Origin: a virus
Lineage: Duplodnaviria > Caudoviricetes
Reading direction: 5' to 3' (one strand)
Virus record (IMG/VR): IMGVR_UViG_3300011442_000009
Span: 11,331 to 75,330 of that record
Length of the DNA stretch: 64,000 nt
The notes beneath the pieces were generated by a model, which saw nothing but the letters and a program-made list of their open reading frames with translations, was not told the DNA's origin and did not search any database. How positions within the stretch are numbered: position 1 is the stretch's first letter; every line of letters starts with the position of its first letter. Positions 1-64,000 of this stretch are shown piece by piece. Made by a program: the position numbers and the translations under genes.

Positions 1-128
1 CCGCAGGTTGATTTCGGCTCTGGGCACGGCGGCGGTCGACGCGCCATACCCGGAGCTTTTGGCAGCCCTAACGGCCGCAGGCTGCGCCGATGGATGCGCA
101 AGTTCGTGGTTAAACCCATCCGGAGGTA

Positions 129-167
129 AAAATAGTTCTTGCAATCCATCCAGCTATCTGCGACTCT
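129..167 (+). promoter_or_regulatory. Putative early promoter: AAAATAGTTC-TTGCAA-N16-CGACTCT
   Basis: The 15-mer AAAATAGTTCTTGCA recurs exactly at 18034 and with 2 mismatches at 63472-63486 (-). An A-rich leader precedes the ATG at 217. Confidence 0.55.
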
Positions 168-216
168 TAGGGTAGCTAGTAATAGTAAACAATAACAAAT
201 AACAGTAGACAAAATT

Positions 217-492
217 ATGCACTCATTATCTGGAATCCGCGCCATGAACCGCAAAGCCGTTGCTCGTTATAACCGCGCCGAGCAGCCGGAGTCTGAAACC
301 TCCCGGCATTGCTCCTATCAGGGCAACCCCGAAGACGGGATCGTCCTTCACTCCGCCAAGCTGCGGAATACTGCGTTCATCATCGGCAAAAAGGCCAAGC
401 TGTTTCTGACCGAGTGGTTCGGGACCAACTCCGCCGACCGCCGGGACAAAATCGTGGAGAGCTATTTTCACACCTCTCCTTCTGCCTCCTAA
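217..492 (+). CDS. Small early protein (91 aa), paralog of an internal module of the 2622-aa virion protein
   Basis: Aligns end-to-end (about 36 identities over about 86 positions, by eye) with MHSPEGIKKMN...IIENHY at 24905-25168 (-). Confidence 0.85.
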   Translation: MHSLSGIRAMNRKAVARYNRAEQPESETSRHCSYQGNPEDGIVLHSAKLRNTAFIIGKKAKLFLTEWFGTNSADRRDKIVESYFHTSPSAS

Positions 493-563
493 CCGCCCCA
501 ACCTCGCCGCCCGCGTCCGGAGGGATACACCTCCGGCCGGGTGGCAACCAATTAAATAAATTT

Positions 564-1031
564 ATGTACGTTGTAAGAGCTATCCGAAACACGAAAACTC
601 ACATCACCCGCTACTGCGCAGTCGATCTCAGCCAAGGTTCCATCATTCCGTTCGTTTCCGTAGACTGGGCGGGCCGCATCACCGCGGAGCTCAACTCCGG
701 GAAAGAGGATTCCAAAGGCTACATGACTTGGGAAGTCGCCGACTGCTATTTCGCCAGTGACGGTTCCCCGCTCCGGCCGAAGACTCTGGACGATCCAGTG
801 CTCGCGCCGGTCAACGTGATGGGCCTCGACTACTCCGTGCCCAAACCCGTGGCGGACTACCTCGCCCACTTGAAGAACACTGTGTTCAACTTGGCACTGA
901 AGATTGACGAGCTACAGGAACAGCGCAAAGGCATCCACGCGACGGGGCGCTACTTTGTGAATGGCGAATCGGTCTCTGAAGCGGCATACCGCGCCACAAT
1001 CGAAAAGTTCTATAACGAAAAGAACGCATGA
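564..1031 (+). CDS. Hypothetical protein (155 aa)
   Basis: Start moved to the ATG at 564 after an AT-rich leader; ATGA overlap with the next gene. Confidence 0.65.
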   Translation: MYVVRAIRNTKTHITRYCAVDLSQGSIIPFVSVDWAGRITAELNSGKEDSKGYMTWEVADCYFASDGSPLRPKTLDDPVLAPVNVMGLDYSVPKPVADYLAHLKNTVFNLALKIDELQEQRKGIHATGRYFVNGESVSEAAYRATIEKFYNEKNA

Positions 1032-1369
1032 AAAAAATCCTAGTGTTGTTGGCGCTAGGGTTTGGGTTGCCTTTGCAGGCGGGGCTCCGGGATTCAGTCA
1101 CTCTAGAGTGGACCTTCGACGGGGCTGCTCCGGATACCTTCATAGTTCACACGAGCACTGACCCCGACCTGCCGCTGGCAGAGTGGCCGGTGCTTCTGGA
1201 GATCCCGGCCACCGAGGCCGGAAAGCTGGTGCTCGAGGTTACCATAAAAATGGTGCCGGGCTCCCACTTTTTCTACCTCACCGCAAAAAACTTTTGGGGT
1301 GAGTCGGACCCTTCTAATACCGTGAACACCCCGGCAGCACCGGGTCGCGGTTTCTTGCGCATACGGTAG
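1028..1369 (+). CDS. Exported fibronectin type III-like protein with signal peptide
   Basis: MKK plus hydrophobic signal and A-x-A-like cleavage region; FN3-like pattern SVTLEW...F/Y...W...FFYLTAKNFWGESDPSN. Confidence 0.75.
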   Translation: MKKILVLLALGFGLPLQAGLRDSVTLEWTFDGAAPDTFIVHTSTDPDLPLAEWPVLLEIPATEAGKLVLEVTIKMVPGSHFFYLTAKNFWGESDPSNTVNTPAAPGRGFLRIR

Positions 1370-1385
1370 CTGCCGACCGGAGTGT

Positions 1386-2861
1386 ATGCGCCCGGAGATT
1401 TTAGAAAAGCTTAGAGCCCACCAGAGAGCACCAGCAGAGCAGCTCCTCCAGATCCTAAAGTCTGGGGGAGTTGCTTTTGATCTCTCAGACACTGGCACTG
1501 GGAAAACTTTTGTGGGCGCGGCAATCGCTGCAGAGCTGCAGGTCCCGGCACTGGCGATTGTCCCAAAGATCGCAGAGACCGCGTGGCACGAAGCCGCCGC
1601 GCATTTCGGTGATAAGATCTCAGTGGTAGGCTGGGAGCTTCTGCGCACCGGTAACACTCTGTATGGACGCTGGGAGAACGGCCCGCCTCCTCCACGGGAT
1701 GAGAGAATGTTTTTCAAGTGCCCGAATTGCCTTTGCAAATTAGACCCGGCGAAAATGATTCCGTGTTCTGCGCACTGGGCCGGGATCCATTGCCTTGAGG
1801 TAAAGACGAATCCCCACAAGTACGGTAAATTCATTTTCAACCCGGCTATCCGCCTTTTAATTTTTGACGAGATCCACCGCGCCGCCGGAGACAGTTTAAA
1901 CGCGGACATGGTCATCGGCGCAAAACGATCCGGCATACCGACGCTCGGTCTTACCGCGACTTTGGCGCACTCTCCTCTGCACCTGAGGGCGACCGGCTAC
2001 CTCGCAGGGCTTCACCAGCTCGGCAATTTTGACCAGTGGTGCGGACAACGCGGTTGCCGAAGGGTGCCGATGCGCGGGGTCCAGTGGCTCGCACCGAAAG
2101 AGAAGCAGGACGAGATAATGCGAGCGATAGGCCGCTCTATCATCCCCTCGAAAGGCGTTCGCGTCCTTCGGTCGGAGATCCCGGACTTCCCGGGGCGCAG
2201 CATACAGGCGGAGCTCTTCGATCTCCCGAAGGAGGATACCGACGAGCTCAATGCACTCTACGAGATACTTTCTGTGCCGCTGGCTGACCTTGAGGCGCGC
2301 GCGGCCGCAGATGTGGACCCAGAGCTCGCCATAACCAAACGGCTGCGTGCAAGGCAACGTATAGAGCTCCTGAAGGTCGGCGTAGCGGAGGAGCTGGGGA
2401 CAGACTACCTCCAGAAGAACCACAGTGTCGTTTTCTTCGTCAATTTCCAGCAGACCGTGGATGAGCTCCTGCGCCGCTTCCCCGGGGCCGGGCTGATTAC
2501 CGGCCAGATTACCGGGAAAAGGCGTCAGGACGGCGTGGCGGCCTTCCAGAGCAACAGGAACCGCGCTTTAATCGTCAATAACCAAGCTGGAGGCATCGCC
2601 CTGAGCCTTCAGGACCTTCATGGAGACTTTCCCCGGGTCGGAATTGTCTTCCCGGCCGACTCTCCGGTCGTAATGGAACAGCTTTTCGGCCGTTTGGCGC
2701 GTTCCGGAGGAAAATCGGATGCACTTTATCGAATTATTTTCGCATCCCGGTCCGTCGAAGTGCCGATGCGCCGCTCCTTAGAGCTGTCCTACAACAACTT
2801 AGCGGCCCTGAAAATTCCTGAAGAAATATCTTGCAATCCTTTCGTCATTGAGGCAAAGTAG
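1386..2861 (+). CDS. Superfamily 2 (SNF2-like) helicase
   Basis: Walker A SDTGTGKT, DEIH box, LTAT motif III, C-terminal QLFGRLAR; Cys-rich insert CPNCLC. Confidence 0.85.
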   Translation: MRPEILEKLRAHQRAPAEQLLQILKSGGVAFDLSDTGTGKTFVGAAIAAELQVPALAIVPKIAETAWHEAAAHFGDKISVVGWELLRTGNTLYGRWENGPPPPRDERMFFKCPNCLCKLDPAKMIPCSAHWAGIHCLEVKTNPHKYGKFIFNPAIRLLIFDEIHRAAGDSLNADMVIGAKRSGIPTLGLTATLAHSPLHLRATGYLAGLHQLGNFDQWCGQRGCRRVPMRGVQWLAPKEKQDEIMRAIGRSIIPSKGVRVLRSEIPDFPGRSIQAELFDLPKEDTDELNALYEILSVPLADLEARAAADVDPELAITKRLRARQRIELLKVGVAEELGTDYLQKNHSVVFFVNFQQTVDELLRRFPGAGLITGQITGKRRQDGVAAFQSNRNRALIVNNQAGGIALSLQDLHGDFPRVGIVFPADSPVVMEQLFGRLARSGGKSDALYRIIFASRSVEVPMRRSLELSYNNLAALKIPEEISCNPFVIEAK

Positions 2862-2867
2862 GGGCAC

Positions 2868-3329
2868 GTGAAGAGCAGATTTAAAAAGGGCGACGAAGTA
2901 TACCGCGTGAGCTTCTGGTCTGAGGAAGCCGACGGCAAGTGCATCTTCTGGGCCGAGAAGGTCGTGCTCCAGAGCTGGGGCAAGCGGCAGGGGACGGCCG
3001 TAAACCACAAGGACGGAGAGCTCTGCCGCCATCGTTTTTACAATCACCCCGTGGAGCACTTCTTGCGGGTCCGGGGCGAGCGTCAGGTAGCCTTGCGCAT
3101 CGTCGCACCGGCGGTCTTCCGTAGCGCATTCATGGTGGAAGCTTTTGCTGCAGCAGTCGGCCCGATGGAATCCGCTTCTGCCATCGCCCGGAATATCTGG
3201 ATTGAGTCCGACTGGCTCGCTAATCATCAGCACCGCGCCAAACCCGCTATCGATATTGTCGAAAACGCCCGGCGCAAGCTGGCCGTCCTGCAGGCTGCGG
3301 TCCCCGCTTACGAAATTCGCTGGCGATGA
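2868..3329 (+). CDS. Hypothetical protein (153 aa)
   Basis: Tightly packed ORF with ATGA coupling to the next gene. Confidence 0.6.
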   Translation: MKSRFKKGDEVYRVSFWSEEADGKCIFWAEKVVLQSWGKRQGTAVNHKDGELCRHRFYNHPVEHFLRVRGERQVALRIVAPAVFRSAFMVEAFAAAVGPMESASAIARNIWIESDWLANHQHRAKPAIDIVENARRKLAVLQAAVPAYEIRWR

Positions 3330-3529
3330 AACTGGAAGAATTCAACAGCGAGCGCGAGGCCCGGGAGTATCTCGGATACCGGGGCTGGGTCCAGCAGCCG
3401 GGCACGCAGGTCTACACGAACGCCGACCTGTCCGGTCATCGTCGGGTAATTGTTCGGTGCGACGAGCGAATTTCACACAGTACTTTCGAGCACAGTATTT
3501 CATCAAAATGGGAGTTACACAGTCTATGA
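3326..3529 (+). CDS. Small hypothetical protein, EFxSxxxAxxxLxxxGW family
   Basis: ATGA overlaps on both sides; N-terminus resembles the ORF at 3726. Confidence 0.65.
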   Translation: MKLEEFNSEREAREYLGYRGWVQQPGTQVYTNADLSGHRRVIVRCDERISHSTFEHSISSKWELHSL

Positions 3530-3729
3530 GTATTCAATCAAGCAGAACCCGGGCCGCGATGCGCGAATTCCTCGAGCTTAACGCCGAAGAGCGCGCTCAG
3601 TTCGACGCCATGCGCGAGGAGCTAAACAACCTCGTTAAGCGCGGCAATTTTCTTCCGTGGAATCATCCGGACAAAGCGGATATTTACGCTGCCGGAGTCC
3701 GCCAATTTCAAGAGATCCACGACCTGTGA
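3526..3729 (+). CDS. Small hypothetical protein (67 aa)
   Basis: ATG at 3526 overlaps the upstream TGA; 3-prime part of track ORF 3145..3729. Confidence 0.6.
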   Translation: MSIQSSRTRAAMREFLELNAEERAQFDAMREELNNLVKRGNFLPWNHPDKADIYAAGVRQFQEIHDL

Positions 3730-3890
3730 AGACCTTTATGGAATTCGACAGTCGCGCAGCCGCCGAGACTCACCTTATCCGCCAAGGATGGAAGGTCAAA
3801 AAGGGCGACACGTGGGAGCACTGGAATCGCCCCAAGGAAACCCGCACCGTGAAAAAGGTTAAAGGCAACCTCTGGAAGTTCGTGCTATGA
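3726..3890 (+). CDS. Small hypothetical protein, EFxSxxxAxxxLxxxGW family
   Basis: GTGA overlap start; MKTFMEFDSRAAAETHLIRQGW versus MKLEEFNSEREAREYLGYRGW. Confidence 0.65.
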   Translation: MKTFMEFDSRAAAETHLIRQGWKVKKGDTWEHWNRPKETRTVKKVKGNLWKFVL

Positions 3891-3979
3891 AGGCCGCAGA
3901 TTATCTTCCCTACGCGCACCCAGACCGCGCTGCCCAACTTTCTCGAGGGTGCCCGCAGATTCCGAGAGGAGCATGACCT

Positions 3980-4636
3980 ATGAAGTCCTGTGCTAATTTA
4001 ACATGCTCAAATACTTGGGAAGTGACGTCCACGACGTCGCCCAAAAAACGCTTTTGCTCTCTCGCGTGCCGAAGGAAATCGGACTGGGCCGCTGAGCTCG
4101 CCAGTCGGGCAAAAGTTATCCGCTTTTGTGCTATCTGTGGAGACGAGTTTGTCCCCAAAGTTAACCAGCTCGTTTGCCGCTCTCCGCGGTGCGTTCATTT
4201 GAATTTCCACTTGGGGAGACTTGTGGTTTTTTATAAGCGTGCTCGCAGAACCAACGTCCAGAAATATGGCGTAAAAAGATGCATGCGCTGCCGTTGCCTT
4301 TTCAAAAGCCAGACCCCCAACCAAACGGTCTGTGCTCCCTGTTCCCATTTACGGGAAGTTAGAGCTTTGATGACATATCAATGCCAAGTGAAAAAGCAGG
4401 TCGAGAAGGGACAGAAACCGCTATCTCCGCACTCTTTCGTAAAATGCGAAGTATGTGCCGCGTCGGTGCCGTATCGAAATGTGCGATACTGTTCGCCGGA
4501 ATGCCGCTATTCTGCCGAGCTTTTGGCGCAAAACCGCACTCGCGCTGCCGCCGTTCAAGCGTCTAATTTATTTCGGGTCCTTGCGATCAGTTCAACATTA
4601 ACAAATACAAACACAAACATAAAAAATGAATGCTAA
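3980..4636 (+). CDS. Cys-rich protein with repeated CxxC...CSxxC zinc-binding units
   Basis: About eight Cys pairs (CANLTC/FCSLAC, CAIC/VCRSPRC, CMRC/VCAPC, CEVC/YCSPEC). Confidence 0.65.
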   Translation: MKSCANLTCSNTWEVTSTTSPKKRFCSLACRRKSDWAAELASRAKVIRFCAICGDEFVPKVNQLVCRSPRCVHLNFHLGRLVVFYKRARRTNVQKYGVKRCMRCRCLFKSQTPNQTVCAPCSHLREVRALMTYQCQVKKQVEKGQKPLSPHSFVKCEVCAASVPYRNVRYCSPECRYSAELLAQNRTRAAAVQASNLFRVLAISSTLTNTNTNIKNEC

Positions 4637-5246
4637 TACTGCGTTAGTGACGGTTCCGTCTCTTAAAGAATTCGGTGCCCGGTTTATAGCTGGGTTCAAC
4701 AAAGGAAAAGCGGGCTGGCAAGAGGCCGCGGAAACCGCCCGGGAGGCCCTTAAGGCCTACCCAGAATTCCCGGCGCATATCTCAGAGATTCTCCCCGAGG
4801 TGCCCGAAGAATTCGTCTATCGGTTCTGCGGTATCGGAGTCAAATACATGGCCGAGCTGTGCATTATGGAGTGCCCCGGAGCAAAGCGGCTCCGAAAACT
4901 CCCGTTGCAGATTCAAGAGCGGTGTATGGCCGACAGCGTAGAGGTGGCTATCCAAGACCGGGAAGGCCGGTGGACGTCGCTGTTTATCGCGGTCCAGAAC
5001 TTGACCAAAGCACAGGCCGAACAAGTTTTCGCCAAAGACCGAGTGCGCTCCCTTGCGGAGCAGCGTGCATGGTTGGAAGATCGGCGCGAGCAGAAACGCC
5101 AAGCTCAGAGCCAAACCGCGATTGCTCTAGCGAACACCGGGCTTCCGTATCGAGTGACGCGCACGCACTTTATTTTCGGAGAGCACTCGGTTACTTGGAA
5201 GGAAATCCTTCGGCTCGCTAAAGACGCGAAATCCCTCAAGGCGTGA
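4626..5246 (+). CDS. Hypothetical protein (206 aa)
   Basis: ORF preceded by an A/C-rich leader and coupled to its neighbours. Confidence 0.7.
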   Translation: MNANTALVTVPSLKEFGARFIAGFNKGKAGWQEAAETAREALKAYPEFPAHISEILPEVPEEFVYRFCGIGVKYMAELCIMECPGAKRLRKLPLQIQERCMADSVEVAIQDREGRWTSLFIAVQNLTKAQAEQVFAKDRVRSLAEQRAWLEDRREQKRQAQSQTAIALANTGLPYRVTRTHFIFGEHSVTWKEILRLAKDAKSLKA

Positions 5247-5260
5247 AAGGCTGCAACGCA

Positions 5261-5422
5261 ATGACGTGTCCGCGGTGCCATAGCACGCGCTCCCGGGTCC
5301 TCGATAAAAGGAATTCCTACGGAGGGATCCGGAGGCGGCGCTGGTGCTTCCAGTGCCACTTCCGGTTCACGACTGAAGAGAAGATTGTATTTCTTAATAA
5401 GACGAAACAGCCGACTGTATAG
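5261..5422 (+). CDS. Stand-alone NrdR-type N-terminal zinc ribbon protein (53 aa; not in ORF track)
   Basis: Translates as MTCPRCHSTRSRVLDKRNSYGGIRRRRWCFQCHFRFTTEE, matching the NrdR pattern CPxC...IRRRRxCxxCxxRFTTxE; alternative GTG start at 5243. Confidence 0.8.
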   Translation: MTCPRCHSTRSRVLDKRNSYGGIRRRRWCFQCHFRFTTEEKIVFLNKTKQPTV

Positions 5423-5427
5423 CCGCT

Positions 5428-5607
5428 ATGCCTGTCAAAATTAAAGCTCTGGGCCACGGTAAAGTGCAGGTCCGAACGCCCGGCGGAGTGAAATCTAAGT
5501 CGACGACTCCCGAGAAAGCGAAGAAGCAGAAGCGCCTTCTTAACGCAGTGGAGCACGGCTGGAAGCCGACAAACTCTCTCGAGAAAAGAGTGATGAAAAA
5601 GTACTGA
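5428..5607 (+). CDS. Small basic hypothetical protein (59 aa; not in ORF track)
   Basis: MPVKIKALGHGKVQVRTPGGVKSKSTTPEKAKKQKRLLNAVEHGWKP; clean ORF, with CGACTGT 9 nt upstream. Confidence 0.65.
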   Translation: MPVKIKALGHGKVQVRTPGGVKSKSTTPEKAKKQKRLLNAVEHGWKPTNSLEKRVMKKY

Positions 5608-5810
5608 AAATTTCGCCACGAATTTAGCTGCGTTCGTGGCGAGAAAGTGTTGCAGCCCCAAATTAAATCCTGATACAGTTAGAAAAATTATGAGTGAACA
5701 GATATATATCCCGCCTACCGAGAAGGTCATCAAACGCCTCTCAAAAACCAAAGAAACCAAGTGCATGAAAGCTTTTTATGTGGTCGCCAATTCCCGAAAC
5801 TCCAAGTGAT

Positions 5811-6053
5811 ATGCGAACGGCACACGGCAAAGCGATTCTCAAGGAACGTCTGGCAATCGGAGAACGGCTGGCCGCATGCCTCCAGCCCAAAATGACTCAG
5901 GAGGAAGTCGGTGAAATCCTCGGGGTCTCTGCTACCTACGTCTCCTACGTCGAACGGCTGGCGCTCTGGAAAATCGCTCACCGCATGCGCCAACTCGATT
6001 CAATCACCCACCCTCTTGACCGCATTCCCGAGCATGAATCAATCGCCACCTAA
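5811..6053 (+). CDS. Helix-turn-helix DNA-binding protein (sigma region 4-like)
   Basis: MTQEEVGEILGVSATYVSYVERLALWKI fits an HTH. Confidence 0.7.
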   Translation: MRTAHGKAILKERLAIGERLAACLQPKMTQEEVGEILGVSATYVSYVERLALWKIAHRMRQLDSITHPLDRIPEHESIAT

Positions 6054-7386
6054 TATTGTGCCGACGGATCTCGCCTCTCCCAGCACCCCGGAAAAAATTA
6101 AAAACACCCCGGCTGCTGAGACCGTGGCGGGAACGTCGGCGCTCCTCGCTACCGAGACCCGGGCACACCATCCCTACAGCCCCAGCACGCTGCAGTCGAT
6201 AGAGGCGTGCCCGCTGTTCCGGTCCCGCCAGAACGTGAAGGAGCATGAACGCACCACTGCCGGGACTCGCGCACACAACTCTGCCGATTCCGAGACTGAT
6301 GACGAGCGCCTGAGCGACGACGACGCCGCGGCCGTAGCAGAATGCTTGGACTACGTCGACAAACTGAAACAGAACTTTAGTCTCGAGGCGCAGCTCGCAC
6401 GCAAAAGACTTGAGATGGTTCCGTGCGAAGGCGGCGTCTCGGTCAAGTTTGCTCCTGCAGATTTCGAAGGAAAGGTGCGGGAGATCAACGAGCCCTACTT
6501 GCCGATTGATGACCTTATTTTCCCGGACGCCACCGCAACGACCGCAGGATACGCAGACAAGATTCTGATTTCGTATTGCGGAAAATACGCCCACGTCGTC
6601 GACTACAAGTTCGGCATGTGGCCGGTCACAGAGGCCGATAGCAATCTGCAGGGGCTCGCGTATGCCCTTGGCGTGTTCAAGGCGAACCCGAAGGTGGAGG
6701 AGATCATCATCCACTTCCTGCAGCCGCTCCTGCAGCACAAAACCGCGGCGCTAGTGAAGCGCTCAGATATTCCAAAGCACTATTTTCGAATCTGCGCAGT
6801 GGTCGCGCGCGCCCGGCTCGCCCGGGAGGCTCTAGAGAAGACCGGCTCGTGGGCCGCGGCCCAATGCTGGGCTCCGGTGTGCAGTTTTTGTGACCACCTC
6901 GGCAAGTGTGACAGGGCGCTCGAGGTTGCAATTCAAGTGGGCCAGAAATTCTACCCGCTCGGCATCCCGGCAGATCTTACGCCCTCGACGATCCACAACG
7001 ACCGGGACACCCAGCTCGCTTTGCGGCTGTCCATGGTTGTCGCTACGTGGGCGAAAGCTTTTCGCACGGTCATCACGAACCGCGTGGTCAACGGCGACGC
7101 AGAGATACCTGAGGGTTTTAGATTGATGTCCCAAGCGAAGCGCGAGCTGGTGGACCTGGCACTCTACCGGAAGGCCGCAATCAAAATCATCGGCGCAAAG
7201 GCGTTCGAGGAGACCTTGGAGACTACCTTCGGCGCAGTCGAAAAGTTGATTGCCGAGAAAGCTCCTCGTGGAATCAAGGAAAAGGTTGTCCTGCAGTTCC
7301 AAAAAGAAACTGAAGAAAGTGGTGCAGTTGCGCGCCAACTTCCGATAACCTTCCTCAAAGCGATACCGAAGAAAGACAAAGAATGA
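6034..7386 (+). CDS. PD-(D/E)xK exonuclease, Cas4/DUF2800-like
   Basis: SPS...ACP, GTRAH, GYAD, VVDYKFG, QxxxY, and CSFC...C cluster ligands; typical position upstream of SSB and PolA. Confidence 0.8.
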   Translation: MNQSPPNIVPTDLASPSTPEKIKNTPAAETVAGTSALLATETRAHHPYSPSTLQSIEACPLFRSRQNVKEHERTTAGTRAHNSADSETDDERLSDDDAAAVAECLDYVDKLKQNFSLEAQLARKRLEMVPCEGGVSVKFAPADFEGKVREINEPYLPIDDLIFPDATATTAGYADKILISYCGKYAHVVDYKFGMWPVTEADSNLQGLAYALGVFKANPKVEEIIIHFLQPLLQHKTAALVKRSDIPKHYFRICAVVARARLAREALEKTGSWAAAQCWAPVCSFCDHLGKCDRALEVAIQVGQKFYPLGIPADLTPSTIHNDRDTQLALRLSMVVATWAKAFRTVITNRVVNGDAEIPEGFRLMSQAKRELVDLALYRKAAIKIIGAKAFEETLETTFGAVEKLIAEKAPRGIKEKVVLQFQKETEESGAVARQLPITFLKAIPKKDKE

Positions 7387-7607
7387 ACGTGACACCAGAC
7401 ATGGTAGCAGCAGTGACGGAAAGGCTGAAGGAGATCAATTGCCCGGTGAGCCATTACGAAGATGCCTCATTTATTTTGGGCACTGGAAAAGTGCTCGTCG
7501 TTCTTGAAGTACCAAAGGGAAAATGGATGTGCATGATGGACCCAGAGAGGCCCGCAGATTCGGCTTTTCAGAGCATCACCAAGACGCTCGCAGATCATAA
7601 AATTTGA
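7383..7607 (+). CDS. Hypothetical protein (74 aa)
   Basis: ATGA coupling. Confidence 0.6.
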   Translation: MNVTPDMVAAVTERLKEINCPVSHYEDASFILGTGKVLVVLEVPKGKWMCMMDPERPADSAFQSITKTLADHKI

Positions 7608-7649
7608 CGACAACACCGCAAACAAAAACCGATAGTTAAATACACCAGT

Positions 7650-8642
7650 ATGGAAGTATCATTCAGCAAAGACAGTACTAATCCGGCCACGCCGGTAGTC
7701 GCGGCTACACCCGCTCCCGCAATCGAAGTCGCCGCAGTGGTGACTCCTGCCGCAACAGCCGCCGTGGCTGCTGCCGCTGCGGTTCCCACCACGCAAGTCA
7801 CCGAGCCGGTCACCACGCAAGTCACCCCTCAGGTCGCTCCTCAAGTCGCCCCTCAAGTCCCGGCGGTCACCGGTGCTGGCGCTGTTGCCACGCAGAACAA
7901 CGCGCTTCTCCTTGGAGACACGCTCCCCAACTTCTCGGAAATGATTCTTCCGAGAATCAACCTCGTGCAGTTCTCCGGCGTCCTCAAGGACTCCTTCGAG
8001 CCCGGCACGATCCTGTTCAACCAGCAGGTTCCTTTGCACATCCCGGCGAAGATTAACGAGAAGGATAAGACCCTTCTGCGCACGGCAACTCCTCCGGTGA
8101 CGATGACGTTCCTCGGTTGGAAGAACACCCGGTATGTCGAAAAGGTCCCGGGCGGCGGCAAGGGCCTTTTGGTTAACACCGAAGCCGCAGTCACGGCGAA
8201 TGGCGGAACACTCGACTACAACGAGTGGAAACTGAAACGCGACTCCGGCATGAAGCGCTTCGAGTATTACAAGGAGTGCATGGTGCTTATCGAGCGTCCC
8301 GAGCTCGTCGCCGATGACGACAGCGTTTTCACCTTCGAGCTCGAAGGGAAAAAGTTCACCATCGCCATGTGGGCGCTCAAGGGCTCCGCTTACACGAATC
8401 TTTACAAAAAGATTTTGGCTCCGGCACGGCGCATGGGTCCTCTGGCGAAGGCCGGGTTCCCCTCGTGGTCCTTCAGCCTCTCCTCCCGGGAGCAGATCAC
8501 CGAAGGCAATAAATACTTCATTCCGTTCGCGCTCCCGAAGGCGAAGACCAGCGCGGAAGTAATGGAATTCATCCGGGGAGTTATCACCGGCGCACCGACG
8601 GCGTCCACCGGCGCTGAGGAAAGCGCGGACACCGCGGAATAA
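7650..8642 (+). CDS. Putative single-stranded DNA-binding or recombination protein
   Basis: Lies between the exonuclease and PolA; acidic C-terminal tail (AEESADTAE); Ala/Thr/Pro/Val-rich repetitive N-terminus. Confidence 0.5.
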   Translation: MEVSFSKDSTNPATPVVAATPAPAIEVAAVVTPAATAAVAAAAAVPTTQVTEPVTTQVTPQVAPQVAPQVPAVTGAGAVATQNNALLLGDTLPNFSEMILPRINLVQFSGVLKDSFEPGTILFNQQVPLHIPAKINEKDKTLLRTATPPVTMTFLGWKNTRYVEKVPGGGKGLLVNTEAAVTANGGTLDYNEWKLKRDSGMKRFEYYKECMVLIERPELVADDDSVFTFELEGKKFTIAMWALKGSAYTNLYKKILAPARRMGPLAKAGFPSWSFSLSSREQITEGNKYFIPFALPKAKTSAEVMEFIRGVITGAPTASTGAEESADTAE

Positions 8643-8665
8643 GCTTCCTCCCTACCCAGTAGCAC

Positions 8666-8700
8666 GCCCCTGCAGTGAACCGCTGCAGGGGCTCTTTTCT
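8666..8700 (+). terminator. Intrinsic terminator
   Basis: 10-bp stem gcccctgcag/ctgcaggggc followed by tcttttct. Confidence 0.7.
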
Positions 8701-8719
8701 TATGAGATTTACTTGGAAG

Positions 8720-8754
8720 ATAGTTCTTGATTTGTTTAAACGACCTGCTAGTCT
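8720..8754 (+). promoter_or_regulatory. Putative early promoter: ATAGTTC-TTGATT-N16-TAGTCT with extended TG
   Basis: Shares ATAGTTCTTG with the sites at 129 and 18034; contains a GTTTAAAC palindrome in its spacer. Confidence 0.5.
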
Positions 8755-8764
8755 TGATTCAGAT

Positions 8765-8911
8765 ATGAACGTCAAATGCGACTGGGAAGTCCGGAAGGCG
8801 GAGGCAGACCACTACCGCTTTGTGCCCTGCGGATGCCCGGCCAAGGTCTGCACGACCGGCCCGAAGTGGCAGCTTGGAAAACCTCGCTGCCGGAAGCACA
8901 CCAAAAAGTAA
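8765..8911 (+). CDS. Small Cys-rich hypothetical protein (48 aa)
   Basis: ATG 10 nt after the putative -10; ends 3 nt before the next gene. Confidence 0.45.
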   Translation: MNVKCDWEVRKAEADHYRFVPCGCPAKVCTTGPKWQLGKPRCRKHTKK

Positions 8912-8914
8912 TTT

Positions 8915-9526
8915 ATGAACAAAAGCAAAAACGCAGTAATCACACGCGAGCAATGGCTGCAAAACGCCGTGGTCGCAATGGAGCCGCTCTTTAATCGAGT
9001 CGGCTATAAAATCCCGGCCGTCCGGGTCTCCTGTGGGTTCCCCTACGCCAGCAAGAACGCCATTGGCCAATGCTGGGACAAGTCTGCCGCGTCCGATAAG
9101 GTCGCGCAGCTATTCGTCTCTCCGCAGGTCAAGGACGAGCTCGCCCCGCAGGGGGTGCTGCCCATCCTCGTGCACGAAGTGGTGCACGGCGTCGTGGGCA
9201 ACGACCAGAAGCATAACAAGGTTTTCGGCAAGTGCGCTCGAGCCGTGGGGCTCGAAGGCAAATTGACTGAGACTGTCGCCAGTGCCGCCCTCATCGAGGA
9301 AATGAAGGGCTGGATGAAAAAGCTGGGAGAGTATCCTCACGCCACGCTGAACCCGGGCAAGCGTCCAACGAAGAAGCAGACCACGCGCATGATCAAGTGC
9401 GAGTGCAAGGAGTGCGGCTACGTGGTCCGGACGTCCGCCAAGTGGCTCGAGATCGGCGCTCCGATCTGTCCCTGCAACCAGCAGCCGATGTTCTTCAAAG
9501 GCTGCGAAGAGAAAGGCGACGAGTGA
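8915..9526 (+). CDS. SprT-like zinc metalloprotease with C-terminal zinc ribbon
   Basis: LVHEVVH (HExxH), downstream H...F, CxCxxC...CPC. Confidence 0.8.
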   Translation: MNKSKNAVITREQWLQNAVVAMEPLFNRVGYKIPAVRVSCGFPYASKNAIGQCWDKSAASDKVAQLFVSPQVKDELAPQGVLPILVHEVVHGVVGNDQKHNKVFGKCARAVGLEGKLTETVASAALIEEMKGWMKKLGEYPHATLNPGKRPTKKQTTRMIKCECKECGYVVRTSAKWLEIGAPICPCNQQPMFFKGCEEKGDE

Positions 9527-9744
9527 AAAAGTATCTCGTATTCATCCGAAGGAGTGACCCGCAGTCGCAACCGGCCTCTTGGGAATTCGCTACGCCGGAG
9601 GAAGTGGCAAAGTTTCTCGTGAACGAAGATCCGCATCGCGTATCTATCTTTATCCAAGTCGAGGGTTTGGACTTTACGAAGGGATCTGCCCGACTCGCGG
9701 GGCAACTTTTCGGCGTGGCGCTGGAAACTGATTTAAACCCATGA
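9523..9744 (+). CDS. Hypothetical protein (73 aa)
   Basis: GTGA overlap start; ATGA coupling downstream. Confidence 0.6.
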   Translation: MKKYLVFIRRSDPQSQPASWEFATPEEVAKFLVNEDPHRVSIFIQVEGLDFTKGSARLAGQLFGVALETDLNP

Positions 9745-10076
9745 ATGAAGCAACACTAAGATTCGTAAACGAATCCGCGATACGGGAGCACGCCTTGAAG
9801 TGCTCGAAACAGTTTCGCGCCGGAAAGTTCACACGGGTCGGCGAGGATTTCATGGATGAGGTAAAGGCCGACGTGGCTGCGTTTGTCCGGGATCTTAGGG
9901 TCCTGCGCAATAATACCACGGTGCATGAGCCCCTCGAACGCGGAGAGCTTCAGTTTGCCACCGGGGCGCTCATGGACGCCACTCAGGACGCTCTGAACCA
10001 ATATATCGGCCGGATAATCCAGAACAAGGTGCAGAAGCAGCCTAGCTGCGGCTGCACGCTCAGCAGGACCCGATAA
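9741..10076 (+). CDS. Hypothetical protein (111 aa)
   Basis: Coupled ORF. Confidence 0.7.
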   Translation: MNEATLRFVNESAIREHALKCSKQFRAGKFTRVGEDFMDEVKADVAAFVRDLRVLRNNTTVHEPLERGELQFATGALMDATQDALNQYIGRIIQNKVQKQPSCGCTLSRTR

Positions 10077-10086
10077 AACACCCTCC

Positions 10087-10128
10087 GGCCGGGCCTGAAA
10101 AAAGAACTTCAGGCCCGGCCCTTCTTCT
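10087..10128 (+). terminator. Hairpin, likely terminator overlapping a weak promoter
   Basis: 13-bp stem ggccgggcctgaa/ttcaggcccggcc then cttcttct; TG-C-TAGGGT follows. Confidence 0.55.
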
Positions 10129-10145
10129 GCTAGGGTGCTTCCACT

Positions 10146-10316
10146 ATGTTGAATCTATGCAGCGAATTACACAGCCCCGTGGTGCACGATACTCATCAAT
10201 GCCCAGTATGCGCAGCGATAGAGGAACGCGATGAAGTCTTGCGAAAGCTTGACGAAAAAACCCAAGAGGTGGTCGATCTGAACACCCAAATCTCGAACAT
10301 GCGAGGAACACTTTGA
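10146..10316 (+). CDS. Small protein with CPxC and coiled coil (56 aa; not in ORF track)
   Basis: MLNLCSELH...CPVC...; TTGA overlap with the polymerase start. Confidence 0.55.
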   Translation: MLNLCSELHSPVVHDTHQCPVCAAIEERDEVLRKLDEKTQEVVDLNTQISNMRGTL

Positions 10317-12292
10317 ACCCCATTGCAATCGACTTTGAAACCTTCTACTCCAAAAAACTCAAGTGCACGGTCTTCGGAAACCTTCCTGAGGAATATGTTT
10401 CGCATCCACTTTTTGACACCTACATGGTGTCCGTGTGTGATGGGAGTCAGGCATGGTCCGGACACCCGAAGGATTTTAATTGGAGTGCTCTGGAAGGGAA
10501 AACTTTACTCTCTCACAATCGGCGCTTCGATAATACGGTGCTGAATAAAGAGATCAAGGAAGGCCGCATTCCGAGGGTCAACTGGAAGGCGTGGCACTGC
10601 ACCGCGAACCTGACGAGCTACCTCTGCAACCGGCGCTCTCTCGACCAAGCAATCGAGAACCTCTACAAGATTAAAGTCGACAAGTCCGCTCGCTCAGACG
10701 CTAACGGTAAACGCTGGCCGCAGGATTTTACCGACGAAGAGCGCAAGCAGATGCTGGCCTACGCGAAGGATGACGCCATCATATGTCATAAGCTTTGGAT
10801 GGATTACTCTCACAAAATGCCGGAGATCGAGCACCGGCTGTCTGACCTGACAATCGAACAGGGCATGCGCGGGGTCCAGATTGACGTAGGTCGTTTAAAC
10901 GAATACCTCGTCCGCTCCCACGAAATGCTCGGGGAGACCACAAAGCTGATTCCTTGGATGCAAGATGACGCCTCGGACGACTGGGACGAGTTCAACCTTA
11001 CGCCCACCGCTACGTTCTGCATCGAAGAGCAATGCCGCCGGGCTGGGATCGTGCCGCCTCCGAAAAAGACCAAGGATGCCGAAGGTTACCTCGAATGGGA
11101 GGCTCTCCACGTCAAGAACCACCCTTGGATCACCGCAGTGAGCTCTTGGCGCTCCATTAATAAGCTTTACAAGACTTTCGTCCTCGTGAAGCGGCGGCTG
11201 GACGAGAACGACGTAATGCCGTTCTCATTAAAATATTTTGGTGCTCATACCGGCCGCTGGTCTGGCGACGCTCGCCTGAACATGCAAAATATGAGGAAGC
11301 TCCCGGTCGTCTGCAACGAGAACGGCCTGATGGAAACCAATGAGCGGAGGGTCTTGAACGCCATTGACACATTTGAACAGGACGGAGCCTTCCCTAGCTG
11401 GGTGCGCCACACGCTCGATTTTCGTGCTCTGATTATCCCTCGGCCCGGGAAGAAAATGATAGTGTCCGACCTGAGCCAGATCGAGCCTCGAGTGCTCGCG
11501 TGGGTTGCGGGAAATCAAAAGTTCCTCGAACTTGTTGCTCAGGGATATTCTCCCTACGAAGCGCACGCGAAGGCGTCCATGAAGTATACCGAGCCAACAC
11601 CTTTGAAAGATACCGACGCCGGAATGTATAAGCTGGCGAAGGCGCGCGTGCTCGGTCTGGGCTATGGCTGCGGCTGGGAAAAGTTCATCACGGTCGCCTA
11701 CGCCATGGCGCGTCTGGACATCACCAAGGATGACCCGGAGTTTATCGACGAAACGAACCCGTACACCGGCGTGGTGACCAAGGACTCTGGTTACGGAGCG
11801 GGGAGCAAGGCCATCGTGAAACAGTTTAGAGCGGATAACCCAGAGATCACCAACCTTTGGAAAAGCCTCGACGAGAAATTCAAAGGAAGTGTTGGGGAAG
11901 ACTTCAAGGTTACGCTACCTTCTGGGCGCGTGATGCGATACGAAGACGTGAGAGCGTCCCTTGCAATTGAACAGGACCGTGTGACTAAAAAGCCTACCAA
12001 GACTTGGAAGTTCACCGCGATGTCCGACGCCCGCCGGAAAGCATACTACGGCGGAAAACTCACCGAGAATATCGTTCAAGCGATAGCTAGGGACGTTTTC
12101 GGAGTGCACGTTATCCGCATGGAAGACCGCGGCTGGCGGAATCTTTTCTCCGCACACGACGAAGCCATTCTGGAAGTCGACCAGTCCGTTACTGCGAAGG
12201 ATGTCGAAAAAGAAATGGGCCACTGTCCGGAATGGTTGAAGGGTTGCCCAATCGCAGCGGAGGCGAAGGAAGTTAGTCATTACCTGAAATGA
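10313..12292 (+). CDS. polA: DNA polymerase family A with 3'-5' exonuclease, Leu762 type
   Basis: Exonuclease motifs IDFET, HNxxFD, YAxxD; TGRWS; motif A SDLSQIEPR; motif B KARVLGLGYG; motif C AHDE. Confidence 0.93.
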   Translation: MNPIAIDFETFYSKKLKCTVFGNLPEEYVSHPLFDTYMVSVCDGSQAWSGHPKDFNWSALEGKTLLSHNRRFDNTVLNKEIKEGRIPRVNWKAWHCTANLTSYLCNRRSLDQAIENLYKIKVDKSARSDANGKRWPQDFTDEERKQMLAYAKDDAIICHKLWMDYSHKMPEIEHRLSDLTIEQGMRGVQIDVGRLNEYLVRSHEMLGETTKLIPWMQDDASDDWDEFNLTPTATFCIEEQCRRAGIVPPPKKTKDAEGYLEWEALHVKNHPWITAVSSWRSINKLYKTFVLVKRRLDENDVMPFSLKYFGAHTGRWSGDARLNMQNMRKLPVVCNENGLMETNERRVLNAIDTFEQDGAFPSWVRHTLDFRALIIPRPGKKMIVSDLSQIEPRVLAWVAGNQKFLELVAQGYSPYEAHAKASMKYTEPTPLKDTDAGMYKLAKARVLGLGYGCGWEKFITVAYAMARLDITKDDPEFIDETNPYTGVVTKDSGYGAGSKAIVKQFRADNPEITNLWKSLDEKFKGSVGEDFKVTLPSGRVMRYEDVRASLAIEQDRVTKKPTKTWKFTAMSDARRKAYYGGKLTENIVQAIARDVFGVHVIRMEDRGWRNLFSAHDEAILEVDQSVTAKDVEKEMGHCPEWLKGCPIAAEAKEVSHYLK

Positions 12293-14454
12293 AAATATTC
12301 ACACTCAAGAATCTTACGGACCGCGCCGGTGCATTCGACCGGGTTCCGTGGGATTTTAAATTTGCGTCAGAGACAATCTCCGCGGAGGTGCGCAAGAATA
12401 AAGTAAAGCGGCAGGCGTGGTGCACAGACCCCTCAGTCGAGCATTGTTTCTACTCCGCGTTTATCGGCGTCGCTGAGAGCGGGCGCGTGAACAAGGAGAA
12501 CCCTCCGAAGCTCCTGTGGCTCTTCGTCGCGGACTACGACTGCGTGATTTCCGACGAGCGGATGAAGGAGGCAATCGAGCAGATGCCCATCAAGCCGACG
12601 TATATTGAAACCTCCATCGGAGGCAATCGCCGGTTGATTTGGGTTCTGGAAGAACCGATTTTGCTAGGCTCGAATGAGTTTGCGACTTTCCTCCTGCAGA
12701 AGGCTGAGACTTGGCTCCGGCTCAATCAGCTCCCCATGCTCGACCAACCGGCTTTCATCACCACTACCCGGCTGTTCTGCTGCGGTGACAAGTGGGAGCC
12801 CACCGGCTACGGCCCGGTGCCGCTCGCGAAGTCGCAAACATTTTTCTGCGACTGTGGGAAAGAGTATCGTTTCAGAAGTTACGATGAGATTTTGATTCCG
12901 CTGGACGTCGCTGCAGCAGAATTCGCGAAAAAGTATCCGGAGACTTTCTCGAAATGGCCCGGGGAATTCGTATTGGGAAGCCAAGGTCCCAGCTTCTGGG
13001 TGCCCGGCTCGGAGTCCGCTGGCTCTGCAATCGTAAAGACTGAGGGTATCTTCACGTTCGCAGCACACGCAGAGAAGGCGTTCTTTACTTGGGGTGACCT
13101 TCTCGGACAAGACTTCGTTAAACAATATCGCGACACCGCCATCGCCCGGGCCTCTCACGACATCTGGTGGGACAACCTGAAATTCCACCGCAAAATCGAT
13201 GGGGAGTATGTGTCGATGACGAAGGAAATTTTCGTGAACTATCTCCGGGTAGACTGCGGCCTCTCCGAGAAAGCGGACTCCTCCGGCACATCACCTATCG
13301 CCCAGACCATCCAGCACATCTACAATCACCAGAGGGTCGCCGGGGCAGCTCCGCACGTTCCGCTTCCTACCGGCATTATTTATTCTCAGGGAAAGCGCTG
13401 CTTGAACACTTACACCGGGCGCGTGGTGGAGCCCGCGACGGGAGTGCACCACTGGGGAGATCTGGGAATGTTCCCGTGGATCTCCAGAATGATCGACACA
13501 CTTTTATACCCAAAGCTGCAGAAAGAGTATCTGTTGGCGTGGTATAAGTACTACTATCAGGGCATGCGAAAAAAGCTATGCCGTCCCGGACAGATTCTGA
13601 TTATCCAAGGTCAGGCCGGTTGCGGAAAGTCACTGCTCAGTCGTGAGATCATCGGCCGGTCCGTCGGCGGGTTCTGCGATCCTTCCTCTTTCGTGCTTAA
13701 CGGCAGCAATTTCAACTCAGAGCTTTTCGAGATTCCGCACTGGGCGCTGGACGACGATGCCCCTAGCGCAAGTCAGCACGCCGCCGGAGGAGCTCACGCA
13801 ACGATGAAGAAACTCGTGGCGAATGACTTCTTCATGTATAGCAAGAAATACGAAGTCCCCAGCATGGTTCAGCGTGGCGGTCGGCTGATTGCTACGATTA
13901 ATCCCGACGTGATTAGCCTCAAGTTGATTCCCAGTCTGGACGATGGAATGCACCAAAAGTTTTCGCTGTTCCGTTGCGCAGACTTCGGTCCCGAAAAAGA
14001 CAACTTCACGTTCCCCATGGACCGCGAGGAGATCCAACGCATCATCGAAAGAGAGCTCCCGTATTTTCTGGCATGGCTCGAGGCGTGGGAAGTGCCGGAC
14101 CATATTTCCCGCGGCGACGGCCGCTTCGGTTTCGCAGCCTACCACGATCCCTCCATGGCAGAAACCTCTAAGCAAGCCGGTTCTGCTGCGCCGTTCAAAG
14201 AGATTTTGCTGGAGACCCTGATAGAGCACTTCCGGCAAAATCCGGAGGATACGACTTGGACAGGATCCTCCAACCGGGTCATGCACCTTTTGGAAAACGA
14301 TATCAGAAACCAGCTCGCGCTCCGCTCTTACAAACCCGAAAAAATCAATTCCAATCTCGAAACACTGTCGAAGGAAAATTTCCTCGGCCTAACAACCTCC
14401 TCAGATCCCAGCACCGGCATCCGCCTCTGGACCTTTAAAAAACCCACCGCATGA
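12289..14454 (+). CDS. Primase-helicase (AEP-like N-terminus plus D5/SF3-like helicase)
   Basis: VADYD and ETSIGGNxRLIW primase-like motifs; Walker A GQAGCGKS; FNSEL...DD; KKY/K motif. Confidence 0.85.
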   Translation: MKIFTLKNLTDRAGAFDRVPWDFKFASETISAEVRKNKVKRQAWCTDPSVEHCFYSAFIGVAESGRVNKENPPKLLWLFVADYDCVISDERMKEAIEQMPIKPTYIETSIGGNRRLIWVLEEPILLGSNEFATFLLQKAETWLRLNQLPMLDQPAFITTTRLFCCGDKWEPTGYGPVPLAKSQTFFCDCGKEYRFRSYDEILIPLDVAAAEFAKKYPETFSKWPGEFVLGSQGPSFWVPGSESAGSAIVKTEGIFTFAAHAEKAFFTWGDLLGQDFVKQYRDTAIARASHDIWWDNLKFHRKIDGEYVSMTKEIFVNYLRVDCGLSEKADSSGTSPIAQTIQHIYNHQRVAGAAPHVPLPTGIIYSQGKRCLNTYTGRVVEPATGVHHWGDLGMFPWISRMIDTLLYPKLQKEYLLAWYKYYYQGMRKKLCRPGQILIIQGQAGCGKSLLSREIIGRSVGGFCDPSSFVLNGSNFNSELFEIPHWALDDDAPSASQHAAGGAHATMKKLVANDFFMYSKKYEVPSMVQRGGRLIATINPDVISLKLIPSLDDGMHQKFSLFRCADFGPEKDNFTFPMDREEIQRIIERELPYFLAWLEAWEVPDHISRGDGRFGFAAYHDPSMAETSKQAGSAAPFKEILLETLIEHFRQNPEDTTWTGSSNRVMHLLENDIRNQLALRSYKPEKINSNLETLSKENFLGLTTSSDPSTGIRLWTFKKPTA

Positions 14455-15131
14455 GCACCATCTTTGACCAATTAGATTCCCGCGGTTTGACACAAAAAGA
14501 GACCGACATCGCCTCGCGCAAGGTCCGGTTCGGGAAACCGGCGGAGCGCGCGGAGGGCATCGAGTTTTTAGTCGTGCGCTCCCTCCGAGAGTCCGTGCTG
14601 CTCCTGCGCAAAATGAGCAAGGGGCGTCTGGATGACGGAGAGCTCATCAGCATCGCGTACAAAGCGCTCGAGAGATCTGCGCGCTCCTACAATCCCAGCA
14701 AGGGCAAGCGCTTTTTCTACTTCTCGAAAAAGGCCCTCCGAGGAGTCCTGATCGAACACTTCCGGGGCAACGAGGTAGTGAAGCACGCCGAAAAGCCTGC
14801 GGCGTCTTGGGAGGAGGCCGTATCCACTTCCCGGCCGCGGAAGAGCCATCCGGATCTCGAGGATCCGGAGACCACGAGCGAGCTCGAGGGCCGGAGCGAC
14901 GCAGACTTCTCGACGATCTATCAGAAGGAAGATTTCGAACAGGTGACGCGGGCAATGAAGTGTTTAAACCACTTCGAAAAAGCCATTGTGCTTTTCATCC
15001 GCGCTACTGGCTACTCCTTCCGGGAGACCGCCGAAGAATTCGGTTGCTCTCGCGCGTGGGTCGGACTTTGCTATAACCGGGCCATCGAAAAATTACGTGC
15101 CGTTTTGGTCCCGGGGCGCGATAGTATTTAG
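14451..15131 (+). CDS. RNA polymerase sigma-70 family factor (alternative sigma)
   Basis: Region 2-like AYKALERSARSYNPSKGKRFFYF; region 4 HTH YSFRETAEEFGCSRAWV...RAIEKLR. Confidence 0.8.
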   Translation: MSTIFDQLDSRGLTQKETDIASRKVRFGKPAERAEGIEFLVVRSLRESVLLLRKMSKGRLDDGELISIAYKALERSARSYNPSKGKRFFYFSKKALRGVLIEHFRGNEVVKHAEKPAASWEEAVSTSRPRKSHPDLEDPETTSELEGRSDADFSTIYQKEDFEQVTRAMKCLNHFEKAIVLFIRATGYSFRETAEEFGCSRAWVGLCYNRAIEKLRAVLVPGRDSI

Positions 15132-15739
15132 TGAAAATACTTGCGATAGATCTTGGTACCAACATGGGTTGGTGCCTCGGTGAACCCGGAAAGACTCCGA
15201 CCTATGGAACAGTTACCCTCGCAAAACCCAAAGAAATCGCAGAGTCCCGGGCATTCAGGGACAACCGACGGGAAGATCTCCGGATCCGACGACTCTGGAA
15301 ATGGGTCCGCGAGCTTGTCCTACGGGAGCAACCTAACATTGTCGTCTGGGAGGACGTCGAGTTTTCTACCTATACATATCAAGTGCAGCTCTGGTCTTCA
15401 CTGCGCACCGTCCTGCAATTGGGGGCACGTAGCGTTCACGACAGCAAGCAGCCGATGATTTTCGAATGCGTCCCCGTCGCCACCTTGAAAGTTTTTGCTG
15501 CGCATCACGGCGCAACCAAGGAGTCGATGAAAAAGGCGCTGAAGAAAAAACATTCAGAAATCGATATTAGTACTTCAGACGACAACGCGATTGATGCAAT
15601 ATGGCTCTACAAGTGGGCCGAGTTCCACATGGCTAGAATATTTAAACCTTATGAGCGAACCGCAGAGACCAGCAAAGCAACCAACGTCCCAACTGATCTT
15701 CCCCAATGCAGAGGCAACGACGACGAACCAACTGAATAA
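15131..15739 (+). CDS. RuvC-like Holliday junction resolvase
   Basis: ILAIDLGTNMGW, VVWED, DNAIDA acidic motifs. Confidence 0.8.
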   Translation: MKILAIDLGTNMGWCLGEPGKTPTYGTVTLAKPKEIAESRAFRDNRREDLRIRRLWKWVRELVLREQPNIVVWEDVEFSTYTYQVQLWSSLRTVLQLGARSVHDSKQPMIFECVPVATLKVFAAHHGATKESMKKALKKKHSEIDISTSDDNAIDAIWLYKWAEFHMARIFKPYERTAETSKATNVPTDLPQCRGNDDEPTE

Positions 15740-16358
15740 TCTGCTCTCCGTCGGAGCCTTTGCGTTGCACGCGCTGATACGCCCCGGGAATGGAGAGGTT
15801 CGGCCGGACTTTCCCAAGGAAGCCGAGATCGCCGCGGAAAATACCTTCATCAAAGTGCTAGAGACTTTCGACTCGATCCTCGAGGACCGAAGCCGGTGGA
15901 ATCTGGACACCCAGCGCCACCTCGCAAAACGATTCGAGGACGCGCACACTCTCAATCTGAAATACCTCGATGAGCAGGCCAAGTTCGCTGAGGAACTGAA
16001 CACCCCCCATTTTCGTTTCAAGCCAAGTCTGATGCGCCTAAAGGATGGGCGCTTTTTGGCGATCATCGGCAACGTCGATGATCTCGACAACGCGCTCATT
16101 GGAGTCGGAGAGACCGCTGCAGAAGCGCTCTCGCAATTCGACCAGATCTTTAACCGGGGACTCCCGGCGGTCTTGGCGGAGCACCTCGCGAAACGTGAAG
16201 CGGCCCTCGAGGCTGGGCACGCACCGGAATCTTTCCCCATAATCCAAAAACAAAACACAGATACAAAACATGAAGAACAAAAACCCGTGGTCGCCCGAAG
16301 AAACAAACAGACTCCTAAAGCTCCGAAGCGAAGGAAAAACCAATCAGGAAATAGCTGA
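15651..16358 (+). CDS. Hypothetical protein (235 aa)
   Basis: Long ORF; start chosen at ATG 15651. Confidence 0.65.
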   Translation: MSEPQRPAKQPTSQLIFPNAEATTTNQLNNLLSVGAFALHALIRPGNGEVRPDFPKEAEIAAENTFIKVLETFDSILEDRSRWNLDTQRHLAKRFEDAHTLNLKYLDEQAKFAEELNTPHFRFKPSLMRLKDGRFLAIIGNVDDLDNALIGVGETAAEALSQFDQIFNRGLPAVLAEHLAKREAALEAGHAPESFPIIQKQNTDTKHEEQKPVVARRNKQTPKAPKRRKNQSGNS

Positions 16359-17547
16359 GGCTCTCGGACGATCTTACCGGTCAGTCACTGGCAGGGTGCT
16401 GGGCCTTCCAAGCGCCGCACCGGCGACTCCCAAACCGTTGGAACACGAGCCCGACTACACGGCGGACCAAGAACGCGCCGCTGCGATGCACTGGCAGACC
16501 CGTTACAAACAACTCAAAGGCAAGTATGAAAAAATCCTCCATGAGAGCACTGTCATTGACTCTCTCGTTACTGATATCCGGAGCCTCGCTCCCACCAGCT
16601 ATTCCTCCGCACCGGCGGTTATCAAAAACCGCACCACGTCGGGAACTTCGCAGAGTGCCCTGCTACTGTTTTCCGACACCCACGTGGGGCAAACCATTTC
16701 GCCTGACCAGACTCTTGGCTTCGGGGAATATAATTTTTCGGTGTTCCTTTCTCGGCTCAAATACCTCGAAGAGTCGGTCATTTCCATACTTGAGAACCAT
16801 ACGACTACGAAGATCGACGAGCTCGTCATCGCAATGCTTGGAGATATGCTCCATGGAGCGCTTAACCACGGAGCAGAAGCAGACCAGCAGGTCACCCTCT
16901 TCGAACAGTATTACTCCGCCGGGCATGCTATCGCTCAGTTCTTCCGAAATCTCGCACCCCATGTTCCGGTCCTGAAAATTAAGACCGTCGTGGGAAACCA
17001 CACCCGGTGGATGAATCAGCACAAAATGCCGGCGGGGAATCGATTCTCCAATCTCGATATGTTCCTCTACGCCCTCACGGAGGCGCTCACGAGCGACATC
17101 AAAAACATCGAGTGGGACCTGAACAAGCAGCCCTTTTCGGTGTTCACAATTCAGGGGCATGTTATCCGCGCCAGCCACGGTGACCATCTCCGGGGAGGCG
17201 ATAAATCTTTAGGTATCCCGAATCACGCAATCGCCCGAGAGATCTCGGCGACGACACAATTATTCGCTAAGCACGGGCAGCAAGCACCGCATCTATACGT
17301 CTGCGGACACCTCCACAGGTCGATTCAACTCCCGCACGCGCTGGGAGAAGTAATTGTGAACGGCGGATTCCCGGGTCTAGACGGGTATGCGCTGGCCGGT
17401 AATTTCAACCCCATAGATCCTACGCAACGTCTGCTCTTCGTGCACCCGAAATACGGCCGGACTGCCGAGTATACCCTGTCTTTGAAGTTTGCTGAGAAAT
17501 TCGAGGAACCCCCCTACGCCATTCCGGGTAATTTTGCTGCGGCATGA
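16270..17547 (+). CDS. Calcineurin-like metallophosphoesterase with N-terminal HTH/Myb-like domain
   Basis: WSPEE...EIAEALGRS; SDTH, GDMLHG, GNH, HGD, GHLH motifs. Confidence 0.85.
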   Translation: MKNKNPWSPEETNRLLKLRSEGKTNQEIAEALGRSYRSVTGRVLGLPSAAPATPKPLEHEPDYTADQERAAAMHWQTRYKQLKGKYEKILHESTVIDSLVTDIRSLAPTSYSSAPAVIKNRTTSGTSQSALLLFSDTHVGQTISPDQTLGFGEYNFSVFLSRLKYLEESVISILENHTTTKIDELVIAMLGDMLHGALNHGAEADQQVTLFEQYYSAGHAIAQFFRNLAPHVPVLKIKTVVGNHTRWMNQHKMPAGNRFSNLDMFLYALTEALTSDIKNIEWDLNKQPFSVFTIQGHVIRASHGDHLRGGDKSLGIPNHAIAREISATTQLFAKHGQQAPHLYVCGHLHRSIQLPHALGEVIVNGGFPGLDGYALAGNFNPIDPTQRLLFVHPKYGRTAEYTLSLKFAEKFEEPPYAIPGNFAAA

Positions 17548-18062
17548 AAGAGATTCCGCTAACTCAAGGAAAAGTCGCATTAGTTGACGACGCTGATTTC
17601 GAGTTCCTCAATCAGTGGAAATGGTACGCCATGCTAAACAAACGGGTTTGGTATGCCGTACGAGACGTCCGGACTTCTGACGGGAGCCGGAGGCTCGAGC
17701 AGATGCACCAGATACTCATACCGTCGCCCCAAGTCGACCACCGAGATCACGACGGGTTAAATAATCAACGCGCCAATCTTCGAGCATGCTCGGTTCGCCA
17801 AAACGGGGCCAACAAACGGAGATGGTTATCAAAAACCACGAGCCGATTTAAAGGGGTATTTGAACGCAAAAACCGAAGAACTGGTGAGCCTAACGGTCAA
17901 TACCGGGCACAGATACGCGTCGACTATAAACTGCATAATCTGGGGACATTTGGCACGGAATATGAAGCTGCTCAGGTGTATGATGCCGCCGCAAAGGAGC
18001 ATTTTGGGGAATTCGCCCACCTCAATTTTCCTGAAAATAGTTCTTGCACTTTGACCGGCTAG
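17544..18062 (+). CDS. HNH endonuclease with AP2 DNA-binding domain
   Basis: VDHRDHDGLNNQRANLR; SRFKGV...YRAQI...LGTF...AAxxYDxAA. Confidence 0.9.
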   Translation: MKEIPLTQGKVALVDDADFEFLNQWKWYAMLNKRVWYAVRDVRTSDGSRRLEQMHQILIPSPQVDHRDHDGLNNQRANLRACSVRQNGANKRRWLSKTTSRFKGVFERKNRRTGEPNGQYRAQIRVDYKLHNLGTFGTEYEAAQVYDAAAKEHFGEFAHLNFPENSSCTLTG

Positions 18063-18072
18063 GCCCCATACT
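18034..18072 (+). promoter_or_regulatory. Putative sigma70-like promoter: AAAATAGTTC-TTGCAC-N17-CATACT
   Basis: Shares a 15-mer with position 129; ATG follows 6 nt after the -10. Confidence 0.6.
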
Positions 18073-18078
18073 GGGGGC

Positions 18079-19884
18079 ATGATAAACAATATCGATTCGT
18101 TAGTAGCTTGGTCGCAGCCGGTGCTCGTGAATACGGTCCGGGGTACCCGGAACCTCTCAGTAGCCTCTCCCAATTCCTCATTCTGGCGTCTCTGGAACAG
18201 CAGCAAGCGAGAATTGCAGGACGCCGGGATCTCCTGCCGCAAGGACGGCAGTGGACAATGGGAAGTTTGCCGTTGGCAGGACGCCTCCGCGCCAGTAGTT
18301 CCCGAGCCGAAGTATCCCGCCGGTGCCCACGTCGCCCCGGTTGCCGCTCCCTGTGACCACAAATTTGTGGACAGCAACAAATGCCTCAAGTGCGACTGGG
18401 AAGCTCCTGCCAAATCCGAGCGCGTTTGGTCCGACGAGCAGAACGCCATTTTCGCCCATTTCAAAGGCGTCCAACGCAACGCAGTGGTTCGTGCCCGCGC
18501 CGGAACGGGCAAAACCACCACGATCAAAGCGGCATTCGCGCACGCCCCGGAAGAGTCGATGCTTTACGCGGTGTTCAACAAGAAAAATCAGGTCGAAGCC
18601 GAATCCGCGATTCGCGACCCCCGTGTCGACATCAAGACCCTCCACGGCCTCGGTTACATGTTCATTCGCCAGATGTGGCCCTACGCGAAGCCTGACGACT
18701 CTGTCGAAAAGGAGCGCATCGTTAAAGCTTGCGGCCAGCAGGCCCCGGACGCCGCAGTCGCTGCGGTTGCCCGCCTTGTGGGTTTCGCCAAGAACATTTT
18801 CGTCTCTCCCTCCGCCGCAGACTTGATTGAGCTCTGCGAGGACCGCGGGATTGACTGTCAGGATTTCGAAGATCTCGGCTGGGTAGTTTCCAAGCTCGCC
18901 GCATGCGCGCTGGAAGTTCTCGAGCTGTCCAAGGTGCAGGACCCGGCTGGCCGCATTTCTTTCAACGACATGGTTTGGCTCCCGGTCGCTATGTCTTGGG
19001 TGCACGCGTGGTATGAGCTCGTGGTTATCGACGAGGCGCAGGACATGAACCTTCCCCAGCTCATTATGGCCCGCAAAGCCTGCCACGAAGGCGGACGGGT
19101 TATCGTAGTGGGCGACGACCGCCAAGCGATTTACGGTTTTCGCGGTGCGGCGCAGGACGGGATGAATCTCATGGTGAAAGAGCTGAACGCCGTCGAGCTG
19201 AGCCTCACCATCACCTACCGTTGCCCGAAAAAAGTGGTTGCTCTCGCCGCTCAGCTCGTGCCCGATTATCGCGCCGCGGATGCCGCTCCTGAAGGCGAAA
19301 TCAGCTACATGGGTTCTAACGCCCTTCCGAAGTCCGTGCAGGTCGGTGACGCCATCCTGAGCCGGGCCAATGCCCCGCTGATGCCCATCTGCCTCGCACT
19401 CCTCCGCGCCGGAGTCCCTGCCCGCATCGAAGGCCGCGAGATTGGCAAACAGCTCCTCGGCATCGTCCGCAGCCTCAAAGCGAAAACGGTTCCCAACTTC
19501 CTTTTCAAGCTCAACGCTTGGGGCCAGAAGCAACGCAACCGCATCAAACAGTCAGAGCATGCGGAAGCTCGCATCGGCGTCATCGACGACCAAGTCGCGG
19601 TGCTCGTGGCAGTCGCGGAAGGCGTCTCCGGCGTGTCTGAAATCGAAGCGCGTATCTCGGAGCTCTTTCAGGACTCCAACGGCTTTGCAAAGCCTGCAGT
19701 GGTCCTGAGCTCGGTCCACAAAGCGAAGGGTCTCGAGTGGAATAAAGTTCACCTCCTCTCAAAGACCTTCAAGCCCGGCGCTGAGGGCGAAGAGGCCAAC
19801 ATTTTCTACGTGGCACTCACACGCGCCAAAAAGTCGCTGGTGTTCGTCTCCGACGAGCGCCCTGAAGATGAGGAGGGAATATGA
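18079..19884 (+). CDS. UvrD/Rep-like superfamily 1 helicase
   Basis: ARAGTGKT, DEAQD, VGDDRQAIYGFRGA, TYRCP, SVHKAKGLEW, YVALTRAK. Confidence 0.92.
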   Translation: MINNIDSLVAWSQPVLVNTVRGTRNLSVASPNSSFWRLWNSSKRELQDAGISCRKDGSGQWEVCRWQDASAPVVPEPKYPAGAHVAPVAAPCDHKFVDSNKCLKCDWEAPAKSERVWSDEQNAIFAHFKGVQRNAVVRARAGTGKTTTIKAAFAHAPEESMLYAVFNKKNQVEAESAIRDPRVDIKTLHGLGYMFIRQMWPYAKPDDSVEKERIVKACGQQAPDAAVAAVARLVGFAKNIFVSPSAADLIELCEDRGIDCQDFEDLGWVVSKLAACALEVLELSKVQDPAGRISFNDMVWLPVAMSWVHAWYELVVIDEAQDMNLPQLIMARKACHEGGRVIVVGDDRQAIYGFRGAAQDGMNLMVKELNAVELSLTITYRCPKKVVALAAQLVPDYRAADAAPEGEISYMGSNALPKSVQVGDAILSRANAPLMPICLALLRAGVPARIEGREIGKQLLGIVRSLKAKTVPNFLFKLNAWGQKQRNRIKQSEHAEARIGVIDDQVAVLVAVAEGVSGVSEIEARISELFQDSNGFAKPAVVLSSVHKAKGLEWNKVHLLSKTFKPGAEGEEANIFYVALTRAKKSLVFVSDERPEDEEGI

Positions 19885-20474
19885 TGCTAGATAAGATAAT
19901 CAGTCCGGAGCTGGCCTTTCTGGCCAGCACGGACGCCCGGCTACCGATACCCGAAAACTGGAAGCCGATACCCGAGGTGGACGGTTACGAAATCAGCGAC
20001 TTGGGTCGGCTACGGTCGATTAACAGGATCGTCGAAACCTCAGACGGCCGGTCCTGCTTCTATCGCGGACGGGTTCGAAAACTTGCTGTGATGCCTTCGG
20101 GGGAGGTGCGAATGACAAATTTGACTGTGAGTGGGGTACCCCATTCGGTAGGTATCGCTGCGACAGTTCTCACGGCGTTCGTGGGACCGGTGCCTCACCC
20201 GGGATGGTGGGCCTCCCACAAGTCGGAGAACTGGTTGGATAACCGTGTCACGAACCTCCAGTGGGCCTCGAGAGCCTCGGTCATCCAAGCGTCTATTTTG
20301 AACCAGACGAGCAATATCACGAAGCTCTCGGTAACTGACGTGCACGACATCCGGGAGCTCTATAAGATCGGTGTTTCGAAGGCGGAGATAGCTGCGCATT
20401 ACCGGGTCCACTACGATCACATCACCAACATTCTTTCAGGAGCCCGGTGGGGTTTCCTCCCGGCGAGATCTTAA
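19881..20474 (+). CDS. NUMOD4 plus HNH homing endonuclease with C-terminal HTH
   Basis: WKPIP...YEISDLGRLRS (NUMOD4); AFVGP...H...DNxVxNLQW. Confidence 0.8.
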   Translation: MMLDKIISPELAFLASTDARLPIPENWKPIPEVDGYEISDLGRLRSINRIVETSDGRSCFYRGRVRKLAVMPSGEVRMTNLTVSGVPHSVGIAATVLTAFVGPVPHPGWWASHKSENWLDNRVTNLQWASRASVIQASILNQTSNITKLSVTDVHDIRELYKIGVSKAEIAAHYRVHYDHITNILSGARWGFLPARS

Positions 20475-20476
20475 AA

Positions 20477-20616
20477 TGCGAGGCGGGTCTACAGGAGAGA
20501 CCCGCCGGTGCCCGCGTGGGATGTTTATCATCCGTTTACGGCCCACGCAGCCGCTTGTTGTGGCAAGGGTCATTAGCCCGGTGTCCCCGGCTCAGTCCGG
20601 GGTGACCCGCCTCGCA
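20477..20616 (+). ncRNA. Putative structured non-coding RNA (about 140 nt), family unknown
   Basis: Perfect 13-bp closing stem (20477-20489 with 20604-20616) enclosing four hairpins; T-run follows; strand inferred. Confidence 0.5.
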
Positions 20617-20623
20617 CCTTTTT

Positions 20624-20660
20624 CTAAATAAAGAACCCGGCCACTTGGCCGGGTTTTTCC
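20624..20660. terminator. Bidirectional terminator at the junction of the two arms
   Basis: Stem aacccggcc/ggccgggtt with an A-rich 5' side and T-run 3' side. Confidence 0.8.
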
Positions 20661-20688
20661 TTTGGTAGCGAAGGACCGTCGGAAAGCT

Positions 20689-21402
20689 TTACACAATTGG
20701 TTTGGTGATCGCGTTTAAGATCGCACCTTGCCCCGGGGCGGTCCCGGCGGTCGGCGCGGTCGGAGCCATATTCGAAACTCTCGCACCGGCGACTCGGCGT
20801 TGCGCGCTGGAGCTCATTGGCGCGACGTTTGGCGCTCCACGCCCCAACGGCGTTGGTGCACCGCTAATCCTGTCAGCAAGGGCCTGTTGCGTTGCAGACT
20901 GAGGCGCTATAGCGGCACTTCTGGCCCTCGCTGGGGTCAGGGGGGCATCGCCAGCATGAAGTATGGGGTGCGCCGGTCCGGATTTCGCCACCGCGTGGTT
21001 CACGGCATCGAAGTCAGGAGCTATGAGATTCAGTTTCCCAGCCTTGTCGGCCGCAGCGAGATCCTCCGGGTGGATGTGGAGCGCGTTATAGAGCACGCCA
21101 CGTTCGCCAGAGAGGGTCTTGTACGTCCGGAAACCGGCCTCTGAGAGGTATCCGGCGTTATCTTCTGCCACTTTGCGCTCCTCGCGGTCCGACTTGTTGG
21201 AGAGGTCATAGGACACCGCAGGAGGGCTCCCAGCGAAGAGAGCCTGAAAAGCAGGTATCTTGAGAAGCTCCGGGGGAGGCGCGGCACCCTCTTCGGCCGG
21301 GAGGGCCTCTTCAGGTATCGGAGCGGGCTGTTCGGCCATAGGGTCGACCGGGGGAGCCATTGGGGCTGCTTCCGGCAAAGGTGTAACAAGTGGTTCAGGC
21401 AT
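20689..21402 (-). CDS. Pro/Ala-rich putative virion protein (237 aa)
   Basis: ATG 7 nt downstream of the CGACTGT late-promoter motif. Confidence 0.65.
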   Translation of the reverse strand: MPEPLVTPLPEAAPMAPPVDPMAEQPAPIPEEALPAEEGAAPPPELLKIPAFQALFAGSPPAVSYDLSNKSDREERKVAEDNAGYLSEAGFRTYKTLSGERGVLYNALHIHPEDLAAADKAGKLNLIAPDFDAVNHAVAKSGPAHPILHAGDAPLTPARARSAAIAPQSATQQALADRISGAPTPLGRGAPNVAPMSSSAQRRVAGARVSNMAPTAPTAGTAPGQGAILNAITKPIV

Positions 21403-21409
21403 ACTCAAC

Positions 21410-21438
21410 ACAGTCGTGGCTAATCGCGTTCTTCGCGA
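21410..21438 (-). promoter_or_regulatory. Putative late promoter TCGCGA-N16-CGACTGT
   Basis: Matches the consensus seen at seven or more other structural gene starts. Confidence 0.55.
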
Positions 21439-21566
21439 GGCCGAACAAGCGGCTTTTCATCTTCCTCGAGGATCTTGTCCACTTCATCCCAAAAGGAATC
21501 CCTGTGGACGTCATCGCTCGCCAGCCGGGCAAGACGAGTCAATTCAACTTTTTCGCTATCTTTCAT
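21420..21566 (-). CDS. Small acidic protein (48 aa; not in ORF track)
   Basis: MKDSEKVELTRLARLASDD...; ATGA overlap with the stop of the giant gene. Confidence 0.5.
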   Translation of the reverse strand: MKDSEKVELTRLARLASDDVHRDSFWDEVDKILEEDEKPLVRPREERD

Positions 21567-24500
21567 TTTTCGGGTCTCTTCGTTATTTTGTCGGCAAGGC
21601 GTTCTGCGATGCCTTCTCGAATCATACCAGCTTTTTTGAGCTCAGTCAAGTAGGATCCGAGATCCAACCGGCTCCAGTTACGGTCGGCCCAAAGCTTCTT
21701 CTCGGCAAACCAGAGACCACCTTGGAGTGCGTCCGGGAGCACGCCCAGCTGCTCAGCGGCGTCCGCAAAAGCTTTCTGTGAAAAGAAAAAGTCTGGGTCA
21801 GTCACGGCGGCTTCGTTGCCCGGCAGAATCCGCCAGCGGTCCTGAAAACCCTCGTATCCCAACCGGCGCATGGTGCGCTGAGCCCAGACGTCAATCGTCG
21901 CGCCGTGTCCGGTTCCCACGAGGTTCTGGATGAAGTTCGAGACCTTCGGGCCTTCGACGTTCTGGAGCCAAGCGCGCGCCAAAACTTTCAACACGTGTGT
22001 CGAGTGCATCCCGTAAAGTTTGTCATTGCTCTTGCGGGGCTGGAGATCGTGCTCCTTGATCCACTGCGCCATAAAGGCGGGCTCAGTGGCTGCGCGCTTG
22101 CCTTTCACTTTCTTCGCGGCGAGCTGTTCGTCGTACCAAGTTTTCCAGCTACCATCCTCGAGCATCCGGGAGCCTTCCAGAAATTTCTGGATCTTCTCGT
22201 CGAACTGACCGGCCTTGAAGCCTTCGAGGGCCTCCATCGCGAGCTGGAAATTCTCCAGAGGTTTATTCCGAGGACTCGTCGCCGCGAGTAGCTCAGCAAA
22301 TATCTGAGCGTGCTCACCGAATTCCGCATTCAGCTTCGGCACGAAGTCGGAGTACCATTTGAGACCCTCCTTAAACGCATCTGAGTCGAAGTATTGCTTT
22401 GCAAATTCCACGAGCTTATCCGAAAACGCTTTGATCGCGGCTTCCTCGGACCCGGCCTTTTTCGCGAGAGGAGAATTTTTGATGTCGGAGCGTATCACGG
22501 CATCTGCCGTCTTCGGTTCCACGGATTCAGGATACACACGGGCCTTCTGGGCGCGCGTGAGTTGCTTGGTGATTGTGGACGGTAGCGGCTTGCCAGTCTT
22601 GAAGTACTCGGCAGCCTTTTCCTCGGTAGCGGCGTCCGGTATGAGAGGAGGTTCGCCCTTCAAAAGAGGCTTGAGTGCGTCGTGTGCGTCGCGATAGTCA
22701 GTGATCGCGGTCTCGCCGGTGCCGCCAGTTTTTACTTCCTCGCCCAGCACAGGATCCCAGATCGAAACTTGATTGTTTCGCTCCGCGAAGTCGACGGAAT
22801 TTTCACGATGCTTCTGAGAGGGTAACGCATTGACGTCCACGCTAACGCGGTTGCCATCGGGCATAGCGAAAACTCCGAGTGCGGTGCCCTTCTCGTCCAG
22901 AATTCTGCCGTAGTCGCCAAGGGCTTTGATCACGTTCTCGCGTGTGAGCTCCTCCTTCGGGAGGTTGACGCTGGCGAGTGTCACGACGTCCGTAGGAGAC
23001 TTCTTGCTGACGGTCCAGACGGTGCCGTCCTTGTTGAACGTTTGCCCAAAGTTTGCGCCGGTGCGGACCTTCTCGAGCTCCGCATCGAATTCTTTGGACT
23101 TGTAGCCGGGCGTGAACTGAACGCTTGGTTCCCGAGTTACTCGCCGCTTTCCGCCAACGTCCGAGATCACTCCATAGCCGTTTGTTTCGGCAACGTCAGA
23201 GATCGCCTTTTCCTGAGCGGGAGTTAGATCCCCTTTGGAGACGTACAAGTGGTCATCCTCACGGATCACTCGAGCCCAGCCTTTGCTGGTTTCCAAAACT
23301 CGCTGATTCGGATTAGTCTCCCGGGCACTCTCCGGCTGGGCCTCTTTCCCAAGGAGCTCGCGGGCGGTCGTTTCGTGATCTTCCGCGACGGTCTTCCAGT
23401 TGCCGGAGCGATCCAAATAGAACTTGTCTTCCCGCTTGTCGAATTCTCCCGGAGAAAACTGTGCACGGTCCCGGGTCAGAGCCCCGGACGTAGCCTGCGC
23501 GCTCATTTCAGTGGTCTCCTTCGGAGCGGAAATGAGCGGGAGATTGTCCAGTTTCTCGTGCTCGTCGTACGTGAAGAGCTGTACGCCTTCAGACTCCACC
23601 GTGCGTTTAGCTTTGTCGTCAAGCAGATGCACATCCATGTTGTCGATCTTGCCGAGGTTTGTTTTCACAAACTCTTTGATGTGTGGCGCGAGATTCTCCC
23701 AATCCCGCTGGCGCGCCTCGACGGTCAACGTGCCGTTGTTCTTGGAGTAGTTGATCCGGGCAAAACCTTTTTGGAGGGCCTCGAGGCGATTGTCTTCGCC
23801 CTTGCTCTTAACCTTCAAGCCATACTTGCTGATGACGTCGGCGTTCTCGTTCAAGTAGTCGTGGTGCCATTGGTCCCCGAGCTGCGCCATCTTGCCGTCA
23901 GGGAAGAGCCACGCCTTCGAAAAGGTGCCGCGCCCTTCTTTCAGTTTGTAATCGGGTTTTGATTTGCGCTCTTTGCCGCCAGCCATGAATTGGATCCGGG
24001 AGTCCCCGGCGCTGAACGTGCCCCGGTTCTCCACAGCTTTAACTTGGTCACCTCTGAATGCTATGTAATGGTCGGTGTTCGGCGCGAGAGCCATCCCGCG
24101 AAAACGCTTTTCGACGTTCGTCATTTTTATACCGTCGAATCCCATGGCTTCCATCGTCCGGCGAGCCAGTTCGCTACCCATCAGGTGTCCATCATATACG
24201 TCGAGGATCGCCTCGCTGTTCCCAATAGCGTGAATAGCGTCCTCGGCCGTAATTGATTCTCCGTCGAACTTTTCGATAACGTCTTCCCAGACCCTTTGGC
24301 CGTCTACGTCGAGTTTCTCGGCCTCTGCCAAAAGCGCATCATGAAGCTTTATGACCAATCCCGACTCGTTTCCATCTTCGTCGTACTTGAGTTCGAAACG
24401 AGTACCACCCTTCTTATCCATCACGACGGGATTCTCGAGCTTCAGAAAGGCCGATATCACTCGAGGAGACTTCCCCACGAGCTCGGCTCTCGCCTGTTTG

Positions 24501-27500
24501 ACAGCTTCGTCGAGGATCGCGTCGGGGTCTAGATTTAATTCGAACCCAAGCTCCGTTTTTTCGGTAGTCGGGAGCTGTTGCTCGAGCTCATCCGCTCTGC
24601 GACCAATTCGAATCTCTAAATCGGGTCCAACTCCGGCGTAGTTCCGACGGGCGTCGGAAACGTCAGTCGAAAAATAATGACCGGCACCGACCGCATTTTC
24701 GACATTCGCTTTCTCTTTTAAGAATTCGTCAAACTTGTGCGTAGTGCCGTGATACACTTCAATCGGTTGACCCTCTTCGTCAACGACCTTACTGTCGCCA
24801 AACCATTTTTTGAAGTACGGAGAGTCCGTGCCCTTCTCTTTCCAAAGCTTTTTGGCCTCGCGAATTTCTTTCGGCTTTGTCACACCGGCGGATTCGGCCG
24901 GAGAGAATTGCGCATTGGTATAGTGGTTCTCGATGATCCGGTTCTTCGCTTCATCGCTCTTCGCCGATTCGATCTTTCTGAGGAGCTCCTTTGCTTCCGG
25001 ACCGGGGCTCACGAAAATGGTATTGCGGTGCTTGGCGCTGTGCAGAATCATCCCATCTTTGTCGTCTCCGGCATAGCTGCTGATGCGGGTCGTCTCACCC
25101 TCCGCGCCGCGACGTTGCCGGGCCACTTCCTCGTCGTTCATCTTTTTGATGCCTTCGGGGGAGTGCATGAACTGAACCTTCGGCTGGGTACCCAGATCTT
25201 CGGTACCCAAGTCAAAAACTTTCCCGTCCCCAAGTTCTACCGGCTCAGCTTTGCGCACCCATTCGTCGGGTAGCACCAGATCAGTCAGGGGGCGGCCCGC
25301 TTTACGGGATTGGTCTTGCAGCATGTCGAAAACATCCTGCGGCAGCTCGACTTTCATCGTTTTGCCGCCGAAGGTCCGGGCTCGTCCCGGGTTTAAAGTA
25401 AACCAAGAACTGCCGACGCCTTCGGAGCCGCTATAAACCGGAACGGTCCTACTCTCCAATTCTGGAATTTTGAATCCTTTTTTCTCGAGAGTGTTCGAGT
25501 ACGTGGTGCCCTTCGCCGGTGCCACTCCCGGGATATCCTCGAGCGCCGTGATCTGCGCAAACTTGCCTTTGCCGATTGCAGTGAAGTCCTGATAGCCATC
25601 GAAAGTGGCGCGGTACTTTTTGCCGTCCGGTCCAGTTACTGCGATTTCGCGCTTGCCTTCGCCGGGCATGAAACTGACATTGCCCTCTTTGAGGCTATTG
25701 GTTGCCCGGCGCACTGCGCTCATAACATCCAGCCGGGAGCCTGACGGGTCTGCTCCTATCTGTTTTGCTACCTGCTGCAAAAGGTGAGTGGGCAAGGTCT
25801 CGGTAAGAGAGCTCATGTCCGCATTGTTCAGACCGGGAAGAGCGTCTACGAAAGCAGACACCGGCAATGTCCCGTTCTTCATCCGCTCGACTACGCTCTT
25901 CCGCTGTTCTTTCGTGAGAGCGGTATACTTTTCCCCGGGCATGAACCCGGCGGAGAGCGTGAGAGTATTTCCACGGAACTGCGGCACCTCGGGGGCGTGG
26001 TCCGCTTCCAAAATGCGTTCGAGGTTCAGCTTCTGGATTACCTCGATGAAAGAGGGCATCGTCGCACCCGCGGCTTTCGCAGCAGCTTCCATCTGATTGC
26101 GTAGCGGATTGACTTCCAAGATCGGTCGTCCTTCGATACCGAGCTCCTGCGCGCGTTCACCGGTAAAGGTGCCGCGAGGCTCAATCGGCTGCACCAACCG
26201 GCCCGGCATAGTCGCCGCGCTGATGTCCTGTCCTGCGATGTTCAACGGGAACTTTCCGTGACCGAGCTTATTCGTCGCGGGAAGTTTGAAATTGAAGAGC
26301 ATGTTGACGAAGTCCGCTCGATTCTGATCGAGAGCGAGAACTGCATCAGCGCGCACCGGCGGTTTGAAAAATCCACGACCCTGCGTCTCGCTAGGGACTA
26401 CCAACGGCGCACCGGAGCCCGTCGTACCGGACATCTGGTTCTGGACGAACCGCTGAGTGTCTTCATAGAGAGACAGCCAAGCGTCCTTAGTGAAAGAGCC
26501 GGTAGCGGGATCGATTTCGTACGGAGAAAGCTTCGCCATGTCCGGGTTCTTCGCCAGTACTTCCGCCAGCTTCTGTGCATTGGCGGCGAAAACTTCCGGA
26601 GCCCACCCTTGTACTTGGTATTTGCCATCTTTAGTACGTCCGACGGACTCCGGAAAAAAGGTCTTCTCCCAGAGCTTGCGCGCGTCCTCCGGCATGCGCC
26701 GGTAAAGCTCGATCATTTCCCGGCGGGTCTTCCTTTTGGAAGAGATCGCCGCGGCCGGTTCGTCTGGAGCGGAAAGGTAGTTTAACTTCATCCCGGAGCG
26801 TCCTGCAATCGCTTCCGCGGTGATGCCGAGAATTTCACGCTGGGTCTTCGATGCGCCGGGCAAAGCTACGTCAGGGGCCTCCTGTGCGAGCGTGGCGGCG
26901 CTCTGTGCGGACTGTTCTACTTCCTGCTGAGTGCGGGGAAGGCTTGCAGCGCCGCCGGTACGCGCCGGTTGAGCAGGCTGCACGACCGGTTTCTCCGGGG
27001 CGAGCTCACGACCCTGCGCTCCGACCTTTTTCGCGAGATCGAGATTGAGAGGAATTTTCAGACCTTCTGAAACGCGCCCTTCGATAGGATTTTTTCCGAC
27101 GAATTCCATCAGGTGCCCAACGGTACGAGCAAGCACTTCAGGGACCTGATTACCCGGCTTCAGGGTGTTGCCAGTGCGTTTAAACCACGCGTCGAAATTC
27201 TCAGCGGCGATCTCTCGAGCGATGTACCGTTCAGCGGACGCTTTCTGCTCTTCAGGAGTGAGAATCTCTCTCCAGTTGAATTGCACGCCCTGTTGTTCAA
27301 TGCCGTGGTTGACAACCTGTCGGATTTCAGTGTCAGAAGGCGGAGGATTGCCAGCACGACGAGCTTCGTCGTGGTATTGCGTGAGAGCATCCTGAAAAAG
27401 TTTCTCGGCGGCATCCTGACGTCCCCAGCCCGTGTCTTCCAAAATGGTCTGATGCCAGCTCTCGCCCGGCACAACTCCACCGAGTCGATCAGCGTAGTTG

Positions 27501-29431
27501 CTGCCGATCTCGTCCATATTGTGATTCGCGATGATCTCTTGGTCGAGCTCTCGCATGGCATCTTCGCCAAGGACGTTCTCCATCGCGTGCCGTGCCTCAT
27601 GCGGAGCCGCATCGATGCCACTGACTGAGCCAGTCGCCGGTTTGTCGATCAGGATTATAACCTTGCGACCTTTGTGGTCGAAAGCCATTCCGTTTTGCTG
27701 CGCCATTTTTCTGGCAGCGTTAGGAGCAACCCCGGCTTTGAGCAACGCAGCTTCGGCGCTCGGTGCATCTGCTGCGGCGAAGACGTCGATCTTGTTGTCG
27801 ACCCCAGTGGAGAAATCCTGCACGGAATTGATGCGAACTTTCCGTCCGTCAGTGAGGTTCGGGAAAGCCGCCTTATTCATCGCGACAAAAGCGGGATCCG
27901 AAGCGGGGCTCGCCACCCGGGGCTGAGAGTTACCAGCGAACCAACGCGGTGCGATAATCTGACCGCTAACGACGTCACGAAAAGTCTTACCAGCGCCGCC
28001 TGCGAGGCCAAAAGCGACGCCCATACCCAGCCCCTGTCTTTCCTGAGGCGTGTCAGAGGCGGCTGCGAGGCCGATATCAAGAGCTGCGCCGTGCGCGACC
28101 TTCCCGAGAGCCCCGGGAGTGGAGCGGGCGACATCTTTTACGAGTTGCTCATACGAACCCGTGATCTGGTTCTTTACGAGGTTCTCTCCGGCTTGTGTAA
28201 AACCGGTTTTGACTTTCTGGCCAATCTTGTGAAGGTCCGTCGCGATACTCTTGCCAAGTTTGTACCCAGTGGCGGCACCCAAAAAATTGGAGACAATAGG
28301 AATCTCTCCGACTCCCGGTACGGCGTGCGCAACGGCCGCGCCAGATACCGCGCCAACGAGAGGAGCAGTTTTCTCACCAGCTTTAATACCCAGCTCTGCG
28401 GTTTTACCCGTGCCTTGGATTACCCTGCCAGCTACCTTTTGAGCGACGTCCGCCGGGCTCTTAATTTTTGCGGCTAGCGCGGCGACATTTTCGGTTTGCC
28501 CAGCGAGATCAATCGCGCCACGTGTGAGTGCTTTCGCACCGGCTCCCGTGGCGTTCATCCCGGCTCCGAAAAGCAGGAAGGACACTGGTTCTCCGCCAGC
28601 CATAGCGCCAACCTCTTCAGGGCGCACCGGCATACCGGCGGTTTCCAGATTGCGGACATTCTCAGCGGCGATAGGGACGTTCGACAGTATCGGCCCATGG
28701 CCGGACATCGTCTCCTTCTGGATCTGGTGCCGGGAAAGCGCATCAAGAAAATCGGCCTGCTTATCTTCTGGAGTGTAGTCCGCGAGCTGCTTCGTGAGGT
28801 GAGCTCCTCGTGCAAGGGAACCGACGACCTGTCCAGCTTGGTGAATGAGACCCCCCACCCCTGCTTCGGTGGCTGCGATTGCTTCCGCGGCCCGGCGCTG
28901 GGTTTCAAGTTCGTTCTGTGCACGCGTGGCTTCATCGACACCGAAAAGGGGTGCCACTAGACCGGCCGCATGCCCTACGGCGACGCCTGCGACATTACCG
29001 ATCCACTTGCCCGCACCGGCTGCCGTGCTTCCAATCGTACCAGCTACTTGCTTTGCTCCTTCGAGGGTCTTTCCGAGATCTCCCTCGACGATTCCACTGA
29101 CTACCGGGGTGCTCTTGTACCACGGCTGCTGCCGGATCTGATTGTACACGTCCTGTACCTTGGATAGTAGCTCAGGAGTGCGTTGGGCTTGGGGAATGGC
29201 GTCGTACGCGGCAACCACGTCGAAAGAATGATCCTGACCAGCGAGTGCGACGATCTGATCCGGGGTAAAATCCCGGAGGACATCAAAAGCGGGTGCTTGC
29301 TGATTCTCGTCAGGGACGAAAGAAGCGATCTGTTCTGGGGAGAGAGCTACGGGGACTCCCGGCGCTTCAGAGGGCGCGGGAGCGTCAGGAGTAAAACTGG
29401 CAACCTGTTCCGGACTTAGTGTAAGCGGCAT
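21563..29431 (-). CDS. Large polyvalent (probably ejected) virion protein, 2622 aa: HExxH peptidase, ART-like domains, HhH-glycosylase-like C-terminus
   Basis: APHEARH...EIAAE zincin; WFGDSKVVD..G.P..VYHGT...G.GHYF...GFDGI (ART-PolyVal pattern); WY...ATSP...GPKV..F..NL...TID.W; seven xQF(M/S/T)P-type linkers. Confidence 0.85.
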   Translation of the reverse strand: MPLTLSPEQVASFTPDAPAPSEAPGVPVALSPEQIASFVPDENQQAPAFDVLRDFTPDQIVALAGQDHSFDVVAAYDAIPQAQRTPELLSKVQDVYNQIRQQPWYKSTPVVSGIVEGDLGKTLEGAKQVAGTIGSTAAGAGKWIGNVAGVAVGHAAGLVAPLFGVDEATRAQNELETQRRAAEAIAATEAGVGGLIHQAGQVVGSLARGAHLTKQLADYTPEDKQADFLDALSRHQIQKETMSGHGPILSNVPIAAENVRNLETAGMPVRPEEVGAMAGGEPVSFLLFGAGMNATGAGAKALTRGAIDLAGQTENVAALAAKIKSPADVAQKVAGRVIQGTGKTAELGIKAGEKTAPLVGAVSGAAVAHAVPGVGEIPIVSNFLGAATGYKLGKSIATDLHKIGQKVKTGFTQAGENLVKNQITGSYEQLVKDVARSTPGALGKVAHGAALDIGLAAASDTPQERQGLGMGVAFGLAGGAGKTFRDVVSGQIIAPRWFAGNSQPRVASPASDPAFVAMNKAAFPNLTDGRKVRINSVQDFSTGVDNKIDVFAAADAPSAEAALLKAGVAPNAARKMAQQNGMAFDHKGRKVIILIDKPATGSVSGIDAAPHEARHAMENVLGEDAMRELDQEIIANHNMDEIGSNYADRLGGVVPGESWHQTILEDTGWGRQDAAEKLFQDALTQYHDEARRAGNPPPSDTEIRQVVNHGIEQQGVQFNWREILTPEEQKASAERYIAREIAAENFDAWFKRTGNTLKPGNQVPEVLARTVGHLMEFVGKNPIEGRVSEGLKIPLNLDLAKKVGAQGRELAPEKPVVQPAQPARTGGAASLPRTQQEVEQSAQSAATLAQEAPDVALPGASKTQREILGITAEAIAGRSGMKLNYLSAPDEPAAAISSKRKTRREMIELYRRMPEDARKLWEKTFFPESVGRTKDGKYQVQGWAPEVFAANAQKLAEVLAKNPDMAKLSPYEIDPATGSFTKDAWLSLYEDTQRFVQNQMSGTTGSGAPLVVPSETQGRGFFKPPVRADAVLALDQNRADFVNMLFNFKLPATNKLGHGKFPLNIAGQDISAATMPGRLVQPIEPRGTFTGERAQELGIEGRPILEVNPLRNQMEAAAKAAGATMPSFIEVIQKLNLERILEADHAPEVPQFRGNTLTLSAGFMPGEKYTALTKEQRKSVVERMKNGTLPVSAFVDALPGLNNADMSSLTETLPTHLLQQVAKQIGADPSGSRLDVMSAVRRATNSLKEGNVSFMPGEGKREIAVTGPDGKKYRATFDGYQDFTAIGKGKFAQITALEDIPGVAPAKGTTYSNTLEKKGFKIPELESRTVPVYSGSEGVGSSWFTLNPGRARTFGGKTMKVELPQDVFDMLQDQSRKAGRPLTDLVLPDEWVRKAEPVELGDGKVFDLGTEDLGTQPKVQFMHSPEGIKKMNDEEVARQRRGAEGETTRISSYAGDDKDGMILHSAKHRNTIFVSPGPEAKELLRKIESAKSDEAKNRIIENHYTNAQFSPAESAGVTKPKEIREAKKLWKEKGTDSPYFKKWFGDSKVVDEEGQPIEVYHGTTHKFDEFLKEKANVENAVGAGHYFSTDVSDARRNYAGVGPDLEIRIGRRADELEQQLPTTEKTELGFELNLDPDAILDEAVKQARAELVGKSPRVISAFLKLENPVVMDKKGGTRFELKYDEDGNESGLVIKLHDALLAEAEKLDVDGQRVWEDVIEKFDGESITAEDAIHAIGNSEAILDVYDGHLMGSELARRTMEAMGFDGIKMTNVEKRFRGMALAPNTDHYIAFRGDQVKAVENRGTFSAGDSRIQFMAGGKERKSKPDYKLKEGRGTFSKAWLFPDGKMAQLGDQWHHDYLNENADVISKYGLKVKSKGEDNRLEALQKGFARINYSKNNGTLTVEARQRDWENLAPHIKEFVKTNLGKIDNMDVHLLDDKAKRTVESEGVQLFTYDEHEKLDNLPLISAPKETTEMSAQATSGALTRDRAQFSPGEFDKREDKFYLDRSGNWKTVAEDHETTARELLGKEAQPESARETNPNQRVLETSKGWARVIREDDHLYVSKGDLTPAQEKAISDVAETNGYGVISDVGGKRRVTREPSVQFTPGYKSKEFDAELEKVRTGANFGQTFNKDGTVWTVSKKSPTDVVTLASVNLPKEELTRENVIKALGDYGRILDEKGTALGVFAMPDGNRVSVDVNALPSQKHRENSVDFAERNNQVSIWDPVLGEEVKTGGTGETAITDYRDAHDALKPLLKGEPPLIPDAATEEKAAEYFKTGKPLPSTITKQLTRAQKARVYPESVEPKTADAVIRSDIKNSPLAKKAGSEEAAIKAFSDKLVEFAKQYFDSDAFKEGLKWYSDFVPKLNAEFGEHAQIFAELLAATSPRNKPLENFQLAMEALEGFKAGQFDEKIQKFLEGSRMLEDGSWKTWYDEQLAAKKVKGKRAATEPAFMAQWIKEHDLQPRKSNDKLYGMHSTHVLKVLARAWLQNVEGPKVSNFIQNLVGTGHGATIDVWAQRTMRRLGYEGFQDRWRILPGNEAAVTDPDFFFSQKAFADAAEQLGVLPDALQGGLWFAEKKLWADRNWSRLDLGSYLTELKKAGMIREGIAERLADKITKRPEK

Positions 29432-29436
29432 ACACC

Positions 29437-29465
29437 ACAGTCGTCTATCCTGCCACTGGGTGCCA
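29437..29465 (-). promoter_or_regulatory. Putative late promoter TGGCAC-N16-CGACTGT
   Basis: 5 nt upstream of the giant gene ATG. Confidence 0.65.
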
Positions 29466-30929
29466 CATATTATCTGCGCCTAGGTACCCTCTACCGAGCC
29501 CGGGAATGGTCCCGATAATCCTCCCGGCGGGCACTCCAGCGGCCGGGGCCGCTGTCGATTTCCGCAAAACTTTATCTGCAGCGACGCGTTCGTCATCCGA
29601 AGTGAAAACCGTTTTGGGATTCACGTTGGGATTCGTGTTAGCCTGCTCCATGGCCTTCATGATCGCCGGGCGCGCAGCTTCCTCACGTCCGCGGATCACT
29701 TCGTCACCCATTTCCAACAAGAGCTGCCGGGTAGCGGGAGTGAAAGAACCTCTGCGATTGACCGCGAGATCCCAAGCGTTTTTAAGAAGGTCCATTCGAG
29801 GCTGCTGCGTCTCGAATTTTTCCCACTTGAATTCTCGGATCACGCCTTCGGGATCGTACAATTTAATGAGCGACTCCGCGAGGCCGAGATCGGTCATATT
29901 CATGTTCGCTTTGCCCTGTTGCTCGGGAGTCAGTCTCCGAACACGATCCGCGTTTTTCTCGAAGGTCGTGGCGTACGGGACGGACTTCTGCCAGCTCTGG
30001 TACGGGAGCTCTTTCAAGAGGTTCTCACGGATCTTGTCCGCAGTGAAAATGGTTTGCTCTTTTTGCTTAATCGGGATGCCCTGCAGCTTCGGTTTGATCA
30101 CCGGAGGAGTCTGAGGCGGGGCCGGGAGCGTCCCAGGAGTAACCACGGGCAACGCAGCGGGAGCCTGTGCGGCCGCGGCAACGACATCCTTTTTGAGATC
30201 CTCGACTCGAGGAACTACTGCACCGGTAGGATGCCCAGCCGCGGATGCCGTGCTATCTTTGGGATCGTACGGACGGAGCGACGGATCGTATTTCGTGGGA
30301 TAGACTCCCGCGAGAGGGTGCGACTTGGGCATGAAAGCTTCGAGCTGGGTAACGTAATGCCAGTACTGCTCAGAACCATCGTACCCATCCGCAGGAGGAG
30401 TCACGTCTTGGTTCAGAGAATTCAGATACTGCACGACTTCGCTGCCGTCACCGAGTTTGACGACGCGGCTGGAAACTGGCTTGAGCATGTTCGCCCACTT
30501 GTCCACCTGCCCCAGAGTAGCGACGCGTTGAGCTCCGACCTTTGCGAGCTTTTGAAAATCCGTACGGCCCGTCGTGGGATCGATGTAGTTGTTGATGTCA
30601 TCACCAAACCAACCCATCGTTTCCTGCGCGGTCTTCAGACTGGTCTGTCCCCAGTTCGTTTGTGCAAGCTCAGCGGCGGTCTTGGCCTGCTGCAATTGCG
30701 CAGTGGGTTCTACCAACGGGAGCGCGGCTTCCGCTTGCGCGGTGCCTAGCTGCGTCTCTGCGCGGGCGCGCATTCCAAAACGGTCGACGATTTCTTGCGA
30801 GGTGATCTGTCCCTTGCGAAAAGCGTCGATCATGGAATTGACTGCATCCTGTCCCACCGGCATTGCCGGAGTGACGAGCGGCCCTTGGGGGACGCTGATG
30901 CCCTGTTGATCTTGACCAAGTCCTGCCAT
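29445..30929 (-). CDS. Putative internal virion/DNA ejection protein (494 aa)
   Basis: Position between pilot-like genes and the giant gene; Q/A-rich helical composition. Confidence 0.6.
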   Translation of the reverse strand: MAGLGQDQQGISVPQGPLVTPAMPVGQDAVNSMIDAFRKGQITSQEIVDRFGMRARAETQLGTAQAEAALPLVEPTAQLQQAKTAAELAQTNWGQTSLKTAQETMGWFGDDINNYIDPTTGRTDFQKLAKVGAQRVATLGQVDKWANMLKPVSSRVVKLGDGSEVVQYLNSLNQDVTPPADGYDGSEQYWHYVTQLEAFMPKSHPLAGVYPTKYDPSLRPYDPKDSTASAAGHPTGAVVPRVEDLKKDVVAAAAQAPAALPVVTPGTLPAPPQTPPVIKPKLQGIPIKQKEQTIFTADKIRENLLKELPYQSWQKSVPYATTFEKNADRVRRLTPEQQGKANMNMTDLGLAESLIKLYDPEGVIREFKWEKFETQQPRMDLLKNAWDLAVNRRGSFTPATRQLLLEMGDEVIRGREEAARPAIMKAMEQANTNPNVNPKTVFTSDDERVAADKVLRKSTAAPAAGVPAGRIIGTIPGLGRGYLGADNMWHPVAG

Positions 30930-30931
30930 AA

Positions 30932-31369
30932 TTATCGAATGTTGAGTGTTGCACCCGGTGCCATCCATCCAGAGACGGAAGCGATCTTAGGAATCCCTTC
31001 ATCGGGAGTCCCCGGGATCTGCGTCGCCAAATTCGTGTCGATTCCCGGCTGCACCACTTTCACCGGGGTCTGCGTTACGTTCGTACCCGGCGTCGGTTTA
31101 GGCGTCGGCTGATTCAAAATCGTTCCGGCTCCGTCTGCCTTCACTGCCGGTTGTACCACTGGCGACTGAGTCCCCATATTTAAGATCGACCTTTCCAGTG
31201 GAGAGCGCATCTGTGTTACCGGCCGAATGGGCGCAGGAGCTTGACCCGCGAGCACCTGATTCTGCATCCGGCTCCCAGTCAAACGAACGGCATTGTTCAT
31301 CCGCGCGAGCTGCGCGTGCACCGGTGCCTGCAGGGAGGAAGCCGACCATATAAATCCTACGTTGCTCAT
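30932..31369 (-). CDS. Hypothetical Pro/Thr-rich protein (145 aa)
   Basis: Packed ORF; start chosen at MSNVGF. Confidence 0.55.
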   Translation of the reverse strand: MSNVGFIWSASSLQAPVHAQLARMNNAVRLTGSRMQNQVLAGQAPAPIRPVTQMRSPLERSILNMGTQSPVVQPAVKADGAGTILNQPTPKPTPGTNVTQTPVKVVQPGIDTNLATQIPGTPDEGIPKIASVSGWMAPGATLNIR

Positions 31370-31370
31370 A

Positions 31371-31976
31371 TTAAAATCCAAACCAACCAGATTGCAGCGG
31401 CGCGGATTTCGCACCGGTTTGCGCGCGGTTATTAAACATGTTCAAAACGGCGTCGCTCGTCTGTTGCTGCTGAGCGTTTAAACGCATTCTCGCTGCCTTC
31501 TGCGGGAAGCGAGTAGTGAAAAGGTCGGTACCCGGCTGCAACGATTGCAACCTCTGCTGCTCGATCAGATCCGCGGCGGTCGGCTGTGCTGCGCCTGCTA
31601 CTGGGGCTCCCAATACTCCCGGGAGCGCCGGTTGAACCAACGGATTCGCAACCAAAGGATTCTGCTGGCCCATGATCCGGTTCTTCAAGATCTCGAGGTT
31701 CGCGGCAGTCGTTGGCTGGCCCGGGTATCGTGCCGGAGCTAGAGGGACCTTGCCCTTCGCCGCCAAAGCTTTTTGTTCAGCGGCTAGCTGCGCCGCTTTC
31801 GCCTTCGCGAGTGTCGCTGCCTGCAAAGAACTGGGTTTGTATCCCCATTTCAAAAGAGATCCCTTGACCGGCGGAGTCGCCACTTTTGGCAACACCTCTT
31901 TACCGGCGGCATCCAAATGGAGACGCTTCCCCGGTTTCTGGGGACGCCCCGCGTAGTCTATGTGATCGTGGGCCAT
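31371..31976 (-). CDS. Hypothetical virion-module protein (201 aa)
   Basis: Packed ORF in the structural operon. Confidence 0.6.
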   Translation of the reverse strand: MAHDHIDYAGRPQKPGKRLHLDAAGKEVLPKVATPPVKGSLLKWGYKPSSLQAATLAKAKAAQLAAEQKALAAKGKVPLAPARYPGQPTTAANLEILKNRIMGQQNPLVANPLVQPALPGVLGAPVAGAAQPTAADLIEQQRLQSLQPGTDLFTTRFPQKAARMRLNAQQQQTSDAVLNMFNNRAQTGAKSAPLQSGWFGF

Positions 31977-31978
31977 GG

Positions 31979-32950
31979 TTAGTACACAGGTGCGTCAACC
32001 GGTCCTGCCGCTACCGAAGCGTCAACCGCGGCAGAAGTAGCCGCAGGAGTAGTCGCGGGGGTCGAGCTGAAGATCTTTTTGCCAAGATCAATTGCCTGAT
32101 TCAAATTAACCCCGGCGCTTCCCATCGCATTGGAGAAAATATTTCCCTGAGCGAGGGCGGCGTTCGAAGCCACATTCCCCTGCTGCTGAGTGAGAGAATT
32201 CGCTGCGCCGACACGGGCAAGCCAGATGTTGGCTACGTCCGTACCGGACATGCCAGCATTCGGCATCGCAGACTGTGAGAGATTGAAAACTCCCGCATCA
32301 CGCGCGAGGTTCTGGGACTGCAGCGAGGAAAGATTGGGGAAAAGCGTATTGAGTACGTTCTGGCGTTGTGCCTCGAGGTTCGAAGCGGAGGCCAAAAGGT
32401 TTTCGGCCTGCTGCTGGCGCTGCATCTGCAGATTGAGCCCAGCTTGACCGAGGATCGTACGCAGCATCGTACCGCCGATGCCCTGAGCGCTGGACCGGCC
32501 GGTAACCATGCCGGACTTTTCCAGACCGGCCTGTACCAGCTCCGCTTGTACGTCGGGAGGAAGCGTAGCGCCCTGCTTGAGGTGATCCAAAGCGGCATCG
32601 ATCAAAGCGCTCTTGGCCTCGACGGATTGCCCGGGTGCCATAGCTTCCTTGGCAGCCTGCTCCGCCACCTGTCCGGAAAGCACGCCATTCTTCTGCAGCT
32701 CGTCCAGCATCTGCTGCTGGGAAAGAGCGCGGCCAGCGGCAAGAGCTGGATCCATTTGCTCCTGCAGTGCTCGCTGGTTTTTTGCTCGTGCGATATCAGC
32801 CGCGAGTACCGCGGGCTGCATCGCTTCGGGGTTGAGGTTCTCGAAGAGAAATTTGCGCTGTTCCTTGATCGCACGCATCTGGGCCTGCGTTGCGGCCTTC
32901 TGCGCTTTCGCCTGCGACAATGTACCAATAAATCCGAGATCTACGCTCAT
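31979..32950 (-). CDS. Putative DNA transfer/pilot protein (323 aa)
   Basis: Ala/Gln/Gly-rich helical protein (AQKAATQAQ...) right after the GNAT gene, as in podoviral ejection modules. Confidence 0.6.
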   Translation of the reverse strand: MSVDLGFIGTLSQAKAQKAATQAQMRAIKEQRKFLFENLNPEAMQPAVLAADIARAKNQRALQEQMDPALAAGRALSQQQMLDELQKNGVLSGQVAEQAAKEAMAPGQSVEAKSALIDAALDHLKQGATLPPDVQAELVQAGLEKSGMVTGRSSAQGIGGTMLRTILGQAGLNLQMQRQQQAENLLASASNLEAQRQNVLNTLFPNLSSLQSQNLARDAGVFNLSQSAMPNAGMSGTDVANIWLARVGAANSLTQQQGNVASNAALAQGNIFSNAMGSAGVNLNQAIDLGKKIFSSTPATTPAATSAAVDASVAAGPVDAPVY

Positions 32951-33399
32951 AGGTTTTTCCTAACAATGGTGAATGACTTTCGATAGCCCAGCCGGTCGTA
33001 CATCTGCGCCATCTTATCTGGCGAAAGTTCCATCGAAAAACCGAACTGAACCATCGTGCATCCTGCCGCCTTGCACTCAATCTCGAATGCTTTCAAGAGA
33101 GTCAAAGGCGCTCGAGTGTGCCTCCACTTCGGAGACACTACCCAAACAAACTCATTGCCGTAGAGCTCACCCGTTTGCGGATCCTCTTGAATCGTTCCGA
33201 TCAAGTATCCATGGAGCTCTCCGGCCTTATCAAAATACCCAAAAATTCGAACCCCGGAGGCGTCCCCGAGATCTTTCCAAAAATTCACCATCGGCTCGAC
33301 CCGTACCGGGGGATCCTGCCATTCGATCTCTGGACACTCGACGCCCATCTTTCGAAGGGCGTCCTCAATCTCTTCCGGCGTAACTAATCGGCGAACCAT
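32947..33399 (-). CDS. GNAT-like acetyltransferase
   Basis: GYLIG...EFVWVVSPKWR...LLKAFE..CKAAGC acetyl-CoA-binding pattern; ATG 7 nt after CGACTGT. Confidence 0.7.
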   Translation of the reverse strand: MVRRLVTPEEIEDALRKMGVECPEIEWQDPPVRVEPMVNFWKDLGDASGVRIFGYFDKAGELHGYLIGTIQEDPQTGELYGNEFVWVVSPKWRHTRAPLTLLKAFEIECKAAGCTMVQFGFSMELSPDKMAQMYDRLGYRKSFTIVRKNL

Positions 33400-33406
33400 G
33401 CTCAAC

Positions 33407-33435
33407 ACAGTCGCCGAATCATGTCGGCGGCGCTA
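33407..33435 (-). promoter_or_regulatory. Putative late promoter TAGCGC-N16-CGACTGT
   Basis: Consensus match. Confidence 0.65.
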
Positions 33436-34257
33436 TTGTTTCAAAAGGTGCCAAAGCGCTACTCCAGCCGGGAGGGTCTGGGTGTCCGCAGGATCGTCCA
33501 CATACCCCAGATCGGTGCCGTAGATCTCACCGGCGGCTCGAGGGTTCACGCCGTCGCCGGGAGTAACCTGATCGACCGGCGTCGTCCCGGCGTCTTTCGT
33601 CGCTTGGGAGATCGTACGGCCATAAAACTGCGGAGAGGTGGACCCAAGCAGGATCCAGCCGGGATTGTGATCCAGAGCGTCCTGCAGAGTCGAAAAAATG
33701 ACTGCCTTGATGTCACCGGGCACGCCGGAGTACGTTCTCCACTGACCGCGCTCAAACCAAAGCTGCACGTTGATCGTGGTGTCGTAGAACATCGTACCTT
33801 CTCCCGGGGAGACGGGGCGCTCTGCAGTGGTGCCGAGACCGTTGGCTGCCAGAAAGGCAACCCACGCGGAGCCATTCCACAGTGCCCAGTATAGGGCACT
33901 GCCGTACGTCGGATCGACGTCAGAGGCGTCCTGTGTGGTCTTGAGCCATAGAGGCGGGTTCGTGCCGGTCGGAAGCGAGGACCCGATCCAGTACGGTGCA
34001 GTGATCGACGGCGAAACATCCAGAGGAACGTAGTCATTGACAGAAGCGTCCCAAACGTACCACTGGGTGCCGCCCTTCAACCATGGCCCCACATTGGAAG
34101 TAGGCTTCGTGTCGCCGGTGAAGATGAAAGAGCTCCCGTCGGGGGAAAGGATTTTCATTCTCGCCAGCATCTGGTTCGCGAGATCTTGGGGGGTACCCCG
34201 GAACGTCGCGGGCAAGGCCCCCATCTGGATTGTTAAGTTGGTTGATTTCAAGCTCAT
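33433..34257 (-). CDS. Putative tail fibre/collar-like protein (274 aa)
   Basis: Repeated W-x-x-G/P motifs; collar-like GDIK...PGWILL...GR pattern. Confidence 0.5.
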   Translation of the reverse strand: MSLKSTNLTIQMGALPATFRGTPQDLANQMLARMKILSPDGSSFIFTGDTKPTSNVGPWLKGGTQWYVWDASVNDYVPLDVSPSITAPYWIGSSLPTGTNPPLWLKTTQDASDVDPTYGSALYWALWNGSAWVAFLAANGLGTTAERPVSPGEGTMFYDTTINVQLWFERGQWRTYSGVPGDIKAVIFSTLQDALDHNPGWILLGSTSPQFYGRTISQATKDAGTTPVDQVTPGDGVNPRAAGEIYGTDLGYVDDPADTQTLPAGVALWHLLKQ

Positions 34258-34263
34258 AATTTT

Positions 34264-35439
34264 CTATGCTACACAATCGATTAAACACCACTTGGGCCGC
34301 AAGTAACCCTCCACAAGGGACAGGAGATCGCTATCAGAGACTCCGGTATCGAACAGAAATACTTCTCCGAAATTTCCGTTCAGCGGATGGTTCTGCACTC
34401 CCGCAACGTAGCCGCCCAAGCGCGTGAAGGTGTGAAAACAAGCGTCCGAAACCGATCCCAAATTCATTCCGTTATTGAAAAACGTCAACGTATTGCCGAT
34501 GCGGCGGAAAATCGCCACGTTGGCGTTTCCAGAAAAGCTTCCTCCGTCTTCGCAAGCATCCGAAGGTGACGCCGTCGACCCACAAAATTCTCCGTCTTTT
34601 TTGTAGCTTCCACCCTCCGCATAAACCACGTCTGCGACTCGGGGGAACGGAACTTCGGTCCCTAGAAATACGTTAAGCACTCCAGTGGGAGCCGACTTGT
34701 ACAGAAATACGAGAGTGAAGTTCCCGGGGGTAGTGAATGTGGGGATCTCAAAACTTCCGTTATCTCCAATTCCGCATTGTATGCTTGGCAATCCGGGACC
34801 GGTGAAAACCGCACCGGGGGCTCGATAGAGTGGCTGAGGCTGACCAGTTGTCGCGTGCCGACCGTTGCCGCTCTGGTCCTCCCAGACTAACCCGGGTCCG
34901 CCGACCGCGGTATTGTCCGCCATCACCGGAAAGCTATCCGCTTTCCACCATGCCCACGGAGTAAGACTGGCCGGATCAAACGGCATCGGACCGCACGCGC
35001 CTTCCGGTATGGGAGGACCCACTGGACAAAAGTGAATGGGATCACATGCCGGGCTATCCCCCGCCGGAGTGATCGCAGATACGATGATACTCTCGCAATC
35101 AATCGGGAGAACTGAGACCGGGATGTTGGAGTGCGTCAAAACAAAGTTCATGGGGTCCGTATCGGACGCAGAGTAGACGTTGTATCCCGTCGCTTCCGGG
35201 TACGGATCCCATGTAAAATCCGAGGCCGACTCAGTCGTGTTTACCAGATAATAATTCGCGCACGGAAGATTGCTGGGGGGAATCGGGGGAGTCGGACCGG
35301 AAGCTTGGCACACCGGATCACAGAAGGGAGTTTCTCCCGCACCGGTGACCGCAGTCACAACAAAGCAGCCGCGCCCAACCGGAAGGCGTCCTTGCCTTGC
35401 CACGCAGCTCTGGATAGGAATATAGACTCTATTTGCCAT
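34264..35439 (-). CDS. Tail-associated protein with FN3-like and LamG/concanavalin-like domains (391 aa)
   Basis: TWDPYPEATGYNVY; WWKAD...WEDQSGNGRHAT; GNFGEVFLFDTGVSDSD LamG-like end. Confidence 0.65.
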   Translation of the reverse strand: MANRVYIPIQSCVARQGRLPVGRGCFVVTAVTGAGETPFCDPVCQASGPTPPIPPSNLPCANYYLVNTTESASDFTWDPYPEATGYNVYSASDTDPMNFVLTHSNIPVSVLPIDCESIIVSAITPAGDSPACDPIHFCPVGPPIPEGACGPMPFDPASLTPWAWWKADSFPVMADNTAVGGPGLVWEDQSGNGRHATTGQPQPLYRAPGAVFTGPGLPSIQCGIGDNGSFEIPTFTTPGNFTLVFLYKSAPTGVLNVFLGTEVPFPRVADVVYAEGGSYKKDGEFCGSTASPSDACEDGGSFSGNANVAIFRRIGNTLTFFNNGMNLGSVSDACFHTFTRLGGYVAGVQNHPLNGNFGEVFLFDTGVSDSDLLSLVEGYLRPKWCLIDCVA

Positions 35440-35443
35440 AAAA

Positions 35444-37000
35444 TTATGCGTATCCGCCGCCGAAGGCTACACGTAGTGCTTGGATCGCGTTGTAGAATGC
35501 TTGCGCCTCTGCCGCAGAAAGTCCGGTGTGGATCGCAAAAAAGCTGTGTCGAGTGGTGACCACATCGGAAGCAACTCCTCCGCTATTCGTGCTAAAAGCG
35601 TATATTTCCAGAGGAGCGTTCGCGCGAGTGCCTATAGAAGACTGCGTTGTACTGCTGAGCACCGAACTAAACGCCGCGATGGAGCTGGCTCGATATACTG
35701 CCGCGGAAGTCGCGTTAGTTCTATTGCCGCTTATGAAACCGGCCTCCGCGGGCATCCCGCCGATCAACCGTCCTCCTACGGCGTTCCAGCAATCGAAAAT
35801 TACTAGGCTGATGTAGTCCATCGCCAAAATAAAATTGGCGGTTCCGCAGCCGATTTTTTGCTCTGCGGTAGATACGGGTCTGTAGTACGTCAATCCGGCA
35901 GAGTTGTCTCCGGCATAGTCCGAGGCCGGTATGACGCCCGACTTTAAATATTTGGTTCCATCACTGATGAGACCGTTTACCGTGAGATCTCCAGAAAGGA
36001 ATCCCATGTTAGTCCACGGCGTATTCCCGGCGGTCTTAGTGATAGGAGTGATCGCCGCGATCAAATTGTCGGGAGCCATGACCACTACCGAGATCATTTT
36101 CGTATGGATCCCCGCAGAAATGAGCGAAGTCCAGAAAGTGCTAACCGCGGATTTCGATCCGCTGGACGGGGCCGCGCCGCCGTTCGTCACAACCTGATTT
36201 GACCAAGTATACGCGAGGTAATCCCCGGCTGAGAGCACTGTGAGAACCGCAGCGTCGCTCAACACGGAACCGGCGGCATTAGTAACCAAAACGGTATACG
36301 AACCCGTATCTCCCAGCGCGGGGGACGCGAAGGTAAGAGTACTTCCGGTTTCTCCGCCGATATCCACTCCCGCCTTTTTCCATTGGTAGGTAAGCGGGGC
36401 GGTTCCTGTTGCAGTTACTGAGAGAACCGTGGCCGTGCCCACTTCCACCGTCTGGGATTGCGGCTGAACGGTAATCGTCGGAGCGATAATCGCTGGATTT
36501 ACCACTAGCGAGACGGTATCGCTGACAACGGTCCCCGCTTCGTTTGTAATGATAACCCGGTAATCTCCGGAATCGGAAGGAACCGCATTCGAAATAGAAA
36601 ATGAACTTGAAGTCGCTCCGGGGATGTCGACGCCGTTCTTCTGCCACTGGTATGCGAGCGGCGCAGTTCCGGATGCAGTGACTGAGAAAAGTGCCGTTTC
36701 TCCTTCGTCAAGGACTTCCGATTCCGGCTGCCCGGTAACCTCTGGAGAAACCGGGGGCACCGGGGGCTCAATAAACGGAGTCATGTACACGTTATAGCAA
36801 ACCGCTCCGGGGTATTCGTCCCACGTCAGGAACCCATCCTCTGTTATGCGATACTGGACGCACGCGAGAGGATTGACTGGCTCGATTGAGACCGAGGGAG
36901 AGCCGGAACTTGTGGGGACGAATTGCACTCCGCAGATCGGAGGGCACACGTAATGGATCTTCGGACGCCGGGCGTACAAATTGTCAAGTAAGACGTTCAT
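35444..37000 (-). CDS. Virion protein with two Ig I-set-like domains and a C-terminal lectin-like domain (518 aa)
   Basis: Two copies of QPxSxxVxxGxxAxxSVTAxGTAPLxYQWxKxGxDIxG...SDxGxYxVxxTNxAG. Confidence 0.85.
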   Translation of the reverse strand: MNVLLDNLYARRPKIHYVCPPICGVQFVPTSSGSPSVSIEPVNPLACVQYRITEDGFLTWDEYPGAVCYNVYMTPFIEPPVPPVSPEVTGQPESEVLDEGETALFSVTASGTAPLAYQWQKNGVDIPGATSSSFSISNAVPSDSGDYRVIITNEAGTVVSDTVSLVVNPAIIAPTITVQPQSQTVEVGTATVLSVTATGTAPLTYQWKKAGVDIGGETGSTLTFASPALGDTGSYTVLVTNAAGSVLSDAAVLTVLSAGDYLAYTWSNQVVTNGGAAPSSGSKSAVSTFWTSLISAGIHTKMISVVVMAPDNLIAAITPITKTAGNTPWTNMGFLSGDLTVNGLISDGTKYLKSGVIPASDYAGDNSAGLTYYRPVSTAEQKIGCGTANFILAMDYISLVIFDCWNAVGGRLIGGMPAEAGFISGNRTNATSAAVYRASSIAAFSSVLSSTTQSSIGTRANAPLEIYAFSTNSGGVASDVVTTRHSFFAIHTGLSAAEAQAFYNAIQALRVAFGGGYA

Positions 37001-39039
37001 TAGTCGAGTCCCACACCGGTTGAATAGCTAGCAGGCTGAACCGCGGATAATTCCTGCTCCGCGAATTTCGTTGCGATAATTTTTGCCACACGATCCGCCG
37101 CGCGTTGGGACACAATACTCTCGGCTACTCCGGCACCCGTCGCTACAAAACCGTTCTGCTCGAGTGTTGCAGTTGCCACTGCCAAAAAATGATTCTCGGG
37201 GGCGTTAGCTAGGCCCGCTACTAGTTCCGGATACGTATCCGCTTTCACGGCCTCGCCATCATAGCGCACCGCGCGTTTGCCTTCTTCGTCCTCGCAGGCT
37301 TTCGGATTGCCATCGAGATCAGGATTCTCCAGAATCGAGACTGGGCGAATCCATCGGATCGTAGCTGGGCCATGCCCAGATATGAGGATCTGGAAATTCG
37401 TATCGATATTGTCCCGCTCGCTCTTTTCGACTGGACACGCGCCGCTCTGAGTAGCGGTCTGCTCGTCGGCATCCTGAGTCCTCACTGTGCGAGACTGCGG
37501 CTTGAAAGAAAAGATCTGCGAGTCGAGATCTATGGGCAAATCGTAGGATAGACTCCCGCGCTCTGCGTTCAATTTCGTCACTAGAAATGGTTCAAAGGAC
37601 CCGCTCATTCCACCGGCGTAGAACGCGCCGAGATCTAAATCTTCCTCGATTGCGCTTAGCGCGACGTCGACCCATTTGAGTCGGCACTTGCTTCCGGGAG
37701 GTTTTGCTTGAACCGCGGCCGTCTGTCCGAAATAACCGCGAGTAAAGATCGCCCACGCGATAGGACAACCGTTGTCGAGCCGGTTTGGCTGGAAGGTTTC
37801 CCAGAGGCGATTTTTTCCGTCTTCGTCGTGTGCAACGTGAAAGGCTCTTTCTACTCCGCCGACTTGCCCGCACATCCACTGAACCGGCCGGGTGCCGAGC
37901 CAGTAGCCGTTCCAGCACGGACCAGAGTCGTCTGACATGCTGGTGAAGCTGGCGTTGTTTATGATCCACGTAGTGCGGTTGTACGTATCCTCTGAAGGCA
38001 GAGAAAGCATGATGAACTGACCGAACTTGCCGGAGGCCGCAAAAGAGAGATCATCGCTCAAACGGCTTTTGTCCTCGAGCATTTCGGAATCCCGAATCGG
38101 GAGCCGGGTCGTCAGCTTGGCCGAAGTAGCCGGATCGTAAATTGCCACGCCAGCCGGAGAGTACCAAATCAATTTTCCAAAGTGAGAGATAACCGATCTG
38201 TGGGACCAGCAGCCGACCTGAATAATTTCCTCTTGAAAATTGATGGTCGTAGGCCAGAGGCTGCGATCCCGGATGCTCGCCTGAACGAGGGATCCATTGG
38301 CCTGCGTGAACACCATGAGCTGCGGCGCTTCTGCCGCGGGAGTGCGAGACATCGCAGTAATCTTTCCGATGAATCGAAAGCTGGATTGCCCGCCAAGATA
38401 AACATTTTCCCGGAAAGAAAACGGGTTCGAGTTGTCGCTCGCGAAAAGCTCGTCGTCCACTGCGACCCAGAGACGATCTCCTACCCAAACCATCGGCCCG
38501 CCTGACGGAGTGCCGTACAGGTTTCCTTTGATGTGCCCGGCATTCAGACCGTCGTACCAACCGGGGGCTGTCTCGCTACCGTCTTGGATCATCAGGACCG
38601 CCTTACTGGGAATTACCTCAATCGCCGATCCGAGATCGGTAGTCAGGCGCTGCGCGGACTGTAAAGTCTGCTCGAAAAATACTTCACCGGCGTACGGAGA
38701 AAACTGGAGGCCCGGGATTTTCGTGAATGTGGTAAACGGCCACAGGCTCTGGTAGATCTCACCGTTGACCGCGACCACCGCGATCTCAGCTCCTATGAGG
38801 GGCCGGAAAATAAACCCGCCTTGGAGGTTGCCATCTGGTAGCGTCGCCCAACACTTATATCCGGGACGGCAGGACCAGAGCCCGCCGATGTTCGTCATGT
38901 TGATCACCTGCCAAGCGTACCCTTGCGGGAGCTGGGCGGGATCCATGTCTGAGCGCACGCCAGAAGGCCAGCTCGAGTCCATATCGAGCAGCCTCGTCCC
39001 GGCAATGACCGTATCGAACGTAGTTGCAGCGGAAGCCAT
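37000..39039 (-). CDS. Putative tail tubular/nozzle protein (P22 gp10 or T7 gp12-like role), 679 aa
   Basis: Beta-rich, propeller-like sequence; size and position after the adaptor-like gene. Confidence 0.6.
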   Translation of the reverse strand: MASAATTFDTVIAGTRLLDMDSSWPSGVRSDMDPAQLPQGYAWQVINMTNIGGLWSCRPGYKCWATLPDGNLQGGFIFRPLIGAEIAVVAVNGEIYQSLWPFTTFTKIPGLQFSPYAGEVFFEQTLQSAQRLTTDLGSAIEVIPSKAVLMIQDGSETAPGWYDGLNAGHIKGNLYGTPSGGPMVWVGDRLWVAVDDELFASDNSNPFSFRENVYLGGQSSFRFIGKITAMSRTPAAEAPQLMVFTQANGSLVQASIRDRSLWPTTINFQEEIIQVGCWSHRSVISHFGKLIWYSPAGVAIYDPATSAKLTTRLPIRDSEMLEDKSRLSDDLSFAASGKFGQFIMLSLPSEDTYNRTTWIINNASFTSMSDDSGPCWNGYWLGTRPVQWMCGQVGGVERAFHVAHDEDGKNRLWETFQPNRLDNGCPIAWAIFTRGYFGQTAAVQAKPPGSKCRLKWVDVALSAIEEDLDLGAFYAGGMSGSFEPFLVTKLNAERGSLSYDLPIDLDSQIFSFKPQSRTVRTQDADEQTATQSGACPVEKSERDNIDTNFQILISGHGPATIRWIRPVSILENPDLDGNPKACEDEEGKRAVRYDGEAVKADTYPELVAGLANAPENHFLAVATATLEQNGFVATGAGVAESIVSQRAADRVAKIIATKFAEQELSAVQPASYSTGVGLD

Positions 39040-39040
39040 T

Positions 39041-40048
39041 TTATCGTATGTCGTAGTCGTACTTATCCCGAGGGCTGTTCCAATCCAAGATTTGAGGCGG
39101 CATGTACGTCGGCGGCTCCAGCTTCAATTGCGCCTCGAGCTCCAGCCGGGCCGCATTGGCTTCGAATTGCTGCCCATTGGCAAGCTGCTGCTCGCTGTAG
39201 AGCTTCCGCGCGCGGAGCGCCATGAGGAACGCCACTCTGCTGCTCATCGGAATGTGATCCCAACGAGAACGAAATTCATTGATCGATTTGATGTACGCGA
39301 TACGCACCCAAGAGCAGGACCTGTTTAAACGTATCCTTCGGTACTGGGGCAAAGTCTCGTCGGGTTCGTAAACGCCGAGGAGCAGCCCGGGGCTGTTCGT
39401 GCTGCCGTCATCGATTGTGGAGAGCCGGATCTGTCCAACAGAAAGACCCTTCTGGACGCTGGTGATCCTCGCCACGATTGGCGCGGTGTCATCGGGGACT
39501 GCAACGCCGTAGATCGTCGGCACTCGGTACCCGTTCAGCCAGACGCCATTTTCCAGACGCCGAAGAACATTGCCGTTGCTGTCGTACCCGAAAACGATCA
39601 AAGCCACTCCATTGTCCGCCGGTGTCGCGGTATACGCTACGAGCTTCGCCGGTGTGATAAGGTCCCGGTAGGTCGGCCAGCCGTATCCCTTGTCGTCGTA
39701 CGACCATTCGCAGACCGTACGGCAAGAGCCGGTGCCGTTCAAATGGAATTCGAAAAGTTGGCTGCGGCCTAAGAGAGGTTGACCGCCGATGTTCACCCCA
39801 ATAACTGTCAGAACCTCTCTCGGGAGGGAGAGGCATCTGCGACCGCAGCCGGAGGAGTTGCCGCAATTCATTCCGCTCTGACAAGAGCAGCCCACCGTGC
39901 AGATATCCGCCCAGCCCTTAATGCCCTCTAGATCCTCTTTGTTCGCGACAAGAGAGACCGCGTCTCCGACCCAGCGCAAAAGCTTGGCATCGTCACAGGT
40001 GCCGATGACCTGCTTGGCGTCTTCCCAGATCGAGTCTACGGTGAACAT
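39041..40048 (-). CDS. Putative head-tail adaptor (335 aa)
   Basis: Position upstream of the nozzle gene; helical termini with a beta-rich middle. Confidence 0.5.
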   Translation of the reverse strand: MFTVDSIWEDAKQVIGTCDDAKLLRWVGDAVSLVANKEDLEGIKGWADICTVGCSCQSGMNCGNSSGCGRRCLSLPREVLTVIGVNIGGQPLLGRSQLFEFHLNGTGSCRTVCEWSYDDKGYGWPTYRDLITPAKLVAYTATPADNGVALIVFGYDSNGNVLRRLENGVWLNGYRVPTIYGVAVPDDTAPIVARITSVQKGLSVGQIRLSTIDDGSTNSPGLLLGVYEPDETLPQYRRIRLNRSCSWVRIAYIKSINEFRSRWDHIPMSSRVAFLMALRARKLYSEQQLANGQQFEANAARLELEAQLKLEPPTYMPPQILDWNSPRDKYDYDIR

Positions 40049-40051
40049 ATT

Positions 40052-40390
40052 TTAGTAGGATTCTTTGTCTTTGCCGAAAGCTTTTGCCAGTGCGTCGAGA
40101 GCATCCTCCGCGGAGGTGTCGCGCTTCGAAGGGCGGTTGTCTTTCTCGCCCTTCACTTTTTCAATCGAAAGAACTTCGACGGTGCATGTGTACCGGCCTT
40201 CCCGTACGTCCTCGGTCTCGCGCACAGTCCGGAACTTGATCACCATTTCTCCTTCCTCCGGGAGCTCGAGCTCCTTGTCGCCGGAGTAAGTAAATTCAGG
40301 GTAATAAACACGGTCCCGGTCGTTGATCGGGGTCGCGATGCTGCCGCCGCCAAATTCGCTAGCACGGCCGAGATCTATTGGAGTACTCAT
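40052..40390 (-). CDS. Acidic hypothetical protein (112 aa)
   Basis: ATG 8 nt after the late promoter motif. Confidence 0.65.
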   Translation of the reverse strand: MSTPIDLGRASEFGGGSIATPINDRDRVYYPEFTYSGDKELELPEEGEMVIKFRTVRETEDVREGRYTCTVEVLSIEKVKGEKDNRPSKRDTSAEDALDALAKAFGKDKESY

Positions 40391-40394
40391 AGTA

Positions 40395-40435
40395 TAGAAC
40401 AGTCGGAGGTTACCGTATCTCGCGCCAGTTAAAAG
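40395..40435 (-). repeat. 41-bp direct repeat, copy A (contains late promoter TGGCGC-N16-CGACTGT)
   Basis: 37 of 41 positions identical to 42034-42074. Confidence 0.85.
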
Positions 40436-42011
40436 TAGCCATCGCCGCGGTCGTCCCGCCGATCCCAGTAACCAACAAGGAAAGAGTGCCTAGAGAACGC
40501 GCCACCCCGGCGGCGTCCAGTGTAATCGGATATCTATTGTTCAGCGACACGGAGGGAGCGCTTCGACTGCCTCCATTGGCCGCGACATACCCACTTTGGA
40601 GAACAATAGATGGGGAACCGCTGATCGTCCCGGCAGTGTTAAACTCCGTCGTCGAGTAGCCCGTATTCACGTTAGTGAATGCGGTAGTGCCGCTTATCGC
40701 CTGCCCCAGCACAAGTTCCCACTGAATTGGTCGGTCTCCGGTGCCGGTAATCTCTATCGATTCCAGTACGAACTTAGACCGAGTTGTTATAGAATTGAAA
40801 GTCGCTCTCGGGCGGACCGAGAGGAGATGCACGCGCGTACCGTTTCCTGCTGTGGCAGCACCGGAGATCGAAAAGGAGAGCCCGGGTATGTCTTCTTGCC
40901 CTCCGTTTGAAGAGACGCTGGCGCATACAAAACGCATCGTGGTCGAGACCGTTCCGGTGCAAGTCATCCCGGCTCTGATCGGCAGGTTCGCGCTCTGGAT
41001 GTATGGGAAGGCCACTGTATTCGCATGGCGAAACTCGTGCACCGGAACTATGCGGCCGTCGATGTCAAAACCGACGCGAACCCGGCCGGTATACAGCGCT
41101 TGAATATCGATGACAAAAATCTGAGCCTTTGTGAGATCGAGAGTCTCGCCGCTAATCCCAGTTCCGTCAAGTTTGTCGATGTTCCAATTGGCTTTCGTGA
41201 CTATCTGGTTGCCGTTTCCGGTGCCGGACAGCAGGGCCAACTGAACCGTAGTGCCGTCCTGCTGGAGCTCTACCCCGTTCACCCCGTCGGAGTATCCTAT
41301 AAACTTCAAGGTGTTCACCACGGCCTCTATAAAATTGAACGTAACAAAAACCTCGAGAGACCTGCCCGGCTGATACCGGAAGCACTCGAAGCTTTGAAGA
41401 AAAGATTTACCTCCGGTCGGCGTGCTCGCAAAGGTCATGAGCGCGCTTCGGTTCGTGGAATCGTGGGCCACGGTCGCGCCGGTCCCGAGAACTATTGTCT
41501 CATACACGAGAGGCGGGATCTCGTAAGTGAGTTGAGAATCGAAAACATACGTTGGAGTCGCTACTCTGAGCCGAGAGAACGCGTCGAGCGTGTCCGGAAT
41601 GGTAACCGTGACCGGGTCGGTTATGTGGCTAATCGGCACCTCTGCGGCAATCGATACTGGGACCGTTCCGGCTATCGATACCGGGGCCGCTACCGACACC
41701 GGGACCGTTCCGGCTATTGATACCGGGGTCGCGATGCTGCTAACCGCGACCGGATTCGTGATGCTACTCACTGCGACTGTTCCGCCCACCGTAGCCAAAA
41801 TCGGTTGCGGAAACGATACCGGCAGCGGAGCATCGGCCGTTACGTGCCACAGAGCCCCGGATGGATCCGGGAAAACTCCCAGAGGCTGGGTGATGTTTAC
41901 GTTATCGAAGTGGATTGCGTCAATTGGTATGCCCTCGTTTAAACGCGTTAGAACTTTTCGAAGCAGGTTGTTGTCTGAATCTGCCTGTTTGTACGTAGTG
42001 TCTGTTGCCAT
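40410..42011 (-). CDS. Ser/Thr/Val-rich virion structural protein (533 aa)
   Basis: GGAGG leader; N-terminus shares TTYxQADxDxxxxRKxL with the 106-aa repeat protein; internal PVS(I/V)AG repeats. Confidence 0.75.
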   Translation of the reverse strand: MATDTTYKQADSDNNLLRKVLTRLNEGIPIDAIHFDNVNITQPLGVFPDPSGALWHVTADAPLPVSFPQPILATVGGTVAVSSITNPVAVSSIATPVSIAGTVPVSVAAPVSIAGTVPVSIAAEVPISHITDPVTVTIPDTLDAFSRLRVATPTYVFDSQLTYEIPPLVYETIVLGTGATVAHDSTNRSALMTFASTPTGGKSFLQSFECFRYQPGRSLEVFVTFNFIEAVVNTLKFIGYSDGVNGVELQQDGTTVQLALLSGTGNGNQIVTKANWNIDKLDGTGISGETLDLTKAQIFVIDIQALYTGRVRVGFDIDGRIVPVHEFRHANTVAFPYIQSANLPIRAGMTCTGTVSTTMRFVCASVSSNGGQEDIPGLSFSISGAATAGNGTRVHLLSVRPRATFNSITTRSKFVLESIEITGTGDRPIQWELVLGQAISGTTAFTNVNTGYSTTEFNTAGTISGSPSIVLQSGYVAANGGSRSAPSVSLNNRYPITLDAAGVARSLGTLSLLVTGIGGTTAAMATFNWREIR

Positions 42012-42033
42012 AACTTACCTTTCCTCCGAGCAT

Positions 42034-42074
42034 TAGAACAGTCGAAGGTTACCGAACCTTGCGCCAGTTAAAAG
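42034..42074 (-). repeat. 41-bp direct repeat, copy B (contains late promoter TGGCGC-N16-CGACTGT)
   Basis: 37 of 41 positions identical to 40395-40435. Confidence 0.85.
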
Positions 42075-42256
42075 AGAGGAGTGACTTGCGTAGGGACGAG
42101 GGTGTCAGGAGGAAGATTCCCGGAATCGTCCGGGTTCGTCACCGCGAGCGTGTAGCCCGGAGGACGAATGGTCATAGCGCCGCCACGCGTTCCTTCGCAG
42201 GGTCCTGCGAGGACGTGATCGACATCTTTGATCAATGGAAAATTGCTACCGTTCAT
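42068..42256 (-). CDS. Small hypothetical protein (62 aa)
   Basis: Fills the gap after the fibre gene; a late-promoter-like motif lies at 42280-42308. Confidence 0.45.
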   Translation of the reverse strand: MNGSNFPLIKDVDHVLAGPCEGTRGGAMTIRPPGYTLAVTNPDDSGNLPPDTLVPTQVTPLF

Positions 42257-42257
42257 T

Positions 42258-43310
42258 TTAGGTTACCCGTACCCACGTAACAGTCGTACGAGGAGCGATC
42301 AGGCGACAGTCTTTCCCGAAGGACTGAAGCTCGATAGTCGTGTAGTTGCTCGTGGTCGTTACTATCGCACAGGAGGAAATCGGGACGTACGAACCGCCGG
42401 AAAATCCGGTCAGCGCGACGAAAGACCCGGGAAGGAACTTTGGATCCTGCGTAGGATCCGGAGAAGTGTTGTTTGCGGGGTTTGTGGTATCGACGAGCCC
42501 CGCATAAACCGTGGGATTGCTCCCTGTGGCGTACACCATCGTGACGAACCGGAAAAGATACTTCCCGGCAGAAGTCAGTCTAAACGTCACTTTCCCAGTA
42601 TCTGCGCTAGGAGTGAAATTCACCAGAGTCGCCGCGGCCGTCGGTACGAAATCTGTCTGATCGTCCGCGCCGACGAAGCTGCCGGTTTGCTGTGTGGGAC
42701 CCGCAGACAGCGTTTCCCCATTTTCGCCGTCGATGCCCTTGTCCCCCGGAAGTCCTTTGTCTCCCTTGTCTCCAGTAAGCCCGAGATCGCCGTGTGGGCC
42801 TTGCAGATCCTGTCCTTTAGGCCCGGTGGGTATGATCAGCTTACCGGCCGCTATGACGCCGCTTGCGCCAAGCTGGGGCTGTACTAGGGTCACCGTGAGG
42901 TTCCCATAATCGTCCGCAACGAGGACCTGATACCACCCGGAACTTCCCACGAAAATTATTTCGTTGACCTTGATCACCGGGTTGAAAATGGTGCGTAGGA
43001 TGAACGGCGTGCTGTTCGTGGGTTGGGTGAAGGACGCGATTGAAACCGTGTAGCCGTTGAACCCGTTCAGGCCCATGAGCCCCGGCTCGCCTTTGGGGCC
43101 GCGCAATGCTTCAATCTCCTCACGCAGGAGGCGCAGGAAATAACAAGCCACTCCTTCGTCCGCGCTGCGCGGGTCGTCCGGAAGACCGGTATCGAGACTG
43201 CACGGAAGCTCCCACGCCACTATCCCGGGAGAAACGTCTACCTTCGTAACGCCATCCCCGAACAACGAGAAGGTGAAATTGTTTACTTGGCTTTGAAGTG
43301 ATTCGGCCAT
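42258..43310 (-). CDS. Collagen-repeat fibre protein, paralog 2 (350 aa)
   Basis: Two G-X-Y stretches; N-terminal LPCSLDTGLP...ACYFLRL shared with the next gene. Confidence 0.8.
   Translation of the reverse strand: MAESLQSQVNNFTFSLFGDGVTKVDVSPGIVAWELPCSLDTGLPDDPRSADEGVACYFLRLLREEIEALRGPKGEPGLMGLNGFNGYTVSIASFTQPTNSTPFILRTIFNPVIKVNEIIFVGSSGWYQVLVADDYGNLTVTLVQPQLGASGVIAAGKLIIPTGPKGQDLQGPHGDLGLTGDKGDKGLPGDKGIDGENGETLSAGPTQQTGSFVGADDQTDFVPTAAATLVNFTPSADTGKVTFRLTSAGKYLFRFVTMVYATGSNPTVYAGLVDTTNPANNTSPDPTQDPKFLPGSFVALTGFSGGSYVPISSCAIVTTTSNYTTIELQSFGKDCRLIAPRTTVTWVRVT
42280..42308 (-). promoter_or_regulatory. Putative late promoter TGTCGC-N16-CGACTGT
   Basis: Consensus -10; -35 has one mismatch. Confidence 0.45.
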
Positions 43311-44431
43311 TAGCTTAGTTGGACAAAGGTGATCGTAGTGTTCTCAGGGTAGACCTTACCCTGTTTCCCGAAAGCTTCAAGCCGCACAATCTGGTTCGGG
43401 ACAGTAGTGACGTGAATCGCGGACATCGGAATAATTCGCACGGTATTCGAGGCGTTGAATTCCTCGGTTCCGGTTACTGCGGCCGCGGCGGTCTCGTCAT
43501 AGAGCCGCACCGAGAACGCGACACCAGACGTATGGGAGGAGATCGCAGTGGTTACCGTCAGAAGGTACGTCCCGGCGGTCGTGAGAGTCACCTTCGGCAT
43601 CGAGGACGTAAAATCAACAGGAGTCCATGCCGGGCCAGTGTTGGGATTCGTATAGAGCGTACCGGCGTCATCGTGGTACTGACCATTGTTATTCGTGGTG
43701 CCAGAAGTCGGGCCGCTCAATCCGGGAAGACCCTGATCGCCCTGCTCTCCCTTATCACCGTCATCGCCCTTCAAACCCTTCTGTCCGGGATCGCCCTTTT
43801 CGCCGGGAACTGAAAGACCTTGTGCACCCGCTGGAAGAACCAAACTCCCCGCGGCAATCGTTACCGGGGGATTCGTTACAATCGCCAGAAGCGCCAGAAA
43901 AAGGGTTCCATCCGCGATGTTCGCGTCCACGCGATACCACCCAGAAGACTCAATGAAAACCTGCATGCCCGGTAAGATCGCCGGGTTGTACGAGGTTCTG
44001 ACTTGGATCTGCGGGTTCTGGAGAGTCGGCTGCGTGAACGACTGCGTAAGTGCCGTGTACGCGTTGCGTCCATCCGCGCCGGGATTCCCACGATCTCCGG
44101 GAAGACCGGGAGTGCCGAGTATGCCGTCCGCAAAGAGTCGGAGAAAATAGCATGCCAAAGGCTCGGTAGCGCCGCGCGCGTTATTCGGCAGACCGGTGTC
44201 GAGAGTGCACGGCAGAGACCAGCTCACGACGCCGTTGATTTCGGTCTTGATTACTTCACCGAAAAACTGCTTGGTGAAATTCTCGATCTGGCTCGGAAGC
44301 GTTTCGCTGGCTGCCGTGTTGGTCGGATCCGTTCGGCACGGATTGCCGCAGGACATGAACCCGTTCGTACACGTGTCTAGCGGGTTTACGTTAGAATTCT
44401 CGGTCCCGTCACCGCAGCTTGTGCAAGGCAT
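43310..44431 (-). CDS. Collagen-repeat fibre protein, paralog 1 (373 aa)
   Basis: G-X-Y repeats; Cys-rich N-terminus; beta-sandwich-like C-terminus. Confidence 0.8.
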   Translation of the reverse strand: MPCTSCGDGTENSNVNPLDTCTNGFMSCGNPCRTDPTNTAASETLPSQIENFTKQFFGEVIKTEINGVVSWSLPCTLDTGLPNNARGATEPLACYFLRLFADGILGTPGLPGDRGNPGADGRNAYTALTQSFTQPTLQNPQIQVRTSYNPAILPGMQVFIESSGWYRVDANIADGTLFLALLAIVTNPPVTIAAGSLVLPAGAQGLSVPGEKGDPGQKGLKGDDGDKGEQGDQGLPGLSGPTSGTTNNNGQYHDDAGTLYTNPNTGPAWTPVDFTSSMPKVTLTTAGTYLLTVTTAISSHTSGVAFSVRLYDETAAAAVTGTEEFNASNTVRIIPMSAIHVTTVPNQIVRLEAFGKQGKVYPENTTITFVQLS

Positions 44432-44434
44432 AAA

Positions 44435-45184
44435 TTATTTCAGTAAATGGTCTACCACCGACTTGACGTCTCCGTCCTGCGCCTTTTTATGCGACTCGAC
44501 GAAGGCATCCAAAATTGACTGCCGAAGAACCGGGTCCTCGAGAGTATCGTTGGCCCACTTCATAAATTTCTTTCCGCCGTCTACGAGCTGTACCACTCCC
44601 CTCGAGGCCGTAGAGCTCGCGACATTCATCGCCCCTACTCCAACCATCGCCGCGGGATTCGCCGCGGAAGCCGCAGTCAATACCAGCTTGAGGACATGAA
44701 ATCCAAGAAAAGCAAAAAGCGCTGCAGCGCCCAGCCATACAAAGTACGGAACCTGCACGAGGCCGGTGCCTTCAATCTTTTTGCCGACGTTCTCGTTACT
44801 ATCATCCTTAAAAGAATCGACCTTTTTGGAAAGCACCGCGAGCGTTTTGCGCACCTCATCCGCCAGCGCCACGGTGTCAATCGTGGGCCGCTTAGCCGGA
44901 GGCCCGAGGACGTCCGCGACCGCGTCGGTCAGCACGACCGTTTCAGTAGCGGGGGAAATGACGAACGGGCTCGCCTTTTCTGCGACGGCGGCGACTAGCG
45001 TCTCGCTCGCCTTTTCTTTTGCGCGCTGCGCGGCCTGCCTTTGTGTCTCCTTCGCCGCCTGCGTCGCCTCTGGGAACTTTTTCACCTTGTCCTGAAAGAG
45101 TTCCACCTTCTTGGGTATTAGTGTCCCGCAGCCGGTAAGAAAGACCAAGGCGACGAGCGATAAAAGATAGGATGTTTTTTTCAT
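44435..45184 (-). CDS. Lipoprotein with coiled coil and C-terminal membrane segment; unimolecular-spanin-like
   Basis: MKK plus hydrophobic stretch and lipobox LTGC; helical periplasmic part; TM segment VPYFVWLGAAALFAFLGFHVL. Confidence 0.65.
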   Translation of the reverse strand: MKKTSYLLSLVALVFLTGCGTLIPKKVELFQDKVKKFPEATQAAKETQRQAAQRAKEKASETLVAAVAEKASPFVISPATETVVLTDAVADVLGPPAKRPTIDTVALADEVRKTLAVLSKKVDSFKDDSNENVGKKIEGTGLVQVPYFVWLGAAALFAFLGFHVLKLVLTAASAANPAAMVGVGAMNVASSTASRGVVQLVDGGKKFMKWANDTLEDPVLRQSILDAFVESHKKAQDGDVKSVVDHLLK

Positions 45185-45371
45185 TTTTCTTGATGAGGTG
45201 GCGAATGGTGAGGATGCCAATCGCAATTTGGATTAGGGTTAGGGTGAAGCTCAAAAAAGGTCCTAGATTCTGCATGACCGCTTGGACTCCCGCGAGCGAA
45301 ATGTTCACTCCGAGGAATCCAAAAAGTTTGCGTTCGTGTTCTATCACAAAAGAAATATCTTGTACTTGCAT
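44943..45371 (-). CDS. Putative holin
   Basis: One or two hydrophobic segments and a very basic C-terminus; adjacent to and overlapping the lipoprotein gene. Confidence 0.45.
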   Translation of the reverse strand: MQVQDISFVIEHERKLFGFLGVNISLAGVQAVMQNLGPFLSFTLTLIQIAIGILTIRHLIKKNEKNILSFIARRLGLSYRLRDTNTQEGGTLSGQGEKVPRGDAGGEGDTKAGRAARKRKGERDASRRRRRKGEPVRHFPRY

Positions 45372-45377
45372 TGGGGG

Positions 45378-45698
45378 TTATATGGCCTCGAGCCACTTTC
45401 GCAAAAGGTCATTGAATGTGTCGGCCGGTTTGGGGGTGCCCCCCGTGAGTACGACAATTTTTCTCACGATTGTGTATATCAAGTCTCCCGGCGAAAAGGT
45501 CCCGCCGTACGTTACCAAAATCTTTCGGAGGATGTTGCTTCGAAGATCTCCCGGGGAAAAAGTGCCGCCCCGGGCAACCAGAATTTTTCGAAGTAAGACG
45601 TTCTCCAGATCGCCCGGTGAGAAGGTCCCGCCATAGACGGCAAGAATTTTCCTCATGACGGTCGAGTCAAGGTCGGCCTGTCTGTAGGTTGTAGCCAT
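45378..45698 (-). CDS. Tandem-repeat protein (21-aa unit GGTFSPGDLxxxxLRKILxxx, about 4.5 copies); putative capsid decoration
   Basis: The repeat is visible in protein and DNA; directly downstream of the capsid gene. Confidence 0.75.
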   Translation of the reverse strand: MATTYRQADLDSTVMRKILAVYGGTFSPGDLENVLLRKILVARGGTFSPGDLRSNILRKILVTYGGTFSPGDLIYTIVRKIVVLTGGTPKPADTFNDLLRKWLEAI

Positions 45699-45705
45699 GG
45701 TTTTT

Positions 45706-45749
45706 TAAAGAGAATGGGGGCTGTCGGCTGTTAGGCCGGACAGCCCCCA
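45706..45749 (-). terminator. Probable terminator after the major capsid gene
   Basis: 11-bp stem tgggggctgtc/gacagccccca followed by ttctcttt on the minus strand. Confidence 0.55.
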
Positions 45750-45802
45750 AGGGTTTCCCTACCCCGATGACCCGAGCGAGTCACCGAAAGGGTGTGATTT
45801 GA

Positions 45803-47119
45803 TTACAGCGTCGGATAACCGGGTCCGATCACAGGAGTCTCGTCGTCACCGCAAACACCAATGTTGGTGAAGCTGTCCGCACCACTGTAGGAGCTGGAGT
45901 TGGACGACGCGCAGGCGATCAAGCCGAGATCAGCTTGGCAGCGCTTGTAGAGGATCGGGATGATCCATTGAGGGCGCAGCGGGCGATAGGCCCGGGTGAT
46001 CTGGTACTGGTGCCAGCCGAAGTCGCCGCGGCTATTGCACTCGTTGTCGATGACATAGTGCCATTCGAGCTCACCCATGTGCAACTGCGGGGAGAACTTG
46101 AAGCTGCCTTCGCCGACATACTTCTCGGGCACGAGGCGCTCGAAGCTTCCGTCGGCAATCAGCACGCCGACTTCGTAGTCAGCGGCCAGCCAAGCGGGAT
46201 TCGGTTTCGCAAAGGCCACGCCCCGGGAAGGGTTCGCGACGATCACGACTGGGTCAACCAGTGCGAGGGTGCCGTCTTCGTTGAAGCCAGTGGCCCGGAG
46301 GGGACGCTGATCAACACCGAAGGCAATACCACGGTAAGCCGGGCTCTGCTCGAAGGAGTAGGCCGTCAAGGTCTGCTCGCCGAGTTTGTACCCGCCAGTG
46401 GTCAAGGCAACCATGACGTTCTGCACGCCGACTTCCGAGCGAAAATACTCGATCTGGTCGGTGCCGCCGATGAAGCGGAAGTGAGGCATTCCCTCGCTCT
46501 GGCTGTACCACTCGCCGAAGAGCACCTCTTTGAGGTACCGGGCAATGTAGTGCAGCGCCTTGAAGGTCATCGGACCCGTAGGCAACAGCGGGGCGAACTT
46601 CACGCCGAGATCTGTTTCCAGACCGCCGGTGAAAAGCGAATTGAAATCGTAGTTCGCGTTGGCCGTGAACTTCGAAGCGGATCGCAGGTACAGCTGGGCG
46701 CGGATGTCCGCGTTGATGTACTGGGTGACCAGTTTCTTCATGGAGTCTTCCGCCGTGCCGTACGAGCTCTTAAACGCGGCGTACCCCTGCTTGACGCAGA
46801 TGTTCGGGCCGCGGCCACGGAAGCTCTCGAGGCGGAGCGTGAATTCGACAGTGTCAGTCAGATCCTGATTACCAGTCTGGCCGCAAATGTCGGTATCGCA
46901 CACGAAGTTGGGGATCGCCAGTGAATCACCGGGAGCCGCCTGCATCTGGACGATGCTTCGAATGGCGTCAGACGTGCCGGACGGGAAGGTCCCGCCGCCG
47001 ATGACGTTCATGTATACGCTGTTTGCAGCGACCGCCTTGGCCACTTGACCAACAATTCTGTTGGTGTCCTTACTGGCTATGTCGCTGATATCAGAGGGGT
47101 TATCGCAAAAAAATGCCAT
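45803..47119 (-). CDS. Major capsid protein (438 aa)
   Basis: Size, position after portal and scaffold, own promoter and terminator, strongly biased GC3 codon usage; fold not verified. Confidence 0.7.
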   Translation of the reverse strand: MAFFCDNPSDISDIASKDTNRIVGQVAKAVAANSVYMNVIGGGTFPSGTSDAIRSIVQMQAAPGDSLAIPNFVCDTDICGQTGNQDLTDTVEFTLRLESFRGRGPNICVKQGYAAFKSSYGTAEDSMKKLVTQYINADIRAQLYLRSASKFTANANYDFNSLFTGGLETDLGVKFAPLLPTGPMTFKALHYIARYLKEVLFGEWYSQSEGMPHFRFIGGTDQIEYFRSEVGVQNVMVALTTGGYKLGEQTLTAYSFEQSPAYRGIAFGVDQRPLRATGFNEDGTLALVDPVVIVANPSRGVAFAKPNPAWLAADYEVGVLIADGSFERLVPEKYVGEGSFKFSPQLHMGELEWHYVIDNECNSRGDFGWHQYQITRAYRPLRPQWIIPILYKRCQADLGLIACASSNSSSYSGADSFTNIGVCGDDETPVIGPGYPTL

Positions 47120-47287
47120 AAACGTGATGTGGTTAAACTACGGGTGACTACATAAATCCGGGTCACTTGTCCGGGCACAGAAAGTTTTCCCCTGTGCGGG
47201 AGTTATGTTTGTCGCCGTAGGCCAAACAGCGGAGAGCTCAGGCCGTTCTCGGTGAAGTCAAACCGAGCATCTTTTAGACTTCAGAAG

Positions 47288-47316
47288 AGAGTCGAAGGGA
47301 ATCGAAAAAAGCGCAA
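47288..47316 (-). promoter_or_regulatory. Putative late promoter TTGCGC-N16-CGACTCT for the capsid gene
   Basis: Consensus spacing; about 170-nt structured leader follows. Confidence 0.6.
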
Positions 47317-47323
47317 GTGCGTT

Positions 47324-47827
47324 TTAGTGGGTTTGGAGATAGATAGCTGCTTTCTGAAGAATTTCGGGCTGATCTTTCGCGTATCCCAAAAGCGTATTGC
47401 AGTCTTTGCACAAGAGTCCGCGCACGCGGTCGGTGCTGTGGCAATGATCGACGTGGAGTCTGCGGCCTTTTGAATCTGCGTTCTCTGCGCCGCAAATCGC
47501 GCATCCGCTGTTCTGGTTTTTCAAAAGAACTTCATACTCCTCGAGTGTGATCCCGTACGCGCGGCGCAAAACTGCTGACTTGTGTTTCCGGGGGTGCGCT
47601 TTGTTCCACGCTCTGCGCGTCGCGGCATGCTGCTCCGGGTGCTTCTTCGCCCATTCGCGGGCTTGTCTCGCGTCTTCTCCCGGGTGGGCGAGTCTCCATA
47701 CGTCTTTCGCCGCGCATTCACATACACGACAGCTATGACGAAACCCGGGCGCGTGTCCGTGCGGCCGAAAGTTTTGAGCGTTCAGTTCTTTTTCGGTCCC
47801 GCACTTTTTGCAAACCCGAATACTCAT
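47324..47827 (-). CDS. Endonuclease VII-like homing endonuclease
   Basis: YGITLEEY...QxxxCAIC...VDHCH...VRGLLCxxCNxxLG. Confidence 0.9.
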   Translation of the reverse strand: MSIRVCKKCGTEKELNAQNFRPHGHAPGFRHSCRVCECAAKDVWRLAHPGEDARQAREWAKKHPEQHAATRRAWNKAHPRKHKSAVLRRAYGITLEEYEVLLKNQNSGCAICGAENADSKGRRLHVDHCHSTDRVRGLLCKDCNTLLGYAKDQPEILQKAAIYLQTH

Positions 47828-48552
47828 CGAGGATGCGTCTGGTTATATCGGAGCCGGGCGTTCGCCATCTGAAGAACTACCCCGCGATCCTTGATCGCAT
47901 GAAGCATGATCCCACCGGCGTTCGTAATCCGATCCAGCATGTGCGCTACCCCGGGCGCGTCGTTACGCGTAGGGCAGCTAACTCCTCCCGGAAAAGTTTT
48001 GTGGGGTTCCTTGGCTTCCGCGGTGAGGCGCATTAAATAGTGGTCAATAAATTGTAGTTTCATATCCTCGAACGGGAGCCGGGCGCAGGCGTCGAAGTGG
48101 GCCTGAAGGCTCCGGCGCGAACAGAAGTACGGAGGTTGCGCCGCGTATCGGGGGAAAGAATACCCCTCGGGCATCGTGTGCATGTGATCAGAAGCTTCGT
48201 TCGACCAAAACACATCTTCGTCATAGAGGTACCTCGGCAACTGCGGCGAAAGGCAGACCGAGTCCGAGTCGTTCATGAGAATGTGTTTAAACGAGAATTC
48301 GAGCATCACCCTCATGTGCTGTTTCTGCCGTTCAAGTGACGCAGGGCCAATATACGCCCGCTCTCCCGCAGTCCGGAAAATTAACTGCTTGCTGGTTGAT
48401 CCGAGAGCTTGGGGAGTTATAGGTGCATCGTTGGGGGAGAGTATCAGCACCGGGCACTGATGGTGCAGATAGTACGGCAACAAGTTTTTGATTTGGTGAG
48501 CGTCTCCGGCGTATCCGCAGACGGCAACGAGCGTGTCAGGATTCAGGGGCAT
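47824..48552 (-). CDS. Putative GT-A glycosyltransferase (242 aa)
   Basis: ILMNDSD (DxD) and C-terminal MLHAIKD; paralogous pattern with 50407..51144; adjacent to gmd. Confidence 0.55.
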
Positions 48553-49502
48553 AGCTGTAGTTCTTTCAAGACCATTTCACGGACAAGATCTCCGAAGCAG
48601 ACGGTCGGCTGCCATTTCAAAACCCGCTTAGCTTTCGATGGGTCTCCCAAGAGGACGTCCACTTCGGCCGGGCGAAAATACTTTGGATCCGTGGTGACAT
48701 ATTCCTGCCAATCGAGATCGACGTAATCGAAAGCGATCTCGCAAAATTCGCGCACGGAATATGTCTCCCCCGTGGCAATGACGTAGTCATCCGGTTTGTC
48801 CTGCTGGAGCATCAGCCACATCGCGTGCACGAAATCTTTAGCGTGCCCCCAATCGCGCTTGGCGTCGAGGTTTCCTAGCACGAGGTTCTTTTGTCGGCCC
48901 CGCTTTATGCGCGCCACGGCCTTCGCGATTTTGCGAGTGACAAACGTCTCGCCACGGCGCGGGGATTCATGGTTAAAAAGTATTCCGTTGCTGGTGTGGA
49001 GACCGTAAGATTCCCGATAATTCTTGGTAATCCAGTAAGAGTAAACTTTGGCGCACCCGTAAGGACTGCGCGGATAAAAGGGAGTGTTTTCATGTTGGGG
49101 AGGGGGACTCGCCCCGAACATCTCGGAGCTGCTGGCTTGGTAAAATCGGGGATAGCAACCGCCAAGGCTGCGAATCGCCTCGAGGATACGGATCGTTCCC
49201 AGACCCGTCGCGTCACCGGTATACTCCGGCACATCGAAGCTCACCTTCACGTGGCTCTGCGCCGCGAGATTATATATCTCGTGCGGAGTCGTGTCGTGAA
49301 TCACGCGAGTCATGGCGGACCCGTCGGAGAGATCTCCATAGTGGATGTTTAAACGATCAAATATATGATCGATCCTGCCGGTGCTGAAACTGCTCGACCG
49401 GCGCATGATTCCATGCACCTCGTAGCCGTAGCTGAGCAATTCCTCAGCGAGGTAGCTTCCGTCTTGGCCGGTTATCCCGGTTATTAGTGCTCGTTTCGGC
49501 AT
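48543..49502 (-). CDS. gmd: GDP-mannose 4,6-dehydratase
   Basis: [61 protein letters not shown]. Confidence 0.97.
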
Positions 49503-50410
49503 AAGAAGTCTTGATAGGCTAGTTTGATTCCGTCTTTGATGTTAGTTCTGGGTTTCCATCCCAGTTCGAAAATCTTGTGGCTGTTAAGTAACCGGCGGGG
49601 AGTGCCGTCCGGTTTGCTTTTATCCCAGTGAATGTTCCCGGTAAATCCGGTGGCTTCCGCTACTAGACCGGCCAGCGTGCCGAGCATCAGCTCTTCGCCA
49701 CTCCCGATATTTGTAAGATCGTCCGCCTTGCCCGCCACGAGAAGTTTTATCGCAGCCTCCGCGAGATCGTCCGCGAACAAAAATTCTCGGGTCGGCGTGC
49801 CGCTTCCCCACAGAATCACGTCGTTTGCCTTGGCTTTCACGGCCTCGTGGAACTTCCGGACCATGCCCGGCAAAACATGCGAGTGCTCCGGGTGATAGTT
49901 GTCCCCAATCCCGTAGAGATTCGTAGGCATGCACGAAATGAAATGGCGTTTGTGCTGCTCCCTAATTGCTTGGCACATTTCGATGCCCGCGATCTTCGCC
50001 ACTGCGTAGGCCCGGTTCGTTTCCTCGAGCGGGCCGCACATAAGCTGATTCTCCTGAATGGGGACCTGCGCGTGCTTCGGGTAGGCACAGGCGCTACCGA
50101 AAAACAGAAACCTAGAGACCCCGCAACCTAGAGCTGCCTCCATGGTGTTGGTCTGTATTCTAAGATTGTCCCGAATAAAATCCGCTCCCAGCCTGCTGTG
50201 CGCCATGATGCCCCCGACCTTGGCCGCGGCGTGGAAAACCACGTCCGGTTGGTAAGCTAGAAAATATTCCCAAGTACGGTCCCAGTCGGTCAGATTGAGG
50301 ACTCTCGAAGAGGGCGACAGAATTTCATCAGCGCCGTATCCCAAAACTTTGAGTTGTCGAATCAACGCTTGGCCAACGAGGCCGTGCCCGCCAGTGACTA
50401 GAATTCTCAT
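49484..50410 (-). CDS. fcl: GDP-L-fucose synthase (epimerase/reductase)
   Basis: TGGx[54 protein letters not shown]. Confidence 0.96.
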
Positions 50411-51144
50411 ATCTTTTCACCTAGAAGGTGACGCCGACCCAGCTCGATTAGCGAAAGGTCCTTGACCCCGTGGATCCAGATTAACTGACCGCGTTGGGCC
50501 TCGTGGAACTTCTCCAGCGTGTAGCCTCTAGTTGCATACCACGATACAATACCGGGGATGTTTGCCCAACCTCTTTTTTTAAACTGGGGAGAGAGCGCGT
50601 AGTCCCAGCCCACATTAGCTTTCAGGCCGTCCGCGGTCCTGAGCACCCACTTCAGCATGGTTGCTTCTCCGTTGACGAGAAGGTTGCCGTTCATGTGCTC
50701 CGCCGGGATGTACACTACCGGGCCAGCGACGCAGACCGGTTTCGGTTTGTTCGCGTAATCCCACGCCTGAGACATACGAAGGATCCAGTCAGGGAAAACC
50801 GGACACCCGTCAGACTCGCAGGTGAAAATTGCCTTGTACCGCGGGATCCTGCGTGCGGCACTCATCGACTCCGCCCACCGAATTGTATTTATCCAAAGAG
50901 AATTGCAACCGGCGGGCCAGCCGGTGTTCCCCCGGGGCGCAGAGTACTGCCACAAGTTAAACTTGCGAGAGATCTGCAGGGCAATGGGGCCGGGCAACGA
51001 AAGGCAATCGTGCCGGTTTACCAACAGCACGTCCGCCAGATCCGAATGCCTCGGCTCGAGATCAGCGAGGTACCTTATGAGAGCCTCGGCCTGAGCCTTA
51101 TCGCCTTCCCAGTACTGAAGTGCGATCAGTATTTTATTGCTCAT
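50407..51144 (-). CDS. Putative GT-A glycosyltransferase (245 aa)
   Basis: IFTCESDG (ExD) and C-terminal IHGVKD; ATGA coupling; paralog pattern with 47824..48552. Confidence 0.55.
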   Translation of the reverse strand: MSNKILIALQYWEGDKAQAEALIRYLADLEPRHSDLADVLLVNRHDCLSLPGPIALQISRKFNLWQYSAPRGNTGWPAGCNSLWINTIRWAESMSAARRIPRYKAIFTCESDGCPVFPDWILRMSQAWDYANKPKPVCVAGPVVYIPAEHMNGNLLVNGEATMLKWVLRTADGLKANVGWDYALSPQFKKRGWANIPGIVSWYATRGYTLEKFHEAQRGQLIWIHGVKDLSLIELGRRHLLGEKI

Positions 51145-52067
51145 CGGCTGAGAACCCCTTGTGGCTTGGGTGTTGTATTCTTCGGGCCGTAAACGCAGTG
51201 GCCAATGTGTCCGCATATTAATCCTAAATCGACGTAAGGCGTGTGCCCGGCCGCTTTGGCCCGAAGACAAAAGCTTACGTCTTCACCGACACCAAGAGTG
51301 TTTTCTGCCTGAGCGAGTGCAATAGCCGATTCCAGACCGCGGAGCGCGTCGTACCCTTTCGCGGCCGTGATGGGTCCGTCGGCCAGCGCGTTCCGTACCC
51401 TCGCAACTTGATCAAGAAGGCTCGCCTCAGTCGAAGTGAACCAGTTTCCTCCAGCCTTGTTCGGGCCTTGTCGGGCGATACGCGGGAACACTTTTTCGAT
51501 GTCCTCGAAAACTGTGCGGTGAGTAAGAAGGCAGCCAGTTCCAACCCATCGAGTTTCCTGAATTTTGTCATAGGGACCTTTGCGGTAGTATTCAGCGACC
51601 TGCGGATTCGCGCTTCCCTCGTTGGTGACCGGGGGTCCGTACCGGTGACGCCCAAAATACAGTCCGCCGACGAGAGACTTTCCGTGGCTCATGAGCCGGT
51701 CGAGAGTGTTTAAACCCATAAACTGCTCCGGAAAATCGAAGTTCGTATGAGATCGATACCAGTCGGCATTCCCGAAGGGAAGCAGCATGTCGTCGTCGAC
51801 CCAAAGAGCATAATCGCACGGGGACTTTAAAAAGATTTCGGCGCAAGTGTTCCGCGTGTGTGAAATAAAGGCGTCGCCCCACGATAACAAACAGGATGTT
51901 CGCCGACGGTCTATCAATTGAGCGACACAGAAGGCCGTCATTGGCGACACGTTCTTGTGCCACGGCATGATAATCATAACCTTCTTCGAGACCATGGCAA
52001 CCGCCGCAGATTTATCCGCCAGGAGCCCGGGTCCTCCTCCTGTTTTATCTGAAAATCCTAACTCCAT
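51141..52067 (-). CDS. GT2-like glycosyltransferase (308 aa)
   Basis: RNxCA...DYALWVDDDM, VGTGCLL, GEDVSFCLRA...G, VDLGLICGHIG. Confidence 0.8.
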   Translation of the reverse strand: MELGFSDKTGGGPGLLADKSAAVAMVSKKVMIIMPWHKNVSPMTAFCVAQLIDRRRTSCLLSWGDAFISHTRNTCAEIFLKSPCDYALWVDDDMLLPFGNADWYRSHTNFDFPEQFMGLNTLDRLMSHGKSLVGGLYFGRHRYGPPVTNEGSANPQVAEYYRKGPYDKIQETRWVGTGCLLTHRTVFEDIEKVFPRIARQGPNKAGGNWFTSTEASLLDQVARVRNALADGPITAAKGYDALRGLESAIALAQAENTLGVGEDVSFCLRAKAAGHTPYVDLGLICGHIGHCVYGPKNTTPKPQGVLSR

Positions 52068-52609
52068 GCTTTTCCTTTTCGTAAATTCTCTTGTTTAAAC
52101 AACGGCTGCGTATTTGACCAATTGAAACACTGTCTCTGTTGGCCGGGATCTCTAAGATCGAAACTGGCGCAAGGGCGTTTGTGATCCACATGCCAAACTC
52201 GACCGTAGTTTTCCCAGCTCATCCCCGGTTTGAACTGCCCGGCTAGGTACTCTCGGTACTCTTCGATACCGCAGCCCAGCAGCTCTATAGAGCTGCCGTG
52301 TTTTACGCTATCTCGAAGCGCCGCCCGGACACGGCTCCTGAGAGTCCACATAAGTCGAAACCCACTGTCGGTTTTTAGCCGATTTTTAATATACCGTCGG
52401 TTTGAGGCTCGGTACTTGATCGCGTTCCGGTGATACCGGGCTAGGGACATCTTACGACTCCGGGCCACGTCAGAATAGTAGCTCTTTTCTTTGTGCCGCC
52501 TAGTTCTTTCCGGATTCTCTCGTCTCCGGTCGCGTTGCAGTTTCCACCTACGCCGCACCGCCAATAAGAGCGCGGCGCGGTGGAAATCGAATGTCAATTC
52601 TTGGCCCAC
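52058..52609 (-). CDS. HNH-like endonuclease
   Basis: LLGC...YLAGQFKPGMSWENYG.VWHVDH..PCASFD...CFNWSNTQPL...NLRK. Confidence 0.85.
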   Translation of the reverse strand: MGQELTFDFHRAALLLAVRRRWKLQRDRRRENPERTRRHKEKSYYSDVARSRKMSLARYHRNAIKYRASNRRYIKNRLKTDSGFRLMWTLRSRVRAALRDSVKHGSSIELLGCGIEEYREYLAGQFKPGMSWENYGRVWHVDHKRPCASFDLRDPGQQRQCFNWSNTQPLFKQENLRKGKAWS

Positions 52610-52651
52610 GCTAGAACCTTATCAGATCTTATGTGTTTTCCCAACTACTTT

Positions 52652-54004
52652 TTAAGTGGCGGCTCCGGTGCGGGCGCGCTCCTCCATGATTTGCTTCGCG
52701 ATGGAGTCCAGAGCGTCCTGTGACCGTACGTTGAGATCCTGCTTCGGCTTTTGCGGAGCCGGAGCGCCGGGTGCGGCAGAAGATTCAGGCAAACGGCTAC
52801 GGCCGGAGGCTTTGACCTTTTCCCACTTCGCGGCGACTTCGTCGTACGCCTTGGACTTGGCCTCGTGAGCCGCTTTCAACTTCTCATGCTCCCGCTGGAG
52901 GTTGAAAAGCTGGAGCACGCCGGTGATCAGCGTCGCGCGCATCCGCGGTGAGTCGTCCTGCAGCGCCGCTTGCATCTGGGCGCGTGTCTCAACCACGAAC
53001 TGGTTGTGCTCCTCGATCTCTTTCTTCGCGGCTTCGTCCGCCTTCGCGTCTGCGGTCTTCTCAGCGAACCAAGGCAGCGCCGTGGCGAACTGTGCGAGCT
53101 CCGCGGCAGTGGCCTTCTGGTGCCCGCCAATAGCCTCGGTCACGGCCTTCTCACGGTTCGCCAAATATTCGCCGACGTTTTTCTTCGCCTCGGTGATCGC
53201 CAGATCTTTCTCGTAGCGAACCTTGGCAACGTCCGCGATCTGAGACTCCACAATTCGCTGGAGAGTCGGATCTTTCATGGCCTCGAAGAGCGCCGAAAGA
53301 TTGCACTTGTCGGGACCACCGTACTCTTTGATCTGCTTGATCGTGTCCTCGGTGACAGCCGGGTTTTTCCGGAGCTGCGAGTAAATGAATTCGTGGGCCT
53401 TGCTGACCTTCGTGTCGAATTCCTTAAACTTCGGATCGAAGTCGATGTCCATCTTTGCGCGCCACGCACGAAGGTCTTCCAGTTCCTTCTCCTTTGCGAG
53501 TTGCTCCTCGGTGGGCTTGCCTGCCCGGCCGTTGAGCTCTTCAACCTGCTTCTTCGCGGCGTCCCGCTCCTGCTGCAGCCGGGTGATTTCCTGAGCGGCC
53601 TTGATCTTCACGGCCGAAAAAGCCTCTGAAGATTTCGGACTCGCGTTAGGCGGGAGCGTCGGAGTCTCTTTGAAAAACTCGTCCGCTTTTTTCAACTCCT
53701 CGGCCTTGGCGACGCGTTCGGCTTCCGCTTTGTCGGCGGCTTCCTTCGCGGCCTTGTCGGCGTCCGGCGCTGGTGTGCTATCGTCCTCTTTGGGCTCGAT
53801 CACAACCGGTGGCGCTTCCGCGGCGGCTTTGGCTTTTTCTTCGTTCTCCTTGGACTTCGCAGCGGCGAGTGCGTCAAGGGACTCAATCGCGAGAGGGTCC
53901 GCCACGGGGGCGAGACTCTGCTCACGAAGCAGCCCAGCGGCCGCTTTGTCATTATTGGTTTTGGTGTCGAATTGCGCTAGCGCTTCTTCTTGGGTCTTAG
54001 GCAT
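52652..54004 (-). CDS. Putative capsid scaffolding protein (450 aa)
   Basis: Charged, Ala-rich coiled coil between the portal and capsid genes. Confidence 0.55.
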   Translation of the reverse strand: MPKTQEEALAQFDTKTNNDKAAAGLLREQSLAPVADPLAIESLDALAAAKSKENEEKAKAAAEAPPVVIEPKEDDSTPAPDADKAAKEAADKAEAERVAKAEELKKADEFFKETPTLPPNASPKSSEAFSAVKIKAAQEITRLQQERDAAKKQVEELNGRAGKPTEEQLAKEKELEDLRAWRAKMDIDFDPKFKEFDTKVSKAHEFIYSQLRKNPAVTEDTIKQIKEYGGPDKCNLSALFEAMKDPTLQRIVESQIADVAKVRYEKDLAITEAKKNVGEYLANREKAVTEAIGGHQKATAAELAQFATALPWFAEKTADAKADEAAKKEIEEHNQFVVETRAQMQAALQDDSPRMRATLITGVLQLFNLQREHEKLKAAHEAKSKAYDEVAAKWEKVKASGRSRLPESSAAPGAPAPQKPKQDLNVRSQDALDSIAKQIMEERARTGAAT

Positions 54005-54007
54005 AGG

Positions 54008-54352
54008 TTATAACTGTTCAGGTGTTCTCGGGGCGGGGTCTTCTACGGGCGTGAGTTTCTGACCGTCATTCCACTTGGAATCGTCCTCAAGAGGAGGATA
54101 CGACGACGCCACTTCCGTGACGTTTCCGGGCGTGGAATGGGACATTGCCAGAAGCTGCGAAACGGCGAGTTGCAATCCTCTGTGTTCGCCGGAGCGAATC
54201 AGAATCGCGTTGGTGTCGCCAGAAGCTAGGAGGCCGGGAACCGACTCCAGAAGCTTCGGAATTAACCGCCGCCCTGTGTCTGTCTCGAGGAATTTCCCCC
54301 ATCGCTCTTCGTCAATTGGGGACCAGTCTAATGGTCCGGCTATAATTTCCAT
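54008..54352 (-). CDS. Hypothetical head-module protein (114 aa)
   Basis: Packed ORF after the portal gene. Confidence 0.6.
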   Translation of the reverse strand: MEIIAGPLDWSPIDEERWGKFLETDTGRRLIPKLLESVPGLLASGDTNAILIRSGEHRGLQLAVSQLLAMSHSTPGNVTEVASSYPPLEDDSKWNDGQKLTPVEDPAPRTPEQL

Positions 54353-54371
54353 GGTTCATCGGGTTAGGGAT

Positions 54372-56504
54372 TTACTGCATTGGGACTTGCTGCGGCTGGG
54401 GTTCGGGCGGAAGCCCGGGGTCGCCTTGCTCAAGAGCGGCCGTCTCTGCTTGATGCGCCATCGCCTGTTGATCGATCTGCTTCAACTGCGCAATCGCGGT
54501 CGCGGCGTTGGCCAAAAATTCTTTTATGGGCGCGAGGGTCTGCGAATCCATGCCCTGCTGCATCGCAATCGTATAGTGCTCGTTGATGTGCGCCACCATT
54601 GCCTCGAAAACGCTCGTGTCCGACTGGCCTTGGTGCAATTGCCCGGCGGCCTGCTCGGTGACCGGCATCAGCACCTGCATGTGAATAAGATGATTGTCCC
54701 GGGGGCTCACTTCCACCGGCTGACCGGCGCTGAGCAGCACAACCTCGAGGTTCTGCATGCGGGATTGTTCCGCGATTTCGGTCGGGTCCTGATCCGCGAG
54801 CAAAACGCGTTTGGCGAAATCCGAGCCCATGCGCGCAGAAAGATCTTCGACTTCGAGCTGTCGCTGGTTGTACAGCGGGTTGCCCTTCTTCTCCTGCGCT
54901 AACATCACGATTGACTGACGTTGTAGCGGGGTAAGGTCCGATATCGAGGACGCTACTGGCTGCTTCGCCAGCTCGTCAAGCTCTTCGCGAGACATCGACT
55001 CCAGCATCGTCTCTTGAAAATCCCGGGCGTCCTGATCGTCCACGTCGGGGTCGCAGATACGACGCTGCATCAAACCGAAAAGATCCGTCATCTGCTCGAG
55101 GAACCTAGAGATCCGAATATCCTTCGCCTCGTTTTCCCGGGAGGCGAGCAAATTCCAAGCAGCCGGAGAGCGCATGCCCTCGCCTGCAGTCGCCATGTTG
55201 GGCGTCGATGTAGAGCCAATGAGCTCATTGACTAGCTGCTTGAAGAATACGTCGAGCTTCAAAAATCCGTCCACGTTGCCGTCGATCTTTTGCTCGAGAA
55301 CTGTCCAACCAGAGGGCACGATGATCGTGCTGCCAATGACGGACATTTTGAAAGTGTGAAGGCGTCGGACATCGCCCTGCATGAGAGTTTTGCCGGACAT
55401 GATCAGCCGGTCAACAACTTCATTGCGCGTGCGATCCAGCATCCCGGCCAGCTCGTAGATGTCCCGGCCGATTCCTTTAGAACCGTGCAGAGTGCCATTG
55501 CCTTTTTGGAAAGTGAAAAACGAGCAGCAGTCTTCGAAGCTTTCGAAATGATCCACGCGGGAAAATATCTCTAGGAGCTCCGGCCCGGCGACGCGATAGT
55601 GAGAAACCTTCCCAGTAACCTCGCGTACGAGCAGATTGTAAATCACAATCACGCTTGCGCCTGCCATATAGCTCGCGCCAATGGTCAACTCGCGAAGCGC
55701 GTTCTGATACCAGATCTCCAGAGTGCCGCCGACGTTGAGCCGGTCGCGGATCTGCATCGGGGAAGCCCGATTTATCGCTTGGGCGGTGTTCTCGAGTTTC
55801 CAACCGGCATCCTCGGCAGCTTCGCGGTCTTGGATGTGCGCGAACAGCTCGTGCGGCAACAACGTCTCTTTGAGCACGAGGATTTGCGCCCATCGTGTGT
55901 CTGACTTGGTGCCGTCGGCTGCGAACGAGTCCTCAAACGAGAAAGCAGTAGGAAACCAAGAATAGTTATCGAGGAGGCCAACGACAGTATGCCCAAAAAG
56001 AGCATTATTGAAAGCGATGTCATTTATTAAAGTGTTAAACCCTTTGCGATTCCGGATCAGGTCTGTAATGCCCTTCCGAAAGGTTTCGGTTTTCTCAGTT
56101 GAGTTGAGCCACTTGTCGGAGAGCTGAGAATTCGTAAAATATTTCAGCCCGTCGATCGCCTGCACGAATCTGGGAGCAACTTGCTCGATCATCGACGGCA
56201 AAGGCTTGCTTGTGAAGTTCTGACGCCAGCCCAAACCCTCCGACTCGAGTTTCCGGGAGTCATACGGGCGCTCCGCGTTGACCTTTGCGAGGATTCGAGA
56301 GAAAATGATAGACCGATTGCGGCCCGCCTGAATGACGGTGCGGATTACGTCGCGGCCCATCGCGATATCGCGAATACTTCGCTGCGTGGGCTCGCCTTTC
56401 TTGTCAATGTCGGGAGACTGGATGATCCCGCCGAGTGCGTTCGTGGGATAGCCTCCGTTTGTGACGGAAAAGGGCAAAGGACTTGGGCTTGCTGTATCTG
56501 CCAT
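54372..56504 (-). CDS. Portal protein (710 aa)
   Basis: Size, position after terminase, helical content and Q-rich C-terminal tail typical of P22/T7-like portals. Confidence 0.75.
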   Translation of the reverse strand: MADTASPSPLPFSVTNGGYPTNALGGIIQSPDIDKKGEPTQRSIRDIAMGRDVIRTVIQAGRNRSIIFSRILAKVNAERPYDSRKLESEGLGWRQNFTSKPLPSMIEQVAPRFVQAIDGLKYFTNSQLSDKWLNSTEKTETFRKGITDLIRNRKGFNTLINDIAFNNALFGHTVVGLLDNYSWFPTAFSFEDSFAADGTKSDTRWAQILVLKETLLPHELFAHIQDREAAEDAGWKLENTAQAINRASPMQIRDRLNVGGTLEIWYQNALRELTIGASYMAGASVIVIYNLLVREVTGKVSHYRVAGPELLEIFSRVDHFESFEDCCSFFTFQKGNGTLHGSKGIGRDIYELAGMLDRTRNEVVDRLIMSGKTLMQGDVRRLHTFKMSVIGSTIIVPSGWTVLEQKIDGNVDGFLKLDVFFKQLVNELIGSTSTPNMATAGEGMRSPAAWNLLASRENEAKDIRISRFLEQMTDLFGLMQRRICDPDVDDQDARDFQETMLESMSREELDELAKQPVASSISDLTPLQRQSIVMLAQEKKGNPLYNQRQLEVEDLSARMGSDFAKRVLLADQDPTEIAEQSRMQNLEVVLLSAGQPVEVSPRDNHLIHMQVLMPVTEQAAGQLHQGQSDTSVFEAMVAHINEHYTIAMQQGMDSQTLAPIKEFLANAATAIAQLKQIDQQAMAHQAETAALEQGDPGLPPEPQPQQVPMQ

Positions 56505-56508
56505 GCGA

Positions 56509-56772
56509 TTAACAGTCGAAGGTATCTGTTTGGCGCGCTACTTTTTCTCTAAGCCAGTACTTTCGAGGGCACTGCTCGGTACAAAGTGAGGTTTTTGAAA
56601 TGATCAGGCACTTGCAGACCCCGCAGACGTCCTCTTCCCGGTCCGGGCACACGTTGCAGACCTGTGCACGGGTCCAAATTGTCTTCCGGGAGGCCAAAAT
56701 CTCGTATCCGCGGAATTTCCACCAGCACGAGCGAACGAATGCCATCAAAAAGTGCCAAAAAAGCATGATCAT
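56509..56772 (-). CDS. Small Cys-rich protein (RxxxCxxCP...CxxCxC...CP..W), 87 aa
   Basis: ATGA coupling; six Cys in a conserved-looking pattern. Confidence 0.7.
   Translation of the reverse strand: MIMLFWHFLMAFVRSCWWKFRGYEILASRKTIWTRAQVCNVCPDREEDVCGVCKCLIISKTSLCTEQCPRKYWLREKVARQTDTFDC
56512..56540 (-). promoter_or_regulatory. Putative late promoter TAGCGC-N16-CGACTGT
   Basis: 7 nt upstream of the portal ATG. Confidence 0.65.
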
Positions 56773-57341
56773 ATCTGGGTTTTCCTCCAACAGTGGGCCG
56801 GTAGGTCGTTATTCGCTACCCGGGTCGAGTCCAAGTGCACCGCAGTGGGCAAATCCTCTCCCAAAAAGCCGCAGGCATGGAGCCGGGCGTCGAGCAGGCG
56901 CTTCCCTATGGTTGCCTTCCTGAGCTCGTTGAGCGCTTTGACGCAACTCTGGCAGCCCCCGGGCAATTCGTTGTTCCCCGGGCACGTGGCGCACACGTTT
57001 GCTCGGTTCCGGCGCTCATCGTCAGGCACGAAAACCAGTGGATGCACCTGTACGTGCTCCCTGAGAGCTGTGATCCACTTCAGGACCCGTGTTTTCAGAG
57101 TCGTCTTGGCGAGGGTCTCGGCGTACACAGCATTTTCAGTCCGGCAAAGCCCCGGGTTAACCCGGCACGCTTGCGCGATTACCTCCGCGGCGACGTCCCC
57201 GACGGGCACCCCGGCCCGTTCCCGGAACCTCTGAACCTTCGCGATGACCCCGGGCCACGAGTTGCTCGTGTGCGTCACATTGTTTTCATCTTTGAAGGAA
57301 AAGCCACCTTTGGGAAACACGTTATTATTGATCGTTTGCAT
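56769..57341 (-). CDS. Cys-rich protein (190 aa) with RxxxCxxCP...CxxC...C...CW domain
   Basis: Starts 1 nt after the terminase stop; Cys pattern resembles that of the adjacent gene. Confidence 0.7.
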   Translation of the reverse strand: MQTINNNVFPKGGFSFKDENNVTHTSNSWPGVIAKVQRFRERAGVPVGDVAAEVIAQACRVNPGLCRTENAVYAETLAKTTLKTRVLKWITALREHVQVHPLVFVPDDERRNRANVCATCPGNNELPGGCQSCVKALNELRKATIGKRLLDARLHACGFLGEDLPTAVHLDSTRVANNDLPAHCWRKTQI

Positions 57342-57342
57342 A

Positions 57343-59283
57343 TCACCAACTAAATCCATCCGGCATCGGTTCGAAATTAGAGTCTAAAACTTCGGTCTGA
57401 TTCGTGGCGTCGATTCTCGCGCCGCCTTTGTACATTGAGTCCATCCAAGAGTCGTCGATATTGCTGATCGTGTGCGAGTTATTTTCTCGCATGGAGAGCT
57501 GCACCTGAGACCCCCTGCGCGCCGCCAGCACCAAAAGCGACAACGAGTCGGCATCGTTGGGCGATGAAAAACCTCGGGACTCAAAATCTTTTTTGCTCTC
57601 GGTCTTTGACCGGCCGGAGATCACGCGATAGCGCCGGTTCGCGAGCTGCCCGGCGAGCTTGGTCATGTCGACCGACGGGTGAATCAGGAGGTACCCGAAT
57701 TCAAACCACATTCGCATCCCGAACCAAAGCTCGGTCGCTATGCGGTCGTACATTTCCTTGCAGATCTTGCTATCCTCGATCATCAGCTTCTCAAGGCTGG
57801 CGCTCTCGGAATAGTTTACGTCGTGTATCACGGAGGACCACTCGTAGCGGATCAGATCCGCGACACCCGCGCCGTGGCCGGTACGATCACATGCGTAGTA
57901 CTCCGGGCGTGTCCCGCTCTTGCGGTTCATTTCCATCACGGACTTTTTCATTGCCACTGTCTCGCCCTTGGGCAAAACAAACTGCTGAGTCACCTGAAGA
58001 CCCCAGCGCGGCATCACAGAACCGTCAGGTCGTTTAAACAGCGTCGTATGACCGTTGGGGTAGTCGACGGATGAAGGCCATTTAATTCCAGTTGCCATCC
58101 CCCATTTACCGATTGTATGAACTGCTTCGTCACCACCTTCCAAGGCCAGATCAGTGGCTCCGACTGTGACGGGTTCTTCGAACCAGATATACTCGCCACG
58201 AACTTTTCCCAGCATCCCAGCAGGAATGACCGTCGCTTCGATTCCAATTGCAGGATATAAACCTCGACCCATCGTCCGGTATCCGCCGGAGTTTCTTCCA
58301 CCAGCATTTGCGGCAATCTTTTCCAATCCACCGGCCGTCTGGAGCCCGGGATATATAACTTTTTTCTGCAGGACGTTCTCACACCTTTCACCGTCCAAGC
58401 GCAGCACGTTCCAGCCACGCGTGGATTTCCATTTAAAATGGACGTCTTCGTCAAGATTAGACCATCCAAAAGGGGGCTCTGCACGCTTGCTAACTTCGTC
58501 ATATGGATCAGAGGGGTTGTACGCGCCGAAGATCTTGAAACCTCTTCCGCCTTCTTCGGTGTTGGAAATGATGTTGTCGATGTCCGCCCAGATTCCCTTG
58601 GCGATATTCTCGACTTCGTCCATGAAAATAAACATGCGGGAAAGATCGCCGAGTACTGGGTGCGGTACCGGACGGGGTCGGCGTTTAGAACCTTGGAGAC
58701 GGCCCGCCTTCTTATTTGCGCCCTTCGGCACAATGACACCGCGAATTGATGAAAGTTGATCACGACGTGTTAATCCTATGAATAGCCCGCCGATCTCCCC
58801 GGCAAGCGGCACCGACGCGTTTTGATGGAGCGAAACCATGTGGGAGAACAGGTTTGCTTCCAAGTGATTCTCGGACGGACCGAGCAACCGGATCGTAGTA
58901 TACTCTGGATCCCGCGCCCACTCCATTAAAAGTCTGACGCCCATCGAAAAAGATTTTCCCATGGACGCCGCACCGCAAATGAGCCCCATGTCCGTGGTGT
59001 CGAAAAGCTCCCAGATATCCTTTACGCTCTGGGGCTCCGGGGAGAACTGTGCCGGGGTCCAAAGGATCTGTGCCGCTTCTGCTAGTGCGCCCTCCTCCAT
59101 GATCCCACGCACGTACGGCGCGAGCACCTCATTGATCTCTCCTTCTGTGGGTGTCTTCCGCTTTACCTTGAACTGCGCCTTGTAAAACCCACAGACCAGT
59201 TCGCACGCCGATATCTTCTGGTCGGAATGCACCAGCTTCGCGACCTGCGCCGCGAGCTGTTTTTCTGCTACTGGTAAACTCAT
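57343..59283 (-). CDS. terL: Terminase large subunit
   Basis: Walker A GAASMGKS, Walker B FIFMDE, coupling motif GAYNP, nuclease acidic residues ATDLA, CDRTG, SPNDADS. Confidence 0.9.
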   Translation of the reverse strand: MSLPVAEKQLAAQVAKLVHSDQKISACELVCGFYKAQFKVKRKTPTEGEINEVLAPYVRGIMEEGALAEAAQILWTPAQFSPEPQSVKDIWELFDTTDMGLICGAASMGKSFSMGVRLLMEWARDPEYTTIRLLGPSENHLEANLFSHMVSLHQNASVPLAGEIGGLFIGLTRRDQLSSIRGVIVPKGANKKAGRLQGSKRRPRPVPHPVLGDLSRMFIFMDEVENIAKGIWADIDNIISNTEEGGRGFKIFGAYNPSDPYDEVSKRAEPPFGWSNLDEDVHFKWKSTRGWNVLRLDGERCENVLQKKVIYPGLQTAGGLEKIAANAGGRNSGGYRTMGRGLYPAIGIEATVIPAGMLGKVRGEYIWFEEPVTVGATDLALEGGDEAVHTIGKWGMATGIKWPSSVDYPNGHTTLFKRPDGSVMPRWGLQVTQQFVLPKGETVAMKKSVMEMNRKSGTRPEYYACDRTGHGAGVADLIRYEWSSVIHDVNYSESASLEKLMIEDSKICKEMYDRIATELWFGMRMWFEFGYLLIHPSVDMTKLAGQLANRRYRVISGRSKTESKKDFESRGFSSPNDADSLSLLVLAARRGSQVQLSMRENNSHTISNIDDSWMDSMYKGGARIDATNQTEVLDSNFEPMPDGFSW

Positions 59284-59570
59284 ACTTCCCGGCCGCAGTT
59301 TAAGACGGTCTCCTCGGTAGTCCCGAGCGGGAACTTCACGAGCTCCGCCGTCTTCCAACCTCGTGCGCCGTAGCGTTTGGGTCGGGGCGTTGGAATCGAG
59401 ACCCCCTTATGGCTCTTGGGAGCCCGAAGGGAAAAATTGATTATCCGCATGGAGGTGGCCAGCCGGTCGAATCCGATCCGGGTCTTCCAGCCGCGATTTT
59501 TCCATGATCTCAGCCAGATCCGCGCCATCGGCAGCTCCTTCTCACAATACTTTCCAGTTATCAAAGGCAC
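59280..59570 (-). CDS. Basic hypothetical protein upstream of terminase (96 aa)
   Basis: GTG 5 nt after CGACTGT; ATGA coupling to terL. Confidence 0.55.
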   Translation of the reverse strand: MPLITGKYCEKELPMARIWLRSWKNRGWKTRIGFDRLATSMRIINFSLRAPKSHKGVSIPTPRPKRYGARGWKTAELVKFPLGTTEETVLNCGREV

Positions 59571-59575
59571 ACAGT

Positions 59576-59604
59576 ACAGTCGGAGGCCCCGGGCGGCGTG
59601 GACA
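59576..59604 (-). promoter_or_regulatory. Putative late promoter (CGACTGT -10; poor -35 match)
   Basis: -10 motif at the head of the packaging operon. Confidence 0.45.
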
Positions 59605-59731
59605 CGAAAAATGCCAGAGGGGCGTCCTCTGGCAACAATGAAAACGTATAAACTCTGTTTTGGTTTTACTTCATGTGTTCACCCTCCTTCTATTACGTGG
59701 TCCCTCCGGGACGCAAGACAGGGTTAGTGTT

Positions 59732-60487
59732 TCACTTCGCTCCACAGTCGCTCTGTGCAAGCAAATTAGCAAGCTCCGCGCGTGCGGCACGGGCCTTGTT
59801 ACCGACCGCTTTGCCGTTGCGGGAGACTATCCCATTGACGGTATGCTTCGACCACGGCACGCCGGTGCGGGTCGGATACCCCCGGGCATTCATCATGTCC
59901 GCCACGTCCTGCGTGCTGTAGCCTTGGCGGCTCCATTCCACGAGCTGGCGGAGTGCGTCCTGCTCCTCGAGCTTTGAACCGAAAGGTTTCTGTCCGCCTA
60001 CCCGGCCTTCCATTGCGGCCCGGATACGGGCGCTGCGCAATTTCTTGACCAGCGTGGATTTCTCCCACTGCGCGAGTGCCGCCATGAACTGGCGAATCAA
60101 GATGCGGGTAGGGTCGACGTCGTTTGACGCCATATCTTCAAGCGCGCCTTGGTCCGTGGCAAACAACTTGATTCCACGGTTGCGCAGCTCCCGCAGCAAG
60201 AATTCGCTAGCCATGAGATCGCGTGCCAGCCGGTCCATCCGCTCAACAATCACGCAGTCCACCTTGAGGCGAGGATTGTCTTTCAGCTCATCAATAGCCA
60301 TGAGCATCGCGGTAAACGCCGGGCGTTCTTCGGAGGTGCCGGTAATCGAGTCGAAAAATTCGAGGCTAGACTCTAGGTCGAGACCGTGGGCCTTTGCAAA
60401 AGCGGCGCAGGCTAGGCGCTGGCGCTCCGGGCCGTCACCTTCAATCTGACCCTTGCTCGAAACGCGGAGGTAAGTAAATGCTTTCAT
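59732..60487 (-). CDS. Small serine recombinase (resolvase domain plus short C-terminal DNA-binding region), 251 aa
   Basis: YLRVSS..Q, RPAF, ERMDRLARD, AQWEKS..V.K...AR; C-terminal LxxxGYPTRTGxxW. Confidence 0.9.
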   Translation of the reverse strand: MKAFTYLRVSSKGQIEGDGPERQRLACAAFAKAHGLDLESSLEFFDSITGTSEERPAFTAMLMAIDELKDNPRLKVDCVIVERMDRLARDLMASEFLLRELRNRGIKLFATDQGALEDMASNDVDPTRILIRQFMAALAQWEKSTLVKKLRSARIRAAMEGRVGGQKPFGSKLEEQDALRQLVEWSRQGYSTQDVADMMNARGYPTRTGVPWSKHTVNGIVSRNGKAVGNKARAARAELANLLAQSDCGAK

Positions 60488-60497
60488 TGAGACCAGA

Positions 60498-60746
60498 TTA
60501 CCAGAAGAGAAGTTCACATGCAAGCAAAATAGCGATAAAAATGATCATGCCCATAACACCGGCCTGCGCAAACGCTTCGATCCAATATCGCCGGGTCTGG
60601 TAGTCCCCGATTTTGATCGGGGCTTCCTGCATTTTGCGGTCTATCCAGAGGATGATCCACCAGAGACCTTGCGCTAGAGCCGAGACCACGAGACAAGCGA
60701 CGAACCACCACAGAAAGGTGCTGATCAAAGTGGCAATCCAGCTCAT
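60498..60746 (-). CDS. Two-TM membrane protein (82 aa)
   Basis: Two hydrophobic segments; ATGA coupling. Confidence 0.65.
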   Translation of the reverse strand: MSWIATLISTFLWWFVACLVVSALAQGLWWIILWIDRKMQEAPIKIGDYQTRRYWIEAFAQAGVMGMIIFIAILLACELLFW

Positions 60747-61213
60747 GCGACCTCCCCTGCCAACCGGCGTTGATTGATTCCCCGGATATCCGGCAGTTTG
60801 GCCAGCGCAACGCACTTCTCCAAATATGGATACCGCGCCATCACCTCAGGATTGTTCAGCGGAACCTCATAGACCATCTTGACCCGTGCTCCCGGCTTGG
60901 TGAAGTGATTGTCAAAGATCCTGCCGTCGGCCACCGCGAAAACGTGCCCGGAGATCTTAACCACGAAGCGGCCGTTTTGCATCCCCTCGAGGGCCTTGAT
61001 AACAGTCTGGCAGGACAGGTCCGGACGCTGAACCAGACCAAGCTTTGGGGCGGCGACTTGAAACGCTGCGCAGCAACCGAGCTTCCGGCCGTGCGCCGCC
61101 ATGAGACTGTGGGCATTCTCGTAGGAGAGCCCGAACGCGAATTGAGTCGCGAGAACGGTGCAGTCCGCACGCTCCCGGCTCTTCACTTTGACTAGAACGT
61201 AATTTGCTTTCAC
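60743..61213 (-). CDS. Papain-like (Cys-His-Asp) small peptidase-like protein
   Basis: DCTVLA...Y..AH...GR...GHVFAVADG.IFD. Confidence 0.6.
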   Translation of the reverse strand: MKANYVLVKVKSRERADCTVLATQFAFGLSYENAHSLMAAHGRKLGCCAAFQVAAPKLGLVQRPDLSCQTVIKALEGMQNGRFVVKISGHVFAVADGRIFDNHFTKPGARVKMVYEVPLNNPEVMARYPYLEKCVALAKLPDIRGINQRRLAGEVA

Positions 61214-61219
61214 GTCTCC

Positions 61220-61248
61220 AGTCTCTCATTGGTGCAGCCAAAAGTCAA
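61220..61248 (-). promoter_or_regulatory. Putative promoter TTGACT-N17-GAGACT
   Basis: GTG start 6 nt downstream of the -10. Confidence 0.5.
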
Positions 61249-61258
61249 TACCCAAATA

Positions 61259-61297
61259 AAAGTAAAAGCGAGACTAATAGTTTCCTATTAGCCTCGC
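61259..61297 (-). terminator. Intrinsic terminator after the tRNA
   Basis: 13-bp stem with one G-U pair, GAAA loop, then TTTTACTTTT. Confidence 0.85.
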
Positions 61298-61303
61298 TCA
61301 AGT

Positions 61304-61379
<76 letters not shown>

Positions 61380-61382
61380 AAA

Positions 61383-61622
61383 TTACGCGCCGACGAAAAG
61401 AACCAAACTCAGAAGCGTGGTCATCGGGTTGTCCCGCATCGCCTGCTCAAAAGTTTTTCCCGGTGTGGGAAACCCGGCGTCCCTCGCGGCCTTGCCGACC
61501 AGCTCGAAACAAGTCGAGTCCGGGGGCAGCTCCGGCGCGGTACCGAGAAGCATGAGGTTGACAGCCTGATTGATATTCGCCTTAGCGGCGGTCGATAAAG
61601 ATATAGCCATAGCGCAAGACAA
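61383..61622 (-). CDS. Hypothetical protein (79 aa)
   Basis: ORF ending just before the tRNA. Confidence 0.5.
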   Translation of the reverse strand: MSCAMAISLSTAAKANINQAVNLMLLGTAPELPPDSTCFELVGKAARDAGFPTPGKTFEQAMRDNPMTTLLSLVLFVGA

Positions 61623-61644
61623 TCGTTGGCTCCGCGGAAAGCCG

Positions 61645-61941
61645 CTACTTCATCTTTTTCCTCGGGGCATAGACCCTGTGATACCCCGCACGGTGTATCA
61701 CTCGCTCGATCACGTCCGCAAGTTCCAGCACCACCCACTCCTCGAGATACGGGCACACCTCGTGTATTGATTCGTGAATCAAAGTGTCGCAGTAATCCCG
61801 CGGAGACTGCCGGGGATCCACCTTGATGGTGCCCGGCCGCTTGCCGGGTCGACAGCCCTCCTGATCGGAGTGCGCCCCTACGGCCTTCTCGCGCTTCGAA
61901 AATCGCCGCTCAACAACAGTGGGTAGGGGTCTCAATTTCAT
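61645..61941 (-). CDS. Minimal zincin-like protein (HExxH)
   Basis: I.VDPRQ...DTLIHESIH...EE.V. Confidence 0.7.
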   Translation of the reverse strand: MKLRPLPTVVERRFSKREKAVGAHSDQEGCRPGKRPGTIKVDPRQSPRDYCDTLIHESIHEVCPYLEEWVVLELADVIERVIHRAGYHRVYAPRKKMK

Positions 61942-62338
61942 AGAGATTGGGCATCTTGAAAAGAGTTGCTTTAGCCACGATGACGTCGTGCTTAAGAAGA
62001 CAGATGGTGTTGAGCGTGGGGGAAGACCACGTAAATCCTTGCTCTTTTACCCAGTCGGCTACGAAAGCGATTGCCAGTGGGTCCCGGTCGTTCACGGCCT
62101 GAGCCGTTTCCGGCAAGAGCCCCCATTCCTGAAGCCGCAGGCTGAGCCACATGGACTTGAGGCGCATAATGTCCCGGGCCAGCTCCGGCAGACCGGTTTG
62201 CGCCGTGAGCCAGAATTTCTCAAGGTCCGGCCGGAGGCCGCTCCATGGCGATTCTTTCCCACTCTCGGAACCAGTCGGTCTGGATCCACTGTTCGGGTTC
62301 TGTTTGTTCGTCGGCTGTTGATTCGGGTTGCACATCAT
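61910..62338 (-). CDS. Hypothetical protein (5-prime frame uncertain)
   Basis: C-terminal half is protein-like; an alternative frame near 62330-62220 also reads plausibly. Confidence 0.45.
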   Translation of the reverse strand: MMCNPNQQPTNKQNPNSGSRPTGSESGKESPWSGLRPDLEKFWLTAQTGLPELARDIMRLKSMWLSLRLQEWGLLPETAQAVNDRDPLAIAFVADWVKEQGFTWSSPTLNTICLLKHDVIVAKATLFKMPNLYEIETPTHCC

Positions 62339-62631
62339 ACCGTCGTGTCCTCCCGGACTTCGCGCATCTTCACGATGGCGTACTTGGTCTCACTCGAGCT
62401 CCAGTTTTCCGCATCCTCTTTAGTCTCCCGAATAACCTGAAGTACGTTGCCTTGGTAGACTGCCCACAACTCCTTGGGCTCCACTACCACGCGATAGTGC
62501 TCCGGCGGGTCAGAGAATTCCGGGTTCGTCAAGCGAACCCATTCCCCGGCCCCGGGCCGGTGCTCTAAAATTTTCCCGTCTCGAATTGCTTCTAAAAACG
62601 GCCAGTACTGATGGATATTGTCTTTAGTCAT
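62335..62631 (-). CDS. Hypothetical protein (98 aa)
   Basis: Phage-like pattern LEAIRDGK.LE...W...P.F...YRV. Confidence 0.7.
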   Translation of the reverse strand: MTKDNIHQYWPFLEAIRDGKILEHRPGAGEWVRLTNPEFSDPPEHYRVVVEPKELWAVYQGNVLQVIRETKEDAENWSSSETKYAIVKMREVREDTTV

Positions 62632-62844
62632 ATTTTTGCTACGTCTATCGGAATTCGCTGCAGGGGCATTATGTTTAAACGACGTCGCATGTCCCGCAGC
62701 TCTTGGGCGTAGCGACGCGCTTTTTCTTTTTTCTGTTTGACTACTGCGGCAGCCATTGCATCCGCCACGCGAAAATGATTACAGTTGACACCACCCACGA
62801 AATCGCGAGCGGCAGGGAAAAGTCGGCGCAGGCTTCGGCGAAAA

Positions 62845-63258
62845 TTACTCTGAGGTTTCGCATATTTTCAGAAGTTCCGCCGCCGCGGCGTTCGAGATTT
62901 CCAGAGCGAGCCGGGCGCAAGAGGCTTCCCTATATCTCCACTGACGGTATGCACTGCCCTCGAGATCGACACAGGGGAACCCGCCTCGTCGCGCTATATG
63001 CTGCACGCGGAGCGGGTTTGAATTCTTCTCCCAGAATTTCCGCAATGGGCACTTACCGCACCCGTTGTTATTTGGGTTCGTGAATTCGCAGAGAGCACAA
63101 TCCGACATACAGCTAGGTATGCCCGACCATCCGGGCCAATCTGTTTTGTCCGCCTCGGGGTTCTGCGCGAGCCATGCCCACATGTCCCGGGTAATCTCGA
63201 GAGCTTGTTTTAGTTCCATCATAGGGCACCTCGGACGTGGAGGTCGGTCAAAGGGCAT
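62845..63258 (-). CDS. Cys-rich hypothetical protein (137 aa)
   Basis: CALCE...CGKCPL...C. Confidence 0.65.
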   Translation of the reverse strand: MPFDRPPRPRCPMMELKQALEITRDMWAWLAQNPEADKTDWPGWSGIPSCMSDCALCEFTNPNNNGCGKCPLRKFWEKNSNPLRVQHIARRGGFPCVDLEGSAYRQWRYREASCARLALEISNAAAAELLKICETSE

Positions 63259-63440
63259 TCCTGCTGAACGCGCTCCAAAGTTTGGTGTGTGACGACAGTA
63301 CCGACGAAAAGCTTTTCACCGCCGCACTCAAGGTGAGTGAGATTGACCAAGCTTTTGAGTGTATAACACGGGACAAGCCCGTTGCCGACAACCGAAACGC
63401 CGCGGCGTTCGAATGAGGCGCTCCTAGATTTTTCTTTCAT
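63219..63440 (-). CDS. Hypothetical protein (73 aa)
   Basis: ATG 7 nt after the putative -10. Confidence 0.5.
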   Translation of the reverse strand: MKEKSRSASFERRGVSVVGNGLVPCYTLKSLVNLTHLECGGEKLFVGTVVTHQTLERVQQECPLTDLHVRGAL

Positions 63441-63447
63441 GCCGCCA

Positions 63448-63486
63448 AGATTCTCACACCCGGCGGCGGAACGCAAGCACTATTTT
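63448..63486 (-). promoter_or_regulatory. Putative early promoter AAAATAGTGC-TTGCGT-N17-GAATCT
   Basis: 13 of 15 match to the AAAATAGTTCTTGCA element at 129 and 18034. Confidence 0.55.
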
Positions 63487-64000
63487 AAATTTTTTCGGCG
63501 TCCGCGCGCAGCAATTCTAGTGCCAAGTGGCAATCCTGTGCCAGCCGGAGCTGGTTACTGACCTGCACTGCGCGCCGGAGCTGGGCCTTCAAAAGCCGGA
63601 TCAGAACCCGAGGGTCGTCGATCTGGCTGTTGCCTTTTGAAAATGATCGGGAAGAATCGCCGAGGAGCAGGTCCGACGTTTATCGGCTGGCCGGTGCCGG
63701 TGCGGATATCCAGATCTGCGTCGGCATACGCTGGGTTGATCGCCGGTTCGCCGGTTCGTGGTGTCATTTTTTCCTTCCTCGATTGTGTTTTTTCCATAGC
63801 CAGTTTTAATGCCTAAGCGGGGGACTTGCCCGGCCAAACCCCCCGGTCGATTTCGGCCGGTCCGGGGGCCGAAGTGTCCTGAATTTGGACGCTCGCGGGC
63901 GGCCGTTCACCACGACACGCGACGCAGCACGTGACTTCGCCGGGCGGGGGTCGCCGGTCCGGCGGTTTGAGCTCAGCCGGATGCCGGACGCGAGCCCTCA

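Follow-up and report, generated by a model that had tools for sequence, protein, structure and literature searches.

The small gene and its counterpart inside a giant protein

The window analysed here is a stretch of 64,000 nucleotides, bases 11331-75330 of a 75,330-bp IMG/VR virus record that is estimated to be 100% complete. Near its start lies a stand-alone gene for a 91-aa protein, and a related domain is found within a 2,622-aa protein, hereafter the giant, encoded on the other strand (Table 1).

Table 1. Features of the window that are discussed in the text. In linker and junction sequences a slash marks the boundary.
Feature	Position	Strand	Basis
Bipartite motif variant TTGCAA-N16-CGACTCT	139-167	+	49 nt upstream of the small gene's ATG
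Stand-alone gene (P0002), 91 aa	217-492	+	ORF and translation; member of the helix / three-strand / two-helix domain family
SF2 helicase-like gene	1386-2861	+	Pfam ResIII/Helicase_C; PHROG DNA helicase; in synteny with the small gene among the close phages
Giant, 2,622-aa cysteine-free polyvalent protein	21563-29431	-	Pfam ART-PolyVal and DUF7178; among tail-fibre and virion genes
DUF7178 match in the conserved C-terminal core	21704-21955	-	Pfam; in all homologous giants scanned
Variable cassette region with seven F/x(P) linkers (F1163, F1254, F1421, F1509, F1815, F1992, F2106)	23114-25945	-	Linker motif counts and BLAST segment ends
ART-PolyVal module, residues 1510-1815, directly after the embedded domain	23987-24904	-	Pfam E 4e-17 on the isolated segment
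C-side linker A-Q-F/S-P (F1509/S1510)	24899-24913	-	Equivalents in homologs: ESHF/MP, ESHF/LP, EGQF/S, or spacer and xQF/[SMK]P
Embedded domain copy, giant residues M1422-F1509	24905-25168	-	BLASTP, shuffle test, family HMM
N-side junction V-Q-F/M-H (F1421/M1422)	25163-25177	-	Same aromatic/Met junction in homologs
HExxH region, residues 520-790 (H611-E612-x-x-H615 at 27587-27601), candidate zincin-like peptidase	27062-27874	-	Motif and model
Bipartite motif TGGCAC-N16-CGACTGT	29437-29465	-	5 nt upstream of the giant's ATG

In a BLASTP comparison, Met1 of the 91-aa protein was paired with Met1422 of the giant and the alignment reached residue 1514, with 39 of 95 positions identical (41%), 61% positives and an E value of 3e-17. 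The Smith-Waterman score was 157; shuffling the small protein 1000 times gave 35.8 +/- 4.6 (maximum 58), hence z = 26.6. Giant residues 1422-1505 were matched by the family HMM at 1e-27. The similarity claimed in the original prediction was thus highly significant, and the coordinates it had assigned to the module, corresponding to M1422-F1509, were exact. Its further claim that the module ends exactly at the A-Q-F/S linker held to within four residues: the homology stops at E-N-H-Y (around residue 1505), and F1509 lies four residues further on. When the giant was compared with the whole record by tblastn, the embedded module was its only part with a second copy.

Close stand-alone homologs of the 217-492 product showed 76%, 64% and 55% identity to it, and orthologs of the gene were present in all five related phages. 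Chance similarity, or an ORF that is not coding, has practically no chance of explaining the match. Only the small size of the ORF speaks for it, against the shuffle statistics, the 63 family homologs with conserved motifs described below, a confident predicted fold and the orthologs in the related phages; the E value, the z score and the family search already refute it. On this evidence, the 91-aa gene is related over its full length to one module of the giant, and we regard this observation as real and robust.

The small gene had been described as the first early gene and as an immediate-early one, and neither description was supported. The window begins 11.3 kb into the record. The gene is not the first, because the ~11 kb upstream of the window are filled with same-strand ORFs and window base 129 is the end of another ORF, ~84 codons long. 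The ortholog of the small gene is also in the middle of the arm in four relatives, and the apparent first position was an artefact of the window edge. The 87-bp gap in front of it is A/T-rich and is not a genome end. As for timing, no sigma-70-like promoter was found upstream of the gene, and a search upstream of its orthologs found no conserved promoter. The sole upstream signal was a variant of a bipartite motif that heads late genes. The window contains ten copies of this motif, TNGC-N18-CGACTNT, where 0.62 would be expected; eight of the ten were on the late strand, and six of these eight were no more than 26 nt from the start of an ORF of at least 40 aa. Such closeness to ORF starts suggests leaderless or short-leader late mRNAs. 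The variant was not conserved upstream of the small gene's orthologs. As a late-like motif precedes the stand-alone gene, both copies of the domain could be made at similar times. The start context of the gene is A/T-rich and SD-less, as for most genes of this phage. Further examples of the motif are at 42038-42066(-), 56512-56540(-) and 12661-12689(+); its upstream half is T[AG]GCGC-like on the late strand and TTGC[AT][AG] on the plus strand.

The functions encoded by the plus arm are those of replication and recombination: an SF2 helicase, a PD-(D/E)XK nuclease, PolA, a DUF5906 primase-helicase-like protein, an exonuclease and a UvrD helicase. In each of L003-L006, four relatives of the phage, the SF2 helicase gene is followed downstream, within ~0.8 kb, by the ortholog of the small gene; in the window phage the small gene instead precedes the helicase gene by ~0.9 kb and is accompanied by two ORFs without counterparts in the relatives. 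Given the downstream position in the relatives, we take 130-1385 to be a local rearrangement or insertion. Of the two extra ORFs within 130-1385(+), 564-1031 and 1028-1369, the second has an N-terminus resembling a signal peptide. Distant family members are surrounded by small ORFs on the same strand, arranged in arrays, and have no helicase gene close by. A functional link between the small gene and the SF2 helicase was considered and rejected: the adjacency is limited to the close phage group and was therefore treated as synteny.

A protein of ~170 aa, encoded at 17544-18062(+) and carrying an AP2 domain in L003, recurs at differing positions in the related phages (L003, 6169-6657 and 14580-15089; L004, 5477-5947 and 7465-7980; L005, four copies). 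In one related phage its gene separates the helicase gene from the small gene, and its behaviour is typical of a homing endonuclease.

A domain family with free and embedded members

An exhaustive, profile-free search of 1.84 billion representatives gave 63 hits at E <= 1e-3. Fifty of them were at most 125 aa long, three had 126-400 aa and ten exceeded 1,000 aa; one of these ten, P0058 (1,108 aa), was rejected as a beta-helix false positive. The family is split between ~50 stand-alone representative clusters (72-125 aa) and nine true giants of 1.7-3.3 kaa, which carry the domain internally or C-terminally. Both the free and the embedded form paired in the original prediction are therefore found among homologs. 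A word-indexed search for longer homologs had returned none; the exhaustive search later found them.

The residues Met1, N11, S33, H45-S46-A47, R50, T52, F63, E81 and F84 are near-invariant in the family; the conserved set also takes in (K48) and a C-terminal aromatic. In 31 of 50 stand-alone proteins, a motif E-x-[YFH]-[FY] lies at most three residues from the end. Structure prediction by AlphaFold2 with the family alignment was confident (pLDDT 88.4) and gave a helix (residues 4-21), three strands (33-37, 41-46 and 51-55) and two helices (57-69 and 73-82).

Catalogued families gave no match to this domain. Pfam searches at E up to 1 with the ORF, the module and 49 family members returned nothing beyond scattered noise, and neither PHROGs nor NCBIfam contained a matching family. 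A sequence-profile search of the PDB found no match; the structural model gave a best E of 0.64 in Foldseek against the PDB, a best Z of 4.3 in a wide VIA-align search and TM <= 0.54 in the ESM Atlas by shape, while BFVD contained only an uncharacterised homolog. A "universal stress protein" retrieved from the ESM Atlas by features (0.91) was discarded, since it shared only 115-120 features and was judged a chance match. The nearest structural neighbours were TbiB1 (Z 3.0), an Atlas PqqD (TM 0.40) and DUF3567 (TM 0.52-0.58), all at noise-level scores. PqqD or RiPP-recognition-element-like domains and DUF3567 resemble the family in having a three-stranded sheet followed by helices, but the family has an extra N-terminal helix and no sequence relation to them, and the likeness is not evidence of a common function.

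Single-sequence pattern scans of viral contigs for the family found nothing. Alignment A1 was too diverse for the contig scan, and a reduced alignment used instead identified three loci. No relatives of the family were found in GenBank phages or, with the pattern used, in GTDB species genomes.

In a careful, unrooted maximum-likelihood (ML) tree, the window's free gene grouped with other free genes (P0003, P0004, P0007 and P0008; support 95/93), and its embedded copy fell in a clade of embedded copies (P0049, P0029, P0028 and P0040; 96/80). Judged from this tree, the free and embedded copies are old paralogues and not the result of a recent duplication, and the 91-aa gene and giant residues 1422-1509 are two such paralogues of one previously unannotated small domain family. 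Embedded copies occupied 4-6 places on the ML trees, but the AU test did not reject a single embedded clade (p 0.46), and we dropped multiple independent captures as an established fact. With this p value and an unrooted tree, capture can only be called likelier than release, and the number of fusion events may be anything from one to several.

The original prediction held that a whole small gene had been captured into the giant. This agrees with the published model of polyvalent proteins (PMC5512222) and with the retention of the module's Met next to F/SP or F/QP linkers, while the direction it assumed is not settled by the AU test. Three considerations make capture from free genes the favoured direction: the free genes are more numerous and more diverse, the module's Met can follow a complete linker, and accretion is the published model (PMC5512222). 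For the opposite course, the domain would have been born in polyvalent proteins and the free genes would be released modules, with F/M linkers supplying the ATG. This is consistent with F/M being a general linker form in the window giant (F/MPGE twice and F/MAGG) and with the free gene P0036, which nests within the embedded clade and has the embedded-type core R-x-S-S-F. The single embedded clade allowed by the AU test would permit a root between embedded and free copies, and the tail of the free copy, F-H-T-S-P, is faintly linker-like. We nevertheless consider release improbable. Free copies are far commoner and more diverse (~50 against 9 representatives) and occur in small-gene arrays of otherwise unrelated contigs; in P0042 and P0040, where the lineage linker is F/SP or F/QP, the linker precedes the module and the Met is kept behind it; and the published model describes accretion from solo versions (PMC5512222).

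Architecture, linkers and cysteine content of the giant

The giant consists of a conserved N-terminal core (residue 1 to ~1165-1190), a variable middle and a conserved C-terminal core (2107/2270-2616). Its recognisable parts are ART-PolyVal, the HExxH region and DUF7178, together with at least four more linker-bounded modules. The match to ART-PolyVal (PF18760) scored 54.8 bits against a cut-off of 31.2, and 63.7 bits on the isolated module; the embedded domain and the ART module are contiguous in the distant giant P0056 too. A giant of this kind was present in all four related complete phages, with a varying middle. The free gene was likewise present in all four, and the embedded module in two of the four. 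Cassettes of the homologous giants included GNAT, DUF3293 and DUF3990, and the cassette order varied between giants. The embedded module was 52-62% identical between giants whose N-cores were 31-53% identical; being more conserved than the cores, it is under strong constraint.

No cultured-phage relatives of the giant's core were found; only the ART module had matches. These were "NUDIX hydrolase" features of Tunturiibacter phage Tunturi_5 and Myxococcus phage Mx1 (36-39% identity), which are probably ART-NUDIX fusions or mis-annotations. A GNAT or DUF3293 cassette occupies P0029 residues 1207-1268 and P0028 residues 1524-1585, slots that hold other modules in the window giant, an example of cassettes being exchanged at the linkers.

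The giant has disparate domains, an ART-PolyVal match above the cut-off, late and virion genes as neighbours, and solo versions of its parts in relatives. By these properties it is a phage polyvalent protein, and it is probably virion cargo.

The modules are separated by short linkers of the form aromatic/x-Pro, and the ends of BLAST segments between giants coincided with them. The motif F[MSTKQL]P occurred eight times in the window giant against 1.7 expected, 5-10 times in nine of ten giants and three times in P0029, with ~2 expected per giant. Its middle residue depends on the lineage: M in P0056 and P0062, L in P0052, S in P0042, Q in P0040, K in P0028, and M, S or T in the window giant. 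The linker DNA varies by synonymous codons, so that selection acts on the protein.

The edges of the embedded domain follow these linkers. The module Met is preceded by an aromatic residue in 8 of 11 embedded copies: F1421 in the window giant (KVQF/MHS), F in P0028, P0029, P0040, P0049, P0062 and P0059 (a 348-aa fragment), and Y in P0056. In P0042 the lineage linker is Y/SP and the module Met comes after it. On the C-side, the terminal Phe of the module is followed by MP in P0056, LP in P0052 or S in P0029, and otherwise by a short spacer leading to xQF/[SMK]P; in P0042 and P0059 the copy is C-terminal and ends at this Phe. In the subclade formed by P0051, P0052 and the G001 giant, the first helix is replaced and the module Met is missing. 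The proposed QF boundaries were thus borne out, as the edges coincided with aromatic/x(P) linkers in the homologous giants.

Cysteine is absent from the giant: its 2,622 residues contain none, compared with a mean of 1.35% in 23 other large ORFs (P 3e-16), and nine of nine homologous giants (1,681-3,293 aa) lacked it as well. Cysteine suppression in ejection proteins, reported for Schitoviridae, has been attributed to passage through the periplasm (PMC11445570, PMC2784036); in the controls that we counted, there was no cysteine in T7 gp15, T7 gp16 or 3,159 aa of N4 vRNAP. The contrast extends to the domain itself. Cysteine was present in 56 of 59 stand-alone domains, usually as R-H-C-S-Y, and in 0 of 12 embedded copies. 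Of four pairs of solo and embedded sisters, no two had replaced it in the same way (C to S, C to A, C to G/T, and C to S/D). We consider this contrast the strongest indirect support for the view that the embedded copy travels in the virion and that the free copy does not.

The HExxH region is a candidate for self-processing. H611, E612 and H615 were invariant in 12 giants and a downstream E was nearly invariant (>= 90%). The AF2 model of residues 520-790 had a pLDDT of 79.5, and its long structural matches were nearly all zincins, with Z scores of 4.8-5.8 that are below the tool's reliable level (Z 6): collagenases (5.8), YbeY (5.2), lethal factor (5.1-5.2), PprI (5.0) and the Pro-Pro endopeptidases, or PPEP (4.8-5.0). 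Pfam peptidase and MPTase models did not match the region, and Foldseek returned nothing significant for the model. On the strength of motif and model, self-processing by this region is plausible.

Supply of the domain during infection

We propose that the two copies supply the domain in two stages. The giant comprises an N-terminal part of ~1,160 aa with an HExxH...E zincin-like region, variable effector cassettes and a DUF7178 C-terminal part, and its embedded module would have arisen by capture of a whole ORF. A polyvalent giant of this kind would be made late, probably packed into the head and expelled with the DNA, and hence the embedded copy would most likely be a pre-made dose of the domain at entry. 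Cleavage after the linker Phe, perhaps by the giant's own zincin-like region, may then set the module free. The stand-alone gene in the replication arm would later provide a version of the domain made in the cytoplasm. For the whole of this explanation, namely old paralogues, a polyvalent giant that is packed and ejected, and a two-stage supply, we estimate a probability of roughly 0.6. Of the overall reading in the original prediction, the correspondence of the module to a free gene and the giant as probable virion cargo stand; the first position, the immediate-early timing, the same activity of both copies and the anti-defence role are not supported. Our best guess for the domain is a small binding or metal-independent catalytic effector that acts on a host factor or nucleic acid early in infection; that this role is specifically anti-defence seems rather unlikely.

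It is possible, though we would not expect it, that the paralogues have diverged so far that they retain a common fold and no longer a common target or role. They are only 41% identical and belong to distant, separately conserved clades (P0003, P0004, P0007 and P0008 against P0049, P0029, P0028 and P0040). The free copies are basic (mean pI 9.5) and have R-H-C-S-Y, whereas the main embedded clade is near neutral and has R-x-S-S-Y, His31 and Cys32 both being lost; the two window copies, with pI 9.7 and 6.9, also differ in the His-Cys of this motif. Because of these differences the copies may not do the same thing, and the same activity originally claimed for both was not supported. Divergence of role is harder to reconcile with the conservation, in both forms, of N11, S33, L-H-S-A-K, R50, T52, E81 and the terminal aromatic, and the loss of Cys is explained by the ban on cysteine throughout the giant.

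The other point to be weighed is whether the giant is cut. Left uncleaved, the module would act in cis within the intact ejected protein, and the F/xP sequences would be flexible connectors or docking motifs. There is precedent in N4 vRNAP, a polyvalent protein with a peptidase-like domain that is packaged unprocessed (PMC5512222), and no protease assignment in the giant reached confidence. We give an uncleaved giant a sizeable chance, short of even, because two observations sit poorly with it. The middle residue of the linker is uniform within a protein and differs between lineages (M, L, S, Q, K), as is expected of a co-evolving recognition site, and free proteins end at the aromatic that precedes the linker x-Pro in P0056, P0052 and P0029. 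The strongest form of the cleavage proposal would make the giant a genuine polyprotein, cut behind each linker aromatic by the zincin-like domain it carries. The P1' preference of this domain would co-evolve with the lineage (M, L, S, Q, K), and fragments with the termini of free gene products would be released in the newly infected cell; whole ORFs could be plugged into and out of the cargo, with cysteines purged at each insertion. We hold this full version to be tentative and less likely than not.

The two-stage supply by a polyvalent giant can be set against known systems. Iyer, Burroughs, Anand, de Souza and Aravind (2017) described polyvalent proteins, LPD domains and solo versions of such domains (PMC5512222). 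In their model, giants are repeatedly pieced together from solo versions, with possible release by embedded zincin peptidases (PMC5512222). The window giant is like their proteins in being a multidomain product of a late gene with disparate modules that also exist as solo genes. The 91-aa domain, by contrast, is outside the catalogued Pfam LPD and other families; a solo and an embedded paralogue coexist here in one genome; the presumed capture takes in the whole unit between the start Met and the C-terminal aromatic; and the cassettes are split by a short aromatic/x-Pro linker with a lineage-specific middle residue, whereas the word "linker" is absent from the main text of PMC5512222. Polyvalent proteins, solo versions of domains, repeated accretion and probable release by zincins were thus already in that work. 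What is new here is the domain family, the end-to-end capture of an ORF, the lineage-specific linker and the purging of cysteine on embedding. As the accretion frame was published in 2017, our finding refines it and does not overturn it.

Several podovirus proteins offer a further comparison. N4 vRNAP gp50 and DEV gp71, T7 gp15 and T7 gp16 are very large virion-internal proteins in which cysteine is fully suppressed, as in the giant. The giant showed no sequence similarity to podovirus ejection proteins, and neither an RNA polymerase nor a lytic transglycosylase was detected in it. The P1 Dar and DdrB head proteins and phi24B gp47 are large head-packaged proteins with metallopeptidase domains, but their domains differ from those of the giant. 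DdrB undergoes proteolytic processing before packaging (PMC5512222), and gp47, a polyvalent protein of 2,811 aa, was found in phi24B virions by proteomics (bioRxiv 10.64898/2026.04.10.717836).

These results add an unannotated, structurally confident domain family to the cargo of early phage infection. They also offer a natural comparison between a domain made in the cytoplasm, basic and with Cys, and the same domain carried in a probably ejected giant, Cys-free and near neutral. The end-to-end module boundaries, the lineage-specific aromatic/x-Pro linkers and the repeated removal of Cys amount to rules, open to test, by which phages would build ejected multi-effector proteins from free genes, and zero Cys combined with linker periodicity gives simple sequence criteria for finding such cargo in metagenomes.

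Other products of the late arm share some of these features. Cysteine is also scarce in the two late ORFs that lie immediately upstream of the giant: 29445-30968(-) has 1 Cys in 507 aa and 31979-32950(-) has none in 323 aa. Neither matches a family, and both may be additional ejection proteins that make up an "ejection operon" together with the giant. The motif [QSG]F[MST]P occurred outside the giant in only three ORFs of at least 80 aa, all in the late arm: at residue 409 of 29445-30968(-), residue 113 of 37000-39039(-) and residue 80 of 57343-59283(-). Other virion proteins may thus be processed at the same linker-like site.

Follow-up and report, generated by a model that had tools for sequence, protein, structure and literature searches.

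Why does this phage, whose clade has almost wholly removed many 6-bp palindromes, carry the palindromic octamer GTTTAAAC again and again? In the window, by which we mean the whole analyzed stretch of 64,000 nt, we counted 14 exact copies and checked all 14 coordinates; two further copies lie in the 11.3 kb to its left, which gives 16 in the 75,330-bp genome (55.9% GC). Dinucleotide shuffles of the window contained 0.56 ± 0.77 copies with a maximum of 3, and Markov models of orders 0 to 3 predict 0.5–0.8 copies for the genome. The strong over-representation that had been reported from the sequence alone was thus confirmed (16 copies versus approximately 0.6–0.8) and amounts to roughly 20-fold over composition-based chance. 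A Markov z-score for all 8-mers, suggested at the same time, ranked GTTTAAAC first among the 65,536 octamers of the genome (z = 17.4); by raw count it is fourth. Of the 29 TTTAAA hexamers in the genome, 16 fall within GTTTAAAC, while words with one mismatch occur at or below expectation, i.e. only the exact word is enriched. The accompanying remark that phages usually avoid palindromes also proved correct here (GCCGGC, 1 copy versus 53 expected; CGATCG, 1 versus 45), which makes GTTTAAAC all the sharper an exception.

One explanation would be a by-product without function, caused by composition, codon use, amino-acid motifs or mutation bias, and it is true that the sites can use only two reading frames and recurring R-L-N or F-K peptides. 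The two frames are those without the TAA stop, with 11 sites read as NGT-TTA-AAC and 5 as G-TTT-AAA-C. However, the enrichment persisted under the codon- and amino-acid-aware null model called for in the original prediction: 300 shuffles that kept all protein sequences and codon usage yielded 0.80 ± 0.89 copies, with a maximum of 4. In addition, 11 of the 112 occurrences of the rare TTA codon in the genome are spent on the word, and the word is absent from sister lineages whose composition is the same. Because the codon-keeping shuffle, the non-random spacing and the one-mismatch counts contradict the by-product reading, we give it practically no credence. Fourteen of the 33 peptide contexts able to hold GTTTAAAC do so, and 138 of 462 permissive contexts hold the word in 14 genomes taken together. 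Selection writes the exact word where proteins permit, mostly via synonymous changes.

The full site reads YGTTTAAACR. A recount of the 14 window sites bore out the 5' pyrimidine at 13, the 3' purine at 11 and the three 12-bp palindromes noted earlier, and over 177 sites the flanks are 89% Y and 87% R, which stretches the symmetry to 10 bp. As had been stated, the sites lie mostly within coding regions (15 of 16 in genes). In plus-strand genes of the window, they are found at 1894..1901 in an SNF2/DEAD-type helicase gene (1386-2861; read AGT-TTA-AAC), at 10893..10900, a 12-bp palindrome, in the DNA polymerase A gene (10313-12292) and at 14962..14969 in a sigma-factor-like gene (14451-15131). 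Minus-strand genes carry the sites at 27178..27185 (2,622-aa virion protein, 21563-29431), 31476..31483 (12-bp palindrome; 201-aa late gene, 31371-31976), 39323..39330 (335-aa late gene, 39041-40048), 41937..41944 (533-aa fibre-like gene, 40410-42011), 48285..48292 (242-aa gene, 47824-48552), 49347..49354 (319-aa gene, 48543-49502), 51708..51715 (308-aa gene, 51141-52067), 52093..52100 (12-bp palindrome; 183-aa gene, 52058-52609) and 58032..58039 (large terminase, 57343-59358). The last site of the window, at 62673..62680, lies in a minus-strand 56-aa ORF (62628-62798) of doubtful coding status and may be intergenic.

Site 8734..8741 is intergenic, 41 nt past the stem of an intrinsic terminator (8666..8692, plus strand; stem of 12 bp and T run, downstream of a 330-aa gene) and 23 nt before the ATG at 8765. 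The terminator marks the start of this intergenic region. The ATG opens a 48-aa Cys-rich ORF (8765..8911, plus strand), to which BLAST found no homologue in relatives and which heads an operon immediately 5' of a gene for a 203-aa SprT-like zinc metalloprotease that carries a zinc ribbon at its C-terminus (P0002; 8915..9526, plus strand), our candidate reader of the word. Site 8734 is a candidate operator of this operon.

Related phages repeat the pattern: 7–20 copies are present in 14 of 16 whole related genomes, and the spacing is more even than random both in the clade (combined z = −4.1) and in the cultured phages described below (z = −4.8). The expected conservation in relatives therefore held for recurrence, copy number and even spacing but for the most part not for positions, as 38 of 54 core-gene site columns are private to a single genome. 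Among the shared ones, site 39323 is also a site in the closest relative, G013, as is 58032, and site 48285 is one in G002 and G005. The word is absent from some close relatives that come from similar samples. Selection maintains copy number and even spread, not particular positions. Together, the codon-aware null, the recurrence and the 10-bp symmetric flanks support the general sense of the original idea, namely selected binding sites for a symmetric DNA-binding protein, and a self-mark.

The octamer is the PmeI site, and a PmeI-specific methyltransferase or nuclease of phage or host might make it advantageous. One-mismatch words are unenriched, so that recognition is as exact as that by a restriction enzyme, and part of the clade avoids the TTTAAA core in the manner of a restriction target. 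Lineages that avoid TTTAAA have GTTTACAC in place of GTTTAAAC, or no word: in ACAC-type genomes the hexamer occurs 2 times where approximately 11 are expected, word-less relatives have 0 versus approximately 16, and AAAC-type genomes have 164 versus 149 outside the word. GTGTACAC, counted with regard to the switch to the variant word, did not occur at all. Yet restriction pressure deletes sites rather than adds them, as in this clade's purge of 6-bp palindromes, and methylation alone would explain neither the even spacing nor the copy before the SprT-like gene. The approximately 20-fold enrichment and the lack of any methyltransferase or restriction endonuclease family among the approximately 50 proteins scanned do not fit a Type II restriction-modification target, and we regard this explanation as very unlikely.

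We then looked for the word in twelve cultured phages of eleven host genera (Actinobacteria, Cyanobacteria and Proteobacteria), which were picked solely by homology to P0002. In 10 of the 12, GTTTAAAC or GTTTACAC occurs far above expectation (e.g. Pan1, 16 versus 0.2; Bogota, 39 versus 1.9; Mica, 7 versus 0.12), and the hosts of these carriers include beta- and gamma-Proteobacteria besides Actinobacteria and Cyanobacteria. The SprT-like gene is the sole gene of our phage common to all twelve. The two word-less phages, LK3 and Dismas, have a degenerate C-terminal domain that has lost the conserved module of the protein (KKQTTR...CGY.VR.T.KW...CP), whereas it is kept in 22 of 22 word-bearing genomes of the same alignment. 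Moreover, each of the 10 word-bearing cultured phages has a copy on the upstream side of the conserved N-terminal region of the gene, at most approximately 80 nt away and, in six proteobacterial phages, 15–20 nt before the annotated start; the chance of such a copy is approximately 1–6% per genome. Its counterpart in our phage is site 8734. Within the clade, however, only 5 of 12 genomes carry a copy in the approximately 250 nt upstream of the gene. As the word recurs in unrelated phages that share the SprT-like gene, it is most likely the landing site of that protein. The HTH proteins and the recombinase, which had been put forward as binders, do not track the word; the SprT-like protein encoded at 8915-9526 does, across unrelated phages.

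The association also holds within the clade. In PolA-centred loci, 24 with and 13 without the SprT-like gene, we defined enrichment as three or more copies. SprT-positive loci contain 94 copies versus 12 expected and 20 of 24 are enriched; SprT-negative loci contain 14 versus 8 expected and 1 of 13 is enriched (Fisher p = 1e-5, uncorrected for phylogeny). Genomes with a divergent SprT subgroup show a weaker flank preference. Two near-complete genomes, G013 (10 copies) and G014 (14 copies), have neither a detectable SprT-like gene nor a zinc-ribbon domain; the gene is cleanly missing at the syntenic place, the word persists at normal density and decayed sites are not in excess. These copies would be explained if another phage-encoded DNA-binding factor read the word, with the SprT-like gene as its regulated target or a frequent companion, and the copy upstream of that gene is equally compatible with autoregulation and with regulation by such a factor through the word. 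On the other hand, the twelve cultured phages share just this one gene with ours, word loss accompanies degeneration of the SprT C-terminus in LK3 and Dismas, and none of the proteins exclusive to G013 and G014 relative to the SprT-positive genomes resembles a DNA-binding replacement. We therefore consider another phage factor unlikely, though not negligible. No zinc-ribbon residue separates AAAC-type from ACAC-type phages, and hence co-variation of specificity, the strongest kind of evidence, is missing.

A reader of host origin, in the form of a Chi-like signal for the helicase-nuclease of the host, a nucleoid protein site or a copied HIP1-like host signature, would match the density-selected pattern, i.e. 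a dispersed, even word whose number is kept and whose positions are not. It would also match the contig of G003, whose left and right parts hold the asymmetric variant in opposite orientations. In Bogota (17 versus 22) and in MaGuCo, however, the variant orientation is mixed, and the palindromic flanks suggest that the word is read in double-stranded DNA. Chi and uptake words known so far vary among hosts as different as Actinobacteria, Cyanobacteria and beta- and gamma-Proteobacteria, whereas one word is enriched in phages of all of these. The word is also missing from close relatives of similar samples. A palindrome that is found in phages of three phyla and whose variant has mixed orientation does not fit a Chi-like signal, which would be specific to the host lineage and read in one orientation, and a host factor in general seems highly improbable to us. 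In a bacterial genome collection, the only match was one contig of a metagenome bin.

The SprT-like gene lies in the replication module. Its product has an HEVVH motif plus H100 and a CxCxxC...CPC ribbon, and H87, E88, H91 and H100 are invariant across 24 sequences, which together form a predicted HExxH zinc site plus a His further downstream as third ligand. P0002 matches phrog_6361 (E = 1e-49) and scores 17 bits against PF10263, under the Pfam cut-off of 25.6, which the G003 orthologue exceeds with 30.9 bits. A profile search with P0002 matched human Spartan (6MDX), with the catalytic HEMIH...H aligned to the invariant residues. In the AlphaFold model (pLDDT 86.6), the protease domain is predicted to resemble SPRTN in fold: Foldseek returned 6MDW as the best match (probability 0.97), and the VIA structural comparison gave a middling Z of 7.7 and an rmsd of 3.5 over 102 residues, followed by minigluzincins. 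PF17283 did not match P0002; the conserved Cys-rich ribbon (CxC..C...CP) is preceded by a basic KKQTTR arm. The cultured homologues are approximately 50% identical and annotated as SprT-like proteases.

Based on these findings, we propose, with moderate confidence, that YGTTTAAACR is recognized by the SprT-like protein which the phage itself encodes and which is the probable reader of the word. The two GTTT half-sites are probably read by the C-terminal zinc ribbon of this protein, in the simplest case by a symmetric dimer, and the promoter region of its operon holds one copy, which probably serves autoregulation. The remaining copies, spread over the entire phage chromosome, would be docking or activation points at which a DNA-dependent protease is concentrated. 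Once docked, the protease could clear phage DNA of proteins that are stuck on it or bound to it, with covalent DNA-protein adducts, host silencers and defence complexes as candidate substrates. Since the word is approximately 20 times rarer by chance at this composition, the array marks the chromosome as the phage's own. In hosts that restrict TTTAAA, GTTTACAC would replace the word; this variant keeps one perfect half-site and destroys the restriction site. More tentatively, and as a possibility that we hold to be rather doubtful, the phages of many phyla could share a sequence-addressed protease system, in which the exact, evenly spaced word recruits and activates the SprT-like protease on phage DNA alone to clear silencers, translocating defence enzymes and covalent adducts, with an arms race against TTTAAA-cutting enzymes leading to GTTTACAC.

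If true, this would be a new kind of self-mark, by which a virus tells its own DNA from that of its host through a short word rather than base modification; held by selection against codon preference, the word would address an enzyme to the viral chromosome. Hundreds of cultured phages have an annotated SprT-like protease, a label given so far by homology only; these proteins would thereby gain a first testable function, and the Spartan/Wss1 family its first sequence-specific member. In the data, restriction avoidance and motif maintenance are seen to pull one word in opposite directions inside a single clade. Cultured carriers in E. coli, Enterobacter, Pseudomonas, Arthrobacter and Streptomyces make direct tests possible, and the word is a simple sequence signature to spot such phages in metagenomes. 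We found no publication describing the pairing of word and SprT-like gene, and no description in the searchable literature of a sequence-specific SprT relative with a genome-wide site array.

Among known systems, the stoperators of Cluster A mycobacteriophages (L5 gp71, Bxb1 gp69) are present in 20–30 copies within and between genes. They are asymmetric 13-mers oriented with transcription, are read by the HTH immunity repressor of temperate phages and vary between immunity groups. The array described here shares with them one short word dispersed in many copies across a GC-rich phage genome far over chance; a single phage-encoded reader, which here we infer from association, would be a further parallel. 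In contrast, the present word is an exact palindromic 8–10-mer of irrelevant orientation, it is the same in phages of different phyla, and its candidate reader is a metalloprotease. With symmetric flanks and a variant found in both orientations, it is not an asymmetric oriented site of the stoperator type, and this phage shows no sign of lysogeny.

Short palindromes spread over a replicon of 60–75 kb are also known from the KorB operators (OB) of the IncP plasmid RK2 and from dispersed parS/sopC-like centromere sites such as those of prophage N15; a single dimeric protein, encoded by the element itself, binds them and also regulates the operon from which it is expressed. Pfam and PHROG scans of approximately 50 proteins, with the small ORFs covered in part, revealed no ParB- or KorB-type protein and the sites are unclustered, so that the parS or packaging role considered in the original prediction is unsupported. 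Unlike KorB sites, 15 of the 16 GTTTAAAC sites are in genes and not at promoters, and their number is upheld by turnover, not by fixed positions. SPRTN/Spartan and Wss1, in turn, are DNA-dependent metalloproteases that repair DNA-protein crosslinks. P0002 resembles them in its core with HExxH and third His, in the related fold and in the predicted zinc- and DNA-binding module after the protease core; SPRTN, however, reads DNA structure (single-strand/double-strand junctions) and not sequence, while P0002 is proposed to be sequence-specific. Finally, HIP1 (GCGATCGC) is likewise an exact 8-bp palindrome that is over-represented across coding DNA and kept at synonymous positions, but it belongs to cyanobacterial host genomes of one phylum, whereas GTTTAAAC occurs in phages of many phyla and tracks a phage gene within one clade.

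Strong over-representation of the palindromic octamer GTTTAAAC in this phage had been claimed from the sequence alone, and our count recovered exactly the 14 copies, at the same 14 window positions, that the original prediction had listed; its flank counts and its three 12-bp palindromes were likewise correct. The window spans bases 11,331-75,330 of a single 75,330-bp contig (55.9% GC), and the whole contig holds 16 copies, whereas 0.56 (maximum 3) are expected from dinucleotide shuffles of the window and 0.5-0.8 from Markov models of orders 0-3. A codon-aware null model, named beforehand as a possible refutation, preserved every amino acid and the codon usage of the genome over 300 shuffles; the enrichment persisted, with 0.80 copies expected and at most 4. 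No octamer is more over-represented than the word (z 17.4), three are more frequent in absolute count, and ranks 2 and 3 among over-represented octamers are overlapping shifts of it. A maximum-order Markov ranking of 8-mers was uninformative for the word because the signal is carried by its own 7-mers.

On either strand, one frame of the word includes a TAA stop, which leaves two usable reading frames. In the window phage, 11 copies are read as NGT-TTA-AAC and five as G-TTT-AAA-C; the former uses the rare leucine codon TTA, and 11 of the 112 TTA codons of the genome sit in the word. The word occupies 14 of 33 protein-compatible places in this genome and 138 of 462 across 14 related genomes. 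Programmed frameshifting, for which the heptamer U-UUA-AAC is a classical slippery sequence, was rejected: copies are found in either usable frame and on either strand, spread over about 15 different genes. Of 177 sites from 15 of 16 genomes, 89% have a pyrimidine immediately before the word and 87% a purine immediately after it, so that the real site is the 10-bp palindrome YGTTTAAACR. Words with one mismatch occur at or under expectation, which indicates that the exact word is what is maintained.

A close cultured relative of the window phage was not found (megablast of 20 kb gave no match). As single queries, the large terminase led to one related contig only and the giant virion protein had a NUDIX domain as its sole match, while a capsid protein search returned 80 related metagenome contigs, and 15 near-complete relatives (G001-G015) were assembled. 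For most of their proteins, identity to the window phage counterparts is just 40-60%. Searching bacterial genomes with a capsid profile yielded one contig only, in a Peribacteraceae metagenome bin, and no host was inferred. Of the 16 genomes, 14 carry GTTTAAAC in 7-20 copies versus 0.4-1.2 expected, and in every one of these it ranks first or close to first among octamers. The idea that the sites would be conserved in relatives thus held for the number and spread of the word but not for its positions, which are mostly unshared: when core genes were aligned, 38 of the 54 columns with a site had it in a single genome. In 13 of 14 genomes the copies are spaced more evenly than random placement would give (coefficient of variation about 0.5-0.7 versus 0.9; combined z -4.1 for the 14 clade genomes), and even spacing is found in cultured carriers too (combined z -4.8). 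Private positions combined with stable counts and even spacing imply that selection keeps number and spread, not places. For both properties, selection on the exact 10-bp palindrome is strong.

The candidate reader of the word is P0002, a SprT-like zinc metalloprotease encoded at 8915-9526 on the plus strand. It has a HEVVH motif and an additional His, a CxCxxC...CPC ribbon in its C-terminal part, and matches to phrog_6361 (E 1e-49) as well as, weakly and under the cut-off, to PF10263. Spartan is the best Foldseek match of its confident model (pLDDT 86.6; Z 7.7 across the protease domain), and a SprT-like profile search retrieves human Spartan. In an alignment of 24 SprT-like proteins, H87, E88, H91 and H100 are invariant; in the C-terminal module, CGY.VR.T.KW and CP come after a basic KKQTTR arm. 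Upstream of the gene lies the intergenic site 8734, which is preceded by a strong terminator (8666-8692) and followed 23 nt downstream by the ATG of a 48-aa Cys-rich ORF (8765-8911, plus strand). This ORF, for which no homologue was found in relatives, runs directly into the SprT-like gene.

SprT-like homologues were detected by tblastn in 164 cultured phage records, and 12 cultured phages from 11 host genera were chosen before any word count. The word is enriched in 10 of the 12 (copies versus expected: Percival, 16 vs 0.3; Arthrobacter phage MaGuCo, 15 vs 0.6; Bogota, 40 vs 2; Pan1, 16 vs 0.2; Enterobacter phage Arya, 7 vs 0.8; Mano, 4 vs 0.13; Escherichia phage ep3, 4 vs 0.7; Alexa, 8 vs 1; Mica, 7 vs 0.12; Persinger, 4 vs 0.09), the actinobacterial phages using a variant with ACAC in place of AAAC, hereafter the ACAC form. 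LK3 and Dismas have no word, and they are exactly the two phages with a degenerate SprT C-terminal module. The SprT-like gene is the sole gene common to these cultured phages and the window phage. A host-specific factor could in principle read the word instead; the hosts of the carriers span three phyla, which rules against such a reader and makes it highly improbable. Every one of the ten word-bearing cultured phages has a copy just upstream of the SprT-like gene: in the six proteobacterial phages it precedes the annotated start by 15-20 nt, in three others by 31-73 nt, and in Percival it falls just inside that start. By chance, such a copy would be expected with a probability of a few percent per genome. 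The window phage has its counterpart in site 8734.

Next to the SprT gene lies the polymerase gene, on which 48 fetched loci were centred. The 24 non-duplicate SprT-positive loci hold 94 copies versus 12 expected, with at least three in 20 of them; the 13 SprT-negative loci hold 14 versus 8 expected, with at least three in one (Fisher p 1e-5, phylogeny uncorrected). Partial contigs of word-less lineages had no replication module and were uninformative on SprT. Both statistics and position link the word to a conserved SprT-like protease whose catalytic site is intact and whose C-terminal module is likewise conserved. In the G004-like contig behind locus L077 (G026), the DNA polymerase A gene forms two adjacent open frames (35109-37069).

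The ACAC form also appears within the clade: G003 has one GTTTAAAC, yet 14 copies of YGTTTACACR, and the palindromic form is replaced in the same way in other lineages. TTTAAA is found twice versus about 11 expected in ACAC-form genomes and 0, 5 and 1 times versus about 16, 14 and 10 expected in three sets of word-less relatives, whereas outside the word it is found 164 times versus 149 expected in palindromic-form genomes. The doubly changed word GTGTACAC had zero occurrences in the genomes counted. These counts suggest that hosts of some lineages restrict TTTAAA, and that under such restriction the word would persist as a form with one perfect half-site. An orientation of the asymmetric variant by replication, transcription or genome ends, hinted at by G003, was rejected, as Bogota and MaGuCo are mixed. 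No zinc-ribbon residue distinguishes AAAC users from ACAC users, and co-variation of specificity, which would have clinched the case for the reader, is thus missing; the SprT-like protein probably accepts both forms, restriction setting the one used. In the Pseudanabaena cyanophage Pan1 (72 kb, 62.5% GC; loci L162-L165), all 16 TTTAAA lie inside GTTTAAAC.

Many 6-bp palindromes are almost wholly avoided in the window phage and its relatives, the set differing somewhat per relative. Observed versus expected counts in the window phage are 1 vs 53 for GCCGGC, 1 vs 45 for CGATCG, 1 vs 34 for GGCGCC and 0 vs 19 for GGGCCC. This avoidance suggests that the hosts have many type II restriction systems. 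A 2-aminoadenine genome appears unlikely, A-containing palindromes being avoided like the others; the hint had come from a 259-aa protein encoded left of the window (genome 10083-10862, locus L142), with a weak match to a dATP/dGTP diphosphohydrolase N-terminal domain (PF18909, E 4e-4, under the cut-off). A second, independent over-represented octamer in the window phage, CCGAGATC, has 17 copies versus 2.75 expected, and relatives have private words (GATAGTTACC-like in G014, ACAGGTCC with 15 copies in G007, CGCCTGGGCG-like in G002); all of these may be promoter elements.

Two near-complete relatives do not fit: G013 and G014 carry 10 and 14 copies, yet have neither a SprT-like gene nor such a zinc ribbon, and neighbouring genes abut at the syntenic SprT place. 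Neither a sign of site decay nor a replacement reader protein was found in these two genomes. G006 counts as neither a carrier of the gene nor an exception, its contig ending at the syntenic spot. Within the clade, a copy less than about 250 nt upstream of the SprT gene is seen in only 5 of 12 genomes. A 196-aa Cys-rich protein (56769-57359, minus strand; between large terminase and portal, no Pfam or PHROG match) had seemed to be word-specific, an artefact of a crude gene caller, as G003 has it and G004 has part of it. The protein is truncated in G004, conserved in the other 15 of the 16 genomes, and has eight invariant cysteines (C65, C72, C123, C126, C136, C139, C163 and C190); its model is poor (pLDDT 63), the N-terminal part alone being confident. 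A small serine recombinase of 263 aa (59732-60523, minus strand; resolvase and partial recombinase domain) is encoded directly upstream of the terminase gene and conserved in 16 of 16 genomes, although the phage is apparently lytic. Genes for endonuclease VII (47324-47827, minus strand) and two HNH endonucleases, one with NUMOD4 (17544-18062 and 19881-20474, plus strand), are scattered among core genes and patchy in relatives, like mobile homing genes.

On balance, we lean towards the SprT-like protein as the reader of the word. Its C-terminal module would recognize the site, probably in dimeric form over its two GTTT half-sites, with CGTTTAAACG and CGTTTACACG as candidate binding-site DNAs, and the copy at the operon start would provide autoregulation. 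Spartan-family proteases are known to depend on DNA (PMC5127644, PMC5128726), and on that basis the array may concentrate or activate the protease along phage DNA. That the protease cleans the phage chromosome is conceivable, if rather doubtful.

Published mentions of phage SprT-like proteins are mere annotation (bioRxiv 10.1101/2025.05.26.655371; PMC12363180). Full-text literature searches with the word hit nothing but primers and cloning sites, and no description of it was found in the non-subscription literature searched. Our analysis adds enrichment of the word in cultured phages as well as in a new clade, its even spacing, its absence where the C-terminal domain is degenerate, the operator-like copy at the gene and the word switch under TTTAAA avoidance, together with two clear exceptions. 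The finding is real, strongly selected and common to several phyla, and the word probably marks an undescribed system. Among known systems, the closest are Cluster A mycobacteriophage stoperators and KorB/parS-type palindromes of plasmids and plasmid prophages, which differ from the word in symmetry, reader type and site location and are each specific to one lineage.

Follow-up and report, generated by a model that had tools for sequence, protein, structure and literature searches.

Is a giant protein of a tailed phage cut into separate effectors, and if so, where and by which enzyme? The question is raised by one gene in the window analysed here, a stretch of 64,000 nucleotides from an uncultured 75-kb phage known from metagenome sequence. 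Phages and plasmids commonly encode polyvalent proteins. Autoprocessing of such proteins by MPTase domains was proposed by Iyer, Burroughs, Anand, de Souza and Aravind (2017; PMC5512222), and metallopeptidase processing has been assumed since then. In the literature searched, no cleavage site is defined, and no description of the Q-F-x-P linker analysed below was found. An earlier note, made from the sequence of the window, had read the gene as that of a candidate self-processing, injected polyprotein in which a zincin motif lies upstream of seven linkers.

Layout of the giant protein and its linkers

The gene, like its product referred to as P0001, forms one giant open reading frame, as had been claimed, and is the second-last gene in the late transcription unit of the minus strand, downstream of tail genes (Table 1). 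A conserved core (aa 1-1163) is followed by an array of seven modules. At least two unrelated effector or enzyme domains, the criterion for a polyvalent protein, were detected with Pfam (ART-PolyVal, 2.3e-14; DUF7178, 2.3e-08). P0001, known from sequence alone, resembles T4 Alt (also an ART), P1 DdrB/DarB, N4 vRNAP and phi24B gp47 in being a large protein encoded by a late gene near structural genes; phi24B virions contain a 2811-aa polyvalent protein (bioRxiv 10.64898/2026.04.10.717836). Gene position and this analogy suggest that P0001, a late protein, is probably carried in the virion. The N-terminal region possibly has a membrane or conduit role.

Table 1. Features of the P0001 gene and of the free-standing paralogue of module 3 (positions are those of the window).
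Feature	Amino acids	Position	Strand	Remarks
Giant polyvalent protein gene (P0001)	2622 aa	21563..29431	-	open throughout
N-terminal region	1-500	27932..29431	-	two Gly/Ala-rich hydrophobic stretches, aa 144-165 and 356-374; kept across family
Zincin-like peptidase domain	503-812	26996..27925	-	AlphaFold2 model, pLDDT 87.8
HEARH	611-615	27587..27601	-	H, E and H invariant (36-sequence alignment)
E740-I-A-A-E744	740-744	27200..27214	-	E740 invariant, E744 at least 90% kept; candidate third zinc ligand helix
Second core domain	820-1161	25949..26974	-	WYL/Sm-like beta-barrel (model); ends in invariant ...FRGNTLTLSAG
Linker 1, AGFMPG	1162-1165 (G-F-M-P)	25937..25948; F codon 25943-25945	-	pLDDT <50 from aa 1164
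Module 1, 91 aa	1164-1254	25670..25942	-	missing from closest relative P0002
Linker 2, VSFMPG	1253-1256 (S-F-M-P)	25664..25675; F codon 25670-25672	-	
Module 2, 167 aa	1255-1421	25169..25669	-	directly after core in P0002, P0003, P0004
Linker 3, VQFMHS	1420-1423 (Q-F-M-H)	25163..25174; F codon 25169-25171	-	M1422 = start Met of free-standing gene in alignment
Module 3, 88 aa	1422-1509	24905..25168	-	paralogue of gene 217-492
Linker 4, AQFSPA	1508-1511 (Q-F-S-P)	24899..24910; F codon 24905-24907	-	pLDDT <50
Module 4, 306 aa	1510-1815	23987..24904	-	ADP-ribosyltransferase (ART-PolyVal) with helical insert; Pfam PF18760, 2.3e-14
Linker 5, IQFMAG	1814-1817 (Q-F-M-A)	23981..23992; F codon 23987-23989	-	pLDDT <50, aa 1814-1824
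Module 5, 177 aa	1816-1992	23456..23986	-	confidently folded (model)
Linker 6, AQFSPG	1991-1994 (Q-F-S-P)	23450..23461; F codon 23456-23458	-	inside pLDDT <50 stretch aa 1970-2010
Module 6, 114 aa	1993-2106	23114..23455	-	missing from P0002
Linker 7, VQFTPG	2105-2108 (Q-F-T-P)	23108..23119; F codon 23114-23116	-	
Module 7, 516 aa	2107-2622	21566..23113	-	N-terminal part plus DUF7178; always last module in family
Free-standing early gene	91 aa	217..492	+	module 3 paralogue; starts MHSL

The pattern F[MST][PAH][GSA] occurs eight times in P0001 against 0.60 expected, always in the C-terminal half, and none of 5000 shuffles contained eight or more matches (highest count, 4). Seven of the matches are the linkers, found where the earlier note had placed them, and they divide the C-terminal half into modules of 88 to 516 aa, in agreement with its estimate of about 90-500 aa. 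The eighth, GTFSAG (F1806), is part of the conserved stretch that closes the ART domain at its C-terminus and is not a linker. In the AlphaFold2 model, pLDDT is below 50 from aa 1164 onwards and at aa 1490-1509, 1814-1824 and 1970-2010 (linkers 1, 4, 5 and 6) and above 90 in the flanking domains; the linkers are modelled as exposed flexible joints between folded domains. The codons of the P0001 linkers are mostly different at synonymous sites. Because of this variation the linker appears to be conserved as a peptide, i.e. under peptide-level selection, and for the same reason a pure DNA recombination signal was rejected.

Module 3 recurs as a free-standing gene. The product of this gene is 41% identical to aa 1420-1504 of P0001, and in the alignment its start Met falls on the M of VQF-M, which confirms the earlier observation that one module equals a gene starting at the linker Met. 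The MHSL start matches the QF|MHS(P/L) of embedded copies. As a separate gene of 85-91 aa, starting at the residue after F, module 3 is also present in three further sequence clusters. No other gene in the rest of the genome matches a module of any relative. The family as a whole favours Q in the position after F. Sequence comparison thus indicates that an M there characterises the P0001 sublineage, where it is seen even at the end of the core, and is not generally a captured start codon.

An ATG directly follows the F codon in four P0001 linkers, as would be expected if the modules were made separately at the ribosome, either by internal initiation at this ATG or by 2A-like skipping at F-x-P. 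Such an origin is extremely improbable: the consensus residue after F is not M, purine-rich sites upstream of the linkers are inconsistent, and we know of no 2A-like mechanism in bacteria.

Structural matches of module 4 include PARP, tankyrase, AcrIF11-like proteins and NatT (Z 5.5-6.3). Searches of isolate phages at nucleotide and protein level gave no relative of the P0001 core; only the ART module was matched, in Tunturi_5, Mx1 and F116, and regular QFxP linkers are absent from the matching proteins.

The zincin-like domain and the rest of the core

The zincin motif that had been noted upstream of the linkers, HEARH (aa 611-615) with REIAAE (aa 739-744), was found to lie in a domain conserved in the relatives. 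AlphaFold2 models this domain as a three-stranded sheet followed by the HExxH helix and then by a helix with Glu. H611, E612, H615 and E740 show no exceptions in the alignment of 36 sequences; a few relatives carry HExxxH or HDxxH in place of HExxH. Structural comparison with VIA-align gave Z 6.6 with anthrax LF (1yqy_A; rmsd 4.7, 166 residues aligned), Z 5.7 with PPEP-2 (6fpc_A; 155 of 185 residues aligned) and Z 5.5 with 9g0j_A. The best matches are all zincins (LF, PPEP-2/3, collagenase and LasB), with middling scores of Z 5.5-6.6. These middling matches to the model suggest a lethal-factor/PPEP-like zincin fold. The domain is like the M34 zincins (LF 1yqy, PPEP 6fpc, 9g0j) in its HExxH with a downstream Glu and in covering most of PPEP-2, and unlike them in being larger, with long helical inserts, and in having no detectable sequence similarity. 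A PDB sequence search with the core profile gave no match, and a Foldseek search with a 701-residue model found no match at E <= 0.001. Pfam MPTase-PolyVal (PF18818) had no match at E <= 10 genome-wide, nor in the Pfam scan of P0001 at E <= 1.

The second core domain was matched to PafBC (6sj9_B, Z 9.7), BrxR (Z 9.1), CapW (Z 8.9) and DriD (Z 8.1) with VIA-align. WYL-type matches reach Z 8.0-9.7 over 80-93 aligned residues within aa 820-1161, and Pfam gives no WYL match in P0001.

Module exchange and concerted change at the linkers

The family of P0001 comprises more than 130 phage proteins from metagenomes, which have in common a core of about 1165 aa ending in ...NTLTLSAGF(Q/M)P. In 121 of 121 relatives AGF.P marks the end of the conserved core. 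Counts of QFxP in these relatives reach 367 in the tails, where 17 are expected, and 20 in the cores, where the expectation is also 17. The linker logo of the family is A-Q/G-F-Q-P-K/R (consensus A-Q-F-Q-P-K/R), and the peptide is strictly kept across proteins that are 35-77% identical. One relative, P0118 (2219 aa, from a 73-kb phage), has 37% identity to P0001 in the core. The tails of relatives also carry His_Phos_1, Radical_SAM, GNAT, methyltransferases and DUF3293.

P0001 differs from P0002, P0003 and P0004 by insertions and deletions of whole modules with breaks at the linker F. When 1124 indel events were examined, 48-59% of their ends fell no more than 10 aa from a linker, compared with 9.5% for random positions; module swaps in relatives thus fall at the linkers, a check that had been set beforehand. 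The 714 segments between linkers fall into recurrent clusters (166 in the family) that vary little in length and have neighbours of up to 37 different kinds, in keeping with the idea of the linker as a plug-in site. The commonest module of the family is module 5, with 117 copies in 84 proteins.

Exchange at the linkers would also be seen if no cleavage took place and Q-F-x-P were a hinge or docking joint (for head packing or tail threading), or a peptide and DNA microhomology for in-frame cassette exchange with homogenisation by gene conversion. The 11 identical nucleotides of linkers 1 and 2 are in line with this, as is the finding of almost no free-standing homologues of module 5. Some polyvalent proteins with MPTase domains, among them N4 vRNAP, ArdC and TraC1, do travel uncleaved (PMC5512222). 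However, the synonymous differences in most linkers indicate that DNA identity is not what is conserved, the invariant F and P are needless for an inert flexible hinge, and recombination alone leaves the strict conservation of the peptide at such divergence unexplained. ART, radical SAM and phosphatase enzymes would also be less sensible tethered to a 1160-aa core than freed. A family of uncleaved proteins is therefore regarded as possible but doubtful.

The variable linker residue changes in concert within a protein. Identical pairs within a protein amount to 0.40 against 0.23 when permuted, and shifts of the whole linker set occurred independently in at least five lineages. P0105 carries QFLP five times and its sisters QFQP six times; QF(K/R)P in P0082 contrasts with QFQP in its sister P0092; and P0120 (QFKP), P0034 (QFEP) and P0007 (QFAP) each stand in a separate clade. 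Concerted shifts of the residue after F are expected if one lineage-specific reader recognises all sites. Gene conversion, or reuse of the resident linker in cassette exchange, could also bring them about. When core columns were compared with linker class by mutual information, all signals were phylogenetically confounded, the top column being the core-end linker itself. No peptidase residue co-varying convincingly with the variable linker residue was found, and no charge-complementary residue.

Proposed cleavage and comparison with known systems

P0001 is viewed here as a two-part protein, in which a conserved core with a zincin-like domain is joined to an array of seven autonomous modules on A-Q-F-x-P linkers that are predicted to be disordered. 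Gain, loss and reordering of modules take place exactly at the linkers, and a single lineage-specific reader would recognise every linker of a protein. The most likely reader would be the zincin of P0001 itself. Acting in the head or once ejected, it would cut at every linker and so free the modules as separate effectors. Cleavage, the cutter, the bond, packaging and injection are steps that we infer, and to the reading as a whole, a virion polyvalent protein cut at its linkers by its own zincin, we give slightly better than an even chance.

The bond cut would be Q|F if the zincin is considered and F|x if the module boundary is considered. Since P1' is in most zincins taken by a large hydrophobic residue, a cut at Q|F is no less likely than one at F|M. 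The preference of LF for an aromatic or hydrophobic P1' with Pro close by is compatible with a Q|F-x-P cut. Autoproteolysis of the Nup98/ZU5 type at HFS was rejected, since F is mostly followed by Q, and Q cannot serve as a nucleophile. In bacteria an N-terminal Phe is a primary N-degron and is recognised by ClpS-ClpAP. Were the zincin to cut Q|F, the injected effectors would start with Phe and, through ClpS-ClpAP, would be timed and self-limiting; the WYL/Sm-like barrel, which ends in the first site, might gate the protease until a post-ejection cue (nucleic acid or another ligand), and the array would amount to a system of effector cassettes that is programmable and that both activates and erases itself. 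Taken jointly, these steps are quite unlikely.

The linkers could also be cut by a different protease, an unrecognised head-maturation enzyme of the phage or a host enzyme, while the in-cis zincin has another job, for instance on host targets or the cell wall. T4 and giant phages trim packaged effectors with a prohead protease, and a comparable enzyme could hide among the late proteins, for most of which Pfam and PHROGs gave no family. However, no head protease match was found in the two families searched, S78 and ClpP. Head proteases normally cut capsid or scaffold too, and the motif-like sites in the 679-, 518- and 507-aa virion proteins are not conserved in relatives and were not taken as sites. 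The zincin is the only protease-like domain inherited universally, and its own core terminates with the motif. Cutting by a different protease is thus considered unlikely. In packaged effectors of the T4 Alt type, any trimming by the head protease is at few sites, with no regular array of junction motifs; T4 Alt, P1 DdrB/DarB, N4 vRNAP and phi24B gp47, which travel in the head and are delivered along with the DNA, are each either one effector or a giant that stays uncleaved.

The self-cutting reading invites comparison with RNA-virus polyproteins (picornavirus 3C sites, potyvirus NIa sites), which are cut by their own protease at a short junction consensus in exposed linkers; the consensus is common to all sites of a genome and drifts between lineages. 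The P0001 family likewise has a recurrent junction consensus, sites predicted to be flexible, sharing within the protein with drift between lineages, and a protease-like domain on the same chain. It is unlike them in belonging to dsDNA tailed phages, in carrying swappable accessory effectors instead of a fixed replication set, and in having a zincin instead of a chymotrypsin-like enzyme, and cleavage of P0001 is a proposal.

P0001 shares with the polyvalent proteins of PMC5512222 the features of a giant multi-domain phage protein: ART-PolyVal, other enzyme domains, an HExxH...E peptidase and an architecture varying among relatives; HExxxH variants occur in its family too. Unlike those proteins, every P0001 module is bounded by a defined Q-F-x-P junction, whereas the paper specifies neither a cleavage site nor a junction motif and the word 'linker' is absent from it. 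The P0001 peptidase also differs from the hub described there in lacking a Pfam MPTase-PolyVal match and in that its core adds the WYL/Sm-like barrel.

The linkers thus provide exact and testable candidate cut sites for the older idea that polyvalent proteins are cut into effectors. Their lineage-specific A-Q-F-x-P variants form a natural specificity series, and the modules of the family are clearly delimited. If cleavage is true, a dsDNA tailed phage would employ the polyprotein strategy, and the linker would serve as a rule by which giant phage proteins can be divided into their working effectors, with the 166 segment clusters to be mined for counter-defence functions. The protein would then also be a natural plug-in scaffold by which chosen proteins may be delivered with phage DNA in laboratory phage-bacterium systems.

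Genomic setting and conserved core of the giant protein

The virus record (75,330 bp, IMG/VR, rated complete) contributes bases 11331-75330 to the window. Tail and virion genes precede the giant gene on the same strand, and since only one further ORF separates it from convergent terminator-like hairpins, it occupies the penultimate position in the late unit. Pfam domains ART-PolyVal and DUF7178 were detected in its product, and the PHROGs matches were to two families only, both of function unknown.

Features of the window described in the text
Feature	Position	Strand	Remarks
Free-standing gene	217-492	+	91 aa, 41% identical to module 3
ORF	14451-15131	+	226 aa; weak matches to sigma-70 region 2 and region 4
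Hairpins	20598-20655	both	strong, terminator-like; meeting point of plus-strand (replication) and minus-strand (late) arms
Giant protein ORF	21563-29431	-	2622 aa
Module 6	23114-23455		aa 1993-2106
Module 5	23456-23986		aa 1816-1992
Linker-5 segment	23987-24040		aa 1798-1815; GTFSAGDSRIQF; local form of the ART-PolyVal conserved tail
ART module (module 4)	23987-24904		aa 1510-1815
Domain 2 of core	25949-26974		aa 820-1161
Late-operon ORF	32947-33408	-	153 aa; weak GNAT match (E 0.0011); no BLAST similarity at 1e-5 to GNAT modules inside the relatives' giant proteins
Late protein	35444-37000	-	518 aa; Ig-like domains (Ig_3 1.1e-23; PHROG tail / Hoc-like)

The first ~1165 residues were common to seven viral contigs and then to 132 database proteins (1447-3510 aa; contigs of ~70-78 kb), and no isolate phages were found among these relatives. 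In 121 of the 121 sequences examined, the conserved core ends with ...(F)RGNTLTL(S/T)AGF-x-P, and the similarity does not extend past this point. The tails that follow carry differing sets of modules, including ART-PolyVal, histidine phosphatase, radical SAM, GNAT, methyltransferases, DUF3293 and DUF7178.

The linker motif and its concerted change

Seven linkers and an HEARH motif, described in the earlier note, were all recovered at their positions in the giant protein. The pattern F[MST][PAH][GSA] occurs eight times, always in the C-terminal half, against 0.60 expected and at most four in each of 5000 shuffles; one match, GTFSAG at F1806, is the conserved tail of the ART domain itself. Across the family, QFxP was counted 367 times in the tails and 20 times in the cores, compared with 17 expected from shuffles in each case. 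In the family logo, A-(Q/G)-F-(Q, then S, A, M)-P-(K/R/S) is flanked by polar residues. Methionine after F is characteristic of the sublineage to which the giant protein belongs, and is seen at the core end as well. The seven linkers use different synonymous codons (CAG/CAA, TTC/TTT and others), and 11 identical bases are common to the first two linkers only; selection on the linker acts at the peptide level. In four relatives (P0057, P0082, P0117, P0038) tandem linkers are separated by only 5-9 residues and enclose no module (for example AGLQPRQFQP, AGFRPKETQFRP, AFQPSVQFEP). They could represent vacant 'landing pads' or scars left by deletion.

The ART-PolyVal C-terminal tail, GN-x-GTFDP-x-(N/D)P-x-I-(R/L)-(F/Y)-(S/Q), is kept in >100 unrelated polyvalent proteins (among P0122-P0269), where the next domain or a stop codon often follows immediately. 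The phi-(R/L/Q)-(F/Y)-(S/Q) junction may therefore be wider among polyvalent proteins than the giant-protein family alone.

The residue after F was identical within a protein at a frequency of 0.40, versus 0.23 when permuted, and the core tree indicated independent shifts of whole linker sets across lineages. In P0105 the form QFLP occurs five times, against QFQP in the sisters P0118 and P0119; P0082 has QF(K/R)P, its sister P0092 QFQP. Other relatives carry QFKP (P0120), QF(R/K)P (P0117), QFEP (P0034) or QFAP (P0007), and the core-end linker shifts along with those of the tail. A drifting consensus shared by all sites of one genome is typical of viral polyprotein cleavage sites, which the linkers resemble in this respect, and would imply one single reader for all of them. 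Gene conversion may instead be the source of the concerted change.

Modules as exchangeable units

Three modules of the giant protein (aa 1164-1254; 1510-1815, which is the ART module; and 1993-2106) are missing from its closest relative, P0002, and past each of them the two sequences align again from the linker F. Module order is permuted in P0044, P0055 and P0072. Among 1124 indel events, which are not mutually independent, 48-59% of the ends lay within 10 aa of a linker versus 9.5% of random positions (median offset 0-3 aa). Cutting all tails at the linkers gave 714 segments in 166 clusters with tight lengths inside each cluster; the largest, which includes module 5, numbers 117 copies, and its neighbours are of 37 kinds on the left and 34 on the right. 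Module boundaries in homologues thus follow the motif, as the self-processing proposal of the earlier note had required.

That note had also equated one module with a free-standing gene starting at the linker M, and the paralogue of module 3 bears this out. Its free-standing forms (four database clusters, 85-91 aa) all begin MHSL, and embedded copies have QF-MHS(P/L) at the same position (MHSP in the giant protein). The free-standing forms also end just short of the next linker position, so the modules have counterparts that are autonomous proteins, the module proper beginning directly after F.

In a model of aa 1490-2010 (mean pLDDT 79.9), the ART domain and module 5 folded confidently, and pLDDT fell below 50 at aa 1490-1509, 1814-1824 and 1970-2010, that is, at linkers 4, 5 and 6. 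The predicted ART fold was confirmed by structural matches to PARP, tankyrase, anti-CRISPR ART and NatT; module 5 gave weak gelsolin/cofilin-like matches only (Z ~5). The top match of the ART-module model was the cyanophage A4 pre-ejectosome chain 9k3a_B (PMC12002296; Z 9.0, 165 aligned, 19% identity), over a long, mainly helical range that may reflect the helical insert alone. An N-terminal pattern, W-x-x-P-x-G ... H ... G(W/F)-x-R(I/V), is common to module 5, module 6 and several modules of the relative L007, which suggests that one small fold has been reused many times.

The predicted peptidase and proposed processing

The core was modelled with AlphaFold2 over aa 480-1180 from a 36-sequence alignment (mean pLDDT 87.8). 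In domain 1 (aa 503-812), a three-stranded sheet precedes the HExxH helix, and E740 lies on a helix further along. Its best matches were to the catalytic domain of anthrax lethal factor (Z 6.6, 166 aligned), PPEP-2 (Z 5.7, 155/185 aligned), and further PPEP-3, collagenase G and LasB. These Z values are middling, but the modelled domain matches zincins consistently and over its span. H611, E612, H615 and E740 are invariant, apart from HExxxH or HDxxH in a few relatives; the HExxxH variant has been described by Iyer et al. (PMC5512222). Domain 2 matched the WYL/Sm-like ligand-binding barrels of PafBC, BrxR, CapW and DriD (Z 8-9.7). As pLDDT is <50 exactly from aa 1164, order in the core is predicted to end with F1163.

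Cleavage after F (F|x), proposed in the earlier note, is favoured by the module boundary. Zincins usually accept a large hydrophobic residue at P1', and this preference favours Q|F by analogy; a cut there would explain the invariant F and P with a freely drifting residue between. One instance of this preference is the cleavage of synaptobrevin at Gln76-Phe77 by tetanus and botulinum B toxins (PMC12845932). No S78 or ClpP head protease was found, and motif-like sites in other virion proteins were not conserved.

The giant protein belongs to the phage polyvalent proteins but differs in its peptidase, which gave no match to the Pfam model MPTase-PolyVal. By analogy with the proposals of Iyer et al. 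(PMC5512222) for this class, we infer that it would be packaged, injected and cleaved at the linkers; a second analogy is the polyvalent protein of 2811 aa that phi24B carries in its virions (bioRxiv 10.64898/2026.04.10.717836). In the literature searched, no description was found of a defined junction motif, its concerted evolution or cassette behaviour. The position of the sensor-like barrel, after the zincin and ahead of the first junction, may point to processing that is regulated. The evidence best fits a polyprotein-like effector array in which a single factor would read all junctions, the co-inherited zincin being the most plausible candidate.

Follow-up and report, generated by a model that had tools for sequence, protein, structure and literature searches.

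Five overlapping genes on the minus strand of an uncultured soil phage (complete genome, 75,330 bp) combine a predicted GDP-fucose pathway with three predicted glycosyltransferases (GTs) between putative head genes, which raises the question of what they glycosylate. Here we analyse this cassette, which occupies positions 47824–52067 of the window, i.e. the stretch of 64,000 nucleotides that was studied (positions 11,331 to 75,330 of IMG/VR record IMGVR_UViG_3300011442_000009). The reading that we prefer, at a probability of about 0.5, is a late-expressed, modular glycosylation system for virion proteins. The features are listed in Table 1.

Table 1. The cassette and its neighbours (window coordinates).
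Feature	Position	Strand	Evidence
Late-promoter-like bipartite motif TAGCGC-N16-CGACTGT	56512..56540	-	regex scan
Scaffold-like protein (putative), 450 aa	52652..54004	-	composition, position
HNH-type homing-endonuclease-like (HNH183), 183 aa	52058..52609	-	phrog_1035, HNH motif
X308, predicted core glycosyltransferase 1, 308 aa	51141..52067	-	GT-A fold with helical insertion, AF2
X245, predicted core glycosyltransferase 2, 245 aa	50407..51144	-	GT-A, GT31/GT14/GT8-like, AF2
fcl, GDP-L-fucose synthase (GDP-4-keto-6-deoxymannose 3,5-epimerase/4-reductase)	49484..50410	-	NF047922, PDB matches
gmd, GDP-mannose 4,6-dehydratase	48543..49502	-	PF16363, TIGR01472
X242, accessory glycosyltransferase-like, 242 aa	47824..48552	-	ESM Atlas model, NDSDS
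Endonuclease VII / HNH-type homing-endonuclease-like (EndoVII), 167 aa	47324..47827	-	PF02945, phrog_2914
Presumed major capsid protein, 438 aa	45803..47119	-	conservation, own late-promoter-like motif

The stops and starts of successive genes in the series HNH183, X308, X245, fcl, gmd, X242 and EndoVII overlap by 10, 4, 4, 19, 10 and 4 nt, respectively, which bears out the operon structure of the original prediction. The start of X245 is the ATG at 51144, whose ATGA overlaps the stop of X308; a 287-aa reading frame beginning with TTG was discarded as an over-extension.

The products of gmd and fcl are predicted to form a complete pair for the conversion of GDP-mannose to GDP-L-fucose, as had been proposed. 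Gmd scored 506 bits against TIGR01472 (curated cut-off 415) and matched PF16363 at 3.8e-138. Fcl matched NF047922 at 2.4e-109 with 365 bits, which is below the strict 500-bit equivalog cut-off; its best PDB matches are GDP-L-fucose synthases throughout (4e-85 to 2e-77, full length), and it retains the GS-x-C, YxxxK and SHV motifs (aligned as GSACAYP, YAVAK and HSHVLP).

X308, X245 and X242 had no match in Pfam or NCBIfam, even at E ≤ 10, and none by tblastn among 50,697 GenBank phage records. All three were previously unclassified, and X308 and X245 represent families without a Pfam model; X308, first labelled "GT2-like", is not a member of Pfam GT2. Confident AF2 models (pLDDT 88 for X308 and 97 for X245) identify both as GT-A glycosyltransferases (VIA Z 15–16); the modelled fold spans almost the entire chain, and the acidic motifs are invariant. 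X308 resembles LH3 (residues 293–519; VIA Z 15.5), STIV A197 (15.0), mimivirus R699 (14.6), COLGALT1 (14.0) and Mnn9 (13.5). Its D91-D92-D93 and E262-D263 are invariant across 66 homologs, and 612 metagenomic homologs were found. X245 is closest to CHSY3 (Foldseek 6e-8; VIA Z 16.4), followed by B3GalT5/6 (16.2), Manic Fringe (15.0) and the PBCV-1 capsid GT A64R (13.7).

X242 is GT-A-like according to a single third-party ESM Atlas model (TM 0.70–0.74 to the GT14 Branch, GT31 Galactosyl_T and Fringe clusters). Its NDSDS motif is strictly conserved at D97 and S98 and almost so at D95. The GT-A fold was recovered by AF2 for X308 and X245, and in this qualified form for X242. X245 and X242 had also been regarded as paralogs, for which sequence comparison gave no support (BLASTP E 0.34; hhalign probability 0.7% and 1.5%). 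None of the five cassette proteins contains a hydrophobic 19-mer above 1.25 (Kyte-Doolittle), which marks them as soluble and cytoplasmic.

The neighbours of the cassette had been called scaffold and capsid genes. The cassette does lie between a 450-aa and a 438-aa gene, and both identities are putative, as neither protein matched Pfam, PHROG or PDB entries by sequence or profile. The 450-aa protein is scaffold-like in composition (18% Ala, 12% Lys, 12% Glu) and weakly conserved (24–59% identity, four invariant columns); in the relatives, its gene is invariably located between the 710-aa/114-aa genes and X308. The 438-aa protein, presumably the major capsid protein, shows 58–91% identity within the clade and ends in a conserved, Cys-bounded Ser-rich loop (...C..SSS[FY][ST]G[AS]DSF..GVC) followed by a variable tail.

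The late control originally assumed for the island is plausible. A regular-expression scan found eight minus-strand copies of the bipartite motif vs about 0.1 expected, each preceding a late gene start. The copy in Table 1 precedes the 710-aa gene by 7 nt and is the only one upstream of the cassette; the next (47316–47288) comes just before the 438-aa gene. The same scan found no copy between 56512 and 47316, so the cassette has none of its own and putatively belongs to one late unit with portal-like and scaffold-like genes.

The comparison with relatives comprised 63 genomes with a complete interval, which contain 47 distinct 438-aa sequences. X308 and X245 are located between the scaffold-like and 438-aa genes in all 63, and about 15 architectures, including those of the deepest branches, hold this pair alone. 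The accessory genes are variable and comprise true fcl with or without gmd, other SDRs, one or two copies of X242, a pyruvyl transferase (PS_pyruv_trans), a GT2 (Glyco_tranf_2_4), a weak Sulfotransfer_3 match and a Mom-family acyltransferase-like gene. Because the X308–X245 pair is fixed and the others come and go, the island consists of an ancestral core with swappable sugar accessories. This rules out the simple five-gene insertion first envisaged, as only gmd, fcl and X242 vary. X242 and an SDR gene occur together in 27 of the 32 relatives that have either, which reflects 3–5 independent transitions and is not significant. Among remote holders of the 438-aa superfamily, two (L089, L091) have X308-like and/or X245-like genes directly upstream, and one (L092) has no GT in that place.

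Since two GT genes closely precede the presumed capsid gene in all relatives examined, the phage may well glycosylate its own particle. Gene position is a circumstantial pointer to the target of the glycan, and the GT-A fold carries no information about the acceptor. X308 and X245 would probably start or build the glycan using nucleotide sugars from the host, Gmd and Fcl would convert host GDP-mannose to GDP-L-fucose, and X242 would be the likeliest enzyme to add the fucose; the order of the transferases is a presumed one. The likeliest acceptor would be the 438-aa protein, whose gene directly follows the cassette, with the Ser-rich C-terminal loop and the variable tail as candidate glycan site; alternatively, the glycan may be attached to another virion protein, for instance a collagen-like or Ser/Thr-rich fibre. 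As the accessory sugar genes differ among relatives, the glycan would differ among lineages. The original idea of virion glycosylation is strengthened by the fixed position of the GTs beside the presumed capsid gene throughout the clade and in some remote relatives; its acceptor stays putative. The roles first suggested for the glycan, mimicry of host or mucin sugars and attachment to fucose-foraging hosts, gained no support from the analysis. Remodelling of host glycans and glycosylation of DNA are both less likely than glycosylation of virion proteins.

Two known systems resemble such a virion-directed pathway. As summarised in later articles, the mycobacteriophages Che8, Corndog and Myrna glycosylate their own capsid and tail-tube subunits at the C-termini with phage-encoded GTs (Freeman 2023, via PMC12363180 and PMC12619734), and the presumed capsid protein has its Ser-rich region at the same end. 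In contrast to that case, the system described here is known from its genes, its three GTs are unrelated in sequence (tblastn search above), and a GDP-fucose pathway and a clade-wide two-GT core are present in uncultured soil phages. The chlorovirus PBCV-1 produces GDP-L-fucose from host GDP-mannose with its own GMD (A118R) and GMER (A295L) and decorates its major capsid protein, Vp54, with a glycan that contains fucose, through the GTs A064R and A111/114R (PMC9614988). It shares with the cassette a virus-encoded pathway of this type and cytoplasmic GT-A enzymes, X245 resembling the capsid GT as noted above. However, in PBCV-1, a eukaryotic giant virus, the glycans are N-linked and the genes dispersed, unlike the compact head-module operon of a tailed phage, and the GTs resemble each other at the level of the fold only.

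The best-surviving rival, which we consider unlikely, is remodelling of the host envelope. Soluble GTs at the cytoplasmic face would modify lipid-linked intermediates of O-antigen, EPS or capsule. The outcome would be an altered, fucosylated surface on infected or lysing cells, which might protect progeny from loss on debris by masking the receptors or might serve a conversion function. Peripheral GT-A enzymes without membrane segments often make Und-PP-linked glycans, and the pyruvyl transferase, GT2 and sulfotransferase-like genes of the relatives are typical of polysaccharide loci. Cyanomyovirus islands of gmd, fcl and fucosyltransferase genes (S-SCSM1, genes 121–129; DSL-LC03; P-SSM2; S-CAM7) are usually regarded as host-metabolism genes and read in this way. 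There, too, gmd and fcl are adjacent and stand beside annotated fucosyltransferases and GTs, and Fcl is 42–48% identical to the one described here; however, those GTs belong to named families, and the surroundings are non-structural or auxiliary genes of 170–250-kb T4-like phages rather than the head-assembly genes of a 75-kb phage. GDP-fucose genes in cultured phages were thus already known; what is new is the clade-wide two-GT core in the head module with its interchangeable sugar accessories. In all 63 relatives this core is fixed, unlike a sporadic moron. O-antigen conversion by GtrABC likewise alters a surface glycan with phage-encoded glycosyltransferases; it requires membrane proteins (the flippase GtrA, the bactoprenol GT GtrB and a polytopic serotype GT) and is expressed from prophages. 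The cassette, in contrast, lacks genes for a flippase, a polymerase, an initiating phosphoglycosyl transferase or any other membrane protein, and its coupled genes in a late head operon without a promoter motif of their own would be ill-timed for surface display, unlike lysogenic-conversion morons. A serine recombinase close to a terminase-like gene in the relatives makes a temperate lifestyle possible, but one match among 185,579 species genomes gives no sign of widespread prophages.

It is rather improbable that the cassette has a metabolic role or that its glycan goes to a non-structural target, such as a small molecule or a cytoplasmic protein of host or phage that is modified to aid takeover or to evade defences, the head position then being accidental. 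GT-A enzymes do act on many acceptor classes, but the deep conservation of the slot between the scaffold-like and 438-aa genes, which extends to remote relatives, implies a link to head assembly, and late co-expression with structural genes speaks against a takeover role.

Phage clusters for sugar hypermodification of DNA combine methyltransferase, 5mYOX/TET and GT genes, the GTs being related to LPS and teichoic-acid enzymes, and like the cassette are phage GT groups with diverse glycans, in this case mono- to trisaccharides on 5hmC, and at times lie near structural genes (Pyle et al., bioRxiv 10.1101/2023.12.21.572611). Glycosylation of a modified base during or shortly before packaging is nevertheless very improbable here: the Mom-family gene in the cassette of one relative (L001/L002; PF25680, 6e-34) recalls Mu Mom, which modifies DNA, but is missing from this phage and most relatives, the pyruvyl-transferase and sulfotransferase-like accessories suggest glycan tailoring over base chemistry, and the complete 75,330-bp genome contains no match to C5 DNA methylase (PF00145), TS-like hydroxymethylase (PF00303) or 2OG-FeII_Oxy_3 oxygenase, for all of which positive controls matched, in agreement with the original observation. 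Tet_JBP had no match in the genome, nor did its positive control.

The two endonuclease genes said to flank the island were both recovered. The 183-aa product carries an HNH motif (HVDHKRP...N...N) and matches phrog_1035 (endonuclease VII) at 2.7e-5, and the 167-aa product matches Endonuclease_7 (PF02945) at 2e-24 and phrog_2914 at 3e-35. Both genes are sporadic: the former is missing from most relatives or located elsewhere, and the latter varies in presence and position among them.

The GDP-fucose island of the source phage consists of an ancestral two-gene glycosyltransferase (GT) core of the head module and a swappable set of donor and tailoring genes, of which this phage holds the fucose version. 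The virus record is complete (75,330 bp) and uncultured, and the window covers 64 kb of it. Between 52609 and 47324, seven tightly packed minus-strand genes encode three predicted GTs named by their length (X308, X245 and X242), Fcl and Gmd, flanked, as the original prediction had it, by an HNH-type and an Endonuclease VII-type (EndoVII) gene. Successive stop/start overlaps of 10, 4, 4, 19, 10 and 4 nt link HNH, X308, X245, fcl, gmd, X242 and EndoVII in this order and bear out the translational coupling that had been proposed. A longer TTG-start reading frame for X245 was rejected as an over-extension; the ATG at 51144, where every homolog begins, overlaps the X308 stop as ATGA.

Coordinates of the cassette genes, late motifs and related features (window positions, or positions in loci of related phages, L-numbers)
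Feature	Position	Strand	Remarks
HNH-type endonuclease	52058-52609	minus	183 aa
X308	51141-52067	minus	308 aa
X245	50407-51144	minus	245 aa
fcl	49484-50410	minus	308 aa
gmd	48543-49502	minus	319 aa
X242	47824-48552	minus	242 aa
Endonuclease VII-type	47324-47827	minus	167 aa
Bipartite motif starts	56540, 47316, 42308, 42066, 40427, 33435, 29465, 21438	minus	motif scan of window
533-aa late protein (g533)	40410-42011
C-terminus of 438-aa protein	45803-45940
Homing-endonuclease-like genes	window 52058-52609, 47324-47827; L011, L015, L052:9891-10499, L067:8516-8974, L085
gmd homolog with insert	L048:11430-13514		694 aa
Polysaccharide pyruvyl transferase	L028:10550-11569		4.7e-10; relative without fucose genes, equivalent slot
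Glyco_tranf_2_4	L072:9030-9785		1.5e-13; relative without fucose genes, equivalent slot
Sulfotransfer_3, weak	L074:10489-11067		9e-4, below cut-off; relative without fucose genes, equivalent slot
Mom-family gene	L001:11560-12207 / L002:6772-7419		PF25680, 6e-34; between gmd and X242
X245-like GT with extra domain	L089:5463-6902		remote relative
Free-standing extra domain	L091:194-808		204 aa

For comparison, 85 related loci were fetched and their ORFs typed against the window proteins. X308 and X245 lie between the homologs of a 450-aa and a 438-aa protein in every locus that spans this interval (63 of 63, in 48 architectures), as expected if GTs co-occur with head genes in related phages; the other genes vary, and the earlier view of the cassette as a five-gene insertion is to be abandoned. 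X308 and X245 stand alone in about 15 architectures, which include the deepest branches of the 438-aa protein tree. The variable genes of the relatives comprise true fcl (40-56% identity) or other short-chain dehydrogenase/reductase (SDR) genes (24-29% identity; only 106-135 bits against NF047922), in either case with gmd present or absent alongside, X242 in one or two copies, and genes for a polysaccharide pyruvyl transferase, a GT2, a weakly sulfotransferase-like protein, a Mom-family protein and several unknowns. Among the relatives with a fucose cassette, the closest (L001 and L002) have the Mom-family gene, which the window lacks; its product may acylate glycans instead of modifying DNA. 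Accessory ORFs of no assigned family in the relatives did not match the alignment profiles A1-A3. SDR genes and X242 occur together in 27 loci and are both missing from 15, with SDR only in three and X242 only in two; this association is a lead only, because it reflects just 3-5 independent transitions, which puts significance out of reach.

Among remote members of the 438-aa protein superfamily, X308-like and/or X245-like genes lie directly upstream in L089 and L091, and neither was found upstream in L092. The X245-like GT of L089 is fused to an extra C-terminal domain that forms a free-standing gene in L091. The two share ...ACYLRWLA...GGG.M.DYDVVN, have no Pfam match and may represent another module for nucleotide-sugar transfer.

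Four kinds of homing-endonuclease-like gene (HNH, EndoVII, GIY-YIG+NUMOD3 and HNH_3+AP2) occupy differing cassette junctions across the relatives, which makes the HNH and EndoVII genes of the window mobile passengers with no part in the pathway. The cassette is an endonuclease hotspot, and the swapping of sugar genes could be driven thereby. In the gmd homolog of L048, the dehydratase match is split in two by an insert of about 350 aa with a weak LAGLIDADG_3 match, which looks like an intein or a homing-endonuclease insertion.

Gmd scored 506.3 bits against TIGR01472, above the curated equivalog cut-off of 415 (residues 3-317 versus model positions 1-341 of 342), and matched PF16363 at 3.8e-138. 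For Fcl, NF047922 was by far the best-scoring family, with 365.5 bits, under the curated equivalog cut-off of 500 bits. In the PDB, its top 18 matches (4e-85 to 2e-37) are without exception GDP-L-fucose synthases. In the alignment with 8du0, the motifs GSACAYP, YAVAK and HSHVLP of Fcl stand opposite GSSCIYP, YAIAK and SSHVLP, with the SDR triad and the epimerisation Cys and His retained; in the E. coli enzyme these are S107, Y136 and K140, and C109 and H179, respectively. Fcl is thus likely to function as a GDP-L-fucose synthase. The Gmd score, together with the PDB matches and motifs of Fcl, makes the conversion of GDP-mannose to GDP-L-fucose a well-supported prediction, as originally read from the two genes, with a small residual possibility of another 6-deoxyhexose as product.

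X308, X245 and X242 gave no Pfam or NCBIfam match even at E<=10 and nothing usable in PHROG searches, where the sole signal for X308 was phrog_34859 'glycosyltransferase' (E 0.0026); the assignment of X308 to GT2 (Glycos_transf_2, PF00535 or related) was accordingly not upheld. No match was obtained by tblastn of the three proteins against 50,697 GenBank phage records (E<=0.01 or E<=0.001) or by phmmer of X308 against the PDB. Metagenomic homologs number 80 to >600 per protein; none carries a Pfam domain, and most lie on 70-75-kb contigs.

Structure prediction placed X308 and X245 in the GT-A fold, most of each modelled chain aligning with solved GT-A enzymes. The AlphaFold2 model of X308 (pLDDT 88, from a 66-sequence alignment) matched LH3 residues 293-519 (Z 15.5), STIV A197 (15.0), mimivirus R699 (14.6), COLGALT1 (14.0) and Mnn9 (13.5) over 169-186 residues, and D91-D92-D93, a DXD-type motif, and E262-D263 are invariant in the homolog alignment. 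The AlphaFold2 model of X245 (pLDDT 97) matched GT31, GT14, GT8 and GT13 enzymes with about 208 of its 245 residues (Z 16.4-13.3), among them CHSY3 (16.4), B3GalT5/6 (16.2), Manic Fringe (15.0) and the PBCV-1 capsid GT (13.7), and also resembles many viral GT-A proteins. In its motif TCE[AS]DG, E110 (>=90%) is followed by any residue and the invariant D112, which suggests an ExD variant of the DXD metal/nucleotide-binding motif. The GT-A fold, foreseen for the two smaller proteins, extends to X242 only through a single third-party ESM Atlas model (pTM 0.77; TM 0.70-0.74 to GT14 Branch, GT31 and Fringe clusters), by which it appears GT-A-like; its family has an NDSDS motif with D95 conserved at >=90% and D97 invariant. 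X242 and X245 had also been taken for paralogs, and no such relationship emerged from sequence and profile comparisons of X242 with X245 and X308 (BLASTP E 0.34; hhalign probabilities 0.7% and 1.5%; none significant). Short aligned pieces (beta1, ILIALQYW.GD versus a ten-residue segment, and NDSDS versus DDDM) are only suggestive of paralogy.

A bipartite motif, T-N-[GT]-C-[GA]-[CA]-N16-CGACT[GC]T, occurs in eight minus-strand copies and one plus-strand copy, versus about 0.1 expected for its degeneracy. Every minus-strand copy lies directly ahead of a late gene start, and the motif is likely a late promoter. One copy ends 7 nt before the gene of a 710-aa portal-like protein and the next (47316-47288) precedes the 438-aa gene, so that the cassette would be transcribed late, in a single putative unit together with the 450-aa, 114-aa and portal-like genes; the late control assumed in the original prediction is plausible. 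Between 47324 and 59358, Shine-Dalgarno-like sequences are nearly absent from the 25 nt upstream of late genes, and most late-gene starts are coupled to the stop of the preceding gene.

No protein of the region is better conserved than the 438-aa protein (58-91% identity across relatives), which from gene order, conservation and its own late motif is presumably the major capsid protein. It had no match in Pfam (E<=5), PHROGs (single sequence; 40 clade members; 47 superfamily members), the PDB (single sequence, clade profile and superfamily profile) or phage genomes (tblastn), and the 217 representatives of its superfamily in an exhaustive library search are all without a name. An Ala/Lys/Glu-rich composition and poor conservation, together with gene order, mark the 450-aa protein as scaffold-like; Pfam, PHROGs and the PDB gave no capsid or scaffold family match. 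A candidate glycan acceptor is the C-terminus of the 438-aa protein, where a Ser-rich loop between Cys residues, C..SSS[FY][ST]G[AS]DSF..GVC, is conserved. The tail beyond the loop varies by lineage: it is of the type …PVIGPG[YV]PTL or …PV[IV]H, is a Cys-rich extension, or is missing. Tail type tends to track cassette type, and shared ancestry could account for both. Genes downstream encode collagen-like proteins, with G-X-Y runs of 6-11 triplets, and proteins rich in Ser/Thr.

The fixed head-operon position, the late coupling, the soluble enzymes (no membrane-like hydrophobic segment in the five cassette proteins; maximum 19-residue hydropathy <=1.25) and the lineage-specific glycan-tailoring accessories favour glycosylation of virion proteins. 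Remodelling of host glycans is possible, since lipid-linked glycans are built by peripheral GT-A enzymes and cyanophage gmd-fcl-FucT islands are usually read in this way, but it is less likely, as the cassette has no membrane component and lies in a late operon, and the X308-X245 pair has core-gene status. GtrABC-type serotype conversion involves a membrane flippase, a bactoprenol GT and a polytopic GT, whereas none such is found in the cassette. Glycosylation of DNA has a low probability: a Mom-family gene in one relative speaks for it, but the C5-MT plus 5mYOX/TET or dNMP hydroxymethylase partners that define phage DNA glycan hypermodification clusters (cf. Pyle et al.) were not found in the complete genome. 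The lack of a hydroxymethylase noted at the outset holds there for the TS-like enzyme (PF00303), as it does for the C5-methylase (PF00145) and the 2OG-oxygenase (PF13640), with positive controls for all; the search for Tet_JBP (PF12851) was uninformative, its control genomes being as silent as the phage genome.

Virion glycosylation has precedents in the capsid and tail-tube glycans of mycobacteriophages (Freeman 2023, as described in PMC12363180 and PMC12619734) and in the GMD, GMER and GT machinery of PBCV-1 for Vp54 (PMC9614988). X308, X245 and X242 differ from the GTs of the mycobacteriophage systems in showing no homology to Che8 gp110 or Corndog gp38 (tblastn, GenBank phages). We tentatively propose, with a probability of about 0.3, that a large uncultured clade of soil phages of about 70-75 kb combines an obligatory capsid-linked two-GT core with interchangeable donor and tailoring genes, for fucose, pyruvate and 6-deoxyhexoses other than fucose and perhaps for acyl groups or sulfate, and that homing endonucleases scattered through the cassette help to shuffle these genes. 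The outcome would be a lineage-specific virion glycan 'serotype', comparable in a phage to O-antigen diversification, and the source phage would be the first bacteriophage making its own GDP-fucose to fucosylate its particle.

Phage-encoded gmd and fcl, phage virion glycosylation and virus-made GDP-fucose for capsid glycans were already known from annotation or experiment; new are the combination of GDP-fucose genes and GTs in a tailed-phage head operon, three GT-A or GT-A-like families that no model covers, and the core-plus-accessory architecture across the clade. To our knowledge, virion glycosylation by phage-encoded enzymes has so far been documented mainly in a few actinobacteriophages. 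Capsid glycans with virus-made GDP-fucose are documented for chloroviruses. If the particles are glycosylated, head assembly in an abundant environmental phage group would include self-glycosylation as an ancient and conserved component, with a hypervariable sugar module built in. This would affect how stable the virions are in soil, how they adsorb to hosts or surfaces, and how lectins of hosts or predators recognise them. Three new GT-A or GT-A-like families, none of them modelled in Pfam, and a compact operon suited to capsid glyco-engineering would be further gains.

Among 185,579 species genomes, X308 had one match (44% identity), on a 26.5-kb contig (JABFSS010000103.1) binned in a Candidatus Peribacteraceae MAG of the CPR (Peregrinibacteria). 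The contig may come from a phage and be mis-binned, or it may hint at the host; a host call was rejected, a single match being too little. Over about 390 residues, the 533-aa late protein shares 32-38% identity with 'virion structural proteins' from S-RIM8, S-RIM12 and S-RIM50. It was rejected as the true capsid protein, its homologs in T4-like cyanophages being separate from gp23, and is one of the few ties between the source phage and cultured phages.
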